From IMG/VR virus record IMGVR_UViG_3300032087_005679, positions 1-64,000 of that record: a stretch of DNA of 64,000 bases; one strand, 5' to 3'. How positions within the stretch are numbered: the stretch's first letter is position 1; each line of letters starts with the position of its first letter. The stretch is from a virus. Positions 1 through 64,000 of the stretch are shown here, one piece after another. Below the pieces are notes generated by a model, which worked only from the letters and a program-made list of their open reading frames with translations, was not told where the DNA came from and did no database searches. Made by a program: the position numbers and the translations under genes.

Positions 1-124
1 TATTTACATCTGAAAATGTTATGAGGAAGTCTGGGTTTCCAATCGCAGATATAATCATATCCTTGTTAGGATGTTGTGTAATCTGTAATTCTTCGTCTAT
101 AAGTTGGTCGATTATGGAACTCAT
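1..124 (-). CDS. Hypothetical protein, N-terminal part only (runs off the window); MSSIIDQLIDEEL...
   Basis: ATG at 124, 3 nt after the TAA of the preceding gene; frame open to position 1; not in the ORF track. Confidence 0.7.
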   Translation of the reverse strand, partial: MSSIIDQLIDEELQITQHPNKDMIISAIGNPDFLITFSDVN

Positions 125-127
125 GTA

Positions 128-715
128 TTACCACTTCCTGCAAGACCAGTAACGAGCCTTTGTCTTAGGTCCTGGATTATCGCAGTTGTGGCGAGCACGG
201 AACGATTTACGGCGTTCAGGGTTAGACTTCTTAATCCTCATATTGGGATCACCGAAGTTTACTTTCTTAACATTGCCAGTCTTGGGATCTTTAACATAAA
301 CTTTAAATTTCTTTACGTCCCCACGCATTGGCTTGTTGAGTGTGACTTTGCGTCCTTGATATTCAGCCTCTACAAGTGTGTCGTCCCAAAACTCTATGTC
401 TTCAGCCAGAGTTCCATCATCATAAGATGCGTCCTCAATATGACAATATTCCACACTTTCTGTTTTTGTTCCAGAAGTCAAGAGGTAATCACGGCAAGCA
501 TTCATATGAGATGCTGCTACAGCGAGTTTGTTAGTCCACCAAGTTGGGAGTGCTTGGTCTTCTGGGACCATTTGAAGAGCCTGGAGAATTTCAGCAGCAT
601 CTTCACCGATGGTTAATAGGTCGCTCCTAGAAGATGGGACATCTGTGTGCCCTGCTTCTTTTAGGATTTCTTCCCTAATAATTTCTAATAGTTGAGACTT
701 TGCAATCTTCATCAT
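128..715 (-). CDS. Modular small phage protein (leader, helical domain, basic Cys/Trp C-terminal domain); probable internal head protein
   Basis: MKIAKSQLLEIIREEILKE leader; C-terminal ...ERRKSFRARHNCD...KARYWSCRKW module of a type I recognise from marine myoviruses; ATGA overlap with upstream gene. Confidence 0.75.
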   Translation of the reverse strand: MMKIAKSQLLEIIREEILKEAGHTDVPSSRSDLLTIGEDAAEILQALQMVPEDQALPTWWTNKLAVAASHMNACRDYLLTSGTKTESVEYCHIEDASYDDGTLAEDIEFWDDTLVEAEYQGRKVTLNKPMRGDVKKFKVYVKDPKTGNVKKVNFGDPNMRIKKSNPERRKSFRARHNCDNPGPKTKARYWSCRKW

Positions 716-999
716 AATTCTCCCTTTAGTAGCCCTTCAATATCAATTCCCAAGTGCTTTTGAAGAGCCGCATTCATTTGTGTTTTTACTTCTTGGAATT
801 CCTCTGGTGTTCGACCAGTTTCAGCAGGCCAGTCATCCATATCAAGGACCCAGTCTTGCCCTGCGTCATCCAAAGCATTTTCAATTTTCATCTTAAAATC
901 AGCGTGTTTTCCAAAATCTGCATCTCTATCGACAGATGCTTCTACATCGTAGTCAAATTCTTTTAGATACTTCCGCCATTCTGTTAGTAGTTTTTTCAT
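712..999 (-). CDS. Small acidic hypothetical protein with MKKLLTEWRKYLKE leader
   Basis: Overlaps both neighbours by ATGA; upstream AAGG; amphipathic leader. Confidence 0.8.
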   Translation of the reverse strand: MKKLLTEWRKYLKEFDYDVEASVDRDADFGKHADFKMKIENALDDAGQDWVLDMDDWPAETGRTPEEFQEVKTQMNAALQKHLGIDIEGLLKGEL

Positions 1000-1511
1000 C
1001 CTTTTTTACCTGCCTTTGATTTTTTGCCGTAGTTGCCTCGTTCTCCGCACGCTGATGGTGTGGGTCGGCACTTCGGATATTTTGCTCGTTTTTCGCCGCT
1101 TTCACGACCACAGGCACTACATTTCTTTCTGCCTGTCTTTTTGTCTTTGCGGCAAGTATTGCAATCTACCCAGCCGCTTTTGCCACCCTTTTCGCCCTTA
1201 CGTCCAAACCAATCCCTAAGACTGGTTTCTGAAGAAGGCTTTTTTGTGAGCTTTCGCTTTTCGTCTAGCTTTGAGAGTTCTGCCTCTACTAGTTCTCTAA
1301 TGCGATCACGGTCAATGTTTTCTTTTTTGCTGTTTCCCCAGTTTTTGGCACCGACTTTGCGGCACTTAACTAGGGCACCAGAAGCATAGGCTGAGGGCCA
1401 TACTTTGTAGCGTGATTTTACCTTGTGATAGCAAGCGTCCTTCTTGCCTTCTTTTTCAGCTAGTAGTTCTTCTTCTACTATCTTTCGTAATTCGTCTAAT
1501 GATATCTTCAC
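996..1511 (-). CDS. Highly basic, Cys-rich two-module protein; probable DNA-binding internal head protein
   Basis: Start reassigned to GTG 1511 (AGGAGG 6 nt upstream) giving MKISLDELRKIVEEELLAE; modules KDACYHKVKSRYKVWPSAYASG and SLRDWFGRK..CNTC..CSAC..CRP. Confidence 0.8.
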   Translation of the reverse strand: MKISLDELRKIVEEELLAEKEGKKDACYHKVKSRYKVWPSAYASGALVKCRKVGAKNWGNSKKENIDRDRIRELVEAELSKLDEKRKLTKKPSSETSLRDWFGRKGEKGGKSGWVDCNTCRKDKKTGRKKCSACGRESGEKRAKYPKCRPTPSACGERGNYGKKSKAGKKG

Positions 1512-1521
1512 TGAGTGCCTC

Positions 1522-2469
1522 CTACATGGACAAAGCAATCCTCAATAAATAGGCATCTGAATCAATAAAAGGAGCCTTTTCTTTACGTTGCTGAAACACC
1601 TCTCTGGGCATCTCTCCAATGTCTTTATAACCTGAAGTGTCCATCATGCGGACCTCTATGTCGTAAGCCAACAATGCTTTTACAAGTCGCATCGCTTTTT
1701 TCTGAGCATCAGCATCCAACCCAAGCAGCACTGGAGTATCGTTCTTCACAATCTTCCTGAAGAGTTTACTGTCTTCCCGAAGTGTTGAGCCGAGCAGTGG
1801 AATGCTGTTCTCACCAGCAACAATAGCATCAAACACACCTTCTACAAGTGTGACCTCTCGCTCCCAGTCAACCAGCAGTTCGTTAAAGATGATGTCTTTG
1901 TTCCCTGGTCCGTTGAGATAAGGAGGCCAGATATTAGGGTCATATGTGCGGGAAGTAAAAAAGTTACAATAACCTTCTTCGTCAAATGATGGGAGAATAA
2001 TTCTATTTTTATATTCCCCACTTCCACAGTAGCCAATCTTCCAATACAGAATATCTTTTTCTGTTACCCCTCGTTTGTAAAGGTAGTTGAAGACCAGTCG
2101 TGATGACGGTGGGTGAGATCGACCAGTAAGTGTTTTGAACTCATTTGGAAGGTCAATTCGTTGACTAGTTTCTTCTTCCTTGGCGAATAGGTTGTCTAGG
2201 TCGCCTAACTCAATGTCGGCATCAAAATCTTTCCATCTATTGATGTGAGAAAAGTCGCCCCAACGCCTGACAAGGCGTCGTAAATTTTTGGTGCGGAAGT
2301 CACACGCCCAGCACTTCGCCACGTTCTTGTCAAAATTGACTGATAGTTTGGGCTTATGATGAGAACAGCAGCGGGAAGGGTAGAGATATTCCTTCCCCTG
2401 CTTGTACGGACGACCTAAGACCTCGTCAAGGATCTTCTTCTTTTTAGCTGAAGCTGGATCGTTGAACAA
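1522..2469 (-). CDS. DNA primase (DnaG-like; Zn finger plus TOPRIM)
   Basis: CCSHH...CWAC zinc-binding region, YLYKRG, RIILP, TOPRIM VEGVFDAI, LLGS, LDAD, KDIGE; TTG start directly after upstream TAA. Confidence 0.9.
   Translation of the reverse strand: MFNDPASAKKKKILDEVLGRPYKQGKEYLYPSRCCSHHKPKLSVNFDKNVAKCWACDFRTKNLRRLVRRWGDFSHINRWKDFDADIELGDLDNLFAKEEETSQRIDLPNEFKTLTGRSHPPSSRLVFNYLYKRGVTEKDILYWKIGYCGSGEYKNRIILPSFDEEGYCNFFTSRTYDPNIWPPYLNGPGNKDIIFNELLVDWEREVTLVEGVFDAIVAGENSIPLLGSTLREDSKLFRKIVKNDTPVLLGLDADAQKKAMRLVKALLAYDIEVRMMDTSGYKDIGEMPREVFQQRKEKAPFIDSDAYLLRIALSM
1546..1553 (-). promoter_or_regulatory. Candidate phage late promoter CCTATTTA
   Basis: Matches the recurrent (A/C)CTA(T/G/A)TTA motif; at the 3' end of primase, 34 nt before the start of the putative internal-protein cluster. 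Confidence 0.45.
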
Positions 2470-3075
2470 TTAGTACCCTAGTTCTTGGAGTTGCCTAATC
2501 GTATTATCCACATCATCTGGATTATGTTTAATAGCGATGCCACCACCCGCTCGGAACTCGTTGACGTATTTGTCTCGGTCGTCAATCAGAAGTCCTTGTT
2601 TTCCGTTCCAAACTCCGTAGGGTTCTTTACTATCAGAAAGATTGACTTTTTCTACTGGAAGTCCTAGTTCTCGCTCAACCCAGATTCGCTTACCAATCTT
2701 TGAACCTTCTTCCATGGGTGCCGACAAAATCTCAAGTCCTGGAATGTCCTTGATGTAGTCCCAAAGCTTTTTGCCGCCACGTTCCCAGCCGAGGTTCGCC
2801 CACAAATCGACATCGTTCTCAACGAGACGATACATGAAGTCTCTCGTGCGGTAGTTTCTTTTTAGGCTGCCCTCCATATCGGAGCGAGCAATATGCCAGC
2901 GGTTGATCTCTACGTCCCAGCCGCCAATCTCTTTGGCTGCTGAGCGAGCAAGTTTGTAATCAGGATGATCTGGTTGATTTTTTAGTTCCTGAAAACGTTT
3001 GTTCATGTACTTTAGAACGCCACCCTCAAAGTTGACGAGGACGCCATCCATATCGCTAAAGACTTGGTACTTCAT
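2470..3075 (-). CDS. HAD-superfamily 5'(3')-deoxyribonucleotidase-like hydrolase
   Basis: Motif I FSDMDGVL, ILSAP, GKRIW, motif IV LLIDDR; start reassigned to ATG 3075 with GGAGGT SD. Confidence 0.88.
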   Translation of the reverse strand: MKYQVFSDMDGVLVNFEGGVLKYMNKRFQELKNQPDHPDYKLARSAAKEIGGWDVEINRWHIARSDMEGSLKRNYRTRDFMYRLVENDVDLWANLGWERGGKKLWDYIKDIPGLEILSAPMEEGSKIGKRIWVERELGLPVEKVNLSDSKEPYGVWNGKQGLLIDDRDKYVNEFRAGGGIAIKHNPDDVDNTIRQLQELGY

Positions 3076-3094
3076 AGGAGCACCTCCCTTCAGC

Positions 3095-3125
3095 ATTATA
3101 ATAGCATATGTTTTTAATAGGTCAA
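3095..3125 (-). promoter_or_regulatory. Sigma70-like promoter for the HAD-primase unit
   Basis: TTGACC (3125-3120) followed by TG-C-TATTAT (16-nt spacer) or TATAAT (3100-3095, 19-nt spacer) upstream of a strong SD. Confidence 0.55.
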
Positions 3126-3130
3126 GAAGT

Positions 3131-3484
3131 TTATTTATCTTCTTGTGCGTCAAGATAGGCTGCTATAGCCATCTGTTGCTTTTTCTTTTTTGATTTGCCC
3201 TTGAACTGTGGGGCTTTTGATTTACGGAAATCGTCAACATATTCGCCGGCTGTTGCATCTTTGCCAAGCTTTTCTGTCATTTCATCATCACGGTTTGCTG
3301 CATCTCTCTCAGCGTCACGCAGTTTCATCTTGACTTGGTTCAAGATTGATGTAACTTCGGAACGTTCTAAGTTTGACAATGTAGCAAATATTGAAGAAAC
3401 CTTCTCTTCTTCCTCGTCGGATCCAAGAGCCTCGTTGATCTGCTCCTTGATTAGGTTTCTAATAATTTCTTTTGTTAGTTTCAT
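3131..3484 (-). CDS. Small modular protein with MKLTKEIIRNLIKEQINE leader and basic C-terminal module; probable internal head protein
   Basis: Leader similar to neighbours; C-terminal YVDDFRKSKAPQFKGKSKKKKQQMAIAAY module; late-promoter motif 4 nt upstream. Confidence 0.8.
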   Translation of the reverse strand: MKLTKEIIRNLIKEQINEALGSDEEEEKVSSIFATLSNLERSEVTSILNQVKMKLRDAERDAANRDDEMTEKLGKDATAGEYVDDFRKSKAPQFKGKSKKKKQQMAIAAYLDAQEDK

Positions 3485-3488
3485 AAAA

Positions 3489-3496
3489 TAAATAGT
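3489..3496 (-). promoter_or_regulatory. Candidate phage late promoter ACTATTTA
   Basis: Intergenic, exactly 4 nt before ATG 3484, no SD. Confidence 0.6.
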
Positions 3497-3499
3497 TTG

Positions 3500-4135
3500 T
3501 TAACTATCAATTTTCATCTTTGTTGTCAAGAATCCTTTAGAATCTTTATTCTTTATTAAGGATTCCGCATACCTAGCAATAACTATTGCGTCGGCACGAT
3601 CATCTACACCCTTAGAGTAGTTAACCCCATTCCTGTTGAAAGACCACGAAAACTTTGTCCCCTCTTTTTCGATGACTTTTTCAACTACCATTTTCTTTCT
3701 CGCTGCACTCTTAGTGCCACGAGGGAAAATAAGACCATAGTTAGTTCTTGCTTTACTCACATTTACTAAGATTGGCTTTATTCCAAAAATCTCATAACAG
3801 TTCCAACTCACCAAACCATTGAATCTAGCTAGAGCTAGCAAAATGTTAAGATTACTATTGAACCTGTGAGATAATCCACGCACAAAATCTTCGATGTATA
3901 TTTCTGTTATGTTATATTCTAACGACAACTGGTAAAGCTCAGCGGCTACAGCTTCTGCCTTAGTGAAGGAATCGGGATACTCTTTCTTGTCACCAATGTT
4001 CCAATTGGTACTAAGTAGGAGTTCTCTTTTTTCTGTTGTTATTTTGCTTCCATTGAAATCAACTGTTTGTGTCTCAGGTTCGCCCAGAACACAAACACCT
4101 ATCATGGTTGTAGATACATCAAGTCCTAAAATCAT
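3500..4135 (-). CDS. RuvC-like Holliday junction resolvase
   Basis: RNase H-fold motifs MILGLDVSTT..G, IYIED, DRADAIVIA; start ATG 4135 (alternative GTG 4150). Confidence 0.82.
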   Translation of the reverse strand: MILGLDVSTTMIGVCVLGEPETQTVDFNGSKITTEKRELLLSTNWNIGDKKEYPDSFTKAEAVAAELYQLSLEYNITEIYIEDFVRGLSHRFNSNLNILLALARFNGLVSWNCYEIFGIKPILVNVSKARTNYGLIFPRGTKSAARKKMVVEKVIEKEGTKFSWSFNRNGVNYSKGVDDRADAIVIARYAESLIKNKDSKGFLTTKMKIDS

Positions 4136-4146
4136 ACCTGATGGTA

Positions 4147-5343
4147 TCACATGTCTAAGTTTAACTTAAACGTGAAACTATCAATTTCTTTTTTTAACAC
4201 TGGGTTTGCTAATTTAGCTACACCTATCAAATTTTTATCTTCGTCAAAAATTCCTATCTTAGTTATGAAAACTTGTTTTTCAAACTCTTTCTCATAGTCA
4301 CAATAGTCGCTTTGTACTGTGTTTTTTATCTCTATGTTGCTTGGCTCTACGTAACCATTTTCCCCTGATGTAATTTGCTGAGTCCAGTGTGATGCTGAGT
4401 ATGCTAGCCATGTTGGGTTCAGAGAATTGTTCGCTTCGCCAGCTTGAGCGGTTGCAAACATTGTCATAGTTGGGATTTTATGATGACCCTCAAATTCTAA
4501 CGAATAAAGACTTGCTGTTGCAGCAGATACATTATTGGCATACTGTAGCCATGTAGGAGGCTCTAAATCACCAGACCCTACGTAATCGTCTAGATTGTCC
4601 CCATATTCAGAAATTGCAGCAGATGATGTTAGCAAAATAAAACCTTCATTATACAAAACAACACCAACCGTTGAGCCGCTTGTTGGTCCAAGTGTTGAGA
4701 CTAATTCTCCATTTTGTTTATGATCTGTGGCTTGCCCTATCAAGGTACCAGTGTAGTAAAATTTTAAATCAACTGTTCCTTTTTCAATCCCGTCCGAGTA
4801 AAACACAGAAGGAACCTGAAGCATATTAACAGCACCAGTAACATAACTTCCAGTATATGCGTAACTATCGCTTATGTAGCGATAGTAGTCCATTGTGTTT
4901 TTTAGGGAAATAAGTCCACGGCGAGCATCCGCATATTCGTCTAATTGCTGTTCATAAACACTAACGCTTTCGCCAAGCACTGGTAGTTCTAATGGTTCTA
5001 TATAGTTCCTACTGATCGAAGAGGTCATTGGATAATAACCGTCGATTTGAGAACCTACAGATAAATCATTATAAGCAGATCCAGTAACAGTATTGGAACC
5101 AAGATTTATTGTATTATTATAGCCATCTTTAATGATAAAGGGCTTTATAAGCTGTTGATTTACTCCGTCTCTATCAACGTTATACTCAAATAGACTAACA
5201 GATCCTGTTGGGATATTTCTCCCCAAATCTCTCTCTTTGTTTAGGTATGTTTCACCTTCATACATAATAAGTTCATATGATGGCTTAGCCACCATACGAT
5301 TTATCAATATATCGTTTGGACCAAATAAATGAAGGTAGGACAT
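4147..5343 (-). CDS. Virion tail/baseplate structural protein (paralogue of 5356..6432)
   Basis: C-terminal FITKIGIFDEDKNLIGVAKLANPVLK motif shared with neighbour; GVVLYNEG motif; context. Confidence 0.65.
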   Translation of the reverse strand: MSYLHLFGPNDILINRMVAKPSYELIMYEGETYLNKERDLGRNIPTGSVSLFEYNVDRDGVNQQLIKPFIIKDGYNNTINLGSNTVTGSAYNDLSVGSQIDGYYPMTSSISRNYIEPLELPVLGESVSVYEQQLDEYADARRGLISLKNTMDYYRYISDSYAYTGSYVTGAVNMLQVPSVFYSDGIEKGTVDLKFYYTGTLIGQATDHKQNGELVSTLGPTSGSTVGVVLYNEGFILLTSSAAISEYGDNLDDYVGSGDLEPPTWLQYANNVSAATASLYSLEFEGHHKIPTMTMFATAQAGEANNSLNPTWLAYSASHWTQQITSGENGYVEPSNIEIKNTVQSDYCDYEKEFEKQVFITKIGIFDEDKNLIGVAKLANPVLKKEIDSFTFKLNLDM

Positions 5344-5355
5344 TTATACCCCCTT

Positions 5356-6432
5356 CTAGTAATCGTTCCTAACTCTTAGTATTAGCTCGCCGGAAGGTGT
5401 CTTCTTGATTGGCTCACTAAGTTTAGCAACACTTAGCAAAGCATTGTCTTCACTGTATAGACCAACCGTGGTTATGTATGACACAGGATTGTCAGCAGCA
5501 ACTTCTTTTACCCTCATCTTACTAGCGCTTAGATAAGTTGGGTTACTACTAAAGTTAAAGTCACCGTTGTTTAGCCTACAGAAGTAAATTGTAGAGTTAA
5601 GTTCTGTCGTATTATTGAAAGTAACGTTCTGCATTCTATGCCTGAAGGCATCACAGGCACCACTAATACTACTACTAACCAAAAGCGGAAGGGGTAGTAG
5701 ACCACCAGAGGTCATCTCACAGTCCTCTACAAAGTCGCTCAAGAAAACAGAAGCTGTAAGAACAGCAACACCAGCTTGATAAAAGAGTAGACCGCAAGGT
5801 TTTGGAGAGGCTGTTGGGAATCCTGAACCTGTTGCGTATAGGACATTGTATTCTCCGGCAGGAGAATTGGTAAAATATCCGTTTGGACCGTCTTTATCAT
5901 AAACAGTTAGGGTTTTGCCAAAAGGATTAGCATATGAGGCGCTAACTCCAAGAGTTAGTGTAAAACCATCCGCTTGTTTCTGGATTTCGTCCTTTGTCAG
6001 GAGTCTTGCAAAATTCATTGCAAACACTTCATTCATATTGTCTAGCACAATACCACTAGAAAAGTTACCACTAACGTTAAGACGATTGATACTTCCAGTA
6101 CTATCGTATCCAGCTAGAATTTGAGACAACTCATTGTAGATATCATTCTTTTGCTCTCTCATGTCAATGACCAGAGATCCAGATAGAAGCGAATCAGTCA
6201 CCCAGCCTGCTGTTAGGTCAATAATATGATTTGCAGAGGAACTTAAGTATGGATAATCATAAACACTCTGGAACATTCCGTGAGTGTAGTTCTTGATGTT
6301 TTCTTCGTTTGGATGGGCTCCAGCATATGTGCCAGAAACAATAGTACCTGTAATTGGGACAGACTCGTGAAGTTTTGTCCTTGTATAGGTAATATCAGTA
6401 TTTGAGTTTAGTGTTTTAAAACTAGTTGCCAT
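5356..6432 (-). CDS. Virion tail/baseplate structural protein (paralogue of 4147..5343)
   Basis: C-terminal YITTVGLYSEDNALLSVAKLSEPIKK; GLLFYQAG; FNFSSNPTY. Confidence 0.65.
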   Translation of the reverse strand: MATSFKTLNSNTDITYTRTKLHESVPITGTIVSGTYAGAHPNEENIKNYTHGMFQSVYDYPYLSSSANHIIDLTAGWVTDSLLSGSLVIDMREQKNDIYNELSQILAGYDSTGSINRLNVSGNFSSGIVLDNMNEVFAMNFARLLTKDEIQKQADGFTLTLGVSASYANPFGKTLTVYDKDGPNGYFTNSPAGEYNVLYATGSGFPTASPKPCGLLFYQAGVAVLTASVFLSDFVEDCEMTSGGLLPLPLLVSSSISGACDAFRHRMQNVTFNNTTELNSTIYFCRLNNGDFNFSSNPTYLSASKMRVKEVAADNPVSYITTVGLYSEDNALLSVAKLSEPIKKTPSGELILRVRNDY

Positions 6433-6444
6433 AATTATTTCCCG

Positions 6445-7470
6445 TTATGATGTCTGCTTCAAGAGTTTGAGAGGTATTTCCAAGCGTGAACCAGTTGTTG
6501 TCCCAGTTACTCTAACAACAGTATTGATGTATTTGAACGAGAGCGGCGTACCATTGATGGTTATAGAAGTTGTGCCGCCGAGAGTGTCAAATAAATATGT
6601 GCTGTTCTGCAACTGAACGTCATTTTGTGATCTGAGAGAGAAGACAAGCCTGCTTCCGAGTCTGCCTGTCTGATCGTTAAGACCTATCTCGGATCTTTCA
6701 ACTCTCAACACGCCATCTTGTTGGATAGTGTCAAATTCTGGTTGTGCTCTTCCGCCAAGACCGCTTGGCTGTGAAGCAAAATATTCGCTGTTATTATTAA
6801 TAGACAACATATAAGATGCTATGTTGTCGTCGTCAATAAAAGAAGGCTGGGCTACAGGTCGTGGATTAGCTCCCATCGTTGTAGCCAAAGACAACAACCT
6901 GTGATCCATCTCAACCATGTAACTGGTTTCAAAAAGGCTTTGTTGTTGTTCGTTTCTGCCGTACAAAACCCCAACCGTTAGGTCACCAGTATCTAGCCCT
7001 TGATCACAAATTAGTCTTGATTCAACAGACGTCGCACCTGGGTGTGCCAATCGGTAACCCGCAGGTGAAGTGCCATTGTTTGCATTGGTTATGGCTGTAG
7101 ATGTTGTAGAATCTACTGATACATAGTAGCCGCCAGGGACGCCTGCTGCGGTAGATGACTCATTTTTTGTATTGAGTTTTACTACTGGTAGGTAAAGTAA
7201 AGAATTATCTGTGTATGTTACAAGACGATTTTTTAGAGATGTAGTATTGTTTGTGAAAGCTTCAAAAACTGGTAGCTTGAGAATTCTTAGATCTTCATAG
7301 CCAGAACCACTAGTTGGACTTGTATTATACAAAGAATAATCAACTTCGTCATCACCAACTGCAAATTTTGTAATTCTAAAACTGCCATCTCCCAGAGCAA
7401 GTCTTCGGCGACCTTCGTCGGTCAAGACGGCATCTAATATAATATCTCCACTATTGTCTAAAAATCCCAT
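6445..7470 (-). CDS. Virion tail structural protein with tail-fibre-anchor-like N-terminus
   Basis: N-terminal VLTDEGRRRLALGDGSFRITKFAVGDDEVDY, paralogous to the N-terminus of 14336..15265. Confidence 0.6.
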   Translation of the reverse strand: MGFLDNSGDIILDAVLTDEGRRRLALGDGSFRITKFAVGDDEVDYSLYNTSPTSGSGYEDLRILKLPVFEAFTNNTTSLKNRLVTYTDNSLLYLPVVKLNTKNESSTAAGVPGGYYVSVDSTTSTAITNANNGTSPAGYRLAHPGATSVESRLICDQGLDTGDLTVGVLYGRNEQQQSLFETSYMVEMDHRLLSLATTMGANPRPVAQPSFIDDDNIASYMLSINNNSEYFASQPSGLGGRAQPEFDTIQQDGVLRVERSEIGLNDQTGRLGSRLVFSLRSQNDVQLQNSTYLFDTLGGTTSITINGTPLSFKYINTVVRVTGTTTGSRLEIPLKLLKQTS

Positions 7471-7506
7471 AACATATCCTTTTTGAATCTACCAATCGGT
7501 TCCTAA

Positions 7507-7514
7507 TAAATAGT
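7507..7514 (-). promoter_or_regulatory. Candidate phage late promoter ACTATTTA
   Basis: In the 67-nt intergenic gap upstream of 7470 (which has an AAGGA SD). Confidence 0.55.
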
Positions 7515-7537
7515 TCCGATTTATCAATTTCATTCAT

Positions 7538-10500
7538 TTATGTTTGACCACCAATATTTTGACCATTAACTTTGACTCTAAAATTTAATTTCAGGTCAAA
7601 CTTTTTGCCTGTATCTTTGGAAGTTAGTCTAACAATTATTGTTTCATTTTCTAGAGGCTGACCTAGGCTTGAACCCAAACTACGTTCTCCATATATCCCA
7701 TCATCTCTTTGGCGGATCAAAGGAAAAGTTTGAATATTAGAAGGTTCAATCTTTATATATCTTGCTAAATTTTTAGTTGGTTTCTTAGTAGATATTCTTT
7801 TTGGCTCAACTCTCTCGATTTCTGGTACTAATAATCCCTTCTCAAGGTGTAATTTTATTCTAAATATTTGACTTGGATTTGATACGTTTCCGTGACGATC
7901 GGTAACCGTCACTGTATAAAAGTAGTCAACGTTTGGCTGAATATTGTTTTGAACGTCATAACACCTGACATACTCTGCTTCTATCTCATTGCGTAAGGTC
8001 TCTTCAAAATCTGTTGAATATCTGAAGACGTTTGCAGTTTCATTACTGAATGATCTGTATAAGTCTTTGTGACTTTCAACATTTAGATCCATTTGAGTTG
8101 TTCGGTATATTGTTATGTTCCTAACATCACTAAGAGTTTCGTTTGCGAACTCTAAAGTTCCTGGTTGAAGATTGTAGTTAGTAAACTCTTTTTGATAGTT
8201 ATATAATTCATCGATCCTATCTTGATCGCTCCCTAGATTAATTACTTCTAGAGCATCTTCTCCCAAGTATGATCCAACTTGAGGATCTACATTAATCGAA
8301 ATTTGTCTTGAATTTCCAACATAAGGATAAAAACTAACTTCTGGAGGAGAAGGTGGGCGATCTAAAACTTTCACCGATGGGTAAAAGAATCCAGATGGTG
8401 TACCTGGTAGAAACCTAACTTGTCTATAAAATTCTTTCTCATACAAAGGAATTTCATAAATCATAGCATTCTGTTCTTCTTCAACGTAGAATTGAAAATT
8501 TATTTTTGTTCTTTCCTGTAGTCCTGATCTGTTTAGATACCAGTCCAAAGCATTATCACAGTATTCCTTTGTTCCTATCGGTAACAAATTTCTTATCAAT
8601 GTCGTATCCAGCAATGGAGCGATTGCAGAAATCTTATATTTTGTCCCGTAGACAAGCCGATATTCATAAAGACTGTATTGATATTCTTTGCCATAAAGTA
8701 TCTGTGTATCGATATATGAACTTACCAGAGGTGCAACCTGCGATGATGGAGCGTTACCAATCACGATGTTTTGAATTGTTGCAGTGCTATTATCGTTCCT
8801 TTTCTCTATTCTATAACCCAATACTTCACTTGGTGTTATATATTCTGGATTTGTCAGGATAGAATTATATGCAAGCTCTGAATACTCTTCCGCTCTTCTA
8901 ATTGCAGCGTTCTCAACGTTTCTTAGTCTTTGCGCCTGGGTTGTGCTTAGGCGACCAGCAAAAGGCTCGTCTTTACTTACAGGTCCGCCCGGTGTTTGTA
9001 ATGGTTTGTTTTCCATCAAGACCAAAGAAGAGTTCAAATTTATATTTGCAGATTTCTGGAAGAATTCACCTAAATCAAAAGTTGTTACTGGAAGGTCTAA
9101 TCCTCTTGGTTGTGCGCCAGTACTAGTAGAAGATTCTTTCTGCTCCCCAGCGCTGTCACCCTCAGTTGCGATATAAGTTGTAATAAACTCTTTAACTGAT
9201 CGATTTGAGATTTCTGATCTCGCATCAAAATCTACTACCAATGACATCAAAGGGCTACTTATGTTATTTTCCCACAATTCATAACCTATTTCTCCAGGCT
9301 CTTCTCTGGTGAAAGAAATTTCTGCAAACATTGGATTTGTATATCTGTTTCTAGACGTTTCTGAAAAAACACCATATTCGCTTGATGGAATTACTAGGTT
9401 GGCGCATAGATTTGATATTTGAGAATTAGTTTCTAAACTAAACTCTCTTATACCATCTACATTATTAGAAACCACGCTACCATAGGAGTTAAAATATTCT
9501 GGTATTAGAGAGCCTCTAGACAGAGCAAAATTATTACCAATTCTTCTATCTAAGGTAACAGCAGTTTCATATCTTCTCAATAGATTTTCTGGTATGCTTC
9601 TATCGGGGGAACTGTATAGGTTTTTGACATAAGCATTAGGCAGTGAATTAACAGCACGTACACGATCTTCCTGGTTAATTACAGAACTTGAAACACCTAA
9701 TTCATATTCTTTATAGTAATAATTATATACGCTAGATGCCTTGGCTTCATACCCAAACTGCTCTACATCACCTTGTCTTCCTGTTAGATATTGATTTGTT
9801 GCCTGGGTTGTAGTGTATGGTGTTTCTAGTATAAGATTTAAATATTCATACAAGTTGTTGTTCTGGATGTCACTTGATAAAAGTGCTTCACGCACTAAGT
9901 TTTGTCTATCTTGAGGTATACTTTTTATTATAGAAACAGACAAGACATACAGATAAAAGTTAGACAACAAAGCCAAACTAGAAAACTGAACTGATCCATT
10001 ATCTGGAAATAGTCTAGAAAATTTATCCTCGGTCAGTGTTGATATGTTTGAGACCCTACTGGACAGGTCCAGTATCATTTCTCTTACATTCCTGAAGCTT
10101 CCTATATAATTCATCCTGCGCTCAGCGCCATTCGGTATTCCTTGAATGTAGAGCAAACTAAACTCATTTTCATTTTCAAAAATTACTCTGCTTATGTTTT
10201 CTCCTTCAGGATCATTTGAAAAGCTTTCAATAATTCTATAAGCAAAATCAAAATTTTCTTGTGTTTCGTTTGTCAATTCTCCCAATCGAAAGGATTCAAA
10301 ATAAGATCCGATATAACCACCCATTGTAGATGCATCTTCAGTAATCATTCGTGCATCCGTAATGATTTTTTCTATCATCTCCGCCGAAAAACTAGCGAGA
10401 GTACCGTTTTCATCTAGGTAAACATAATTGTTCTGGGCTGCATATTGACGCCCTAACATCTCCTGGGTGAGGGTGCTTCCATTGCCATACCTTAATTGAT

Positions 10501-10828
10501 CTTGAGAAGATGATATAAAATTCATCAAATCAAAAGAATCAGTTGGTGGATAGCTTGGATCTTCTGGACCAGGTGAACCACCAGCATTCCAAACAATGTG
10601 TGGCAATAGGTTTTGCATCTCTCCAAAATTAGGGATAAGTTCTCTTGCGTTACTAACATATAGTCTAGGATCAGAGAGCACTAAATCCGAACTAAATTCC
10701 GATGAGCCAGCAGCGCCACGCATCATAAGACTATAATCAAACATGTTCGTCTGTTTGTAATAAGTATGGAGAGGGTCTTGTCTTCTAGTATTAGGGTTAT
10801 TGCGAATATTTATAAGTCTTCTAGTCAT
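7538..10828 (-). CDS. Large hypothetical virion protein with FN3-like beta-sandwich motifs in the C-terminal half
   Basis: 1096-aa ORF; YIDTQILYGKEYQY and IQPNVDYFYTVTVTDRHGNVSNPS resemble FN3 strands; baseplate context. Confidence 0.55.
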   Translation of the reverse strand: MTRRLINIRNNPNTRRQDPLHTYYKQTNMFDYSLMMRGAAGSSEFSSDLVLSDPRLYVSNARELIPNFGEMQNLLPHIVWNAGGSPGPEDPSYPPTDSFDLMNFISSSQDQLRYGNGSTLTQEMLGRQYAAQNNYVYLDENGTLASFSAEMIEKIITDARMITEDASTMGGYIGSYFESFRLGELTNETQENFDFAYRIIESFSNDPEGENISRVIFENENEFSLLYIQGIPNGAERRMNYIGSFRNVREMILDLSSRVSNISTLTEDKFSRLFPDNGSVQFSSLALLSNFYLYVLSVSIIKSIPQDRQNLVREALLSSDIQNNNLYEYLNLILETPYTTTQATNQYLTGRQGDVEQFGYEAKASSVYNYYYKEYELGVSSSVINQEDRVRAVNSLPNAYVKNLYSSPDRSIPENLLRRYETAVTLDRRIGNNFALSRGSLIPEYFNSYGSVVSNNVDGIREFSLETNSQISNLCANLVIPSSEYGVFSETSRNRYTNPMFAEISFTREEPGEIGYELWENNISSPLMSLVVDFDARSEISNRSVKEFITTYIATEGDSAGEQKESSTSTGAQPRGLDLPVTTFDLGEFFQKSANINLNSSLVLMENKPLQTPGGPVSKDEPFAGRLSTTQAQRLRNVENAAIRRAEEYSELAYNSILTNPEYITPSEVLGYRIEKRNDNSTATIQNIVIGNAPSSQVAPLVSSYIDTQILYGKEYQYSLYEYRLVYGTKYKISAIAPLLDTTLIRNLLPIGTKEYCDNALDWYLNRSGLQERTKINFQFYVEEEQNAMIYEIPLYEKEFYRQVRFLPGTPSGFFYPSVKVLDRPPSPPEVSFYPYVGNSRQISINVDPQVGSYLGEDALEVINLGSDQDRIDELYNYQKEFTNYNLQPGTLEFANETLSDVRNITIYRTTQMDLNVESHKDLYRSFSNETANVFRYSTDFEETLRNEIEAEYVRCYDVQNNIQPNVDYFYTVTVTDRHGNVSNPSQIFRIKLHLEKGLLVPEIERVEPKRISTKKPTKNLARYIKIEPSNIQTFPLIRQRDDGIYGERSLGSSLGQPLENETIIVRLTSKDTGKKFDLKLNFRVKVNGQNIGGQT

Positions 10829-10831
10829 CTA

Positions 10832-13800
10832 CTAATAACCTCTATTTCCCTGAAATTCGTTGAAAACATTCATATTATCTGAAACGCTTGTATTTCTGCT
10901 GCTTTCCGAGGAAGATCTTCCAGAAAAGTTCCAAGTGTTTCCTTCAGTGTTGTCATCTATCACACTTTGAGATATAATTTGTTCTTCGTCGCTTTCTTGT
11001 CCCTGCCCCAAATAAAAGTACTGATCATATATAGGCATAGAGAAAGAACTATTTAGTTCAAAAAATTCTGACACCTCTAAGCGATTGTCTGGGGTGATAA
11101 AATCACCAAACATGTCAACAAAATTATTAGGCTCTAGTTTTCTAACCCTACACAAGATTTTACCCCTGAACTCTCCGCTATTGACATAAGACATAACCTC
11201 TGATGTCATCTTTCTCCACTTGGTTAGACCAAGCTTTCTTGTGGTTGTGTATGGGACAACACCATTTGGATATGTTTCATCTGTTACTACAAGCGCACCA
11301 AAAGAATCAAGATATTCTACACAAGCTATATCTTTGTAGTTCATCCAAAATGTAAAAAAGTTTGTGAAAGACTTCATAGGATCATTTACCATTTTATATG
11401 GAGAACCTTCAGGGTCATCTGAAGCTACACTTACAAGGTCTGTCTTTGATGTGCTTGAACCTTCTGCTTTTATTTTTGGTCTACATGGCTCCAGGGAAGG
11501 TCCTGTTGATCCCTCAGTCAAAGGTAGAGATTCAGAAGTTGAAGTAATGGCTAGTAGATTCTTAATTTGGTTCGGAAGATTTACAATTGGGTCTGCCGCA
11601 AGCATTTCAGAAACATTCAATTCATTTATCCCAAGAACTTTTCTTAAACTAGTCATGGAATTATAGGACTTATTTTCCTTGGTATTGATGTATGTTTCAG
11701 AGGATGTTTCTAGCTTACCAAGTAATGACATAGATATATTCAATGGCTCATCATTTCTTTGTGACAGTGTAGACAAAGACAGCAAGCTGGGAGATATCTC
11801 TAGTTTATCTTTTTCCTTGATGGCTGTTTCAATCCTATCAATATATGACTGAGAGTCTAGCGACCCAAGACCGCCGACGATCGTTGCTATTAATGGAAGA
11901 CCTTTTGTCTGACCGCATTTTTCTTGGTCTGAGGTCGTAAAGGTAGTATCCATAGTTGGACCAGTCTTGACCCTCATGGTCGGAAAATCTAAAGACCTTC
12001 TTTTCGTAAAGGTGACACCATGTTTCTGCATCAACATTGTTGAAGAATTAGAAAACAATCTATTACTTTTAGTTTGTTGATCCACCATTCCAGACAAATT
12101 TGGGTAGTTCTGACCATTGTTGTCTACCTTATAGTTTATGTTTACCAAATCATTGAATAGTAATCCATATCTATCCAGGTCATATTCAACTGTTGTGTTG
12201 TTAGTTTTTGCAAAACTAGTTTGAACTATGTTTTCTCTATTGGGGGTAGATATAACAGCAGGCGTAAAATATGCATAAGATGAATCCGAGAAAGAACCCG
12301 ATGGTGCCTGATCTCCTGTTGTTCCAGGGGATTGGAAATATTTTCTAAATTCGCTTGTTCTATGATTGTCATACTCTATTGTTGAAATAAAGCCAAAACT
12401 ATTATCTTGCAAAGAAGTTGGCACATATGTGATACCAAGGTTTTTATTTTTACCAACTTCTACAGTGTCTGTAAAGATATGATTTATTGTGCTTATCGTA
12501 TTTCTAAAAGTCCCCAAACTCCCTCTATCTGGTGACTTCTTTACCATGTCTTGGTTGTGTCCGTAAGGATTGTTAGGATATGTTTTTTGTAGTTTTTTTT
12601 CAATAAAATCAACGCCTGACTGAACCAGTTTCATGAAGTTTTCAAACAAAGACACATTAACTCTGCCAAGTCTTTTGTCCATTTCTCTGATGTATACAGA
12701 AACAAAATCTACTTCTTCTTTTGTGTTGTTAAAGTAATTTATAATTTTGTTATATTCTGTTACCAGTTTTGCCATAACGTCATAAACACTATCTGGACTA
12801 TTCTCATCTAGGTAGATCTGCCTAAGACCAGTAGAAATTATACCGTTATTTGAAACAGTAATACCCTCTGTATTCACAATGAATTGATAAATTTTATTTG
12901 TTTGACTCTTTATATCAAGAAATCTATTGCCGATGTTTCTCAATAATTTACAAGATCCATCATAAAATGTAATCTCAACTTCATATCTAAAGTTACCTGC
13001 TATTTGATTGTTCTTTTCTAAGTCAGTATTGAAAGTGTCAACAACTTCGAAGAATTGTATTGAATTATTATCATTGTCTGTATTTCTTAGTGTGACATCT
13101 GTTGTTTTAACTTTAGCTAAAGGTATTCTTGGGAAAGTATCATTAGGACCAATCAGAGAGTTCCTTGACGAAGTACCAAGAGAGTTGCTTGTTCCAAAGC
13201 CTGTTGTAGAGCATGATCTTCTATAAACCACTATATTCTCAATGGACGATAGAGTGCTTGGAGACAAAGGTGTGCCACCAGATATCATCATTTGTAGCAA
13301 CTCTTTGTTTTCATATAATCCAGGGTGTGAACTATTGTCTGAAAAATAAGAAGCAAGATCTACAGCAAATAAAAGTTTATTGTTATTGTTTCTATCTCTA
13401 TTAACCCATAGGGTAGAGAAATAATTTGAACTGCTTATTATTTTTCGAACATCGTTTTTTCTTGTACCAGAAGAACCAAAAACTTTGTCTCTAGGCGAGA
13501 TATAATCTTCCACATTCAAGAAATCTGCTGTTGACAAGCTTGTTTCGTCAGATAGAGATAGAATATTACTATCCAAATTTAGTTGTATATTCTCTACAGT
13601 CGGTCCAGTTTTTACCTTGTTGATTGATATCGGAGCATAGAATGTCTTTTCACCAACCAGACAAACACTGTCAACGTATGACATTCCTGTTGTTATTGAA
13701 AAATCCATGCCTATTTTTCTGTTTGAGAAACCAGGGCGGTAAACATAAAGATAAAGAGACAAATTCTTATAATCAATTTTAGAATTATCAAAACCTAGAG

Positions 13801-14332
13801 AAATTTCTTTTAGATTTATTATTTCTGATCCCGAACTTGCTATATTCTTTTCGACATTTCCTGACGAATCCCTAGGGACTGCTTCTGACAGTGGGACATC
13901 GTAAAGCATTACTCCGTTTGGCAAGTTAGCGTCGGCTCCTATTTTTGTGTATCTCCTTCTAAACACAGGAGCAGTCAAATTTGAATTACTAGCGAAAGGA
14001 CTTAGGAACGAGTTATTGGACAATATGTTATTATTTCCAAGAGATTTGGCAATAAATTTATTGTAATTGTATACATTTACAAGACTTCGATACTGTTGGT
14101 CGGAATGAAATTCATTATATCTTTGTGAAATATAGTCAAGGCTTTTAGCAGTATCTTTCGAAAAACAAACAATCATCCTCACTCTATTTTTTGATATTTG
14201 CTCTTCCAGAGTAGTCAAATAGTTTGATGAAATTGTAATGTTTGATAAAACACTCATTACACTAGAAACACTATCATTATTTGCTACTACAGAAACATCT
14301 TCTATTTTAATATTTTTTATTATGCCAATCAT
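10832..14332 (-). CDS. Large hypothetical protein, probably structural
   Basis: 1166-aa ORF in the structural block; no catalytic motif recognised. Confidence 0.5.
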   Translation of the reverse strand: MIGIIKNIKIEDVSVVANNDSVSSVMSVLSNITISSNYLTTLEEQISKNRVRMIVCFSKDTAKSLDYISQRYNEFHSDQQYRSLVNVYNYNKFIAKSLGNNNILSNNSFLSPFASNSNLTAPVFRRRYTKIGADANLPNGVMLYDVPLSEAVPRDSSGNVEKNIASSGSEIINLKEISLGFDNSKIDYKNLSLYLYVYRPGFSNRKIGMDFSITTGMSYVDSVCLVGEKTFYAPISINKVKTGPTVENIQLNLDSNILSLSDETSLSTADFLNVEDYISPRDKVFGSSGTRKNDVRKIISSSNYFSTLWVNRDRNNNNKLLFAVDLASYFSDNSSHPGLYENKELLQMMISGGTPLSPSTLSSIENIVVYRRSCSTTGFGTSNSLGTSSRNSLIGPNDTFPRIPLAKVKTTDVTLRNTDNDNNSIQFFEVVDTFNTDLEKNNQIAGNFRYEVEITFYDGSCKLLRNIGNRFLDIKSQTNKIYQFIVNTEGITVSNNGIISTGLRQIYLDENSPDSVYDVMAKLVTEYNKIINYFNNTKEEVDFVSVYIREMDKRLGRVNVSLFENFMKLVQSGVDFIEKKLQKTYPNNPYGHNQDMVKKSPDRGSLGTFRNTISTINHIFTDTVEVGKNKNLGITYVPTSLQDNSFGFISTIEYDNHRTSEFRKYFQSPGTTGDQAPSGSFSDSSYAYFTPAVISTPNRENIVQTSFAKTNNTTVEYDLDRYGLLFNDLVNINYKVDNNGQNYPNLSGMVDQQTKSNRLFSNSSTMLMQKHGVTFTKRRSLDFPTMRVKTGPTMDTTFTTSDQEKCGQTKGLPLIATIVGGLGSLDSQSYIDRIETAIKEKDKLEISPSLLSLSTLSQRNDEPLNISMSLLGKLETSSETYINTKENKSYNSMTSLRKVLGINELNVSEMLAADPIVNLPNQIKNLLAITSTSESLPLTEGSTGPSLEPCRPKIKAEGSSTSKTDLVSVASDDPEGSPYKMVNDPMKSFTNFFTFWMNYKDIACVEYLDSFGALVVTDETYPNGVVPYTTTRKLGLTKWRKMTSEVMSYVNSGEFRGKILCRVRKLEPNNFVDMFGDFITPDNRLEVSEFFELNSSFSMPIYDQYFYLGQGQESDEEQIISQSVIDDNTEGNTWNFSGRSSSESSRNTSVSDNMNVFNEFQGNRGY

Positions 14333-14335
14333 CTA

Positions 14336-15265
14336 CTATCTCCCCTCTCTCGATGAGACTTCATCAACGATATCACATATATCAGCAGGACTACTTTGGT
14401 CTGAACCTCTGTAGGTTGAAGATGTTCTTCCTTCTATTGGATCTGTTATTTCATTATCAACTGAGATGTTTAAGTAAAATTCTACAAACGTATGATCTAT
14501 CACAGGAAAGTTGGATCTTATTTCTTCATTGTTGCCTCTAATGTTTTCAGATAATTCTAGCGGATTTGCTGCTTGTTCCAAAAGATCAAACGAATTTGTT
14601 GATGCCTTATTTACAAACCCAAGAGGTCTAGTTCTAAAACCATTGCTCCTGCTCCCAGATATGAAAACTTCAACATCAAAGTTTCCGCCTCCATTGAATA
14701 TAGTATTGATTTCTTGGACGTCTAATAGTATTGAATTTGCCCCAAGAAGAGAATATGTTCTGTTTTCGCTTTCTGGTACATCAAAACTAAAATAATCTGT
14801 TTCAATTGTTGCGCTCATTTGAGGTACAGTGCCATTTGAAGTATATACCAAACCATCATTGAGTCCAATATCAGATTCAGTTGTTACATAGATTTCCCAA
14901 GCTGGTGCGTATGGAACCCAAGGACTACCTTTACCAAGAAACCTATAAAATGATGAATTCCATTCATTAGTTTCTAAAAACTTTCCGTCAGAGTCAAGAG
15001 TTTGACCTAGAGAGACGACAGGAGCAAGGCTGCTTGTAAATTTAGTAACTGGTTCCGTTGAAAGTGATCTTGTCTTTATCCTGCTAACTATACTATTTTG
15101 AGTTTCTGGAGCGGACCATTTTGCATAGCTGTTGTCATAAAGAACTGATTCATCATAAAAGGCATAATAAAACGGACTAAATTCTCCTTTGGAAAATTTG
15201 TCCCTGCCATAAGGAGTCAACTCTATTGAGATTACTTCTTCTTTTTGATTTAGAAACTTTACCAT
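14336..15265 (-). CDS. Virion tail/baseplate protein (N-terminus paralogous to 6445..7470)
   Basis: ELTPYGRDKFSKGEFSPFYYAFYDESVLYD; late-promoter-like motif 4 nt upstream. Confidence 0.6.
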   Translation of the reverse strand: MVKFLNQKEEVISIELTPYGRDKFSKGEFSPFYYAFYDESVLYDNSYAKWSAPETQNSIVSRIKTRSLSTEPVTKFTSSLAPVVSLGQTLDSDGKFLETNEWNSSFYRFLGKGSPWVPYAPAWEIYVTTESDIGLNDGLVYTSNGTVPQMSATIETDYFSFDVPESENRTYSLLGANSILLDVQEINTIFNGGGNFDVEVFISGSRSNGFRTRPLGFVNKASTNSFDLLEQAANPLELSENIRGNNEEIRSNFPVIDHTFVEFYLNISVDNEITDPIEGRTSSTYRGSDQSSPADICDIVDEVSSREGR

Positions 15266-15269
15266 GCTA

Positions 15270-15277
15270 TAATTATG
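15270..15277 (-). promoter_or_regulatory. Candidate phage late promoter CATAATTA (variant)
   Basis: Intergenic, exactly 4 nt before ATG 15265. Confidence 0.45.
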
Positions 15278-15288
15278 ATCCTGTCTAT

Positions 15289-18200
15289 TTATTCATTGTC
15301 GGAAAGCTTAACATTTTTAGCAATAGCTTCTATCTGGTTTACCAAACTTGTCTCCTGAGTGACTGTTAGAGAAGATCTGAGTTCCTCCTCTTGATATTCT
15401 TTATCAAGCTCAGGTCTAAATCCAACCTTTGCATTTATTTTTGCCAACTCAATCAAAGAACAATAATCATAAGGCCAGTTATAAGTTGGACTATCTAATG
15501 AATGTTTCTGTATGTAAACTTGTTTTGAGAACTCATCACGATCACCAAGGATTTTTTCTATCTCTTGTGTTGGAAGACCCTGAAGACTCATTAGCTCTTT
15601 AGAATTATCATACCCTAAAGCGTTTGGTCCATCAACTTCTTCAGCAATCAACTGCTCGTAACTAGTAATACCTCGTTGCTTCACCTTGAACACTAACCAT
15701 CTGATTTCTGGCACAAAACCATCAGAGCACTTTTCAGCTATATCTAATAGATCATATCGTGGGTGACCATCACGAACAACCCCAAGTTTGATTTGTTCTC
15801 TAAGAACCTCAGGGAATTGAGTTGTTTTTTCATCTATATTGTCCCCTGGCATATAATGATCTATCGCAGAATAACTAAAAGCTATCTTTCTTGATATGTC
15901 TGGCATTACATTTTGCCATATATCAGCCAAATCTTGTTTTGACAAAGAAACCTTGTGTTCCATCAAATACACAACAGGTGTTTGCAATAAGTCACTACCT
16001 TTTAAAGCTTCATCGTATTCATCTGGTCCAAATGGATTTATAACATCTGGAACCTGTGGGTAGCCTTTTGGAACTAGTCCTAACAACTTATATGACAATG
16101 AAGGTGGCAAAGAATACTTTGTAAAGTTTTTACGGAATTCTTTAATTTTTGGACCTAGCTTATTTGCGGGGGCTTGAACATTTACTAATCGAGGTGAGCC
16201 GGCATCATCCAAGTAGAATGGAAGCGCAAGTATTGCTTCTGAAATAGAATTTTCACCATCATCAGCAAGCTGTCCTAACCTCTTTGCTTTCTTGGGGTCG
16301 AAACCTTTTCTCATAATCTCTTTTGGGTCAAAACCACACAAGTCTGCAAGTGACTCAACAGTTCTGCCAGAATCAATCACATATTTTGGTGTTTTCTTGA
16401 CGTAGTGATACGATCCTGAGAAGTCTGTGTAGGGAACAGGCTTTGTCCCAGTTGTTACAAAAGATCTAGCAACAAGATCATATTCTTCATGCTCTCCTGT
16501 GGGAATATCTTTTATGTACAGATAGACACCATTATCTTCTTGAGGTTCAACTCCATATTGGTGCCACATTCCCTGTGTTGTTTGGGTATACTCCCCTGGT
16601 GTTACAGATGAAGAAAAGTCATAACTTGTATCACTTACAGGTCTATTTGGGAAATCTAAAATTGGACTTTCCCATTTTGTCATGATAGTCCACTTGTTTG
16701 GATCTGATGATTTATATTTGTTTCCATTGCCTGTTTCAAATTCATTATTGATGAATATAGATGCATCAATATCCATTCTGTTTAGCCACGCACGATTCCA
16801 TCCATATCCTGGCATAACGGAGGATGTAATCTCTGCCCCTGTTGAATCAACAAAAGACCCAGAACTTATATCGTAATAACTTCCACTCTCATTGATAAAA
16901 TCAACGAACACTTCCCCTCTGTCATTATTAATAATTTCATCCAAAGTATATTCTTCTTTAGTTCCGTTTGGCATAAATGTTATTCTCACTACAGACGGTC
17001 CATAGTAATATGGCGCAGTAAAGGGAGCGAACTCGCCACGGTGTCTAGGCCATGCGGGATGGTTTGGAACAAAACTACCACTAGCCTTTAGTGTATCCCA
17101 AGTGTTTATCTGAGCGTGTGTAAAAGTAGCTGGCCCAAAGGCATGTGGGTTGCTATACAAATTAAACTGATCTGTTTTTATTAGACCAATTTCCATCATA
17201 TATGCTGAGTTCGAATCAACTGAAACTTTTCTCTCTGGAGAACTAGCCTCTTGAGATCCCTTTGGAGCAGAGCCAAACTGAGATACAAATTTTGTTAGTT
17301 TTCCATCATGACCATATCTGTTGCTCTTATTTTTCAGGAAAAAGTGGGGGACATTAGCTAAGAAATTTGATATTGACTTTTTATAAAGAAAAGTATCTGT
17401 CAAAGCAGATGGCTCAATAGATGCGCTAGCATAAACATATTGCCAATAATCTGTACTATCATTTGAAATAATAGGTGAAAAAGATCCCGTAGAAAGATAG
17501 TTTTCTGGTGCTAAAATCGAATCAAATGGTAAACGGTCGCCATAAAACAAAGCTTTGTTTATAGTTCCTTCATCATCAGATCCAAAATTCATATTCTGCA
17601 ATCTTCTTGAATTGCTTGGCAGCAATCCATTACTAGCTATATTATCATCAAGTGCTAGGATCTCTTCATAAGTTAACGCATACAAGCCGCCATTATATAG
17701 CGGAGAACCCATCTTGGACAATTCCTTGTTAGTAAATCGATTAAATATCTCAGGATTTATTAGAGCCCAAGAAAGTGGATAGTCCCTATCTGCCCTTCTT
17801 ACTGGGTAATCAACAGCTACACCCGATTTAATTGAGTTATAAAGAATCCCAGGAGAAAAGAAGGGTCTCAACACTGTTCTCAATGCTCTTCTTTCGCCCG
17901 CATTAGTGCCCTCAAATTGAAAGGAGCTTGAGTATGATTCAGAAAAATGTGTTGCTATTTGAAGCGTTCTATTTACTGGGTAAAAGCCTTCGTATGGCAA
18001 CAGTTTAACAATCGCATCGCTGCTAATCTCAAACTGTCTAGGAAAATTATTGAAGATATAATTTTTATCTGATTTGTCAAATGACATAAAGTCTTCTAAA
18101 AATTGCATTTGATCTGTAGTTGCATATCGATCATAAAAGCCAGTACTGGTGCTGTCATATATGTCCCTGCTAGCACCTGTTAACTCTAGTGACGACTCAA

Positions 18201-21200
18201 CAACAGAAAGAAAAGAAGCGTTATCTTTATACTCTCGTATATGTTCGCTGACTCTAAACTCTGGAATAATTGTATGATCTTTGCCAACCAGTCGAATATC
18301 TTCAACGTACTTTTCATATGAATTATAAAATGGATAAGATGGCTCTAAAAGTTGCCCTCTCAAAGGTCCATCAATATATCTTCTGCTCCCACCAGCAGTC
18401 CATTTTGGTAGTGTATAAACATTCCCAGGAACTCTTGGCTCTGGTTGATATTGATTAGGAGATGAAATGTAAGCTCCAGTAACATGAGCCGTAGTGTGGA
18501 CGTATTGTGCGGAAACTATGTTTGTTTGATAAGTTCCTAAAGTACCGTAACTACTCGTCAAACCATTCAAGGAATCAATAGCGTTTGTATTGTTATCATC
18601 TACCGCATAAAAATAAGGGGTCATCAACTCACCAGACCCAAGAGTTGATTGGTCTGCTAGAAGAACTGGTGTGTTGAAAGTTCCTGTGAGTTGTGCCTCA
18701 TAGACACTAATCTGATCGGACCACAGAAAAGAATCTAAAGGCCATATAGACCCAAGTCCAGGTCCTGATGCCCTAGGGAATGAAGAATCAAAGAAACTAT
18801 ATGGAGATTGTTCTTGTGCTCTTGCTCCATAACCCTGAGAATTTGTAAGTCCAGTTCTTATTCTATACCATTGGCTATTATATTGTTCTGAGGTTTCTGA
18901 TCCATCTATTATGTCATCTATTCTAAAGCTATAAAAGTTAGAGAATATAAGATAACCAGAATCTGTTGAAGTTAGTATACTTTTGTTATCTCTCCAAAAG
19001 TTGTTGTCAAAAGATAAACGAGACCTAGACCCTGACATATAAGTGTATTGATCTTTTGGATAAATCGTTTCTTCGTATATGAATTGCTTTATGGTTTTTA
19101 TATCATTTAGATCACGAGATAATTCATCAGAAGCTTGTTCTCTAAGTAATTCGTATGGTCTCTTCACTTTCCCGAAAGAATGCTTTGGACTACCCAATAT
19201 CTCGGTGTTTAAATCTTGGTTAGCAAACCCGAGAAGCGAAGTACCATAAGAATAATCAACACCAACATCTATATCAGTTTTTTTACCAGTCTCTTCGGAG
19301 ACTACCGAGGTTGTTATAGTGTGCCTAAGCGGCTTGTATTTAGAACTTATTGGGGACTCGTAAAATCTCTTAGAATAAAAAGATGTTCTAGAGTTCCCTG
19401 TTTGGTCAAATGAGACTCTCTGAAATGTTGATGGGTCAAACTTTTTCGATGGAGAATCTTTACCTAATGTTTCAAAAGAAACTGTTTTAGGAGAAATCTC
19501 ATAGAGATTATTTTTTCTGTAAAATCTTGCAACATTTTTATTTGCTGCTCTAAGCTGGGTCCACGGAGCACTATACTCTGTTCCGTAATCAGTCCAAATA
19601 AAGTGCGGTAATCCATCAGACCCTGTGAAAACAGATGGTCCATAATAAGTACCAAAAGCATCAGACCCGCCAGTAAAATCTGTCGTTGTGGCTGCTCCAC
19701 CTATAACATTACCAGCTATTGTTGTATTCCCGCCAGAACCAGCAGTCCCTTGTGTCAACTGAACTATTGCGCTTGGAATAAAAACAGGTGTTGGTATAAT
19801 GTCTAGATTACCATCAACATTAGCTTGAGCGACCCCTAGTCTAATTACTTCTGCATATTCAGTTGCTTGTGTGTACCCATTAATACCTAGTTGATATTCT
19901 GTTGGTCCGACTTGAACAACGGAGTCTCCAGCTTTCGAACTAAGAAATGTAAATTCTACTGTATTAGGTGTAGATTCATTATCGGTAAGTTCAAGGACTT
20001 TTGTGTTCCAATCTGCCTCAAGCCCTGATCCTGCTGTAACTGTTCCTGCGGCATTTACAGCAGCGACTGGAAATTGTAAACTTGCTTTTGTTAGTTCCAT
20101 TAGTGCTGGGTATCTAGACCCAGATAACACGTACTTGCTGTAAGTGTCTGTGTCGGAACCAGATAAAGAATAGAACCACTGTGTACTGTCTCCAGCAGGT
20201 ATTGGTCTCATGCAAAAATATGTATCGTATTGAGTTCCTGTTACGAACGTTAAAGTTGGTGACGTCGTATCTATCTCAAGCCTTTGTGTTGAATTTCTTT
20301 GTGTTTTTTCCAAAGCTGCGACTGTTGTACTCGTCCCTAAGTAACCACCTTGCCCTGTATGTGTGCCAAGATCTTTTATAAAAGGCTTTCTAACCACAAC
20401 GTTTCGAAATGGAAGAGCATTATTTGGAGAAAATTGATCGGATCTAACATCTCTAAACAACTGGCTGGAATCTGTTTTTGAACCAGGAGAAGAAAAACGA
20501 CCAGCTATTATTGTTTTGTTGGTCTTTCTAGAAGCCACCTGTCTTGGTGCTGGATAATCTGCCGAACCTGTTCTGTCAAGTGCTCGCATCTCTATCGTTG
20601 TTAGGAATGCTGTTGGAGCATTATGAGCATAGTTTTCGCTATTATAGGCGAAATCCATATTTGTTGCTGAACGGTCTACAGTCTGTACGGTTTCATATTT
20701 TTTAATGTAGTTGCCAACAACACGGATACTATCAGATGTAAATAAGGTTTCTATGTTTTGGATATTTATTGGAGCTTTGGCTCCGTGTCCTCGCAAAAAA
20801 TCACCCTGTGGGTTTCCAGCAGTTGGGCGATTCATTGACCTACCAGCAGAACCACCGCCAAAAGCAGGTGCTGTTATTTCACTTTCTGTAATAGGTGTTC
20901 CAGTAAAAGCCTCTCCATTATCACGAGTCCCTACAAAAGTTCCAACTATGTCTACCTCATTTGCAGAGCCACCTATTGAAGCAACAATAGGCAAGCCATC
21001 ATCTGTGGCTGAAGCATTTAAACTATTAACCAAAGCTTGAGCTACGTGATTCTGATTTGAAGCGTCAGCAATACCTATGAGAGATTTCGTAGAATCTGCA
21101 ATATCAGTGAATGAATCAAATGTCCCTGTATAAGTTACTCCGCCCAAAGTGATAGTAATAGATTCTGTGTCAAAAGTAGTCTCTGGGTCAGCCGTTGGAA

Positions 21201-21954
21201 CAACTGTTAAGGTTGTTGAAGCAACGGAAGCGAGAGGACCCATTGTGAGGACAAATGATTCTCTTCTTTCGGAGGTTTTCATTGGAGCATTATGGCGGGA
21301 AAGCATACCTCCCACAAATCTTTCCGTAAATGGACCCTGCATGGGTATTTCACCCTGATAGGACTGAATCTTATCGTCATGAAGATTTTCAAAACTAACG
21401 TCGCTGACGCCTCTAGATATAAGAGACGCTTGGTACCCAGATGTCACACTAGAACTAAAAAGACTAAATGGTACAATTTGTTCGCCAACATATGATTCGC
21501 CATCCATTGTAGCACCAAAAGATACTCTCTTTTTAGTATTTGGATACACCAGGTCTGTTATGTCAAGTTCTGTATCAAAATCACCAATCGTTATGTCACC
21601 CAGATGATACTTTTTATTCTTAGGTTGATTACTTCCACCATAAAAAACATCGGCGAACTCTGCATCGTGTTTAAAATTTCTACTGTGGTCTAAGTTTCTA
21701 AGAGCTTCTCTCTGTACTGCTTGACGAGAATAAAGATTATCTCCAGAACTTGAGAGCGCCGTGGCATATCTTTCTGCTCTGTGTTGCCACCAAGATGCAT
21801 TCTCGTTCTCAAGACCTGAGATAGGAGCATGATTATACTTCCAACTGGTTGGACTTTGCAGTCTTGTCCTTAGGGTACTTCTTTGGTTTGAGCCACCTAT
21901 CACTCTTTTATTTGGGCTAGGAGGTATTGTATCAATTATTGTTTTATTTGCCAT
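15289..21954 (-). CDS. Very large baseplate/tail structural protein (2221 aa) with two inserted G/A/T-rich repeat domains
   Basis: Long ORF in baseplate block; two ~130-aa modules ending FGGGS / FTGGSD; many [ST][GAS]S tripeptides. Confidence 0.6.
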   Translation of the reverse strand: MANKTIIDTIPPSPNKRVIGGSNQRSTLRTRLQSPTSWKYNHAPISGLENENASWWQHRAERYATALSSSGDNLYSRQAVQREALRNLDHSRNFKHDAEFADVFYGGSNQPKNKKYHLGDITIGDFDTELDITDLVYPNTKKRVSFGATMDGESYVGEQIVPFSLFSSSVTSGYQASLISRGVSDVSFENLHDDKIQSYQGEIPMQGPFTERFVGGMLSRHNAPMKTSERRESFVLTMGPLASVASTTLTVVPTADPETTFDTESITITLGGVTYTGTFDSFTDIADSTKSLIGIADASNQNHVAQALVNSLNASATDDGLPIVASIGGSANEVDIVGTFVGTRDNGEAFTGTPITESEITAPAFGGGSAGRSMNRPTAGNPQGDFLRGHGAKAPINIQNIETLFTSDSIRVVGNYIKKYETVQTVDRSATNMDFAYNSENYAHNAPTAFLTTIEMRALDRTGSADYPAPRQVASRKTNKTIIAGRFSSPGSKTDSSQLFRDVRSDQFSPNNALPFRNVVVRKPFIKDLGTHTGQGGYLGTSTTVAALEKTQRNSTQRLEIDTTSPTLTFVTGTQYDTYFCMRPIPAGDSTQWFYSLSGSDTDTYSKYVLSGSRYPALMELTKASLQFPVAAVNAAGTVTAGSGLEADWNTKVLELTDNESTPNTVEFTFLSSKAGDSVVQVGPTEYQLGINGYTQATEYAEVIRLGVAQANVDGNLDIIPTPVFIPSAIVQLTQGTAGSGGNTTIAGNVIGGAATTTDFTGGSDAFGTYYGPSVFTGSDGLPHFIWTDYGTEYSAPWTQLRAANKNVARFYRKNNLYEISPKTVSFETLGKDSPSKKFDPSTFQRVSFDQTGNSRTSFYSKRFYESPISSKYKPLRHTITTSVVSEETGKKTDIDVGVDYSYGTSLLGFANQDLNTEILGSPKHSFGKVKRPYELLREQASDELSRDLNDIKTIKQFIYEETIYPKDQYTYMSGSRSRLSFDNNFWRDNKSILTSTDSGYLIFSNFYSFRIDDIIDGSETSEQYNSQWYRIRTGLTNSQGYGARAQEQSPYSFFDSSFPRASGPGLGSIWPLDSFLWSDQISVYEAQLTGTFNTPVLLADQSTLGSGELMTPYFYAVDDNNTNAIDSLNGLTSSYGTLGTYQTNIVSAQYVHTTAHVTGAYISSPNQYQPEPRVPGNVYTLPKWTAGGSRRYIDGPLRGQLLEPSYPFYNSYEKYVEDIRLVGKDHTIIPEFRVSEHIREYKDNASFLSVVESSLELTGASRDIYDSTSTGFYDRYATTDQMQFLEDFMSFDKSDKNYIFNNFPRQFEISSDAIVKLLPYEGFYPVNRTLQIATHFSESYSSSFQFEGTNAGERRALRTVLRPFFSPGILYNSIKSGVAVDYPVRRADRDYPLSWALINPEIFNRFTNKELSKMGSPLYNGGLYALTYEEILALDDNIASNGLLPSNSRRLQNMNFGSDDEGTINKALFYGDRLPFDSILAPENYLSTGSFSPIISNDSTDYWQYVYASASIEPSALTDTFLYKKSISNFLANVPHFFLKNKSNRYGHDGKLTKFVSQFGSAPKGSQEASSPERKVSVDSNSAYMMEIGLIKTDQFNLYSNPHAFGPATFTHAQINTWDTLKASGSFVPNHPAWPRHRGEFAPFTAPYYYGPSVVRITFMPNGTKEEYTLDEIINNDRGEVFVDFINESGSYYDISSGSFVDSTGAEITSSVMPGYGWNRAWLNRMDIDASIFINNEFETGNGNKYKSSDPNKWTIMTKWESPILDFPNRPVSDTSYDFSSSVTPGEYTQTTQGMWHQYGVEPQEDNGVYLYIKDIPTGEHEEYDLVARSFVTTGTKPVPYTDFSGSYHYVKKTPKYVIDSGRTVESLADLCGFDPKEIMRKGFDPKKAKRLGQLADDGENSISEAILALPFYLDDAGSPRLVNVQAPANKLGPKIKEFRKNFTKYSLPPSLSYKLLGLVPKGYPQVPDVINPFGPDEYDEALKGSDLLQTPVVYLMEHKVSLSKQDLADIWQNVMPDISRKIAFSYSAIDHYMPGDNIDEKTTQFPEVLREQIKLGVVRDGHPRYDLLDIAEKCSDGFVPEIRWLVFKVKQRGITSYEQLIAEEVDGPNALGYDNSKELMSLQGLPTQEIEKILGDRDEFSKQVYIQKHSLDSPTYNWPYDYCSLIELAKINAKVGFRPELDKEYQEEELRSSLTVTQETSLVNQIEAIAKNVKLSDNE

Positions 21955-21958
21955 TTAG

Positions 21959-21966
21959 TAACTAGT
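21959..21966 (-). promoter_or_regulatory. Candidate phage late promoter ACTAGTTA
   Basis: Intergenic, exactly 4 nt before ATG 21954, no SD. Confidence 0.6.
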
Positions 21967-21987
21967 CTCTAATTGTATATCTTATTG

Positions 21988-24900
21988 TCAAATGCCACCA
22001 ATATTAGGATTGAAATCATCATTAGGAGGCAACCCTGGTGTATTACCGTTCTCACGATCATCTCGAACTTGTGGTTGTCCTGCATTTGGATCTGGTCCAA
22101 AACCTCTTGAAGGCGCATTTGAAGGCGGTTGCTCTCTGGGTGGTTGCTGTCTTTCAACTCTGTTTCCACCAAGATTGTTTACGTCAGAATTATATCCATT
22201 TGGTGCAAGCGGTCTTTGCGGAGGAAAAGAAGAGGGATGATTAGGGTCTCCTGCTACACCCATGGGCTCATAACTTCCGCCTATATTTGCTATTGGTCCA
22301 GAAGCTCCAACTCCCCAAGGGTAGGCATATTTTATAATTGGCGGCTTGTGTTGAATTTTATTTCTTTCAAGCGTATGACTCTCAACAACATTTCTAACAT
22401 TGGGTGCATACCTAGCAGAAATAGGGAACATCTGCTGTATCATGTCACCAACAGCAGAATCTAACCACTTGTAATATTGTAAATATTTTTCTAGGTCTAT
22501 TGTCTCATTTCTTACTTTGCGAAAGAATATTTCTCTCAACTTTTCCATCTTCTTGTAGTTCATTCTGTATTTATTTACAGGTTCACCAACAAGATTATTG
22601 AATTCTTTTATTGATGCAAAAAGATGAAGCATCCTATTTGAAATACCTCTATACATGCTTTTCTCTATTGCATAGAAGCTACTAGCTGGCTTTTTATAGG
22701 TTCCAAAAACTTGGTCGTCATTTGACATAACCTTAACCATCTCAGTTGAAGAGATATATTCTAAAGGTAAAAGTTTCTCTGAATAGACATATTGCTTCTT
22801 AGCTGGTGTGGCATAAGCTGTAAAAAAGTCACCACGTCCAGGGTGTTGCCGTAAATTGATATCACTAAGGACCGACCCTTGATAGTTTCCAATATACTCT
22901 GAGTCTGCTGAGCCAGATGACAAATCCAAGACTGTAAACCTTCCAGATGCGTCACTTGTTGTAATATCAGAAAACTCCCAATTTAAAGCAAGTGTCTGAA
23001 TTGATGGTGTATAAGTCGTGATTGACCCTGTCTGAAAAAGATAGGGGTTACGGCTTGGATGTAAGACACCATGTGTGTCTGTTTCTTTAGCCTGCAAATC
23101 TAAAATATCGGTAGACAAAAAGTCAGACCAATACCTCACACTGGAAACTCTAACATCTGTCTGTACTTCTACAGAGCCTGTGAAGTTTGTTCTATGTGCC
23201 CCTGCGTATACTCGCTTAGCGTTGGATAAAAGATTTGAACCCGTTGTATATGTTACAGTGGTCGTCTCAGAAAAGCTGTGCTTTTTCTGTCCTAGGTCAT
23301 AGTTTACTCCATATAGTTGAAGTTCATATTCACTTGTCCCGACAGCAGTTCCGAGAACACTATCAGAAAACGGATATTTTGTTGGCTTCAAAGTCAAAGA
23401 AAGGTTCCACTTTTTATTTTCATATACATTTCGATAAATGCTAGAAGTCAGAAGAGTATCGCCTGCACGATTCTTTACAACAAAAAATGCATCCTTAACT
23501 TTGTGAGTTGGAGATGTAATCTCTGAAAATTCTCCTGGTGACTTTACAGCATATATTTGCAATCCATAATCATCGTTTATGCTATCAGGCCAGGTAAGAT
23601 CATTAGAAGTACCATCAAGAACTTTTGGATTGTGGAATCCAAACAGAGAAGAACTAACAACTTGTGGTACTTGGTTGCTTGTATTATAAATTGGTTGTTT
23701 GTCTGGAAACAAAAATTCAGCTTGCAAAGTAAACGCATACTGATCTAGATCAAGAGAACTGCTTATTAGTCCTGATGAATTTGATATTGAAGAATCATAG
23801 TATTGATATACAGTTGCGTCTGCGTCTGTACTTGTTGATAGCGATGAGAAATCAATGTATTTCTTCTCGCTGACTGTTGATAAATAACTACTACTTATTT
23901 CATAGTCAGCGTCATTGGAATAACTGTTTAGTGTTATAACTTCTTCCCCAACACCAAAACACCTTATGAAATTTCTAATTGCTTTTTCATTACCCTTTGA
24001 TTTAAGAATATAACTCAAGTTATTATAAACATTCTTATAAATTGAATTCTTTATGTCTTCCAGGTGCTGATCAAAGTTTATACTTTCATCACGCTGCATG
24101 AATTGTTCTAATATTCCTATATTCTCAAACAATTCAGGTGTATCAATGCCTAAGTTTTCTATCAATCTGTCGTTATATGGAAACTCGTCAATTGAATTAG
24201 TCAAAGAGCCGCTAATGTACTTGTTGTACTTAAGCTCCCTTAGGGCGGTAACTTGGTTATAGATCGTATCAAAATAACTCGATATTATTTGAGTTATTTT
24301 TTCAATCTCATTGTCTGCTTTTTCTTCTTCCTCTATTATCCACGCTGGTAAATGATTTAAAAGTCTAGCATTGTTTTCATAATCATACCTTGACCCTGAG
24401 TGTTGGTAAGATGCTTTTGTGGAACTTAAGGTAGGGTTTGTGCTTCTAACTATTGGATCGCCACGTTCTGTTACAGAAGTTATGTTTTGCTGATCAATTG
24501 CTGAACCTGTGTTTCTGGAATAATTGGCATCATACCCAACGTACAAACCATTAGATACTCTCCCTGAATAATCTAACACTACCTGATCTAAGCTGGCTGT
24601 TTGTGTGATACCTTCGTTAAACTTATAATACACGCCAAGACTAACGTTAGCATCGTATTTATCAGACCCGCCATTGACATTATCAAACCAATACCTGCCA
24701 ATTTGTTCAGAAGTTCTTTTTGTCTTCCAAAATCTAAATTCATCCAAAGAGGCGGATAACTTACCAGCACCCTCATAAGTTGCAGGAAGTGAACCTGTTG
24801 GGTTTTGTCTAAGTGCGCCGATGTTTCCTATCATAGTGCCAGTTACTTCATTTACAACTTTTGCGCCAGCACCATTGGATTGAATTCCAGTTTCGATACA

Positions 24901-25734
24901 TACGCCGTTGAGGTAAAAGTCTAAAAGACCAACATTATTAGATGTATCAAAGACAAACCCAAAGTTTCTCCAAGTACCATCAGATATGGTAATTTGTCCT
25001 GCTGTTGATGGTACCAAAACATTATCGAACCCAGAATTACCAGACAACATTGTGACTCTAAATTGAGTTTCAGACCCTGAGACTAGTTCTATTCTTAGTC
25101 TACCATAGTCATCCGCAGATGTGTCAGACTGTCCGTTCGTTAAGTCAAATATTACTTGATTAGGAGACTGGGATCCTGAATCTATTAATTCGTTTTTCTG
25201 GAGAAAGAACTCAACTGTAGACCCACTTGGACCACCGAACTCCAGATTGGAAGTTCTGTTTTTATCTGCATCGTATTTAGTTCCAATATGTGGTCCACCT
25301 TTGATTTGGATATACTGATCTAAAGAAGAAGAATAATAACCAACTGAGTTGGAATATATTGTTCCATACTCAACTCCATTGGTTACAAATCCTGTTGATC
25401 TTGGATAAATTACATCAAGAGTATATTTCTCCAGTGGGTTTATCTCGTTGTAAAAATTTGTTTTTTCATACCCAGAACCATCATAGGGATAGTAGCTGGT
25501 TATATAATCAAAAGCATTAGTATAGTACTGATAAGCCGACCCAAACCGAACAAAGTTTTCTGGTTTTGAATAATCTATTGGTGGAAGAAAATAATTCTTT
25601 TTCTTTTGTAAGGCTGATAAATGTTCTGAGGACTCTATTCCATTACTTAGAGACTCTGGCGAACTTGGTGGCAGATACTTGTTTACTAAAGTACCTTTTT
25701 TCTTATTGCGATATAAGTCTTTTAAGCTGCTCAT
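21988..25734 (-). CDS. Large baseplate/tail protein with LamG/concanavalin A-like domain(s)
   Basis: DGTWRNFGFV..FYLNG..LDEFRFWK..VYYKFNEG..VLDYSG LamG signature; a second degenerate copy (VRYWSD..LALNWEF..VLDLSSG); Pro-rich tail. Confidence 0.7.
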   Translation of the reverse strand: MSSLKDLYRNKKKGTLVNKYLPPSSPESLSNGIESSEHLSALQKKKNYFLPPIDYSKPENFVRFGSAYQYYTNAFDYITSYYPYDGSGYEKTNFYNEINPLEKYTLDVIYPRSTGFVTNGVEYGTIYSNSVGYYSSSLDQYIQIKGGPHIGTKYDADKNRTSNLEFGGPSGSTVEFFLQKNELIDSGSQSPNQVIFDLTNGQSDTSADDYGRLRIELVSGSETQFRVTMLSGNSGFDNVLVPSTAGQITISDGTWRNFGFVFDTSNNVGLLDFYLNGVCIETGIQSNGAGAKVVNEVTGTMIGNIGALRQNPTGSLPATYEGAGKLSASLDEFRFWKTKRTSEQIGRYWFDNVNGGSDKYDANVSLGVYYKFNEGITQTASLDQVVLDYSGRVSNGLYVGYDANYSRNTGSAIDQQNITSVTERGDPIVRSTNPTLSSTKASYQHSGSRYDYENNARLLNHLPAWIIEEEEKADNEIEKITQIISSYFDTIYNQVTALRELKYNKYISGSLTNSIDEFPYNDRLIENLGIDTPELFENIGILEQFMQRDESINFDQHLEDIKNSIYKNVYNNLSYILKSKGNEKAIRNFIRCFGVGEEVITLNSYSNDADYEISSSYLSTVSEKKYIDFSSLSTSTDADATVYQYYDSSISNSSGLISSSLDLDQYAFTLQAEFLFPDKQPIYNTSNQVPQVVSSSLFGFHNPKVLDGTSNDLTWPDSINDDYGLQIYAVKSPGEFSEITSPTHKVKDAFFVVKNRAGDTLLTSSIYRNVYENKKWNLSLTLKPTKYPFSDSVLGTAVGTSEYELQLYGVNYDLGQKKHSFSETTTVTYTTGSNLLSNAKRVYAGAHRTNFTGSVEVQTDVRVSSVRYWSDFLSTDILDLQAKETDTHGVLHPSRNPYLFQTGSITTYTPSIQTLALNWEFSDITTSDASGRFTVLDLSSGSADSEYIGNYQGSVLSDINLRQHPGRGDFFTAYATPAKKQYVYSEKLLPLEYISSTEMVKVMSNDDQVFGTYKKPASSFYAIEKSMYRGISNRMLHLFASIKEFNNLVGEPVNKYRMNYKKMEKLREIFFRKVRNETIDLEKYLQYYKWLDSAVGDMIQQMFPISARYAPNVRNVVESHTLERNKIQHKPPIIKYAYPWGVGASGPIANIGGSYEPMGVAGDPNHPSSFPPQRPLAPNGYNSDVNNLGGNRVERQQPPREQPPSNAPSRGFGPDPNAGQPQVRDDRENGNTPGLPPNDDFNPNIGGI

Positions 25735-27248
25735 ACATCATCTTCTTTTATCGTAAACTTAAACAATTCATTTTGCTCTCTATATTCACCTTGTAAATAG
25801 TAAGCGAACTGAATTCCATACGAATATCCTGGTTCTAAGAAAGATGTATCTAGTTCGAAATAACTTCCACTAACATCGTAAGATAATCGTGTAAAGTTAT
25901 TAACAACACTGCCTGTGCCAAACGGAACTATTTCAAGATTGTCTATCGTTCTAGTGATCCTATAGTAAGCATCTTCTATAATAGTTGGCAAAATCTCTTG
26001 TGTTGCGACTGTGTATATGTTAGGACTCCAGTCTTTTTCTCTGGTAAACACTCTTAGTTTTGGCTTTTGCCCCTTAGTATAAGAGTTTTCCAAGTTCGTA
26101 ATACTAGTGATATACTCTGTATCATATAATAAATCTGAAGTCTCTACTGGAACAGGCTCGTAAGAACCTGTAAAGAAATTTATTCTCGACGCCCCTGAGC
26201 CTGTGTGCCACACATCGAAAACTACATCTAAAGAACTTGTAGAAGCAAAAGAAGCAGTATATATGCCTGTTGCTATCACACCATTTTCTTTCAATAGTCC
26301 AGCGGTCAAGGATGTTACTGTGGCTCCATCTGAATCAACAACAGTGAGAGGGGAACCTACTGGTGTCAAAGTGCCAGAATATAGTTCTACATTCATAAGA
26401 TTGTTATTAAGACCAGGAACATTAGACAACTGACCTCTGATAACGTTATATAAGTATAGAGTATTTATATTGTCATCAGATGTAGCAAGGCTGCTACTAA
26501 TGTAGAAATTTCCTCTGTTATCTTTCCTTGAAGAATCCCATCTAGCCTCAAGGGTTGGTTGATAGTGATAGAATTCGCTAGTTCTTGAAAAGAACTTTTT
26601 AGAATATAAAGTTTGAGAGGATGATAAGTCTGTATCAGGGAACTTTATCAAGAACCCATAATTCTCTATCTGATTTGAGTTATCAAGCCACTTATAAACC
26701 TGTTCGGAGACATCTATAGATATATTCTCCAAACCTGTTTCAAAAGATATACTAGCAGACGTATTGAGACCAGAAATAAAAGTAGATCCTGTAACGTCCC
26801 AATCAACTGTTGATGTCGCCTTGTCCCAGTTACTATAGCCTTCATCTGTGTAACTGTCCATATCTAACCCACGACCTTCACTCCAACTTTGAGATACCAT
26901 ACAAAGATCAAGAGTGAAATTTTCTGGCAAAGTGTCACCGTGTGGAGCATTATACAAGTTCAGATGAAATTTTATGCTAGAAGAATCCGATGGGATAACT
27001 CCTGCTGTCATATCTGCTGAAATACTGTTAACAGGAAATTGAATAAGTATCCTACTTTGTTCTGCAATTTGGGCGTTGTTTAGGGATGGTGTATCATCAA
27101 TTGAGGCAGAGTTTTGTCCGTGAATAACAAATGCCTCCAATATATCAGAAGCACCCATATTCGAACCAGTAGCACGAGTAATAAGGTTTGGCTCAAAAGC
27201 GTTTGTTATAGTATTGTCTAGTGTCGCAAAATATTTCTTAATACCCAT
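25731..27248 (-). CDS. DNRLRE-like domain baseplate protein
   Basis: RILIQF..LNLY..VSQSWSEG..NW..IDVSEQVYKWL..NYGFLIK..FFSR..PTLE pattern; immediately downstream of gp6. Confidence 0.65.
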   Translation of the reverse strand: MGIKKYFATLDNTITNAFEPNLITRATGSNMGASDILEAFVIHGQNSASIDDTPSLNNAQIAEQSRILIQFPVNSISADMTAGVIPSDSSSIKFHLNLYNAPHGDTLPENFTLDLCMVSQSWSEGRGLDMDSYTDEGYSNWDKATSTVDWDVTGSTFISGLNTSASISFETGLENISIDVSEQVYKWLDNSNQIENYGFLIKFPDTDLSSSQTLYSKKFFSRTSEFYHYQPTLEARWDSSRKDNRGNFYISSSLATSDDNINTLYLYNVIRGQLSNVPGLNNNLMNVELYSGTLTPVGSPLTVVDSDGATVTSLTAGLLKENGVIATGIYTASFASTSSLDVVFDVWHTGSGASRINFFTGSYEPVPVETSDLLYDTEYITSITNLENSYTKGQKPKLRVFTREKDWSPNIYTVATQEILPTIIEDAYYRITRTIDNLEIVPFGTGSVVNNFTRLSYDVSGSYFELDTSFLEPGYSYGIQFAYYLQGEYREQNELFKFTIKEDDV

Positions 27249-29044
27249 TATCTGACAACTCCTATTATGTCTGTGTTTGGATACAAAATTTCTGCCGCTG
27301 AGTCTTGCGGAATATTGAGATATCTCCCGTCAGAGGACAAATTAGAATCTATATCATAACTGTAATTACTATAAAGACCACCTACTACGTTGTATAACTC
27401 AACATTTCTGGCATCTGTAACTCCTGGCACATCATTGAGGAGCCTGAGAATATCTGAAATAAACACGGACTCTCCTAAAGAAAATTTTATATACAACATC
27501 TTGTCGATTAACTTTCTGTTGCACCTTTCTAGAAGATCATATCTATTAACATCAAGATCAGCAATAACCTCATATCGAATTCCGATGTTTATAATTTTAC
27601 CATCCAATATATCAATGGTGTCATTAATCATTTTGTATCTTTCTAGCCAAGTTTTTAGATTTTCTTTCAGGACTAGATTAGGTTGTGCCAGATTTCCATT
27701 ACTATCTTCAGTCAACACGTACATGTTTAAGTTTCTCTTGAGAGAATCTTCGTCTCGCACAACGTTAGCTCTTTTTATTTTTCCAAATTTTGGGTTCATT
27801 CGATAAGCTACGTTTATGTAATCTTCTCTTGTAACAGCACGACTTTGTGATGCAAAGGTCCCAAGAGCACGTACTTTTACTTCGTCAGCACTAAGTGGTG
27901 ACAGATCACCAAGAATTGCATCCTCGTTTTCTACCTCTATAGAACCAAGCATAGTTGATATAACAGTCTCAGATAACAATGATCTGTTGCGAAACAAAAG
28001 ACTTGGACTTATGATGCCCGTTATTGTGCCAACAGAAGCATTTGAGACAGGTGTTGTATTTGCAGTATAACTAATTGTCAAAGTAGTGTTAGTAGGCACA
28101 ACACCGAATTTGTCTGTCTTGATAAGATTAGTAGGATCAAATGTTTCATCTGTAACGTATGGTTTGCCACTAACATTCAGAACAACATCTGCTGGGTCTG
28201 CTAATAAATTTCCAGTAATGTTATCCTCAGACCCATAACCAAATTGAACATGTGTTCTGTTTTCTAAATCATGCTCCACTACAAATCTTCTTGGGACTGG
28301 CTTCAACCTCATTGTATAGGGCACAGTTTCTCTAGAGTTATCGTCTGTGTTTTTTACTTGTGCGACAACTACATCTTGAGATAGGTTATCAACTTCATAA
28401 TATTCATGACCTTGAGAATCTTTGATGGATAATATCTCTGTAATATTTGATCTATCAAGAGTAAGTTTTAAAAATCTTTCGTAGTTACCAACTTCTATTT
28501 GTTCTTGGTAGTTTTGACCTGACATTACTTCGCCAAATGCTTTTACCGCAAAGTATGTTGGGTTACCTGTTGTTTCATCTGTTCTTGCAACAGTTAGCTC
28601 GTTGTTTGGATCAGTAAAATCAACATCAGCTATTAAAGTATATACAGATCCATTTTCACTGCTAAATGTTGATCCTGCTTCCAAAATTGGAAAGTAATTT
28701 AAATCTGGTTCTCTTGAGTTCGATGTTACTGGTACAAGCATATAAATAGAAACTTGCCCTGTTGATTTGCCAGCGCCTTGGTGCTTGTACCCAAGAGTTT
28801 TTGCTAACCTTACAACATTGTCATATCTAATTGCGGTATCTAAGAAACTTTCGTTTGCCTGGAAGTCTGCATAAAACGAAAGTTGATCGCCAACATAAGC
28901 TACCATATCAAGCATCAAAGAACCAAAAGATGCCTCAGTGAAATCTTTAAATGTACTGGGATAATATCTTTTGGCGTAATTCTCTAGATCATTCTTGATA
29001 CTCTCAAAGTCTCTACTAGTATAATTTATTGGTCTCTTAGGCAT
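27248..29044 (-). CDS. Baseplate wedge protein, T4 gp6-like (baseplate J family)
   Basis: INYTSRDFESIK, FYADFQANESFLDTA, LAKTLGY, QSRAVTREDY, LLNDVPGV. Confidence 0.88.
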   Translation of the reverse strand: MPKRPINYTSRDFESIKNDLENYAKRYYPSTFKDFTEASFGSLMLDMVAYVGDQLSFYADFQANESFLDTAIRYDNVVRLAKTLGYKHQGAGKSTGQVSIYMLVPVTSNSREPDLNYFPILEAGSTFSSENGSVYTLIADVDFTDPNNELTVARTDETTGNPTYFAVKAFGEVMSGQNYQEQIEVGNYERFLKLTLDRSNITEILSIKDSQGHEYYEVDNLSQDVVVAQVKNTDDNSRETVPYTMRLKPVPRRFVVEHDLENRTHVQFGYGSEDNITGNLLADPADVVLNVSGKPYVTDETFDPTNLIKTDKFGVVPTNTTLTISYTANTTPVSNASVGTITGIISPSLLFRNRSLLSETVISTMLGSIEVENEDAILGDLSPLSADEVKVRALGTFASQSRAVTREDYINVAYRMNPKFGKIKRANVVRDEDSLKRNLNMYVLTEDSNGNLAQPNLVLKENLKTWLERYKMINDTIDILDGKIINIGIRYEVIADLDVNRYDLLERCNRKLIDKMLYIKFSLGESVFISDILRLLNDVPGVTDARNVELYNVVGGLYSNYSYDIDSNLSSDGRYLNIPQDSAAEILYPNTDIIGVVR

Positions 29045-29061
29045 CGTTTTTTTTCCTTGCT

Positions 29062-29466
29062 TTAACTAGTTGTTGTGTGAGTTATTACTAGATTATCTTG
29101 AGCGTTTAAGGGTAAAATATTATACATAACATTGATCCTAACCTCATTGAAGTGCAGAGATGGATCCTCATCGCTTGTAATAAAATCAACACCTGTAAGA
29201 TTAATAATTGGCATATAGATAGAAATTTGTTCTTTCATTCTGTCTACCACTTGACCGAACGCTGTTTCACTTATGTTCTCAAATAGAAACCTTCGTAGAC
29301 CAACTCCAAACTCTGGCTCCATTATTCTTTCACCAGGAGAGGTCAACAATAACATCTTAAAATTTTGCTTTACAGCATCTAAAAGATTGCTGTTTAACTC
29401 ATACGGACCATAGGTCTTGCTGTAGACTAGTGGTACTTTTGGAGATATGCCTTGTAGTTTACTCAT
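29062..29466 (-). CDS. Baseplate wedge / sheath-initiator protein, gp25 (GPW) family
   Basis: LLLTSPGERIMEPEFGVGLRRFLFE signature; adjacent to gp6. Confidence 0.92.
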   Translation of the reverse strand: MSKLQGISPKVPLVYSKTYGPYELNSNLLDAVKQNFKMLLLTSPGERIMEPEFGVGLRRFLFENISETAFGQVVDRMKEQISIYMPIINLTGVDFITSDEDPSLHFNEVRINVMYNILPLNAQDNLVITHTTTS

Positions 29467-32400
29467 TTGAACTAATTAGTCCTCTAAGATTTATAGTTTC
29501 AGTTCTTATATTTGCAACCCTACTACTGCCTTCAGAATATATTTCAAACAAATTAGTCCTAAAGAAGTCCCTAGCAAACAATTTACCCATTCTTATAGAC
29601 AAGTCATCACTGTATTCTGGCGGATCGCCTGCGCCGCTTTGTCGTGAGGAACGGTCGCTAATGGGAGTATCAGATCCATATTCTAAATTGTATCTATTAT
29701 TTCTACTTTCCCATGCACCAAAGTTACCAAGAAGATATCTTCCATAGACGTTTAGTAGATTGCCAACCACCTCAAAATAAACATCTGTTGTGTTTTCTGT
29801 TGGAACAAACTCATATAGTTCTTGAACTGTTATTCCCATTTCATCTGCTGCATTGATTATTGATCTTACAACAGCTTCGTGTCCATATTTATAAACGTGC
29901 AAATTGTTTTCCTTAAAAGCAGTGATCTCAAGCGCTTCGACTAAAGGATCTGGAGCGTTAGGATCTGGCACTCCTAAATTTTGCAGAAACCCTTCTGCAT
30001 CCTCCTCAAGGTTATCACGCTCGGTTTGAGGTATAAACCTTCCCTCTCCCACACTTCTGTAATTTGAGTCTGTAAATAATCTTCTAAGAGTTGCTGCTTT
30101 AGCAGTAAAATCAGTAACTGCATTATTTCGAACTGACAATGCTTGATCTTGCGGTATTGGCGGAATAAAGTATCTTGCTATTACCCTACCAGTTACAGAT
30201 CTAAGACCCCAAATGCCACTATATAATCTTTCTAATTCTTGCAAATTATTTATGGACAGTAATTGTTGTAGTGAAATTATGCCTGTACTATCAACATCCA
30301 ATCCTTGCAAATAGTCAATTCTATCTAAAACCTGATCTTTAGTATAGTATGTTATAACTCTTGAACCATCATAAGCTGGAACAGATACAGGAAACCCTGT
30401 ATAGATTTCTGAGAATTTGCTTATAAACTGACCTTTTGCGGCTGTAAGCAAATTATCGTCGGCACCAGCGATTTCTACTTCAAACCTAAAATAAGTGTCA
30501 GAATATCTTTCAGCAAATCTTATTGCTCGGTCGTAATAAATCAAATATGAAGCCACCTGAAATGCTACTGGGAAATAATATGCGCCTAATTTTAGCCCTA
30601 AGGGTGTTACATCTTCAACCAAACCTGGAAAACCTTCATCGTTAAATTCGATACATTCAAACAAAAGATCACTTACCTTTTCTCGATCATTTTCAGGAAT
30701 ACCAAAGAATTGAGTTGATCTCGGCGCAGCAGCATCTGCTCTCAGTGCAGACACTACACCCCTATAAAATTTACCTAACATCCTTCTGTATCTTCGTCCG
30801 TTTTCATTATTGGCAGAAAATAATGATAGAGATACTTCTGAGCCTGCGTGTTTTTGTATATTCCTTAACATGCCATACAAAATAGATTCTACTATATTAG
30901 CCATATTTTGCTCTGGTGTATTTGTTTGCAATATTACTGGATTGTTTTCAACGCCATCTAGATAATTTTCGTCATCTTTTTCTAGCCTTGGATAAACTTC
31001 TGAAATCGCAGGTATCAAGCTATAAAAAGCACCTAATATTTCTTTTTGTTCGAGTTCTTTTTTAATATTTCTAGTAAAATAGTCCGACAGCATTCGAATT
31101 GTACCAAGAGACCCCCAGGAAGGATATACAGAAGTGAGCGGTCTCATGTTGACAAGAGACCTTTGCATTCTTGTCTGTATACATTGAATAGCTGATTCAG
31201 CCCTAAATCTAACCTCTCTGTCTAGACATGGCTCGTCAGACTCAGATAAAGGCTTTCTGTTTAGAGCAGAAATATATCTTGGTAAATTTCTTTTACCATC
31301 TCTGAGAACAGCAGAATTATTTATTGTAGAGTCAATCCTTATTGTGTAGTTGTTCATACTCAAACAATCGAAATCACGCTCAAGCGCTGATTTTGTAGAA
31401 TCAGCCGAACTGCTTACATTTGTTGTTGGTGTCCCAATGGAAAAGTTTCCATAAGTATTTTGAAAGTCTATATTTGTATTTAAAGGTAAGACAATATTTT
31501 CGTTTTGATCCAAAGTGCTAACAACAAGTTGATTTCTAGCATCAACCTTTATATTGTAGTTGCCTTCTGTGGAACCTTGTTCTGTGAAAATTCCATAATC
31601 TACGTCCGTCAGGTCTCCTGTTGACCCAGGACGATAAACGCTTGCTTCAAACCTATTGTTATTTGCAATATCAAATTCTGCCACTTTATCAGAATTTCCT
31701 ATAACCTTTTCATAAAATATTCCTATCTGGTTCTGACGAGGTGTTAAACGAGTGTAACCTGTAGAACCCTCATAAGGAATTGAAGTTCTAGAGTCTACAA
31801 AATAATCATACACCACTTGAGATACATCAGATAAAAAGTCTAGTTCATTGTTATTTCGATCACCAGAGAATCTACTTCTGGCGATAGAGGCGTCGGGAAG
31901 ATTTCTTTCTATTCTTTCTTGTAGTTCTGGGCTGCCATGCCTTAAGGAATAGTAAGCAATATCCCAAACATCGTAATGATTTTGAGTAGGGGTTCTATAT
32001 TGAGGAATTGGAATCCTAGGAGGACGAGCCGTTATAAAATTATTTACATGACTCTGTGTTTGGTTCCCAACTGTCTCTATTATATTACTTCCTAGTAGCT
32101 CTGCCACGTCATCCTCGTTTCGAAATCTAGCAGCTTGGTTAGCAACATAAATTTCACCACCATAATTCGCTGGTGTTATGTAATTTGCAAATCTTACTAC
32201 CTGGTTGACTTCCCCAGGCACAAAAGAAGGTCTATAATATACTTGACTAATCGGAACTTGTCTGAGTGTTGGAAAAATTTGAAAAAATAACTCAACACCC
32301 AGTTGTGTGTGGTAAAGATTAAACTCTGGTGGCTTTTCTGGTGCGGGGTCTTTGCCAAATAGGTCATCAAATAAGCTAGCAAGCCAGTTTGCCACATAGT

Positions 32401-35400
32401 TACTCAAGTTAGCTATTTCTCTTAGAAGATCATCGTACCACGTCATAAGAGGAAGCGAAGCAATCAATTCTTCAAGTTCAGTCCTAATCCTTAATGCATC
32501 TCTAAGCCAATCACAAAGATTGTTGATCTTATTTATTTTATCGCTAACTAAGAAACTATATTGTGCTGCTGCGTCATCAACATCTAGTTGTAAAGCAAGA
32601 GGATTTATAAATCCTTCCCTGTCAGCACAATATGCCTCTAATGGAGTAAGACCTCGATCAGAGTTTATATCCCCAGAAAATGCTCCTATCTCTAAAAAGA
32701 AATCAGAAATTTTTTGCTCTGTAATTTCAAAATTCTTATACACATCTGGAACAATGATTACTTCTTCTGGTTCAGCCTCCGCAAACTGTTGATAGGTTCT
32801 AGTATATGTGAACCCCTTAGCTGTTTCTGGGTTTCCTAAACTCTCGTATAAATGTTCCAAGAGTACTAAAGGTGCCTCACCACTTAATAGTTGTTCTGCT
32901 TCCGCTGGTGTTACCATATTGGAGACATCTAATATAAATCTTTTTATTTGCGATAATCTTGGAGGTGTTTTTGTGACTTGTTCGGTGCCATCTACAACCT
33001 CCCTTTTGTAGTTAAAGATGTTTGATTTTTCAGCAGCAGCAACAAGATCGACCTCTGTCACATAGTCATTTATATCTGCAAGACCATAACTATAAAGTTT
33101 TATTGGATCTGAAAGTTGTTCTTCTGGTGTAGCACAACCAAGCACTGCATTCAAAACATCTTTCGCTATCCCAGCGACAACTGATTTCAGGAAATTCAGT
33201 ATGATTGTTTCAATTGCTTTTTGATATAAGTCTGACTGTCTTGTCTTTAGACCAATCATTTTTGTTTTCTTTAGCTCTATCTTGATTGGCTTATCAAGTG
33301 TCTCTCTAACTAGTTGATTCGCAACAGGGGGTGCGCCAACTGGATCTAAGAAATTATCTTCTATAAAGTCACCCAGCACGTCCAAAGAGCAGGAAATCTG
33401 TTCGTTTATATATTTTTCTATATCTCGTCTAGCCCTATTTTGATCGACAAAGTAAGAGTTAGGGTCGTCTGACGCATAAACCGAATAACTCGATAAGAAA
33501 GCTGCTGTTTCAGCGTCTACTATCGCTTCTTGTTTTAGAAGAATTATTGTTTGTCTTATGAGTGACCTAATTTTTGTTTTAGAAGTACTAGCCTGCCAAA
33601 AAGCCAAAGCATATTTAGCTGCTTTAGCTTGACCTGTATCACAATCTATAGTAGATAAAGTCGAAGCAATCCTATACTTTAAGTCTCTTTTAGAAAACAT
33701 CTGTTGATAAAGATTTAGATTTTCCCCAGGTGCAGATAGATCTGTCAACAACTCGAAAACATTCTTTTTCCTCTTGTTAATCAGGTTTAATCTTTTTTGG
33801 TCGAAAGCTCTGTTTGCCTGGATCGCACTTATATCAATAGATGGATAGGCATAGGTACTTAAGAAGTTGAGAACATCTACTTTTCTTGATTGAGAAGTTA
33901 TTACAGATTCGTTATAAATCTCAGATGAGTTGCTTATAAATGAGAAACTTGTTGAAGTCAACAATGAAAAAGCATTCAAAACTCTTAGAACTTCTTCTGT
34001 ATTGTTCAAATAAATTCTGTTGCCACATCCGTGAGCATAAAAATTACCATTGACGCAGATATGGTCTAAAGTATAATCTTCACTAAAATACATCTCCAAA
34101 AGATCTTCGTCTTGTATAGAGATTTGGTTATAGTTGTAAAACAACGCCAATAGATCAAAGAAAGAGTTTAGTCGATCTACTTCTTTTTCTAAATCAATAT
34201 TTGAAATCATGGATGGAGTAATATTACTTTCAATCAAATCTGATTCATAACCCCTTAGGGCGCTTCTTACATAAGACATATCTCTTAGTAATTCTTCGAC
34301 AACAAACTTCTTACTGAATGAGCTTTTGTTAACCAAAATATCATCGGACAGATCACTATGTTTGATTATCCTTCTTGCTTTCTCAAGAGGAGATAAACTA
34401 TAATCTTGGAACGATGGCAAATTCAAATCACTACTTTCGTCTAACGGGAGCAGTGTTATAATTCTAGATGGTATCTTTACTGCGTACATCCATCTAGAGC
34501 CTGGTCTTGTATCTTTAAAAGTCAATAGAGGAAACTTTGTTGGCGGAAATCCGATTTTTCTCGCAACAACATCAAAGTTATCACTAGAATATCGACCAGT
34601 CATCTTTAGTATCTCTCTCAATGCCTTATTCATAAGAGACCGATAATTATCTTTTATCGCTTGAGGAGATGAGTACCAAACAGAATTTATATCATCTTGA
34701 GATATAGGACCACCTCCAAACAGAGTGCCAGACAAAGCAGTAATAATAGATTCTGTTTCTTCATTATTTATTTGTAGTTCTAAAGTCCTTTTCATCTGAC
34801 TCATCGTACTAAGAGTCCCTATGAGATCATTTGAAATATCATTGGTTCTAGCTGTAAAATAGTAATGAGAATCAGCAGAGTTATAATAGGTTCTGTTTGA
34901 CTCGTCCCCTGGTTCGCAATTATTTCTCCAGTCATATAGATCTACATTCGTGTCTGATCCAACATAAGTACTAATATCAGGTGGTAAGTCCAACAAGTCT
35001 AAGCCAACGTCTGTACTATACTGTATGGTTTCAAGACCGAGAGAAGTTCTTAGTTTATTCTTATAGATCCTTGAGTGATTACTCGGTATAGAGATGAGTT
35101 TTGCAATTTCTTCCTCTTGCTGATATTCCCTAAGGTAATATTCTGGAGAAGATAATGTAGAGTACTCTTCAAGAACATCTAGACCATTAAGTCTAGAAAC
35201 TAGTCTTCTTAATTCTCCTAATGATTCCTCAATGCTGATAGGTTGCGGTGTTTGGTCTACCAGTTTTCCATTTTGTGGGTAAAGAGCAAAGTAAGCCCTA
35301 AAATCAGCTAGTGTTATTTCAACACTTTGGTCTTGTATGATCGTTCCAGGTTCTGGAAATTTAAAGAAATAAAGATAGCTTTCATGTATAGCATCTATAA

Positions 35401-35521
35401 TAAATTTCTTTGTTTCATTTCCATAATCGTACTCAACACCACTTCGATAACTATCATTATAGTTTTCTGGAAATGGGTTTACGATTGATTTTTGTCTATC
35501 TGATAAACTTATTATAGCCAT
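29459..35521 (-). CDS. Very large hypothetical protein (2020 aa), probably baseplate hub/virion associated
   Basis: Long ORF between the spike-like gene and gp25; largely helical-looking composition; no recognised catalytic motif. Confidence 0.5.
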   Translation of the reverse strand: MAIISLSDRQKSIVNPFPENYNDSYRSGVEYDYGNETKKFIIDAIHESYLYFFKFPEPGTIIQDQSVEITLADFRAYFALYPQNGKLVDQTPQPISIEESLGELRRLVSRLNGLDVLEEYSTLSSPEYYLREYQQEEEIAKLISIPSNHSRIYKNKLRTSLGLETIQYSTDVGLDLLDLPPDISTYVGSDTNVDLYDWRNNCEPGDESNRTYYNSADSHYYFTARTNDISNDLIGTLSTMSQMKRTLELQINNEETESIITALSGTLFGGGPISQDDINSVWYSSPQAIKDNYRSLMNKALREILKMTGRYSSDNFDVVARKIGFPPTKFPLLTFKDTRPGSRWMYAVKIPSRIITLLPLDESSDLNLPSFQDYSLSPLEKARRIIKHSDLSDDILVNKSSFSKKFVVEELLRDMSYVRSALRGYESDLIESNITPSMISNIDLEKEVDRLNSFFDLLALFYNYNQISIQDEDLLEMYFSEDYTLDHICVNGNFYAHGCGNRIYLNNTEEVLRVLNAFSLLTSTSFSFISNSSEIYNESVITSQSRKVDVLNFLSTYAYPSIDISAIQANRAFDQKRLNLINKRKKNVFELLTDLSAPGENLNLYQQMFSKRDLKYRIASTLSTIDCDTGQAKAAKYALAFWQASTSKTKIRSLIRQTIILLKQEAIVDAETAAFLSSYSVYASDDPNSYFVDQNRARRDIEKYINEQISCSLDVLGDFIEDNFLDPVGAPPVANQLVRETLDKPIKIELKKTKMIGLKTRQSDLYQKAIETIILNFLKSVVAGIAKDVLNAVLGCATPEEQLSDPIKLYSYGLADINDYVTEVDLVAAAEKSNIFNYKREVVDGTEQVTKTPPRLSQIKRFILDVSNMVTPAEAEQLLSGEAPLVLLEHLYESLGNPETAKGFTYTRTYQQFAEAEPEEVIIVPDVYKNFEITEQKISDFFLEIGAFSGDINSDRGLTPLEAYCADREGFINPLALQLDVDDAAAQYSFLVSDKINKINNLCDWLRDALRIRTELEELIASLPLMTWYDDLLREIANLSNYVANWLASLFDDLFGKDPAPEKPPEFNLYHTQLGVELFFQIFPTLRQVPISQVYYRPSFVPGEVNQVVRFANYITPANYGGEIYVANQAARFRNEDDVAELLGSNIIETVGNQTQSHVNNFITARPPRIPIPQYRTPTQNHYDVWDIAYYSLRHGSPELQERIERNLPDASIARSRFSGDRNNNELDFLSDVSQVVYDYFVDSRTSIPYEGSTGYTRLTPRQNQIGIFYEKVIGNSDKVAEFDIANNNRFEASVYRPGSTGDLTDVDYGIFTEQGSTEGNYNIKVDARNQLVVSTLDQNENIVLPLNTNIDFQNTYGNFSIGTPTTNVSSSADSTKSALERDFDCLSMNNYTIRIDSTINNSAVLRDGKRNLPRYISALNRKPLSESDEPCLDREVRFRAESAIQCIQTRMQRSLVNMRPLTSVYPSWGSLGTIRMLSDYFTRNIKKELEQKEILGAFYSLIPAISEVYPRLEKDDENYLDGVENNPVILQTNTPEQNMANIVESILYGMLRNIQKHAGSEVSLSLFSANNENGRRYRRMLGKFYRGVVSALRADAAAPRSTQFFGIPENDREKVSDLLFECIEFNDEGFPGLVEDVTPLGLKLGAYYFPVAFQVASYLIYYDRAIRFAERYSDTYFRFEVEIAGADDNLLTAAKGQFISKFSEIYTGFPVSVPAYDGSRVITYYTKDQVLDRIDYLQGLDVDSTGIISLQQLLSINNLQELERLYSGIWGLRSVTGRVIARYFIPPIPQDQALSVRNNAVTDFTAKAATLRRLFTDSNYRSVGEGRFIPQTERDNLEEDAEGFLQNLGVPDPNAPDPLVEALEITAFKENNLHVYKYGHEAVVRSIINAADEMGITVQELYEFVPTENTTDVYFEVVGNLLNVYGRYLLGNFGAWESRNNRYNLEYGSDTPISDRSSRQSGAGDPPEYSDDLSIRMGKLFARDFFRTNLFEIYSEGSSRVANIRTETINLRGLISSNE

Positions 35522-35530
35522 TTCATTTAC

Positions 35531-36646
35531 TTAGTTTACATTATTATATTTGCTTCTAAAATCATAATATGCAAAAGGATTGCTTTTGCTGTAATTTAAC
35601 TTATGTAGAGCAAAGTTTTTCTGCTGAATTGATAGGTTGATAATTTCAATTGGAAGCCTCTGTATCAAAGATTGCAATTTGATCGCAGATGCAGTACCAG
35701 CACCTGGGATTAGAGACATAACTGCTGTTACCAAAAGCTCCAAAGTAAATGACGTAGAAGAGTGTAAATCAGATATCAAATCAGCTAAGTTATCTAACAC
35801 CGCAGCCAAATCGTCACCCTTGACCATTGGCTGGAGGTCGCTGTCATCATTCCCAGCAATAAGGTCAATCCCCTGAATATTGTCTTTTATCAACATTCCA
35901 GACGCACCGTTATATGAATCGCCGCCAGTAACTAACTTGATACCCTCTCTACCAATCAGTCTAACAGAGTCTGCTTTTATTGCAATCGCAGATCTATTTG
36001 TCAGATTTCCCACTCTACCTTTTGCTAGATTAAAATATTCTTTACCATCAATGTCTGCCCTCTGAGAGATGTAAATTCTAGCTGCGTCAAGTTGTGGGCT
36101 TTTGTTTGTTCTTACTCTTGCCCCTTCACTATTAACTTCTCTTGCTAAGATTCCAGACAGTCCTGCTATTATATCGATACAACCAACGTGAGAATTTGGC
36201 TTTGCACCCTTTCCCTCTTCTTTGGTTCCTGGTCTATCTTTGCCTAAAATTATTATGGAGTTATGTTGACCTTTAATTACATTTTCAGTTTCGGCAACAT
36301 TGTATATTGGATTTGGCTCTATTAATTGTGTCTGGTTGAAGCCAGAATGTGTTCTTCCTTGGTTTGGTCCAAGTTTTTCTTTTAGCTCAACTTTTGTTGC
36401 CGATAATAAAGAATCTGTTATGGTTGGTCTAGTAGGTCCAGTCCCTGGCGGTTGTTGAGGAGCCTGTCCTCTACTTGGCGTCTGTGGTCTTCTCTTGAAG
36501 GATAAGTCCCCCGCTGCGTCATTTGAATATCTTGCTGCTAGCTCTTCGGCTGCTGCTGCGATTTCTGCCTCAGAAGAATTTGGATTATTATATTGCTCTA
36601 GGAACTCATTCAATTCTTCTTGTGATAATTCTCTAGGACCACTCAT
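35531..36646 (-). CDS. Putative baseplate central spike/hub protein (gp5/gpV-like beta-strand repeats)
   Basis: IIILGKDRP, AIAIKADSVRLIGREGIKLVTG, LQPMVKGDDL; position upstream of gp25/gp6. Confidence 0.55.
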   Translation of the reverse strand: MSGPRELSQEELNEFLEQYNNPNSSEAEIAAAAEELAARYSNDAAGDLSFKRRPQTPSRGQAPQQPPGTGPTRPTITDSLLSATKVELKEKLGPNQGRTHSGFNQTQLIEPNPIYNVAETENVIKGQHNSIIILGKDRPGTKEEGKGAKPNSHVGCIDIIAGLSGILAREVNSEGARVRTNKSPQLDAARIYISQRADIDGKEYFNLAKGRVGNLTNRSAIAIKADSVRLIGREGIKLVTGGDSYNGASGMLIKDNIQGIDLIAGNDDSDLQPMVKGDDLAAVLDNLADLISDLHSSTSFTLELLVTAVMSLIPGAGTASAIKLQSLIQRLPIEIINLSIQQKNFALHKLNYSKSNPFAYYDFRSKYNNVN

Positions 36647-37857
36647 TATACAACCCTCCAGAAGCTCATACTCATAAATCCTTTAGGATCTAAGTATTGC
36701 TCTTTGTTTCCTGGGTCGTTGCCAAGAATCCACTCAAGATGTAAGTGAGGTCCTGTAATTCTTCCAGAAGAAGCAGACTGTCCCAGCAAGCTCCCTTTAA
36801 ATACTGGCTGTCCTGCCTTAACAATAGGGATAGCGTTAGGATCTTGTAGGTGACAATACCTCAAGAAAAAACTAACAGGGTCTCCACTTGGTCCATCTTT
36901 TGAGTATTGGTTATATTTTACAAGAACATAGTGACCCCAGCCTGATTCATAATCAATCCTATCGACTATACCATCGAGTGCGGAAACTATAAATGTACCC
37001 TGAGGGGCTTTCATGTCAACCCCACGGTGCATTCTTGTTTTTGCTTCAGTTTCACCTTTAGCCTTTAGTGTTCTCATGCCAAAAGGTGATCCATAAACTT
37101 TATTTTGAGTAATGACAGGCCAAAGTGGCTTTTCACCTGGTGTGTTTGTTCCTGCTTGGACTAATTCACTGCCAGCTGTTGGATTTGTGTATTCAAGCTT
37201 TTTTACTTGTCCGCACTCTTCAATACTTATCTGTTGTCCTGGTTCAGGAAGTGGTGGTAAACTAAGAATACAGTTTTCACCAAATGTTCTCTCAAGATAG
37301 CCTCCTGTTTCCGCCCAGACTTGAGTTACTTTCCCGACCTCTGCGTTGCTGGAAAATTGCGTTCCCGGATGATTGAATTCAACGGATACAACTGCACCAA
37401 ACTTTAAAGGCGCTGCACCTTCAGTTATATTATGAATTACAAGTGGATGGAAATTACTAGTTGGATCAGCTTGATCCATTGGTACAGGGATCCAAAAATG
37501 TCTTGGGTCAGACAATACCCTAACTCTACAAAGTTGTATGTTATCAAAATTTTCTTCGCCCTTGATTGTATTAACAATAGGGGAATGTCTTTCATCCGCA
37601 GATACTACCACTGCATATTTTGCAATCTTTACGCCCTCAACTAATTTAGGAGAGTAAAATTTGCTATACAACCTCTTAATTGCCTTTAGTGGCGAAGTAA
37701 GTTCAGGGTCGTAATACTCTTGCCCTAACGGTTGACCTGCTTCAGACTCCTCTAAGAAGTGCTTAATACCTTGTGGATCAAGTAGATCCTTACCGTAAGA
37801 GGAGTCTACTCTCTTTTTAGGTCCATTTTTTGTGGTCTTGGTATTGTTTGTAGTCAT
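36646..37857 (-). CDS. Tail-associated M23 family peptidoglycan endopeptidase
   Basis: SPFGMR, HRGVD (HxxxD), YCHL, TGPHLHLE (HxH) motifs in the C-terminal domain. Confidence 0.88.
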   Translation of the reverse strand: MTTNNTKTTKNGPKKRVDSSYGKDLLDPQGIKHFLEESEAGQPLGQEYYDPELTSPLKAIKRLYSKFYSPKLVEGVKIAKYAVVVSADERHSPIVNTIKGEENFDNIQLCRVRVLSDPRHFWIPVPMDQADPTSNFHPLVIHNITEGAAPLKFGAVVSVEFNHPGTQFSSNAEVGKVTQVWAETGGYLERTFGENCILSLPPLPEPGQQISIEECGQVKKLEYTNPTAGSELVQAGTNTPGEKPLWPVITQNKVYGSPFGMRTLKAKGETEAKTRMHRGVDMKAPQGTFIVSALDGIVDRIDYESGWGHYVLVKYNQYSKDGPSGDPVSFFLRYCHLQDPNAIPIVKAGQPVFKGSLLGQSASSGRITGPHLHLEWILGNDPGNKEQYLDPKGFMSMSFWRVV

Positions 37858-37858
37858 T

Positions 37859-38149
37859 CTACTCGTTCTTTAGTATATCAAATAACTGATCTTTGTCATC
37901 ATCAGTCAATCCTGTTTGAGTAGAACTGTGATCCTTCTTATAAACTAGGTTGGCTAGTTTTACTAATTGTTCATTACTTCTTTGAAGTGTTTCAACAAAT
38001 TTAGCTGCTGTTCCGCCAGCCTCTGAATATCTCTCTTTAGCGACATTCATATATTCTGTTAGGTTTTCTAACAGTAATTCTGTTTGTTGTCGATCTTTGT
38101 TTATATTATCGAGTGCTTGCTCTATGAGCGAATTAAGGTCTTTTTTCAT
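37859..38149 (-). CDS. Small coiled-coil hypothetical protein
   Basis: 96-aa ORF; late-promoter motif 4 nt upstream. Confidence 0.75.
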   Translation of the reverse strand: MKKDLNSLIEQALDNINKDRQQTELLLENLTEYMNVAKERYSEAGGTAAKFVETLQRSNEQLVKLANLVYKKDHSSTQTGLTDDDKDQLFDILKNE

Positions 38150-38153
38150 ACAC

Positions 38154-38161
38154 TAATTAGG
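38154..38161 (-). promoter_or_regulatory. Candidate phage late promoter CCTAATTA
   Basis: Intergenic, exactly 4 nt before ATG 38149, at the head of the structural block and directly after the sigma-factor gene. Confidence 0.55.
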
Positions 38162-38164
38162 GTG

Positions 38165-38851
38165 CTAATTAAAATCTCCTTCGTTCCACTTCTTTTTAAA
38201 TAAGCGATATTTTTCTCTCATTTTATTAAGGGCACTCACAATCTGTTTAGTGTTAAGACCTGTAATCTCTCTCATATAAAGATAAATTGCTTTCTTATTG
38301 AATATCTCTATTTGTTCTATGTTTTCCATCAAAGTAATGACGGCGTTGAGAACCTTCTCTTCGTTGGGTTTTAGTTTTAAGTTTTGCCATGTGTTTATTT
38401 CGGACATCAAAGACATCCAAAATTGCTGATCTTCTAAATCGGAATAAAAGTCGCCACTATTATTATCGTCTAAAATTTCTACTTCCCTTATCATCTGATC
38501 GTAGGGAACTTCTCTTTTGTTCTTCTTTGTCTGCTTCTTAGCCTTGTGTGTAAACCAGTTCTTTGTTACAACTGAAAAGTAAGAGAAGGCTTTCTTATTC
38601 TTAGATGGATCAAATTTACTTAAGATTGTTGTAAGCCATATCTTACAATCATCTTTGTGTAATTCAATATTTTCGAGGGACGTAAACTTATAAGTATAAA
38701 CAATCTTATTTACAAGCTCATCAAAAGCAGGTTGGATATGTTCTATATAGAGATCAGACCTTATCTGTGTGTCGTCGGTATTACAATAACTTACGATAGC
38801 CTCTTCTGTTTTTTCAGTGAAGTAATAATTTTTCTTTTTCTTTTTAGTCAT
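38165..38851 (-). CDS. Phage RNA polymerase sigma factor for late transcription (T4 gp55-like)
   Basis: N-terminal NYYF, sigma region-2-like KFDPSKNKKAFSYFSVVTKNWF (cf. gp55 FDP..K..AY.T), C-terminal HTH-like IREITGLNTKQI-type segment. Confidence 0.7.
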   Translation of the reverse strand: MTKKKKKNYYFTEKTEEAIVSYCNTDDTQIRSDLYIEHIQPAFDELVNKIVYTYKFTSLENIELHKDDCKIWLTTILSKFDPSKNKKAFSYFSVVTKNWFTHKAKKQTKKNKREVPYDQMIREVEILDDNNSGDFYSDLEDQQFWMSLMSEINTWQNLKLKPNEEKVLNAVITLMENIEQIEIFNKKAIYLYMREITGLNTKQIVSALNKMREKYRLFKKKWNEGDFN

Positions 38852-39140
38852 TGCTTTCCTCTAAAACAGATTGGTTAGTGTCAAGATATGTGTCTAAATC
38901 TCCTACGAGATCATTAGTGTGTTTAAGAAGCGCTTCTAATACTGGTTCACCAAAAAACAAATCTCTATTGTAAACTTCTGATAGGTGATTTTCGTACTCC
39001 ACGATTGATTCAAGAACCACCCTAGTATCAGAATCCATATTGTAAACATAGGTGATAAGCTTTTTACAATACCAAAGTAACATAATATTAGCAATAACTG
39101 AAATAGCTAATATCGGTATCGTGATCCATAGAACATTCAT
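38844..39140 (-). CDS. Small membrane-anchored hypothetical protein
   Basis: N-terminal hydrophobic helix VLWITIPILAISVIANIMLLWY; overlaps neighbours. Confidence 0.75.
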   Translation of the reverse strand: MNVLWITIPILAISVIANIMLLWYCKKLITYVYNMDSDTRVVLESIVEYENHLSEVYNRDLFFGEPVLEALLKHTNDLVGDLDTYLDTNQSVLEESND

Positions 39141-39397
39141 TTTTTATACACTCTTTTACTTATTTTACTTTTGTAGTTTTTTAACTCTTCTCTTCCTTCT
39201 TCTATAGCTTCTAAAACTTTACTTCCTCTTTTTTCCTTGCCACCATCTGTCTTTTTAACTGTTTGTAAAATAGAAGACAGGTTCTTCTTTATATTCTTAG
39301 AGCCACATTCCAGACAAGAAATGTCCTTATCTTTATACGAATGTCTTATCTGTGATTGCTTCTTGCATTCTAAGCAATCATAAAGATATAGTGGCAT
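39137..39397 (-). CDS. FmdB-family zinc-ribbon protein
   Basis: MPLYLYDCLEC...CLECGS signature. Confidence 0.8.
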   Translation of the reverse strand: MPLYLYDCLECKKQSQIRHSYKDKDISCLECGSKNIKKNLSSILQTVKKTDGGKEKRGSKVLEAIEEGREELKNYKSKISKRVYKK

Positions 39398-39576
39398 TAT
39401 TCAACTTCGAAAGCTGGCTTTGTTGGTGCAAAAGTTGGTGGATTAGTTACAACAATCTCGTCGTCTTTCACTTCTAGATCCCAGTCCGATAGAAGTTCTG
39501 TAATATCACTTTCTTCTGCTAAGCACTTCTGCAAAGTCATCAAAAGGGCACCAATTGCTTGATTAGATAGTTTCAT
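39397..39576 (-). CDS. 59-aa hypothetical protein MKLSNQAIGALLMTLQK...PAFEVE (not in the ORF track)
   Basis: AAGGAG SD; TAATG overlap with the FmdB-like gene; fills the gap exactly. Confidence 0.8.
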   Translation of the reverse strand: MKLSNQAIGALLMTLQKCLAEESDITELLSDWDLEVKDDEIVVTNPPTFAPTKPAFEVE

Positions 39577-39612
39577 TTATTTTCTCCTTGTCTTTATCAT
39601 ACATAAGTTTTG

Positions 39613-40488
39613 CTAATTGTTTAAATGTAGTTCCTTTTTAAGGTTCTCAAAACACTCAGCAATACCTTGCCTAATGTCTATTTCAGCATACCATCCTAGA
39701 TTATTTATTGGCTCAATATCTGCCTGAGTGAATAGAATATCTCCCGGTCGATCTGGAACATATTCAAATTCAATATCTGGAAAGTGCTCCAGTACTATTT
39801 TCTTTATCTCATTTAGCGATATGTTTTTTCCGGTACCAATATCAAAATATTGTCCGTGAAAATCTGTTTCTGATTCCATTGCAAAGATATTGGCGCTAAC
39901 CACATCTTTTACATTTACCATGTCCCTTCTTTGTTCTCCATCGCCAGTAATAAAAGGATTACGACCATCCCTAATATACTGCATATAGTTTGATATGGCT
40001 GTAGCATATGGTCCAGTTGCCGATTGGTCTGGGGAATAAACATTGAAATATCTAAGAGTTACTGTATCGATGTCGAAAACTTTTGCATATAAACGGCACT
40101 CCATTTCTGATATCAATTTTTGAAGACCGTAAGGACTATTGGGGCTTGTACCATCACCAACAACAGATGATGACCCAGAGTAAACTACTCTCTTAGCCTT
40201 TACTTTCCTAGCAAAATTCAATACCTTGGTAGTAGCCAAAACATTATTTGTCATGGTTTCTACAGGGTATTCCATACTATAAGCCACTCTAGGGATACAT
40301 GCCATGTGAAAAATAACTTCTGGCTTGAACCATTCATAAGCTTTATCATTATCAAACACAGATAATAAATCTTGATTTGGATCATTTTTATAATCAATGC
40401 CTATAACTTCGTGACCTTGATTTTCTAGCTCTTTAAATAAATGAGTACCAATATAACCTTGGTGACCTGTAACTAAACATCTAGTCAT
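39613..40488 (-). CDS. NAD-dependent epimerase/dehydratase (extended SDR, GalE-like)
   Basis: VTGHQGYIG, YGLQK, LRYFNVY, GDGEQRRD. Confidence 0.9.
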   Translation of the reverse strand: MTRCLVTGHQGYIGTHLFKELENQGHEVIGIDYKNDPNQDLLSVFDNDKAYEWFKPEVIFHMACIPRVAYSMEYPVETMTNNVLATTKVLNFARKVKAKRVVYSGSSSVVGDGTSPNSPYGLQKLISEMECRLYAKVFDIDTVTLRYFNVYSPDQSATGPYATAISNYMQYIRDGRNPFITGDGEQRRDMVNVKDVVSANIFAMESETDFHGQYFDIGTGKNISLNEIKKIVLEHFPDIEFEYVPDRPGDILFTQADIEPINNLGWYAEIDIRQGIAECFENLKKELHLNN

Positions 40489-41416
40489 TTGTTTTGCCTC
40501 TTATGTTAGGATAATTATTTACAAACCACTCACAAGACTTTTTTATTCCTGTATCGAATTTAGTATATTTATTTTCATCCCACCCTAAATCAAGTAAGTT
40601 CTTGTTACTGCTTGGTTTTCTAAACTGTCCGTTTGGCATATTAGGATTCCAGGAAATTTCTCCTTGGTATCCTAAATTACTACACAAAGATTCAGCAACC
40701 TCTCGAATAGAGAGTTCGTCTGTGTATCCTATGTTTATCGGCTCAGATTCACCATAGTTGTCAATTAAGTAAAATAAAATTTCTGCAATGTCGAGAGAAT
40801 AAGTAAACTCACGCCTTGGAGATCCATCACCCCACACTTCCACGGTAGGATCATCGTTTAGTTTTGCCTCATATATTCGTCTCATAAGGGCAGGTATGAC
40901 ATGTCCGTCTTCAAGGTGGTAGTTATCATTCTCACCATATAAATTGTTAGGAATAGCACACATAAAATTACAGCCATATTGTTGGCGATATGCTCTACTT
41001 TGTACCTCAATCATTCTTTTAGAGTATGCATACCCAAAATTAGATGAGTGAGGAGGTCCTAAATGTAATTGCTCCTCAGTAATTGGATAGGTTACACTGT
41101 CTGGATAGACGCAAGTAGAAAGCATCGATACAACTTTATTAACACCAGAAAGCATACTTGAGTGCAAAACATTTGAATTTATCTTACAATTTTCAGTAAA
41201 AAAATCACCAACGTAATCTGTGTTTGCTTTTACTCCACCCACACGAGCAGCTAAATGAATGACTGTATCATAATGCCCGCTTTTGATAAAGTCAAGAACT
41301 TCTTCCTCATTGACTAGATCAAGATCAGATCGAGTCGGGAAGTCAGCGTCAGGTTTCACTTGCTTTATAGCATGTCCGACCATACCAGAACCACCAGTAA
41401 CTAATATTTTACTCAT
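40481..41416 (-). CDS. fcl: GDP-L-fucose synthase
   Basis: TGGSGMVG, HLAARVGGVKAN, STCVYP, YAYSK, PNNLYG, HVIPAL, VWGDGSPRREF. Confidence 0.9.
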   Translation of the reverse strand: MSKILVTGGSGMVGHAIKQVKPDADFPTRSDLDLVNEEEVLDFIKSGHYDTVIHLAARVGGVKANTDYVGDFFTENCKINSNVLHSSMLSGVNKVVSMLSTCVYPDSVTYPITEEQLHLGPPHSSNFGYAYSKRMIEVQSRAYRQQYGCNFMCAIPNNLYGENDNYHLEDGHVIPALMRRIYEAKLNDDPTVEVWGDGSPRREFTYSLDIAEILFYLIDNYGESEPINIGYTDELSIREVAESLCSNLGYQGEISWNPNMPNGQFRKPSSNKNLLDLGWDENKYTKFDTGIKKSCEWFVNNYPNIRGKTND

Positions 41417-42278
41417 CGATAACTGCCCTGCCTTTTAGTTTTTCCCAGTCTTTTTCAGGTCTTACTTCTAAATTTTTTTCCCAGACTGCTCTGAGTACTT
41501 GTGGTCTTACACCAATTTTATCCATCATATAAATCATAGCATTAACATCTTTAGGAAAACAAGAGCCACCAAAGCCTCTTTTTCCATCAGGTCCTGGAAC
41601 AGAGAAGTGACTTGTACCAATTCTAGTGTCATACACCGAAGCTTCCACAACCCTGTTATAGTCAGCATTTAGACTGTCACATAGTTGCCTCATTTCATTA
41701 GCAAATGAAACTTTAGTAGCGAGGTAACAGTTACAGAAATATTTAGTTATTTCTGCTTCTAAAGACCCACACATAACATACGGGACTTCTGGAAATTGCC
41801 TCATGTACATTGTCTTAATTTTTTCAAGTGATTCATTGCAATTATCCCCACCCAAAACAATCCTTTTCTGATTCTTAAAATCTTCTATATGATTTGCTTC
41901 CGTTAAAAACTCAGGATTGAAGATCACATCTATGAATTGAGAAGTCTCTTGCTGCAATCTATAAGTTGTGCCTGGAGGGACTGTTGATTTGACGACAACA
42001 ATTTTGTTACTGTATTGATTAGTGGCAGTTAGCTTGTCTATTTCGAAAACTGTTTGCTGTACTAGAGATATATCACACGAACCATCTTGCCTCATTGGAG
42101 TAGGAAGGCAAACAAAAAGTATATTAGATTTAGATACTAATTCTTCTAAATTCTTAACAGTCGATAAATCTTCATTGTATTTATCATAAGTTTCAACTTT
42201 GTTTTTTTCGCACAGTCCAGTTCTGATGGAAGATCCGACGAAGCCACAACCAACTATCCCAATTCTTGTATTATTCAT
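41409..42278 (-). CDS. UDP-glucose/GDP-mannose dehydrogenase family protein (short, lacks C-terminal domain)
   Basis: GCGFVG, VCLPTP, KSTVPPGT, FNPEFL, GFGGSCFPKD; 289 aa. Confidence 0.88.
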   Translation of the reverse strand: MNNTRIGIVGCGFVGSSIRTGLCEKNKVETYDKYNEDLSTVKNLEELVSKSNILFVCLPTPMRQDGSCDISLVQQTVFEIDKLTATNQYSNKIVVVKSTVPPGTTYRLQQETSQFIDVIFNPEFLTEANHIEDFKNQKRIVLGGDNCNESLEKIKTMYMRQFPEVPYVMCGSLEAEITKYFCNCYLATKVSFANEMRQLCDSLNADYNRVVEASVYDTRIGTSHFSVPGPDGKRGFGGSCFPKDVNAMIYMMDKIGVRPQVLRAVWEKNLEVRPEKDWEKLKGRAVIDE

Positions 42279-42957
42279 AAGTTATATTGTTATCCACTGA
42301 AATTATTAATATCAACTTGTCATCTTGTGCTTTGTGATATGTAAAACTAGATACCTTCTCAGAAGTTTCTAATATATTTTCTAGATAATCTTTATTTATG
42401 TAGACATACTGGCAAACTACTTGATCTTTAATAATGATTCTATCTTCTATTGTTGCAGTAGAAGTGGTTTCATATGGAAATCCTCCGTTATAGCGACTTA
42501 AATTTTCTAAATATTCTTTCTGAAAAGGTTTAAATAAAGATATAAATATTTCCTTAGATGCAACTCTAATAAGTTCTTCGACGGCTGATTTAGTGTCTTT
42601 TACATGATTCAATACATCATGGCAAATGACACACTCATAAGAATTATCCCCAAATGGTAATCTCTCTATAGGAGTTTCATGGACATCTATACCATTATCC
42701 TTACCTATTTTAACATATTTTGGTGTTATCTCAGTTGCTGAATATTTTATATCATATCCATCACCTAGAAACCCATAGTATTCACTAAATATGCCTGCGC
42801 CAACATCCAAGACACTTTTATATCCCCTCGCACGAATCACCTGTCTTGTCTCAACCTTGAATTGTGATTTTTTATTTCCACACCATTCAGCAAACTGGCT
42901 GACATCAAGATGGTTTTCCCAATAACTAACTTCTTTTTTTATTCCCATTTGTTCCAA
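42271..42957 (-). CDS. Class I SAM-dependent methyltransferase
   Basis: VLDVGAG, LPFGDNSYECVICHDVLNH; alternative start at 42948. Confidence 0.85.
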   Translation of the reverse strand: MEQMGIKKEVSYWENHLDVSQFAEWCGNKKSQFKVETRQVIRARGYKSVLDVGAGIFSEYYGFLGDGYDIKYSATEITPKYVKIGKDNGIDVHETPIERLPFGDNSYECVICHDVLNHVKDTKSAVEELIRVASKEIFISLFKPFQKEYLENLSRYNGGFPYETTSTATIEDRIIIKDQVVCQYVYINKDYLENILETSEKVSSFTYHKAQDDKLILIISVDNNITYE

Positions 42958-43766
42958 CCCTTAAAATTTACTTGACTTAGGTTTTTATTTGAGGCACCTT
43001 TCCAAGGTCGCCAAGGTCCATATACACTAACTTGAGATGCATCACTTAGTGCTGAAGCCCACCACCCAAGGGTCCCATGTTGAAACATTATATTATCAAA
43101 AGATCTTATAAAATTAAAATCTTCTACAATTGTTCTTTTTTCCATGATTGGTTTATATTCTGCAAAACCTTCAACGAATGAATTGAAATAATCGACCGAC
43201 TCTTGGGGAGATACTCTATTTTCAACGGGAACGTTATAATGAAAACTCATATTGGCTAATTCTGTCTCATCTATAAAATCCCACTTAGGCATATCAGTTA
43301 CGATATGAAGTTTATTAAAATCAAATTTCTCTATTGCACGTTTATAATTTTCCACTTGTGGTTTTGAATAAAATTCATTCTTATAAAAAAGCCTGTCTCC
43401 AGCCCTAAAGTGTATAACTAGGTCTTTATCTTTTCTTTTTTCTACCTTGGGATACCAAGATTTTATCTTGTTTATGTCGTCACTAAAGTATCGATAATCT
43501 TCAAAGTATCCTGACAAGATGAATGTTTCGTTTTTGTATTTTTTATCGAAACACATCTTATATGCATTTTCTGAAACCATTATACCAGAAACACTTGTGC
43601 TCTTGATGAACTTGACACCTAATGATTCTAACGAACTAATAGCATAATAATCTTCACTTGGAGGAATACAGAACACCTCTTGCTCTAGATGTTCGGCTAA
43701 CAGCCTAGCTGCATTGTATTGAAAAAGGTTATTCCCAAAACCATTTGTCAATATAGATGCAATCAT
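42939..43766 (-). CDS. GT11-like alpha-1,2-fucosyltransferase
   Basis: GFGNNLFQY, GYFE, IHFRAGD (HxRxxD), TLGWWAS. Confidence 0.8.
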   Translation of the reverse strand: MIASILTNGFGNNLFQYNAARLLAEHLEQEVFCIPPSEDYYAISSLESLGVKFIKSTSVSGIMVSENAYKMCFDKKYKNETFILSGYFEDYRYFSDDINKIKSWYPKVEKRKDKDLVIHFRAGDRLFYKNEFYSKPQVENYKRAIEKFDFNKLHIVTDMPKWDFIDETELANMSFHYNVPVENRVSPQESVDYFNSFVEGFAEYKPIMEKRTIVEDFNFIRSFDNIMFQHGTLGWWASALSDASQVSVYGPWRPWKGASNKNLSQVNFKGWNKWE

Positions 43767-43772
43767 TCTATC

Positions 43773-44444
43773 TTATCCTAAAACAACATTTTTAGTCATG
43801 ATGACTGGTTCGAACTGAGGGTGTTTATTTGTTAGTTTCCAGTTTTTACTTTGTTCTATAAACTCATCTATCGCAACATTTACACCTTGTTTGTCTTCTG
43901 AGTTTTCTAAATCGACAAACATATGCTTCACATGTTCATGTGTACTTTCTTCACTATAAAAGGCATCTTTTCCTGCGTGCTTACCATTATAATCATCAGC
44001 AAAACAGATTGCTTTTTCTTCTGTTATTTTATCAAAAAACTTTAATTCTTGAGACACTGTTGAATAATTGTGATCCCCATCTAGCAAGATACAATCAAAC
44101 TTTATACCTTGTTTTTCCAGTTCAGGTAAATAATTTAAGCTGTTCTCAATTACATAATAATAATTTGGATTTTTACTATTTGTATGTATCTTGTTTTCAA
44201 AACAAAATGCAGGTCGAACTCCATTCAAGAATTGCAGTTGTGTCTTGAATGTCTCATCCTCACGAACATCAACTCCAACAAAGATAAAGTTTATACCCAA
44301 AGTTGTCAAGTTACTCAATAGAGGCATAGCTGTCTGGGCTTTATCAACACCAATTTCCAATATTTTAACTGGTCTCGATGGATTTTCTTTATAGACTGCC
44401 TTACAAAATTCAGTCATCGTATTGACATATCCTAAATATGACAT
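43773..44444 (-). CDS. Class I SAM-dependent methyltransferase (Methyltransf_24-like)
   Basis: ILEIGV, FDCILLDGDHNY, ADDY, GVNVAIDEF; start reassigned to ATG 44444 just after upstream TAA. Confidence 0.82.
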   Translation of the reverse strand: MSYLGYVNTMTEFCKAVYKENPSRPVKILEIGVDKAQTAMPLLSNLTTLGINFIFVGVDVREDETFKTQLQFLNGVRPAFCFENKIHTNSKNPNYYYVIENSLNYLPELEKQGIKFDCILLDGDHNYSTVSQELKFFDKITEEKAICFADDYNGKHAGKDAFYSEESTHEHVKHMFVDLENSEDKQGVNVAIDEFIEQSKNWKLTNKHPQFEPVIMTKNVVLG

Positions 44445-44445
44445 T

Positions 44446-45246
44446 TTACATTTCCTTTCTAATAACTGGATCAACAAGTGAGCCATCATGGTTTATTAGT
44501 TTTTCTTCTTTATTCCTATGAGGAAATTCAGTTATAGGCTGTGATTTATCATAGCCATAAAATGGCAAACAAATGCTTGGTATCAAAATCGTTTCAAAAG
44601 AATTTATCCTAATGTAGTCTTCTAGTGCTAACTCTGGGCAAGGAAAATTATTATCGGTCCTGGATTCATCTTCACCATCAAGATATACGAAAGAACAATA
44701 TGTATCAAATGTTTTTTGATTACAGAAAGAAAAAAACCATGGGTCCCTATGTCCGCTAGGATAAACTGTGCTATACAGTCTATTATCCTGTATCGCAAAT
44801 TGTGACATGTCTACAGGCACTGGAAAATGAGAGTTATCTGGTCGTAGTCTTACAACTATATCATATTCAAAACCTTGCTGATTTGCATATTCTTTTGCCA
44901 TCAGGAAGCCTTTTCGAATGTTTCTCATTTGATTATTCATTTTCCTTTTAAAATAACCTAAAGTGCCAAAATCATCAGAATCTAAATTTTCATATTCATC
45001 AATATACAAGTCTTTGATTCGATCTCCATAAACTGCTTTTATTTCCTCTGCTAATTTTTCGGATGGTATTGCTGTTGTTGTTTTATACTCTTGTGTTATA
45101 TTATCTCCAACTGTATGCATAGTATTTTTATTACAAGCATAGATAAAAACATCCATGTTATTAACGTCGATCAAGTGATTGATGTGGTTCAAAGCATTTA
45201 CTTTATAATCTCTAAGTTGTCCTGTAATAACCGCCGCTATTCTCAT
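44446..45246 (-). CDS. Putative glycosyltransferase-like protein
   Basis: AAVITGQLR, DVFIY, YDIVVRLRPD motifs typical of uncharacterised glycan-cluster proteins. Confidence 0.5.
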   Translation of the reverse strand: MRIAAVITGQLRDYKVNALNHINHLIDVNNMDVFIYACNKNTMHTVGDNITQEYKTTTAIPSEKLAEEIKAVYGDRIKDLYIDEYENLDSDDFGTLGYFKRKMNNQMRNIRKGFLMAKEYANQQGFEYDIVVRLRPDNSHFPVPVDMSQFAIQDNRLYSTVYPSGHRDPWFFSFCNQKTFDTYCSFVYLDGEDESRTDNNFPCPELALEDYIRINSFETILIPSICLPFYGYDKSQPITEFPHRNKEEKLINHDGSLVDPVIRKEM

Positions 45247-46439
45247 ATTACTTCTACCTTTGGAAAATACTTAATAAATTTTAAAGATGAATTAGTAATT
45301 TCATTAGCCCTGTTACTAATTTCCCTAAAAAAGTTCCAGGCTAGTGGCACTACGACTAATTTATCTTTATCTTCTGATACTAATGACGTTGGGTTTTTGA
45401 TTTCTATATTTCTTCCTGGAGTCATTAGATCCCATTTCAACTCATTGTCATCCACAATGTAATCTAAATCTATCTCAGCAAAGTTTAGAAAAGTATTACC
45501 TTTTGCGGCAGCACCGTACCCTACCACCTTATATCCATCAGACTTAAATTTCTCAACAACATTCCGAAAATCGTTTACAACACTTAGGCAGTTGTTTGCA
45601 TACTGTTTATATGTCTCTGAATTATAAAGCCCTCTGTTATTTTCGTTTTGAATTTGTTTGTCTGCAAGAGACTCGTCTCTATCCCCTAATTGTAAAACAA
45701 AGACATAACTCCCACCATGGACCTCTGTCTTCCTTACATCCACCAGAGAAAACCCATTTATATTAGCACACATCTTCATCGATAAAGAACTAAAAAATGA
45801 AAGATGTTCGTGATAAATGGTATCAAACTGACTATCAAGTATCATGTCTGCTTGGGAAGTTTGTATAATAACATAACCATCATCATTTAGGCTGACAACA
45901 CAAGCTTGAAGAAAATCATGCACGTCGTCAACATGGGCGAAGACATTTTGCGCTGTTATAAGATCAAACTTTGTTTGAAATGATAGGGCTACCTCAGGAT
46001 TCCAATATTCGCATAATACATTATGATTATCTTTACTAAGTGGGTATAAATTTTCTGCTGGGTCAACGCCGAAAGTTTCCCACCCCTGTTCTTTGAATTT
46101 ATCTAATTGAGTACCATCATTACAAGCAATATCTAAAACCTTGCCTTTTTTCTTGGTGTATTCTTCGCACAAACCTACAAAATCAGAAAAATATTGGTGT
46201 AGAGTCTTACTTGTGCCACTAACATATAAATAATCTCTAAACATCAAGTCTGGATTTACTACGACGCTTAGTTGTGTGTGAAAACAATCATTACAGGTGC
46301 AAATTTTCAAAGGATAAGATTTTTGATCTTCCCCTTTATGGTAACTATTGGCTAGAGGTTGCTTATTTAAATCCAAAACCTCAGTTAGATTTTCTGATTT
46401 ACAAACTCTACAATTATTTACTTCTGTATATTCTAGCAT
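45243..46439 (-). CDS. NDP-hexose C-methyltransferase (zinc-binding, Methyltransf_13/14)
   Basis: CRVC, QPLAN, CNDC..QL, LDIACNDG, NVFAHV, DTIYHEHLSFF, GYGAAAKGNT. Confidence 0.9.
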   Translation of the reverse strand: MLEYTEVNNCRVCKSENLTEVLDLNKQPLANSYHKGEDQKSYPLKICTCNDCFHTQLSVVVNPDLMFRDYLYVSGTSKTLHQYFSDFVGLCEEYTKKKGKVLDIACNDGTQLDKFKEQGWETFGVDPAENLYPLSKDNHNVLCEYWNPEVALSFQTKFDLITAQNVFAHVDDVHDFLQACVVSLNDDGYVIIQTSQADMILDSQFDTIYHEHLSFFSSLSMKMCANINGFSLVDVRKTEVHGGSYVFVLQLGDRDESLADKQIQNENNRGLYNSETYKQYANNCLSVVNDFRNVVEKFKSDGYKVVGYGAAAKGNTFLNFAEIDLDYIVDDNELKWDLMTPGRNIEIKNPTSLVSEDKDKLVVVPLAWNFFREISNRANEITNSSLKFIKYFPKVEVI

Positions 46440-47361
46440 CTGATCTGTTCCCCATATTCATGGAATTATAATTATCTACCAGTGATTTGGTAATACTCTC
46501 CACTGTCTCTTCAAATTCAAAATCAAACTCTTTTTCAAATTTTTCGGGGTTTATCAAAAAATCATACGCTTTTGCTTGAAGCTTAACATTTGTTATAATT
46601 TCTGGTGGTTTGTCGGATATAACCAATTCAGCACCTGTTACTTTAGCTACCCCAGATGCAATATCTTTGGCATTTGAATTAAAAGAAGCCAGGTTATACA
46701 TCCCTTTGTTAGACTCATTACCTTTTTCTATGATTGTTTTAACCGCTCGACATAAGTCAGAAATACCAAGTATTGGTCGATTGACTTCTGGATTGAAACA
46801 AAATATCTTTTTGTTTTCTATCGCATTATAGGTCATAGCATTAATCATAATATCGTTTCTCAAGTTAGGAGAATATCCGTTGACAGTTCCAAACCTAAGT
46901 CCAAAATAAGTCTTACTTGACAATTCTGCATATGAGTCTATTTCATGCTTAGATAAATCATAAAAGTTATTTGGCTTAAACTTTGAATAAGATTCATCTA
47001 CCACTCTGGTACCAGTGTCACCATAAACAGAGGAACTACTTGCATATATAAACAATTGTTTGTCATCGATCTTACCTAGTAGTTCGGCAAAATTTACCAC
47101 GTTATTTCTTAGTGTTGACATCATATTATTTTCGCACATTTTTACACTAGAATGCCCGGCTAAAAGAATAACAACACTTTTATCAATCAAGTCTCCATCA
47201 TTTATGGAGTTCATATCCTTGTCTAGATTATTAGGATTACAAAAGTTACCAAACCATTCAGTGTCAATAGTTGACACATCATACTCTTCCTTGAGGTGAT
47301 TATATAAACGAGTACCAATGTACCCACAACCACCAATTATTAGAACCTTCTTTTTTACCAT
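46414..47361 (-). CDS. NAD-dependent epimerase/dehydratase
   Basis: IGGCGYIG, ASSSSVYG, YDLSK, LRFGTVNGYSP. Confidence 0.88.
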   Translation of the reverse strand: MVKKKVLIIGGCGYIGTRLYNHLKEEYDVSTIDTEWFGNFCNPNNLDKDMNSINDGDLIDKSVVILLAGHSSVKMCENNMMSTLRNNVVNFAELLGKIDDKQLFIYASSSSVYGDTGTRVVDESYSKFKPNNFYDLSKHEIDSYAELSSKTYFGLRFGTVNGYSPNLRNDIMINAMTYNAIENKKIFCFNPEVNRPILGISDLCRAVKTIIEKGNESNKGMYNLASFNSNAKDIASGVAKVTGAELVISDKPPEIITNVKLQAKAYDFLINPEKFEKEFDFEFEETVESITKSLVDNYNSMNMGNRSDARIYRSK

Positions 47362-47663
47362 ATCCTGTGGCGACCTCTTAATATTTCATAAAACATGATC
47401 CAATCACATGCCTTAGCTTTTAACGTGGTCCAGCCGTAATCTTTTTTACCTTCCCATGCTAAAGGTTTGTTTTTTTCGAAAACGCCATGAGCGACCCAAG
47501 CAAAAGGATAAACAACTAAAGGAATGAGCGGGAATAAAAACCAGTACCAATTATACACTACTGTAAAAGTAAATGCAATTGTAAACAACTGACCTAAGAA
47601 GTGTAATAGTTTACACTTTGGGTGTTGATGTAGTGTTAGATAAAATTCGTAGTATTCTTTCAT
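47355..47663 (-). CDS. DUF962/Mpo1-like small membrane protein
   Basis: FYLTLHQHP..LHFLG, FAWVAHGVFEKNKP; AAGGAG SD. Confidence 0.8.
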   Translation of the reverse strand: MKEYYEFYLTLHQHPKCKLLHFLGQLFTIAFTFTVVYNWYWFLFPLIPLVVYPFAWVAHGVFEKNKPLAWEGKKDYGWTTLKAKACDWIMFYEILRGRHRIW

Positions 47664-47679
47664 ATTTTGTCTCCTTACA

Positions 47680-48609
47680 TTAGTTTTGATATTTATTATC
47701 TATCTTAACTAATGGGAAAACTTTCAAAAGCTCATCAATACCATCTTCAACTGTAATAGTAGTTTCAAAACCTAAGGAATTAATTTTATCATACGAAACA
47801 ACATAGTTTCTCTTATCAACATCTCCATCGAAGTCAGCATAATGTACATAACATTCTGTTCTAGACTGAATTAGATCACAAACATCTCTCTTGGAATAAT
47901 TCATGGAATTTGACCCGACGTTATAAACCTCACCACTCATCTTATCAGAATTGTTTACAGCGAACTCAAACACTCTTGCAATATCTCTAACATGTATAAA
48001 AGTTCTCATAAAATGAGATTCATAAATAACTATGTATTTTTGAGTGTGTGCCAAGTAAGATAAATCATTTACAAGCAAATCTAATCGTAATCTTGGACTT
48101 ACACCAAAAGCGGTAGCAAAACGAAAGGCGCTGCTGTTTTCATATTTCATCACCTCTTGTTCACCAAGAGTCTTACTTATACCATAAATACTCAAGGGAT
48201 TTAGTGGTGTTTCTTCAGTACATACGTCTTCAACTGCTCCATAGTTTGAACCTGTAGAACCATAAACTAAAAACTGTTTACCATCCAAACAAGAAATAAC
48301 ATTTTTAGTACCCTGGTGATTTACTGCGTGGGCTAATTCCTCATCTCTGCGACAAGCAGCATAGCCTACAATAGCTGCAAGGTGTATGATAATGTCCTGT
48401 CCTTCTGTTGCTTTTTTTAATTCATCAACATCAAGTATATCACCCTTGATGAATCTAAAGTTGGGTTCACCAAAATTATGAATAAGCCCACTACCATCAA
48501 CAGTCAAGTTATCATATACAGTAACTTGATGACCGTTCTTCAACAACAAAGGGACTAATGTTGTGCCGATATAACCAGCACCACCAGTCACAAGTATCTT
48601 TTTACTCAT
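47680..48609 (-). CDS. NAD-dependent epimerase/dehydratase
   Basis: TGGAGYIG, HLAAIVG, YGISK, RFATAFGVSPRLRLDLLVN; start 48609 has GGAG SD (alternative 48621). Confidence 0.9.
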   Translation of the reverse strand: MSKKILVTGGAGYIGTTLVPLLLKNGHQVTVYDNLTVDGSGLIHNFGEPNFRFIKGDILDVDELKKATEGQDIIIHLAAIVGYAACRRDEELAHAVNHQGTKNVISCLDGKQFLVYGSTGSNYGAVEDVCTEETPLNPLSIYGISKTLGEQEVMKYENSSAFRFATAFGVSPRLRLDLLVNDLSYLAHTQKYIVIYESHFMRTFIHVRDIARVFEFAVNNSDKMSGEVYNVGSNSMNYSKRDVCDLIQSRTECYVHYADFDGDVDKRNYVVSYDKINSLGFETTITVEDGIDELLKVFPLVKIDNKYQN

Positions 48610-48657
48610 TTTTTTCTCCATATCAAATATAAATTATAATTTTTGTTTCGTAAAGAT

Positions 48658-49575
48658 CTAAAGATTTTCTTTATAAAAGTCAACTGTGTTCCTGATACCC
48701 TCTTTATGGTCGTAAAAAGAAAAGTCAGGAAACTTTTCCCGGAACAATTCTGTCGATAGAATTTTTACGGGATCGCCGTCTGGATACTGGGTGTCAAATA
48801 CTAACTCTCCTTCAAAACCGCAAGCCTCTTGGATAAGAAGTGCTGATTCCTTAATTGAGTATCCCTTAGCTTGACCTACATTTACAGGGTATTCGAGATG
48901 ATCTATATCCATAGCTCGGATTAGTACCTCTACGAAATCATCAACGTAAGCCCACTCTCTAACAGGATTGCCAGTCCCCCAAACAACAAACTCGCCATCT
49001 CCAGCTTGTTGTGCTTTTAGCATTCTTATAACCATACCATTCAAGGCATGAGTCTTAGTTGGATCGAGGGAATCCCCAGGTCCGTATGTGTTAGGTAGTA
49101 GCAAATTTACAGTTTTTACCCCATATTGATTGTAATAACATTGAGATAGGTAATAAATTGCTCTTTTAGAATTACCAAAAGAAAAAACCGAATCGTGAAC
49201 TCCTCCATCGAGCCAGTTCTCTTCTAATTGAATTGAACTATCTCCAGGGTACGAACAGTTGGAAAACGGTTGAATTATTTTTATCTCAGGATTATAATCT
49301 AGCACCGCCTTGTAAACATTCAAATTCATCTGAAGGTTATCACCATATACGTCAGCAGCATACTTTCTAACATACATCATACTGCCACCATGAGATGCAA
49401 GGTTATAAATCAGGTCAGGATTTTCTTTTTCCAAAAAATTTCTAAAGGATTGGTAATCTAAAAGATCAAGACCTAAAGTCTTGGACGTCCTTGATACAGT
49501 ATGCCCGTCACTAACAAGACGATCATATACTTTTTCACCAATAAAACCAGTACCACCAAGTACTAAAATCTTCAT
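48658..49575 (-). CDS. Second GDP-L-fucose synthase-like SDR (YxxxK changed to FxxxK)
   Basis: GGTGFIG, SNCSYP, PNTYGPGD, HAL, VWGTGNPVREW; start reassigned to ATG 49575. Confidence 0.78.
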   Translation of the reverse strand: MKILVLGGTGFIGEKVYDRLVSDGHTVSRTSKTLGLDLLDYQSFRNFLEKENPDLIYNLASHGGSMMYVRKYAADVYGDNLQMNLNVYKAVLDYNPEIKIIQPFSNCSYPGDSSIQLEENWLDGGVHDSVFSFGNSKRAIYYLSQCYYNQYGVKTVNLLLPNTYGPGDSLDPTKTHALNGMVIRMLKAQQAGDGEFVVWGTGNPVREWAYVDDFVEVLIRAMDIDHLEYPVNVGQAKGYSIKESALLIQEACGFEGELVFDTQYPDGDPVKILSTELFREKFPDFSFYDHKEGIRNTVDFYKENL

Positions 49576-49576
49576 T

Positions 49577-50260
49577 CTATTCTCCAGAGTATTTGAAAGT
49601 GTAGCCATGGATCCTTATTTTGGGTCCATATCCATTATAATAAGTTGATTTTATGATTTTGTCTAGTTCTTCTTTTGAAATATCAATATCAATATTTTCC
49701 AATTTGTCAATATCTCTTATTCGCCCTGTTTTTTTGCCCCACTCATCCGTATTTTCAGAAGATATTCTAGACAACTCTTTAGGTCCTTGAACTGTTATCG
49801 TGTGTATTATATTTGAAAAAGAATCAAATTGACATCTGTGAACCTTCTCTAATAAGCTTTCTACATTATCTTCATCTTCTATGACTACTCTGTAAACATT
49901 TATTATGGGTCCATTGTCAACATTCTTATTCATATAGTGAACTGTTACCCCAGTTTCAGCGTCTTCGTTATATAAAGCCCAATTTATACCACCAGACCCT
50001 GGGTACTTGGGGTGTGATGGGTGAAAGTTTATAGCTGCAATACTAGCCTTATTTATGAACTGTTCTGGCAAGATACAATAAGACTTATAATGAAATATAT
50101 AATCTCCACTCCACTCTTCAATTTCTTTCGGTATTTTACTGCCTCTTTTTTTTGATGCTTTCCAGAAGGTTGTTTCAAAACCTTTTGACACAAGAAGGTC
50201 TACAGCGTTGTTGCTGTATCGACAATCTTCAAAGCCTATAAATAGTGCTTTGCTAGTCAT
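49577..50260 (-). CDS. Formyltransferase (sugar N-formyltransferase-like)
   Basis: AINFHPS.PKYPG, TGVTVHYM..VDNGPII; start reassigned to ATG 50260. Confidence 0.85.
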   Translation of the reverse strand: MTSKALFIGFEDCRYSNNAVDLLVSKGFETTFWKASKKRGSKIPKEIEEWSGDYIFHYKSYCILPEQFINKASIAAINFHPSHPKYPGSGGINWALYNEDAETGVTVHYMNKNVDNGPIINVYRVVIEDEDNVESLLEKVHRCQFDSFSNIIHTITVQGPKELSRISSENTDEWGKKTGRIRDIDKLENIDIDISKEELDKIIKSTYYNGYGPKIRIHGYTFKYSGE

Positions 50261-50846
50261 TCTTAAACACATCCATTTGAGATAGATCAGGCCAGTCAGT
50301 ATAGACCCACTCCTTTGGTTTAGTAATCTTTGCGTTAGGTAGTTTCTTGAGACCAAGCTCTGCCGTTTCTGGTGTCATATAGTAATGATAACCTATGGTC
50401 TTAATATTCTGAACTGACCAGGAAAGATCTGGACTTCTTCCATCATAAGACATTCTTTTCAAGGTGTCATACTCTTCCTTGTTATCAAATAAAATAACCC
50501 CACCCCTGCCAAGGCTTAAGTGTTTTCGAAATTGAAAACTGATACACATATATGTCCCTGGAATGTAGCTATTTTCTTTCCAGTGAACGGCGGCGTCGAT
50601 AATGTTTTCTGTTAGATAATAATAATCTTTCCACTTTTCATCGGTCCATTCTAGTCCTATGCTTAGTTTATCTGCCAACATAGGCACAGACAAATAAGTG
50701 TGTCTTGGTACTTTTATTTTACTTGTGCCCTTCATGCGTAAACATAATTCTAATCCATGTGTGCAACAATCAACAGCAACCGCATAAGGTGCCCCAAAAA
50801 AATTAGCTATCTCATTTTCAAAATCTTTTATTGCTTGAAATGACAT
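50253..50846 (-). CDS. DegT/DnrJ/EryC1/StrS-family PLP aminotransferase, short form
   Basis: FENEIA..GAPYAVAV..CT.GL, IIDAA, SFQFRKHL..GRGG, GYHYYM; only 197 aa. Confidence 0.82.
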   Translation of the reverse strand: MSFQAIKDFENEIANFFGAPYAVAVDCCTHGLELCLRMKGTSKIKVPRHTYLSVPMLADKLSIGLEWTDEKWKDYYYLTENIIDAAVHWKENSYIPGTYMCISFQFRKHLSLGRGGVILFDNKEEYDTLKRMSYDGRSPDLSWSVQNIKTIGYHYYMTPETAELGLKKLPNAKITKPKEWVYTDWPDLSQMDVFKND

Positions 50847-51784
50847 TATGAATCTCCAATCTTGTTTATAAGATGTTGTGCCATACGTTCCCAGGTATAT
50901 TTTTGTGATGCTATCTCAAAAGCATTTTCAATTATTTTATTCCTAGCATCATCATTAGATAAGTAATATTCAAGTTTTTCATCAAAATCTGACAGGTCAT
51001 TCTCAAACAAAACGCAATTTTCTCCATCTACAAAAACATTCTCATATTCATACGGCATGTTGTTACAGAACAATAAAGTCTTTGATAGCATGACCTCAAA
51101 ATACCTTGGACTTACATCATTATTTGGTCCTGTAGTAGCAAGCCAAATCTTGCTTTCTCTCATTATTTTAGCGTATTCTTCAACGGAAGAAATTCTATAA
51201 CTAAGGTCCCCCTCTTTACTAGAGTTCCAGAAAACATTGTACTTAGTTTTTTCTAACCTTTCATGCACTCGATCTCTAAGATTCATGGTTGGTCCAGGAA
51301 TCTTTCCTCCACCATGAGAAGCGCCACTAAAACCAAAATCATACTTTTTATTTTCAAAAGACGGATAGAATACATCTGGATTAGCTGTGAACCAAAACCT
51401 TATCGGGACCGAGTTTGTTATTTCTCCGTACTCTTTGTAGGTTATATTCGTATCCATAAGAATGCTGATATTATTAACTTTACAAAATTGTAATTTTTCT
51501 TGCAACATTGTCTGAGGTTTATGTAACATACAAACAACTGGAATGCCTACGTCTTTCAATCCTTTGATCTCTTTATAAACATCTGGGTTTGTTTGTGTAA
51601 AATATCCTAAACCAAAAATAATACAATCAATATTACTGTTTTTGATTGTCTCAAAATTATGAACTCTGTTTTGAAATAGGTGTACGGTTGCCTTCTTTTT
51701 CAATTCTCGGTATAGATCACCATAATATTGATACATATAGTTATCAGCAACTGTATTGCCATGATCTATGTATAAGATATTCAC
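50846..51784 (-). CDS. Glycosyltransferase, CgeB/Glyco_trans_1_2-like
   Basis: YDFGFSG, EYAKIMRESKI, SPRYFE, IIENA...KYTW; GTG start. Confidence 0.8.
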   Translation of the reverse strand: MNILYIDHGNTVADNYMYQYYGDLYRELKKKATVHLFQNRVHNFETIKNSNIDCIIFGLGYFTQTNPDVYKEIKGLKDVGIPVVCMLHKPQTMLQEKLQFCKVNNISILMDTNITYKEYGEITNSVPIRFWFTANPDVFYPSFENKKYDFGFSGASHGGGKIPGPTMNLRDRVHERLEKTKYNVFWNSSKEGDLSYRISSVEEYAKIMRESKIWLATTGPNNDVSPRYFEVMLSKTLLFCNNMPYEYENVFVDGENCVLFENDLSDFDEKLEYYLSNDDARNKIIENAFEIASQKYTWERMAQHLINKIGDS

Positions 51785-52683
51785 TTAGAATTATCCTTTA
51801 CTCCTGGGGCATAATCACAAAGATGACGTAGAGCACCTTGACTGTGGTATCCTTCGTCTACAGTTTTTAGATCATATATGTTGTCCCCATGGTGTATGAG
51901 GTAAAACAAACTGTTTACGTCATTATCCCCCCATCTATACTTGTAAATGCCACCATATTGATTCACAGCGTTGATCCACTGTTTCCATTCAGGCGTTTCA
52001 AACATAGAAATCTTAACAACATATGAATCGGCACAAGGATAGAAATGAAAGTTTTTATCAGCCTCTGGATCTGATAATAAATTTTTCATAAACTGGGATT
52101 TTGGCTCAACGTTATAATGTTTCAAATAGCCTTTTACAAACTTCCAAAGATTGATTCTGGTATCAAAGTTTCCCTGGTGAGGTAGTTTCTTTGTTTGATC
52201 ATACACCTTCAAAGCACCCATCGGCTCAACTTGATTCTTCATAACCTCAAATGGATCGTAAGTCATAGGCTTGATAAACATAGATTCATCATCTACACTC
52301 ATTGTATAATCATATTTTTCAAATTCAGTATTCGGGTAACCATAATAATTTGACATAAAGTGACACATGTGTAGGTACCCCTTACGAGATATTGGGAATT
52401 GTGTTCTTGAATACCATAAATCATTTCTATTATAAAAAAGATCCTCCTCTTTTATATGTTTTGGTGTTTCATAGGGAATAGAAACAAAATTTACATTCTG
52501 AGGTGTTTGACTTCTAACAGATTGTCTGAATTCTTCTGAATCGTAAATATCGTCAAAGTAATAAACATACACAGGATAGTTGTGTTTGTGGTTGTAGTTT
52601 TCCCAAAGAGCTTTTAAGCTATGTGGTATACATGCTTTCCTAGAAGAAATATAGGTTATACAGGCTTTTAATTTATCGCTCAT
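51781..52683 (-). CDS. GT15-like alpha-1,2-mannosyltransferase (Kre2/Mnt1 family)
   Basis: NYPVY, GYLHMCHF, YDY..VD, YDPFEVM, GGIYKYRWGD. Confidence 0.75.
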   Translation of the reverse strand: MSDKLKACITYISSRKACIPHSLKALWENYNHKHNYPVYVYYFDDIYDSEEFRQSVRSQTPQNVNFVSIPYETPKHIKEEDLFYNRNDLWYSRTQFPISRKGYLHMCHFMSNYYGYPNTEFEKYDYTMSVDDESMFIKPMTYDPFEVMKNQVEPMGALKVYDQTKKLPHQGNFDTRINLWKFVKGYLKHYNVEPKSQFMKNLLSDPEADKNFHFYPCADSYVVKISMFETPEWKQWINAVNQYGGIYKYRWGDNDVNSLFYLIHHGDNIYDLKTVDEGYHSQGALRHLCDYAPGVKDNSK

Positions 52684-53689
52684 AATATTTTACTCCTGCG
52701 TTTGTGTATATGTCCGATATCAATGATAGGCAGTTTTCTGATTCTGTTATCATAAAACTGTCAAGATTACTGTATAATTCAGGGTGGTTAGGACAAGAAC
52801 CTCTGTAGTTACCATAAGAATTTGACTCCTTAGGGTTTTCCAGTAATTTTATCTTTTCTTTATATTGTTTCTCTGTTTCTTTATCAATAAATTCTGACTT
52901 TGTAACTTTATCAAGCGCCTTACCACCAAGTTCAATATAGCCATTCTCAGCTAAAATAGATATAGTGCATTCTATGTTGGTTGGTTCACTTGCTATAGTT
53001 ACTTCGATAGTTCCACCAAAACTTCCAAAGTCAACTAAAGAATATACTGTGTCCTCAATTGAGTAGTCAACGTGTTTCGTATTATACAACAATGAAGACT
53101 GAACTTTTGGCTTGCCAAAAAGATAGCACATGATATCTAAGTAATGAATTCCACATTCATGCAAAGTCCCACCACCAACTTCTGGGATACCCCGCCAATT
53201 TTGAAAATACTCCTTTGGTCTTTGCCATCTTTGAGTGAGACTAATTCCTCTTATTTTTCCAAGTAAATTGGTTTCTAGTAATTCTTTCGTAAAAGAAACT
53301 ACTGGATTAAGCCTCACTTGTAAAACACAGTGAGCTTTCTGGCTGTTCGCATCCGCAATTGTTTTTAGTTCTTGTATCAAGTTGTGATCTAAGCACGCTG
53401 GTTTTTCTACCAAAACATCACAACTGTTTTCTAGACAGTATTTTGCTTGAGAATAATGTAATGAGTTAGGGGTTGCAATGACTACAAAATTTATATCTTC
53501 TTTAGATAACATATCTTTATAATCAACATACCCGCTTACACCTCTTTTTGACGCCTCTAGATCTACAATGTTTTGATCTAAGTCACACAAAGATACTAGT
53601 TCAAAATTTTTATTTCTATCTATAGCTTCCAGGTGTCTGACAAGGATTTTACCACACCCAATTATACCTACCTTATACTCTGCTTTCAT
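52673..53689 (-). CDS. Gfo/Idh/MocA oxidoreductase (WbpB/WlbA-like nucleotide-sugar dehydrogenase)
   Basis: IIGCGKI, IATPN..H, VLVEKP, VLQVRLNP, WQRP, GGTL..GIHYLD. Confidence 0.85.
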   Translation of the reverse strand: MKAEYKVGIIGCGKILVRHLEAIDRNKNFELVSLCDLDQNIVDLEASKRGVSGYVDYKDMLSKEDINFVVIATPNSLHYSQAKYCLENSCDVLVEKPACLDHNLIQELKTIADANSQKAHCVLQVRLNPVVSFTKELLETNLLGKIRGISLTQRWQRPKEYFQNWRGIPEVGGGTLHECGIHYLDIMCYLFGKPKVQSSLLYNTKHVDYSIEDTVYSLVDFGSFGGTIEVTIASEPTNIECTISILAENGYIELGGKALDKVTKSEFIDKETEKQYKEKIKLLENPKESNSYGNYRGSCPNHPELYSNLDSFMITESENCLSLISDIYTNAGVKYYER

Positions 53690-54575
53690 ATGTTTTCTCC
53701 AGGAAAGAGTGGTATAACTCTGCCGTGTCCTTTATATTACAACTATATTTTGTTTTGTTTAATACAGTCCTTGAAAAATCAAGAGTTGGTGGATTGTATA
53801 ATTCAACTGGCTTGAAATCCCAATCTTCTTCCTCAACAACAATTGCATTATCGCCAGCGATCTCTTTTGTTCCGCCAGCACTAGAGCATATAATCTGACA
53901 CCCTGAAGCATAAGCATCTACCACAACATTAGGACAATGATCTAACCATGCTAGGTGTAGGAAATATTTTGAAGCTTTATATACAGAGTATAGTTGTTGC
54001 TGAGAAAGGTTACCAAAATAAGCAACCTTTTTGTCTTCTATTTTATCTTCTGGATTTACATTTCCAGCAACAACAAGTAGATCTTTCTCCCCAGAGTGCT
54101 CTAAAAAATATCTAATATTGTCTTTCAGTCTCTTATGGGGTCTCCAAGAGGAAGCACAACACCATACATTCTCATACACGTCATTCTTCATAGCTGGAGT
54201 TTTTTTGATAGATTCTAGATCCGCTCCATTGTGAATTACAGTAGAGTTCTTGTGTTTACCAAAATACCTTTCTATCAATTCTTTGTTGAATTCCGATTGG
54301 TATACTACACCTTCACACATTTGATATGTTCTTAGGATATTCTGGTTTTGCAGATTATAGTTCTGTGCTGTATTGAAGTAAATCCCATCTAGCCTTAGCA
54401 CTTGAGGTATATTGAGTTTTTGCCTTGGTGATTCAATAAAACACAACGAAAGATCTGCGTCTGAAATGTTTGTTATCTCATAGCCAAGATTTACTAGATT
54501 TGGGACTATCTTTTTTGCAAAAGAATTTGGTCCACTAGAACTGTTGAGGTTGACATTCTCTAAATGTAGCTTCAT
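53673..54575 (-). CDS. Glycosyltransferase family 4 (GT-B)
   Basis: LRLDG, VIHNG, RPHKRL, DHCPNVVVDA, AGGTKEI. Confidence 0.85.
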   Translation of the reverse strand: MKLHLENVNLNSSSGPNSFAKKIVPNLVNLGYEITNISDADLSLCFIESPRQKLNIPQVLRLDGIYFNTAQNYNLQNQNILRTYQMCEGVVYQSEFNKELIERYFGKHKNSTVIHNGADLESIKKTPAMKNDVYENVWCCASSWRPHKRLKDNIRYFLEHSGEKDLLVVAGNVNPEDKIEDKKVAYFGNLSQQQLYSVYKASKYFLHLAWLDHCPNVVVDAYASGCQIICSSAGGTKEIAGDNAIVVEEEDWDFKPVELYNPPTLDFSRTVLNKTKYSCNIKDTAELYHSFLEKTYESRV

Positions 54576-54576
54576 A

Positions 54577-56190
54577 TTATAACTTATTATACTTTTGTTT
54601 TTGTCTTATTTCAAGCATATAATCGTGTTGTTTCTTTGCTTTAGTTTTATTCACAGCGTTAGGATTTGACACGTTATAAACGTATGTTACTTCGGGGATG
54701 TATTTTGATCTTTTCCCAGCCATTTCTAAAAGAGGAAGCATCATAGCTTGATCGTAAGAAATCTCATAAAAGTTACCTTCTTTATTTAAAAGGTCTTCCT
54801 TCTTCACTTTATTCCACAGGTGAAATTTAAATGTTTTCAAATGAGATGCACGCCAAACATCTTCTCTAAAACCATTTGATTCTATGACTTCTTGAGGGTA
54901 CTCGCTGGCTTCTTGCCCTATGCCACCATCTGGGAATCTAGCAAAACTACCATAAGTCATTAGACAGTCTTCATTCATATAGTAATGATTAAGTTGAGAC
55001 AACACATTTTGATTAGGGAACCAATCGTCGCCGTCCAAGACCACTATAACATCTTCAGGATCAGGATTTGATTCAGCGATCATGTCATAGATGTTCTTAA
55101 GGGCATATTTCTTTTCTTCACCCCTTGATATGAAAAACTTGCTATTATCTGAAAAGTTGCTAGCTAATTCAAATGTTTTATCAGTTGATATATCGTCCCC
55201 CACATAACATTCAAAGTTATCATATTCTTGTTCTTTTACACTTTCTAGAGACTTTTCAATCCAATTTTCAGCATTGTATACTGGGACTATTACTTTGAAG
55301 TTTGTTTTCTTTTCCTCTTCAAAGTTTTGAGAAACCCTTTCACCCATAGATTTATAAACTGTTTTCCAAAAAAATGGTGCCCTAGATTCTAGATACTCAA
55401 TTGTTGACTCTCTATCTCCCAAAAACCATTCTTCATTTTTGTGTTGCACGTTTTCGTTGAGAATCAATTCACAACCAAGAAGCTTTGCTTCAATCACTGT
55501 TCTAGGACACGTATCAGAACCTTCTGGTAGAAATATAAAACCTTTTGATTGTGAGAATTTCTTTAGCATCTCTTGATAACTAACCCCCGAAAATGTCTCA
55601 AAAGGTAAGTTATTTTTCTTTGCGTATTCAACTGATTTTGAAGAACCTTTTACCCAGGATGGAGAATCTTGTATCAGCCAAACGTCTTTTTTGTTCTGGT
55701 TCTGTAGTGAATTTATGTGCTCTAAAGTTTGTTTACTAAAAATTGAACTCAAAACATAAGTTGAATCCTTTTTTAGAAAAGGAAAGAGATCATAATAAAT
55801 ATCTCTTTGCGCCGCCGACATAAACCACAAATTTTTTGCTCTCTCAAAAAGGATAGAGAACAATTTTCCTCGTGTTGTATTTTCACATTCACACTTACCT
55901 TCTGCCGCTATGTGTTTTTCTCGTAATCGGTAAGAACAAAACTTATAATCATATTCAATCACAGAATATTCTAAATTTTTACAAGCATACAAAAGAATAT
56001 CATTGGACATACCAGCACAGTTGCCAAAGATCCAGTACCTATCTTTATAAGTATCAATAATTTGCTTTGTTAGCTGATGAGATCTTACACATGCCACGGG
56101 TAGTTTTGTGCCATCTATGATAGCTTGTGTTGTTAGTTCGCCACCACCAACATAGTCATCAACAAATAAATCTTGTACGAAAATAATCAT
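54577..56190 (-). CDS. Bifunctional glycosyltransferase (GT-B-like N-terminal plus GT2 C-terminal)
   Basis: N-terminal GGGE..WVKG..DTCPRTVIEAKLLGC; C-terminal IVPVYNAE..SVKEQ..DDISTD..LDGDD. Confidence 0.85.
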   Translation of the reverse strand: MIIFVQDLFVDDYVGGGELTTQAIIDGTKLPVACVRSHQLTKQIIDTYKDRYWIFGNCAGMSNDILLYACKNLEYSVIEYDYKFCSYRLREKHIAAEGKCECENTTRGKLFSILFERAKNLWFMSAAQRDIYYDLFPFLKKDSTYVLSSIFSKQTLEHINSLQNQNKKDVWLIQDSPSWVKGSSKSVEYAKKNNLPFETFSGVSYQEMLKKFSQSKGFIFLPEGSDTCPRTVIEAKLLGCELILNENVQHKNEEWFLGDRESTIEYLESRAPFFWKTVYKSMGERVSQNFEEEKKTNFKVIVPVYNAENWIEKSLESVKEQEYDNFECYVGDDISTDKTFELASNFSDNSKFFISRGEEKKYALKNIYDMIAESNPDPEDVIVVLDGDDWFPNQNVLSQLNHYYMNEDCLMTYGSFARFPDGGIGQEASEYPQEVIESNGFREDVWRASHLKTFKFHLWNKVKKEDLLNKEGNFYEISYDQAMMLPLLEMAGKRSKYIPEVTYVYNVSNPNAVNKTKAKKQHDYMLEIRQKQKYNKL

Positions 56191-56191
56191 T

Positions 56192-57466
56192 TTATTCTGG
56201 ACTTGTCAAAGAAGCAAACATTTTTGCGATCTCGTCATCTGTCTCGGACGTATCAAGATACGACATAAAAATGTCTTGATATTTTTGATGTATCTTATCT
56301 TCACTAAATTCTTTTATTAGGTGCTCTTGTAGCCCTTTTGCACGAATTTTTCTGAAATTAGTATTCGTATACACCTCTCTCATTTTCTTTTTGAAACTTT
56401 TCTCTTCTGGATAACACCACTGAGACTCTTGTGTAACTACTTTGTCCCAAACAACTTCTTTTGGAACTTGACCTATGGTGAATTTAACCTTCTCAAAAAG
56501 TGGCTGCATTGTTACTTTTTTTGATTTAGGATTCTCTACAGGTGCATACAAGAAATCATTCTGTCCCGACCAAGCAGGTGCAATTACAGGCAATCCCGAA
56601 TAAGCAGCCTCAAAAATAGGAAGACCGTAACCTTCTCCATGTGTAGTTGTTATATAACATTTCACACTTGGGTGAGTATAGAGAGCATGGATTTCTGCTT
56701 CGGTCATATCGCCATGCAGAAGGTGAATCTTACACTTACGAGTATCTCCATATTCCTGCATCATCTGTGCTAACATGACCTGGAGCTTTCTTCTATCAAG
56801 AATTGACATATTGAGTTGGTGGGTTTTAATAATCAGACCAACATCTGCATCATTTTTGAACTCTTCTACAAACCACTTAATACAATTGGCAATATTTTTT
56901 CTTGGTCCCCACTGAGCGACTGTTAGAAAGTTATATTTCGTAGAGAACTCTAAAGAAGATACTTTCTCATCTGGTGCTGTGTTTCTCACAGGGTAACCAA
57001 TAATCTCAATGGGTGTATTACAAGTTAGACTTGAGATAGCGCCAGTTTGCTTATTTTGTATTTGATAACTTGTCTTTTCATAAACACTTTTACTATGTTT
57101 TGAAATTGTAATGATCTTGTCCATCAAAGCGCTTTGCTGTAACCAGTGGGGATCAACACGATCTGTCTCTATCCCAGCAGTTATTCCAATATTGACTGGT
57201 GCGGCTTTTTTCCATTCGTTAGGAATTGTCACCTGAATAGATAAGTCAAATTGTGGTGGTGGTGAGGACATTCTGTTTATATCATCCATGATATGTGGTC
57301 CAACTTCTTTCTCTGGTTCAAGGATCCAAGAGCTTTTCCCCCACTCAATGGCAGCAACATACACAGTTACAGAGTCTAGTTTCTTTAGAGCTTTGTAAAC
57401 TAATCGAGCATGTTCGCCATAACCACTCCTAGAGAGAATTGGTGCAACAAGTAGAACGTTTTTCAT
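56192..57466 (-). CDS. Glycosyltransferase family 4 (GT-B)
   Basis: SRSGYG, PRKN, GEGYGLPIFEAAYSGLPVI. Confidence 0.88.
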   Translation of the reverse strand: MKNVLLVAPILSRSGYGEHARLVYKALKKLDSVTVYVAAIEWGKSSWILEPEKEVGPHIMDDINRMSSPPPQFDLSIQVTIPNEWKKAAPVNIGITAGIETDRVDPHWLQQSALMDKIITISKHSKSVYEKTSYQIQNKQTGAISSLTCNTPIEIIGYPVRNTAPDEKVSSLEFSTKYNFLTVAQWGPRKNIANCIKWFVEEFKNDADVGLIIKTHQLNMSILDRRKLQVMLAQMMQEYGDTRKCKIHLLHGDMTEAEIHALYTHPSVKCYITTTHGEGYGLPIFEAAYSGLPVIAPAWSGQNDFLYAPVENPKSKKVTMQPLFEKVKFTIGQVPKEVVWDKVVTQESQWCYPEEKSFKKKMREVYTNTNFRKIRAKGLQEHLIKEFSEDKIHQKYQDIFMSYLDTSETDDEIAKMFASLTSPE

Positions 57467-58734
57467 ATTTCAAATTTCTCCCAGCGAGTATAATTTTTTC
57501 TATCAGACCATGAACCTAGTCGTTCATGTAAACCTTGGAGGTAGTCAACCCAAAACTTCTTGTAATTCTCAAAGGAGTAGTTCTTCTCAACATGTTCCCT
57601 TCCTGCATCTCCAAGTTTTTGTCTTTCTTCGTCAGACATTTCATATATTTTAGTAAGCGCATCAACAACTGCTTCTTCTGATAACCTGTCCTCGTAAATA
57701 TAAGGTACCTGTTGAGATCCGATGATCGCTTTAGATACTGGTTCAATACCTACACCGAACCAATTTTCTCCGTCGGTTACTTGTTCTTGTAAGCCGCCAG
57801 TCATAGTATTGATAACAGGTTTACTACAAGATAAAGCTTCAAGAGAACTTAGTCCAAAACCTTCAGCATCTGCAATATTTAGAACACAATCTGCAAGATT
57901 ATAAAGCTTAGATAAATCGTCAGGAAGAAGCTTTTGTTTTGAGAATATCAATTGTCCCTGGTTTAGACCCAAAGTATTGGCTAAGAATTCTAGCGGTTGT
58001 CCGTGTGGGTCATTTGTATCTGTATGCATTATTAGCGCCGCTTTATCATGACCGACCTTATCAAGGAATGCTTTAAACCAATATACTAAAGAACCGCTTT
58101 GTTTTCTTCTTGCATTTCTGTTATTCCAAAAGAAGACGACTTTGTCCTCAAGGGACATTCTTTTTCTTAATTCGTTTATTTGGCTTATAGATTCTTTATC
58201 TGTTTTTTTCTTGAAAATAGCAGGATCAACAGCGTGAGGTAGGTACACCTCCTCAACCTCTGGTGCTGCTTTCTTTACAATTTCACTAGTGACCTTTGAT
58301 ATTGTTACCACAGCATCGTTAGATTCATAAAATGGCTTATTAAACATTGGAGTTGGGAAGTTATCCCAAACATGGTAATAAACCATTGGCACAACTTTTC
58401 TTATCTCTGATTCCATTTGCCATAGCCACTCATAGAACCTTGGATCCGTCATAAACCAGAGTATGTCTGGTTTTTCTTGAAGCAGCAAACTTCTCAACTG
58501 TTGCGGTGTTCCATAGCCATCTACAGGGATTATTTTCCATGATGCTCCGAACTTTTCAATGCCAACTTCCTTGACATTATAATCTGAGTGTTTGATTGCG
58601 CCGCCAAAAGATATAACCTCAAAGTTCCCGCTCTCAAGCAGACCTTCAATCATATATTTTGTTTGTGTAGCAACACCAGATGGTAGTAAAGGATGATCGC
58701 CAATTGTAAATACTTTTATTTTCTTCTTTGACAA
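57463..58734 (-). CDS. Glycosyltransferase family 4 (GT-B)
   Basis: PSGVA, NRNARRK, AEGFGLSSLEALSC; TTG start with GGAG SD. Confidence 0.88.
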   Translation of the reverse strand: MSKKKIKVFTIGDHPLLPSGVATQTKYMIEGLLESGNFEVISFGGAIKHSDYNVKEVGIEKFGASWKIIPVDGYGTPQQLRSLLLQEKPDILWFMTDPRFYEWLWQMESEIRKVVPMVYYHVWDNFPTPMFNKPFYESNDAVVTISKVTSEIVKKAAPEVEEVYLPHAVDPAIFKKKTDKESISQINELRKRMSLEDKVVFFWNNRNARRKQSGSLVYWFKAFLDKVGHDKAALIMHTDTNDPHGQPLEFLANTLGLNQGQLIFSKQKLLPDDLSKLYNLADCVLNIADAEGFGLSSLEALSCSKPVINTMTGGLQEQVTDGENWFGVGIEPVSKAIIGSQQVPYIYEDRLSEEAVVDALTKIYEMSDEERQKLGDAGREHVEKNYSFENYKKFWVDYLQGLHERLGSWSDRKNYTRWEKFEI

Positions 58735-58749
58735 ACTAAATTTCTCCCA

Positions 58750-59589
58750 TTATGGACAGTACTCTGTCTGATAAAATTCACAGGTTCCAAAACGGTCCTT
58801 ACAATCAGTACAAGAGTTTCTATTTTTTACGTAATTTTGTTTATTGATGTTATGCAGTGCTCTTAGTAGCAAATTCATAGCATCAGTTGTTCTTTTCTTT
58901 GCTGCTGTTACTCTTACAAACTCTGCTTTTTTCCCTGGTTTAGCAGTTCGCTTTAGTAACACAAAGTGACAATCAATATCTTTAGGCTCAACTTCATACT
59001 TTTGAGCGTAAAAGTGTTTGTAGAAAACTAACTGATAGGCTAAAATCTTATCACTCTTTTTTTGTGGTTTCCATCCCCACGAGCAAGTCTTCCAATCAAT
59101 AAGGTGAACTTTGCCATCCTTTTTCGAATACACTACAAGGTCAATAAAACCTTTGAATTTCTTTTCTGCTTCCGTGAATTCTGTGATGGGTTCGTAGAGT
59201 TGCTCTTCGGCTGCCAAAACTTCCCAGTCCTCACCGAGTTTACCGAACTTGTCAGCAAGACAGCGGTAAAGGTCAGGAATGATTTGAACGCCATTTAGAA
59301 GCCACTCTTTGAGCGCAAAATCTCTTTTAGCTTCCGTTTGTGCCTCGTCGGGCAGGGCGTTGAGTTCAGCGATGAATTGTTCTTTAACTAACTCCTCGAT
59401 CTTGCCAGGTTCTCTGTACTTTTCAGGGGAAGTCAAAGTGAATTCACAAACGGTGTGAATCGCCTTACCAAAAGCAGTATAGATATTACCCTCGAACTGA
59501 GTAACTTTATCAATATAAGTTAGTTTGTGGTAGTGAGGGCAAATATGCCAATTCTTCCACTCAGAGTAGGAAATATGTTTTCCAGCCAA
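58750..59589 (-). CDS. PD-(D/E)XK nuclease, Cas4/AddB-like with 4-Cys cluster
   Basis: ISYSE..CP, G..IH, FKGFIDLV, LIDWKT, QLVFY, C-terminal C..C.....C......CP. Confidence 0.85.
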   Translation of the reverse strand: MAGKHISYSEWKNWHICPHYHKLTYIDKVTQFEGNIYTAFGKAIHTVCEFTLTSPEKYREPGKIEELVKEQFIAELNALPDEAQTEAKRDFALKEWLLNGVQIIPDLYRCLADKFGKLGEDWEVLAAEEQLYEPITEFTEAEKKFKGFIDLVVYSKKDGKVHLIDWKTCSWGWKPQKKSDKILAYQLVFYKHFYAQKYEVEPKDIDCHFVLLKRTAKPGKKAEFVRVTAAKKRTTDAMNLLLRALHNINKQNYVKNRNSCTDCKDRFGTCEFYQTEYCP

Positions 59590-59601
59590 TGTAACCTGCT
59601 T

Positions 59602-60264
59602 TCAGTTATCTTTTACAATTGTATCGATTTTATTATATAGTACAGGACTAATGTCTTTAAGTTTTTCTTTTTTGCCTAAAAAGTAAGCCTCCATACCAGT
59701 AGCGAAATACTCACGAATTGAAACAGCGGCATATGGTCGGATGAAGATACCTGATACCATCATCTTCAATAGTTTTGGTCCAATCCTTTGGTACAGAAAA
59801 TCATCTAGATCCTTGTTGTATTGTAGATTTTCAAAGTCGTAATCCTTGGTCCAATAACCCTCTGACCTAGCTTCAAAATTTAATTGAAACCTTTTTTGCA
59901 AGAACTCTTTTTTTAGATCCTGGTCTGCGTAGATTGTGTTTGGGTATAACATCTCAATATGGTGTGCGAATTCATGAACGATATCGTCTATGATGTCATT
60001 TGCATCCTCTTGTTTATTGGAGATATAAAAAATACCATCTTTGTAAATTGCATTAGCGTTTCTTTGGTCGAATTCAGGCAGATGTTCGATCCGAATCTGC
60101 TTCAATCCATTAAAGAACTTTGAAGGTAATAAATCTTCAAGACTACGGAAAATAGCCTGTAGATCAATATTATTAGTTATTTGATCTACCTCAATAACGT
60201 CTATGTTTCCAAATTTGATATATCGAGTTGTATTTTTTGTTTTTTCAAAAATATATTCTCTCAC
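59602..60264 (-). CDS. HExxH zincin-like putative metallopeptidase
   Basis: VHEFAHHIE plus downstream REYFA..EAYF and SPVLY; GTGA overlap with PhoH gene. Confidence 0.6.
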   Translation of the reverse strand: MREYIFEKTKNTTRYIKFGNIDVIEVDQITNNIDLQAIFRSLEDLLPSKFFNGLKQIRIEHLPEFDQRNANAIYKDGIFYISNKQEDANDIIDDIVHEFAHHIEMLYPNTIYADQDLKKEFLQKRFQLNFEARSEGYWTKDYDFENLQYNKDLDDFLYQRIGPKLLKMMVSGIFIRPYAAVSIREYFATGMEAYFLGKKEKLKDISPVLYNKIDTIVKDN

Positions 60265-61565
60265 AGTATCTCCGAAGCCAATGTTGCTAGTTGTGATCTT
60301 TCACCCTTGGTTAATGTGATATGTCCTGCTATGTCGTACTGTTTGAACTTTTCAACAGCATGAGTCAACCCGTTCGATACTGAATCAACATACGAATTGT
60401 CAATCTGTTGGATATCTCCTGTTAGTACGAGTTTGGTGCCGTGACCTACCCTTGTTATTATAGTCTTTAATTCGTGTGCCGTCAAGTTCTGAGCTTCATC
60501 TACGATCAAAAAAGCATTTGCGATTGATCGACCACGAATGTAAGTCATTGCTTCTATTTCGATTGTGCCTTGTTCTATCTGCATGTCTAGTGCTGTACGA
60601 TCACCGAATAGGTGTTCTAGGTTATCACGTATTGGAGCAATCCATGGGAGCATCTTTTCCTCTAGAGTGCCTGGTAGGAAGCCAATGTCTCTACCCATAG
60701 GCTGAACGGGTCTTGTTATAATAAGTTTATCATATCCACCGCTTGCACCCGTTGTGTTTATCACTTGCTCTAAAGCGCAAGCAGTAGCTAACAAAGTTTT
60801 ACCAGTTCCAGCAGGACCAGTCAAAGAAATGACATGTATATCCTTGTCAAACAAAAGATCCATTGCATACTGTTGTTCTTTATTTTTTGCAGAAAGACCC
60901 CATATGTTTTTGAATTTATTTACTTTTCTAAGTGGTTTATCATATCCCTCAAACTTACAAATAGCTGATTTATTGGTAGCTTCATTTTTAAGAGTAAGGT
61001 ATTGATTTGGATATAGTTTAACTTTCTGCTCTTCTAACATAAACGGCTCACCTGTATAGAACCTATCAATAGTACTGAATTCTACCTCTAGTTCTTGTGT
61101 GCCTGTGAATAGATTCTCCACTGAGTTGATTACTTTTTGTGGCTGATAGTCATAACACTCGATCCCATGAGCGTCACATTTAACCCTCATATTGAGATCT
61201 CTAGATACGACTGCTATCTCATGTCCTTTTTCTTTTAGTCTTAGAGCTATAGCAATTATTTTATTGTCTGAATCGTTTTGATCCATACCAGGTGGCATAT
61301 ATTTAGCATCAAAGTGTGCTGCAAAGATTTTTCCTTTTCCTCTGCCAATGGCGACACCGTCCATCAGGCTGCCTTTTTTTCTAAGTGAGTCTAGAACTCT
61401 ATTCATTGTTCTAGCATTAAGACCTGCTGTATCTTGCCTGTGTTTATGTCTATCTATTTCGTCGAGAACAATTGTTGGGATTGCTATATTGTTTTTCCCG
61501 AATGCTAATATAGAACCTGCTTCAGTGAGATACACATTGGTATCTAAGATTATAGTTTTCTTCAT
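60261..61565 (-). CDS. phoH: PIN-PhoH (PhoH2-type) ribonuclease/ATPase
   Basis: PIN ILDTNVY..LDEID..DNKII..SRD.NMR; GPAGTGKT, IGFLPG, YIRGRS, DEAQN, TGD..QID. Confidence 0.92.
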   Translation of the reverse strand: MKKTIILDTNVYLTEAGSILAFGKNNIAIPTIVLDEIDRHKHRQDTAGLNARTMNRVLDSLRKKGSLMDGVAIGRGKGKIFAAHFDAKYMPPGMDQNDSDNKIIAIALRLKEKGHEIAVVSRDLNMRVKCDAHGIECYDYQPQKVINSVENLFTGTQELEVEFSTIDRFYTGEPFMLEEQKVKLYPNQYLTLKNEATNKSAICKFEGYDKPLRKVNKFKNIWGLSAKNKEQQYAMDLLFDKDIHVISLTGPAGTGKTLLATACALEQVINTTGASGGYDKLIITRPVQPMGRDIGFLPGTLEEKMLPWIAPIRDNLEHLFGDRTALDMQIEQGTIEIEAMTYIRGRSIANAFLIVDEAQNLTAHELKTIITRVGHGTKLVLTGDIQQIDNSYVDSVSNGLTHAVEKFKQYDIAGHITLTKGERSQLATLASEIL

Positions 61566-61592
61566 CTTTTCCCCGTAAAAAGTGGGTTTATA

Positions 61593-61600
61593 TAACTAGT
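61593..61600 (-). promoter_or_regulatory. Candidate phage late promoter ACTAGTTA upstream of phoH
   Basis: Between the tmRNA terminator and the phoH SD. Confidence 0.45.
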
Positions 61601-61622
61601 TCTGAGCGGGTAATTAAAGTAA

Positions 61623-61646
61623 TAAAAAAGCCGCCCGAAGGCGGCT
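61623..61646 (-). terminator. Intrinsic terminator of tmRNA
   Basis: AGCCGCC-TTCG-GGCGGCT followed by a U tract on the minus strand. Confidence 0.92.
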
Positions 61647-61972
61647 GGTGGAGGTAGGGAGAATTGAACTCCCGTCTTGTCCGTTTCCAAATCAAGGTCA
61701 TTCACAAGGTTGGACTAGCTTTTATCGTCGGCAAGTCTCTAGACTATATTATCTGTTTCGCTACACACAAATAATCAAAAGCGTTTATAGGACAAAAATA
61801 CGACTTTCTGTTTTTCGGTTGTCGCCACCTCAAGTCTAGTCAGGTTATTAAGCTGCTAGTGCTAGTTCTGCGTTGTTGTTTGCAGTTATAGTTTTAAGCG
61901 TTTTTAGTGAGCCACGCTTCCCTCACCCTTGCACCCATTCATCTTTCACGTCAATCGATTCCGGTTACCCCC
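61646..61972 (-). ncRNA. ssrA: tmRNA (transfer-messenger RNA), tag peptide ANNNAELALAA
   Basis: 5' GGGGGTA pairs with 3' TACCTCC-ACCA with G3.U wobble; T-arm GGGAG-TTCAATT-CTCCC; ATAACT-GCA resume context; tag ORF 61883..61845 ends ALAA TAA TAA. Confidence 0.96.
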
Positions 61973-61982
61973 TTAGGTAAAT

Positions 61983-62011
61983 GTTATAAACTATAAAGAA
62001 TATTTTGTCAA
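61983..62011 (-). promoter_or_regulatory. Sigma70-like promoter of ssrA
   Basis: TTGACA (62011-62006), 17 nt, TATAAC (61988-61983), 10 nt before the tmRNA 5' end. Confidence 0.7.
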
Positions 62012-62162
62012 GTTATTTACTCTTCTATATATGCTAGCAATCTTTGAAGCTGTCATAAAGCTAGAAAAAGTAGTAATAATAGAAAGAAAAGTTTTGATTT
62101 GGCTGTTTATGAGCTTGCAGCTATTATAACGAAGCCTAGAAAGGTGTTAAGGGCAAGAATGA

Positions 62163-62933
62163 TTAAATATCTAATTCCATATCAACACCAGTTTCATCAG
62201 AGTCTGTAGTGTCTTCTTTTTCCTCTTCATATTCTGGTGTAGAAACATCTGGAAGTGTGTTTGATAGTTCATCTTCAAACTTATCAAAATAGAGAAGCAA
62301 GTTTGTGATAAGGTAATCATAGAAAATGTCTTGATCTGTTTCATCTGCTAGCATGTCATAAGCATCAACAATTTGCTTTTCAACTTTCTTAAAAGTAATT
62401 GCAGCAAAGTTACGACCTGTTTCATTCTGATCGTCTAGTTTTACAAAATCATCTTCTTTACCGTCATTATCGATATCAATAAATTCACCTTCTACAGATT
62501 GTTCTTCTTTCCCGTCATCTTGTGGGTCTAGGTCAATTGATATTTTCTCTAGGAGAGTGTCTTTGTCGATTTCATACTCAATGCTTTCTAGCTGATCCTC
62601 AGCTTGACCTTGCGCTTCAATTGGACGAAGAGCATTCTCAACAGCATGAACAATGTGGTTTCTAAACGAATCTCTTTGCTCTTTATCGCTAGTAAGCATT
62701 TTGTAATCGTTTTCAATAGTTGGAATAACTTTTTCCAGCAAATCAGCTAGAACATTAATACCAGTGCTACGACTTGCTTCCTCTGTTCCTGTTTCGGCTT
62801 CAATTAGTTTGCGAACTACTTTTCTTATCTTTTCTTCAGCAAGTCTTTGCTGTTCAAGCTTCATGACAATCCTTTTACGGACATGTTCTCTAATAAGTTC
62901 TTCAGCTATTAGTTGGTTTCGGTCAATAGTCAT
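62163..62933 (-). CDS. Acidic hypothetical phage protein with leader-like N-terminus
   Basis: Start reassigned to ATG 62933 (MTIDRNQLIAEELIRE), which removes the overlap with the upstream gene; very acidic C-terminus. Confidence 0.75.
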   Translation of the reverse strand: MTIDRNQLIAEELIREHVRKRIVMKLEQQRLAEEKIRKVVRKLIEAETGTEEASRSTGINVLADLLEKVIPTIENDYKMLTSDKEQRDSFRNHIVHAVENALRPIEAQGQAEDQLESIEYEIDKDTLLEKISIDLDPQDDGKEEQSVEGEFIDIDNDGKEDDFVKLDDQNETGRNFAAITFKKVEKQIVDAYDMLADETDQDIFYDYLITNLLLYFDKFEDELSNTLPDVSTPEYEEEKEDTTDSDETGVDMELDI

Positions 62934-62943
62934 AGTATTATAA

Positions 62944-64000
62944 TTATCTCCGTCTTTGACGTTTTGCTCTTCTAACTTTAGGTTTGGACGATTTTGGTTT
63001 TTTGAAAGAGTTGTAATTGTTAGGTGGACCAAACCCTCCAGCATAACCAGCAACAGCCCCTCCGCCCATTGCAGACATTTCGTCTAAAGTGTCATCAATA
63101 AAATTCGTCACATCTTCAATAGTTGTAGTGAGCGCCGCCCAGATAGCATCAGCATCTGCATTTGGCGGAATATAAGAAATAAAAGTTTCCTTATCGCCAT
63201 CGGCAATAGCCTTTCTCATATCACGGGCACTATAAACAACTCCAGCACGAGACTGAACTGGGTCTTCAACGATGTCCTCGACATTTACACCAGGGTTATG
63301 GCGTTCAGCGTATGATTGCGCTCTGTCAAAGCGAGTATCCCCTACATCCTTACTACTCTTCACTAAAAGGATTGTATCTCCCTCTTTAGCAGTTGCTGGA
63401 TCAGCAACAAATTCATAAACTGCTTGGACTGGGCTGCGGTAGTCTGCAATTTTTGCAGTGATGTTGGGTTCTCCGTTTTCGAGATATTCATTCCAGATCT
63501 TGAGAGCCTGAGCGTTGCTTACTTCTGGGTAATCGACGGGAGAAATTAAAACAACAACTTCATCAACATCAGGTCGTTTAGCAATCTTATTTACATAATC
63601 AAAGTGACCTCGATGGGGTGGCTTAAACTTACCAGGGAATAGAGCTATACGCTTACCCTCTTTTTCAGTAATGACCTGGGTAGTGTTATTTAGTGATTCG
63701 TTTCTTTGGGCTGGTGCTGTTTTTTCTTTAGAAATTTGTTGCTGTAGTTCAGCCTCAATAACATTAGCATCTTTTACTGCTTTTTCTCCAGAAGCAATGC
63801 CAGTATTCCTGTCTCCGTAAGTAAAGTAGTTGTCAATATTATCCGAAAGACTTTTTGTAGCCCCGAACAGATTCTCTACTGTTTCGCCCAACACATCCAT
63901 ATATTTTTCAGCAATTTTTACTATTTGGTCATTGTTAGTTGGCAGACTAGCTACTACTCCAAACCCAGTTACAGATTGAGGTAATCCTCCTTTGTTGCTA
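62944..64000 (-). CDS. Multidomain protein with HxGH cytidylyltransferase/nucleotidyltransferase domain (5' end outside window)
   Basis: ALFPGKFKPPHRGH, SPV, KD...F, YSARDMR; frame stays open from 63900 to the window edge. Confidence 0.8.
   Translation of the reverse strand, partial: SNKGGLPQSVTGFGVVASLPTNNDQIVKIAEKYMDVLGETVENLFGATKSLSDNIDNYFTYGDRNTGIASGEKAVKDANVIEAELQQQISKEKTAPAQRNESLNNTTQVITEKEGKRIALFPGKFKPPHRGHFDYVNKIAKRPDVDEVVVLISPVDYPEVSNAQALKIWNEYLENGEPNITAKIADYRSPVQAVYEFVADPATAKEGDTILLVKSSKDVGDTRFDRAQSYAERHNPGVNVEDIVEDPVQSRAGVVYSARDMRKAIADGDKETFISYIPPNADADAIWAALTTTIEDVTNFIDDTLDEMSAMGGGAVAGYAGGFGPPNNYNSFKKPKSSKPKVRRAKRQRRR

Follow-up and report, generated by a model that had tools for sequence, protein, structure and literature searches.

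A five-residue serine motif on the outward-facing tail proteins of an abundant aquatic phage lineage, a candidate but unproven glycosylation code

Does a short serine motif, scattered over the tail proteins of a phage that encodes a large set of sugar-transferring enzymes, mark the sites at which the phage glycosylates its own tail? The question arose from a window of 64,000 nucleotides (positions 1 to 64,000 of IMG/VR record IMGVR_UViG_3300032087_005679). A sequence-only reading had noticed that the tripeptide [ST][GAS]S is confined to a subset of tail proteins beside a 21-gene glycan cluster, and had proposed that it is an acceptor sequon on exposed baseplate and fibre proteins, giving a glycan-coated tail. 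The features concerned are the following.

4147..5343 (-), 398-aa paralog of the family of the next protein, 8 motifs.
5356..6432 (-), 358-aa member of a paralogous baseplate/fibre family sharing a conserved C-terminal stretch of about 80 aa, 9 motifs.
15289..21954 (-), 2221-aa structural protein, 17 motifs.
21988..25734 (-), 1248-aa protein with a weak LamG/ConA-like match, 18 motifs.
25731..27248 (-), 505-aa protein just downstream of gp6, 13 motifs.
27248..29044 (-), gp6-like inner baseplate wedge, motif-free, used as internal control and lineage marker.
39613..56190 (-), variable part of the glycan cluster.
56192..57466 (-), GT-B, conserved virus-specific GT4 glycosyltransferase.
57463..58734 (-), GT-A, conserved virus-specific GT4 glycosyltransferase next to GT-B.
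58750..59589 (-), PD-(D/E)XK nuclease, a synteny marker that precedes GT-A/GT-B in the window, in Microcystis phage Mel-JY01 and in the Flavobacterium immuto phages.

Firstly, we tested whether the motif is truly enriched. All eight hand counts of the earlier reading that we re-derived matched exactly, and the observation is confirmed. Against composition-preserving shuffles, the 505-aa protein carries 13 motifs where 2.9 are expected (z 6.1), the 358-aa protein 9 against 1.8 (z 5.6), the 398-aa protein 8 against 1.3 (z 6.1) and the 1248-aa protein 18 against 5.5 (z 5.2), that is, a 3-6x enrichment in four proteins; the 2221-aa protein is only marginal (17 against 9.8, z 2.4, p 0.016). In contrast, gp6 (598 aa) has 0, a 2020-aa protein 1 and a 1096-aa protein 2. 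As had been claimed, the sites are dispersed and flanked by hydrophobic residues; with the per-protein shuffles, this rules out a low-complexity or compositional artefact. All synonymous codons and both Ser codon families are used within the motif, so that the signal lies at the protein level and a DNA-level artefact is rejected. Other details of the earlier reading required correction. The cluster at 39613-58734 does contain 21 ORFs, but Pfam supports six glycosyltransferase domains rather than at least seven, and two ORFs (42939-43766 and 44446-45246) received no assignment. The DNRLRE label given to the 505-aa protein is not supported, since we found neither an NCBIfam hit nor such a string, and the LamG call on the 1248-aa protein is weak (PF13385, E 1e-5, just under the cut-off).

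Secondly, we defined the motif and its distribution. An unbiased scan of all tripeptides ranked TGS and SGS on top, and the full motif reads hydrophobic-[ST]-[G>A>S]-S-hydrophobic. At position 1, S is enriched 5.5x and T 5.3x, all other residues, including Ala, Gly and Asn, reaching at most 1.3x; at position 2, G is enriched 5.4x, A 2.9x and S 2.2x, with T, N and D at 0.6-0.8; at position 3, S is enriched 5.4x, against 1.4 for T, 1.2 for N and 0.9 for D, a specificity that resembles a recognition code. The flanks at -1 and +3 are hydrophobic and depleted of charge (Asp at -1, 0.4x). About 120 IMG/VR relatives, whose gp6 is 29-71% identical, all show the motif downstream of gp6, with 3,992 sites against 1,178 expected in 447 proteins. 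In these relatives gp6 carries 0-4 motifs, at chance; upstream genes, portal and terminase also sit at chance; the rest of each proteome is at expectation (64/60.3, 126/122.8 and 89/84.7), and MCP is marginal (z 1.0-2.1). Phage T4, the GT-rich cyanophage S-SCSM1 (22 against 20.6 in its baseplate proteins) and a Streptomyces phage are not enriched; the Streptomyces phages carry a distant GT-B homolog, but the homology is too weak to be informative. Together with the sheaths of relative LR756508 (see below), T4 and S-SCSM1 rule out a generic property of baseplate, fibre or sheath proteins.

Thirdly, we examined which proteins carry the motif. They belong to at least five unrelated families: no BLAST links were found between families, and hhalign gave a probability of 1% between the 505-aa and 358-aa families, which argues against a hidden shared domain. 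All are external tail or neck parts, and include the tail sheath and, in two of three genomes, the gp13-like neck protein, which in immuto is not enriched. In three sheaths the motifs lie in the N-terminal/insertion region, and none lies in the conserved core of the two that were mapped, which aligns to T4 gp18 465-652. The sheath outer domains of Mel-JY01 and of a motif-rich genome designated here G024 cannot even be aligned, yet both are enriched. The G024 ortholog of the 1248-aa protein is fused into a 2883-aa protein with 48 motifs against 12.1 expected, and part of the 2221-aa protein is homologous to the C-terminal part of this fusion. The 358-aa protein has at least 8000 homologs in metagenomes, none annotated. 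Its AF2 model is confident only for residues 69-276, and Foldseek found nothing for it. The 505-aa protein is predicted (AF2, pLDDT 83, and fold matches) to consist of a CBM-like jelly-roll followed by Ig/FN3-like beta-sandwiches. No solved homolog of either family was found. In an alignment of 505-aa orthologs, each protein has about 11 motifs; some sites are 68-85% conserved while 50 columns are singletons, so that sites turn over while density is kept. Judged at the level of domains and DSSP context rather than of single residues, the sites sit in outward-facing parts (sheath outer domains, neck, baseplate periphery) and are missing from internal parts.

We then asked which enzymes accompany the motif. 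The variable part of the cluster contains SDR epimerases/dehydratases, a UDP-Glc-dehydrogenase-like gene, methyltransferases including a sugar C-methyltransferase, a formyltransferase, a short DegT-like aminotransferase, a GFO/IDH/MocA oxidoreductase and four more GT domains; only a few of its genes are shared with immuto or Mel-JY01. Among the 21 ORFs, Pfam returned no Wzx flippase, Wzy polymerase, ABC exporter or polyprenyl-phosphate priming transferase, and hydropathy revealed no multi-pass membrane protein. GT-A and GT-B belong to virus-only clusters and keep the E-x7-E signature in all orthologs, which rules out a GtfB-like pseudo-enzyme for GT-B. Every sufficiently complete motif-rich genome carries the pair, and GT-B is present in every record reaching at least 25 kb upstream of gp6. 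Within the lineage this co-occurrence does not discriminate, since both motif and GT pair are universal and the contrast rests on a single genome, LR756508, which has GT-A but lacks GT-B and whose two sheaths carry 1 and 0 motifs; this genome still shows about 2x enrichment at low density in some baseplate proteins, and a search of IMG/VR for similar outgroups found no close relatives. Only four genes are present in G024, Mel-JY01 and immuto but absent from LR756508: GT-B, a 436-aa protein that is possibly the PhoH-like ATPase, a small neck-adjacent ORF, and one motif-rich protein, the G024 ortholog of the 398-aa protein.

The best explanation, which we hold about as likely as not, is that the pentapeptide is an acceptor code for a phage-encoded O-glycosylation system working in the host cytoplasm. 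In this view, newly made external tail proteins (sheath outer domains, gp13-like neck protein, peripheral baseplate proteins and some fibres) would carry many copies; GT-B, most likely, would put the first sugar on one of the two hydroxyl residues, and GT-A and the lineage-variable GTs would extend the glycan using unusual nucleotide sugars made by the rest of the cluster, which from the enzyme set could include amino, N-formyl and C-methyl deoxysugars. The candidate initiating enzymes are the conserved pair and not the whole 21-gene cluster, most of which varies between relatives. The analysis establishes the motif, its specificity, its restriction to external tail proteins, its spread across the lineage and its co-occurrence with GT-A/GT-B, whereas that the motif is glycosylated, which enzyme starts the glycan, which residue is modified and what the coat does (for example shielding from proteases, from non-specific adsorption or from recognition) are inferred without biochemical evidence; GT4 homology says nothing about the acceptor. 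The interpretation given by the sequence-only reading is partly supported: none of the computational checks it had named, all of which were run, refuted it, as enrichment survives shuffling and is not found in T4, S-SCSM1 or the LR756508 sheaths, which lack the conserved transferase. The sharp residue specificity, the spread over unrelated folds, the site turnover at constant density and the phyletic profile singling out GT-B go beyond it.

The strongest alternative, though unlikely, is structural: [ST]-G-S would be a strand-capping or tight-turn element favoured in the beta-sandwich decoration domains of this lineage, the GT cluster would serve another purpose, and its co-occurrence would reflect shared ancestry. 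This is consistent with the hydrophobic residues at -1 and +3, with the position at strand ends of about 9 of 13 sites as read from the DSSP string of the 505-aa model, with the strong conservation of several sites, some inside strands, with columns in which Gly persists when the flanking Ser is lost, with the beta-rich CBM, LamG or Ig-like nature of the motif-rich proteins, and with the universality of motif and GTs in the lineage, so that the correlation could be phylogenetic. Against it, the families are unrelated, and a generic Gly turn would accept N or D and would not accept Ala, whereas the turn-formers N, D and G are not accepted at positions 1 and 3 and Ala is accepted at position 2. 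Moreover, comparable beta-rich baseplate and sheath proteins of T4 and S-SCSM1 and the LR756508 sheaths are not enriched, sites occur in coil, at strand edges, inside strands and at helix ends, and site turnover is high.

Less likely still, the cluster, including GT-A and GT-B, might modify phage DNA or the host surface, as usually assumed for marine phage 'LPS' clusters, the motif having an independent cause. Phage GT arrays can hypermodify DNA (10.1101/2023.12.21.572611), papers on cyanophages and large aquatic phages attribute such genes to host-surface or DNA modification (PMC12801897, PMC12619734), and GT-A/GT-B sit next to a PD-(D/E)XK nuclease and a PhoH-like gene, a DNA-metabolism context. 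However, the cluster lacks the export and priming genes listed above, although nucleotide-sugar enzymes and several GTs do lie together in it, the GTs are virus-only and not host-derived, and this reading leaves the motif unexplained. As for a route to a hydroxymethyl-pyrimidine acceptor (dCMP/dUMP hydroxymethylase, or DNA methyltransferase plus Tet/JBP-type dioxygenase), Mel-JY01, G024 and a further genome, G021, have no ThyA-family (dCMP-hydroxymethylase-type) gene, and no Tet_JBP hit was obtained in any genome, in a search without a positive control and with a window contig that is only 22% complete. Finally, a different Ser/Thr modification (phosphorylation, acylation or similar) or an assembly or chaperone factor for external tail proteins, with the GT cluster unrelated to the motif, would fit the hydroxyl requirement at positions 1 and 3 (any Ser/Thr-directed enzyme) and the restriction to one class of virion proteins (an assembly factor), but is improbable, since no kinase or acyltransferase is among the four genes of the phyletic profile and none was seen in the window.

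The most far-reaching form of the hypothesis, which we consider slightly less likely than not, is that a widespread, highly abundant lineage of aquatic myoviruses, including Mel-JY01 and immuto and thousands of ocean metagenome relatives, uses a dedicated virus-specific GT4 enzyme to O-glycosylate this sequon at dozens to hundreds of sites covering the whole outer surface of the contractile tail (sheath, neck, baseplate and fibres), each sub-lineage building its own unusual glycan. This would be the first sequon-directed protein glycosylation code described for a bacteriophage and the first glycan-sheathed contractile tail. If the motif is a glycosylation sequon, the code would predict from sequence alone which virion surfaces of this ocean and freshwater group are glycan-coated, assign a function to the puzzling 'LPS-like' islands of at least this lineage, identify a new protein-directed GT4 family with possible use in glyco-engineering of folded proteins in the bacterial cytoplasm, and change how adsorption, stability and recognition of these phages are understood; Mel-JY01, on which a literature search found nothing, and immuto are cultured, which makes it directly testable. 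Even if structural, a five-residue signature marking the external tail proteins of a whole lineage is a useful annotation tool for proteins that currently have none.

Phage-encoded glycosyltransferases acting in the cytoplasm on the phage's own structural proteins to give glycan-decorated virions are already described for mycobacteriophages (Freeman et al. 2023, Cell Host Microbe, as presented in PMC12619734). There the glycans reportedly sit at the C-termini of capsid and tail-tube subunits of siphoviruses, with no dispersed sequon described, whereas here the candidate sites are a defined pentapeptide spread through sheath, neck, baseplate and fibre proteins of myoviruses, and the GTs are unrelated virus-specific GT4 families. 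The GtfA-GtfB (Gtf1/Gtf2) O-GlcNAc transferase of streptococcal and staphylococcal serine-rich-repeat adhesins is likewise a cytoplasmic GT4-family pair encoded by two adjacent genes, glycosylating Ser in S-x-S-type contexts with small residues between the serines. However, GtfB is non-catalytic while GT-A and GT-B both keep E-x7-E, the phmmer matches to Gtf1 (PDB 4pqg and 5e9t) are not significant (E 0.14-0.45), and its acceptors are long low-complexity repeats, whereas our sites are isolated, about one per 40 residues, in folded domains with hydrophobic flanks. The Bacteroidetes general O-glycosylation sequon D-[ST]-[AILVMT] (see PMC6120980 and PMC8698959) is also a short code with a hydrophobic residue next to the acceptor, spread over many unrelated proteins, but the residues differ, no Asp is required here, and that system acts in the periplasm on lipid-linked glycans with a flippase and an oligosaccharyltransferase, no such genes being present here. 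Giant viruses (chlorovirus, mimivirus) also synthesize unusual sugars and glycosylate capsid or fibril proteins with cytoplasmic GTs independently of host export machinery, and GT-A look-alike clusters include Nucleocytoviricota; these are eukaryotic viruses with different acceptors (atypical N-linked sites, fibril proteins), and no homology beyond the generic GT4 fold was shown, the chlorovirus GT B736L being a weak PDB hit. Lastly, the 'LPS' or cell-wall islands of large T4-like cyanophages (P-SSM2, S-SCSM1, S-SCSM2R; PMC12801897) share with our locus a long run of nucleotide-sugar enzymes and many GTs in a marine myovirus, but they are interpreted as host-surface or DNA modification, no T4-like cyanophage appears among the GT-B matches in the phage collection searched, and the S-SCSM1 baseplate proteins are not enriched in the motif.

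The 74,195-bp viral contig whose first 64 kb make up the window is rated about 22% complete by CheckV. All genes lie on the minus strand, and in transcription order they comprise:
a PhoH-like ATPase, minus strand
58750-59589, minus strand, a PD-(D/E)XK nuclease
57463-58734, minus strand, the GT4 glycosyltransferase called here GT-A
56192-57466, minus strand, the GT4 glycosyltransferase called here GT-B
down to 39613, minus strand, 19 further glycan-pathway ORFs
36646-37857, minus strand, an M23-peptidase protein (403 aa)
29459-35521, minus strand, a 2020-aa protein
gp25-like and gp6-like baseplate wedge proteins, minus strand
a run of large structural proteins, minus strand, including those at 7538-10828 (1096 aa) and 10832-14332 (1166 aa)
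The M23-peptidase and 2020-aa proteins, encoded upstream of the gp25-like and gp6 genes, may be a cell-wall-degrading tail component and a giant hub or tape-measure-like protein, and neither is enriched in the motif studied here. Among the glycan-pathway ORFs, the DegT-type aminotransferase ORF (50253-50846) encodes only 197 aa and matches just the middle of the Pfam model; since a similarly short form (214 aa) is conserved in the Flavobacterium immuto phages, it may be a genuine short variant and not a broken gene. The nearest cultured relatives, Microcystis phage Mel-JY01 and the immuto phages, are distant, as is the uncultured 484-kb phage LR756508, with gp6 about 32% identical.

Firstly, we tested whether the tripeptide [ST]-[GAS]-S is enriched in a subset of the structural proteins, as claimed in the sequence-only reading. 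Eight of its hand counts were re-derived and all eight are exact; the observation is confirmed. Against 2,000 composition-preserving shuffles per protein, four proteins are strongly enriched.

Motif counts in the four strongly enriched proteins of the window
505 aa: observed 13, expected 2.9, z 6.1
358 aa: observed 9, expected 1.8, z 5.6
398 aa: observed 8, expected 1.3, z 6.1
1248 aa: observed 18, expected 5.5, z 5.2

The 2221-aa protein is marginal (17 against 9.8, p 0.016), while gp6, the 2020-aa, 1096-aa and 1166-aa proteins and all enzymes are at or below expectation. The 1096-aa and 1166-aa proteins lie between motif-rich genes but are not enriched (2 against 3.4, and 6 against 5.6); they may be distal fibres exchanged horizontally with phages that lack the system. 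The motif was not cherry-picked, since an unbiased scan of all tripeptides in the enriched ("hot") proteins ranks TGS first (18 against 2.8) and SGS next among frequent tripeptides. In addition, both Ser codon families and all Gly, Thr and Ala codons are used inside the motif in roughly background proportions. The signal is therefore at the amino-acid level. Three details of the sequence-only reading need correction: Pfam supports six GT domains and not seven, the "DNRLRE" label given to the 505-aa protein is unsupported, and the LamG match is just under the Pfam threshold.

Secondly, we defined the motif by pooling 447 distinct proteins encoded downstream of gp6 in about 120 IMG/VR relatives, 267,560 residues in all. 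In this set the motif occurs 3,992 times against 1,178 expected.

Residue preferences around the motif in the pooled proteins (fold over expectation)
Position 1: enriched, S 5.5x, T 5.3x; not enriched, A 1.1, G 1.0, N 0.9, D 1.3
Position 2: enriched, G 5.4x, A 2.9x, S 2.2x; not enriched, T 0.8, N 0.6, D 0.7
Position 3: enriched, S 5.4x; not enriched, T 1.4, N 1.2, D 0.9
Position -1: enriched, V, I, L; not enriched, D, K, R at 0.3-0.4
Position +3: enriched, L, A, V, I, Y; not enriched, P 0.2; E, K, D at 0.4-0.5

The full signature is hydrophobic-[ST]-[G>A>S]-S-hydrophobic. It rejects Asn, Asp and Gly at the flanking hydroxyl positions and accepts Ala in the middle, which is not what a generic glycine turn would give.

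Thirdly, we asked whether this is a property of the lineage. Two scans of IMG/VR with gp6 alignments returned loci whose gp6 is 29-71% identical to that of the window. Nearly every locus with enough downstream sequence is enriched, with z typically 4-12.7 in the first set and an observed/expected ratio of 1.9-4.9 in the second, whereas the 10 kb upstream and gp6 itself are at chance. Orthologs in Mel-JY01 and immuto show the same pattern. The family of the 358-aa protein alone has at least 8,000 metagenomic homologs, many from Tara Oceans, none of which is annotated.

To establish which proteins carry the motif, we mapped every ORF in four genomes: G024 (157 kb, 87% complete), Mel-JY01, immuto and LR756508. 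Outside a small hot set, the proteomes of the first three are at expectation.

Motif counts in the proteome outside the hot set
G024: observed 64, expected 60.3
Mel-JY01: observed 126, expected 122.8
immuto: observed 89, expected 84.7

Besides the baseplate-distal proteins, the hot set contains the tail sheath in G024, Mel-JY01 and immuto, and the gp13-like neck adaptor in G024 and Mel-JY01. In immuto (MW353176), the annotated "tail spike" (97614-100775) has 60 motifs (20 expected), and a 373-aa ORF between the neck and sheath genes (135031-136152) has 17 (3.0 expected). In Mel-JY01, a 508-aa protein with no family match (3065-4591, the same positions in our locus L167) carries 24 motifs (7.3 expected) and sits next to a 1234-aa ORF, containing 5293-5655, that includes a GT1 domain distantly similar to GT-B. 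Portal and terminase are at chance. The major capsid proteins (G024 60516-62348; Mel-JY01 24999-26627; immuto 126852-128462) are marginal, and mildly enriched when pooled (12 against 5.6); a few capsid sites may also belong to the system. Within the two sheaths mapped, all motifs lie in the N-terminal/insertion part (11 of 11 in Mel-JY01 and 12 of 12 in G024) and none in the conserved C-terminal core, which aligns to T4 gp18 residues 465-652. In gp18 that region is the inner layer of the sheath, and the inserted domains project outward.

The hot proteins belong to at least five families with no detectable relationship to one another (hhalign probability 1% between two of them). The outer sheath domains of G024 and Mel-JY01 cannot even be aligned, yet both are enriched. 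In the family of the 505-aa protein, some sites are conserved in 68-85% of orthologs; overall, though, there are 114 motif-bearing columns, 50 of them singletons, while each protein keeps about 11 copies. The AlphaFold model of the 505-aa protein (pLDDT 83) is a CBM-like jelly-roll followed by Ig/FN3-like sandwiches, and in this predicted structure the motifs sit mostly in coil or at strand ends. As negative controls, we examined T4 gp7-gp12, wac and gp18, about 6,200 residues of baseplate proteins of the GT-rich cyanophage S-SCSM1 (22 against 20.6), and a Streptomyces phage; none of these shows enrichment.

We then investigated the link with the glycosyltransferases. Only the start of the glycan cluster is conserved: the block nuclease, GT-A, GT-B is syntenic in the window, Mel-JY01 and immuto, while the sugar-pathway genes differ. 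The Mel-JY01 GT-A ortholog (83441-84932, that is 7442-8933 of our locus L004) is split into two adjacent ORFs of 190 and 302 aa. GT-B was found in 14 of 30 IMG/VR records, including every record that extends at least 25 kb upstream of gp6, and the records without it all lack that much upstream sequence. It is also present in G031, the only 100%-complete IMG/VR genome examined. In contrast, LR756508 has GT-A but not GT-B. Its two 824-aa sheath paralogs (202463-204937 and 205952-208426) carry 1 and 0 motifs and its baseplate orthologs are only weakly enriched; its most enriched protein is a 576-aa ORF just upstream of the major capsid gene (170106-171836; 9 against 1.6). A phyletic-profile screen for genes present in G024, Mel-JY01 and immuto but absent from LR756508 returned four of 24 conserved genes: GT-B, a 436-aa protein that also has a homolog in the window's contig and may be the PhoH-like ATPase, a small neck-adjacent ORF, and one of the motif-rich paralogs. 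Both GTs keep the GT4 E-x7-E signature, and both fall in clusters that are 97-100% viral. No flippase, polymerase, lipid-priming transferase or other multi-pass membrane protein was found in the cluster.

The most economical reading is that the motif is a sequon for cytoplasmic O-glycosylation of the external tail surface, in which GT-B would start the glycan, and GT-A and the variable GTs would extend it using the unusual sugars made by the rest of the cluster. We regard this as about as likely as not. The motif, its residue specificity, its distribution among proteins and relatives and its co-occurrence with the GT pair are shown by the analysis, whereas the glycosylation itself and the roles of GT-A and GT-B are inferred from sequence and still await biochemical proof. 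The main weakness is that motif and GT pair are both universal in the lineage, so the contrast depends on a single GT-B-less genome. The proposal of the sequence-only reading, that the tripeptide is an acceptor sequon on exposed tail proteins, is supported in part.

The main rival, which we consider less likely, is a structural strand-capping or turn motif. It is favoured by the hydrophobic flanks, the strand-end positions and some strongly conserved sites, but is weakened by the residue specificity, the spread over unrelated folds, the site turnover, and the absence of the motif from comparable proteins in phages without GT-B. It also remains possible, though less likely still, that the glycan cluster serves DNA or host-surface modification and that the motif has an unrelated cause; no hydroxymethyl-pyrimidine pathway was found in Mel-JY01, G024 or a further genome, G021, although the Tet/JBP search had no positive control. 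Finally, and also with low confidence, another Ser/Thr-directed factor might recognise the motif.

Phage virion glycosylation has been demonstrated for mycobacteriophages, at the C-termini of capsid and tail-tube subunits (as summarised in PMC12619734), and marine phage GT islands are usually ascribed to host-surface or DNA modification (PMC12801897; 10.1101/2023.12.21.572611). We found no report of a dispersed sequon or of glycosylated sheath or baseplate proteins. The system inferred here would therefore fall within virus-encoded virion glycosylation, but differs from the mycobacteriophage case in that its candidate sites form a dispersed motif in sheath and baseplate proteins. In how it would work, the closest analogue is the GtfA-GtfB Ser-glycosylating GT4 pair of serine-rich-repeat adhesins, from which it nevertheless departs on three points: there is no significant sequence similarity, both enzymes here look catalytic, and the acceptors are not low-complexity repeats.
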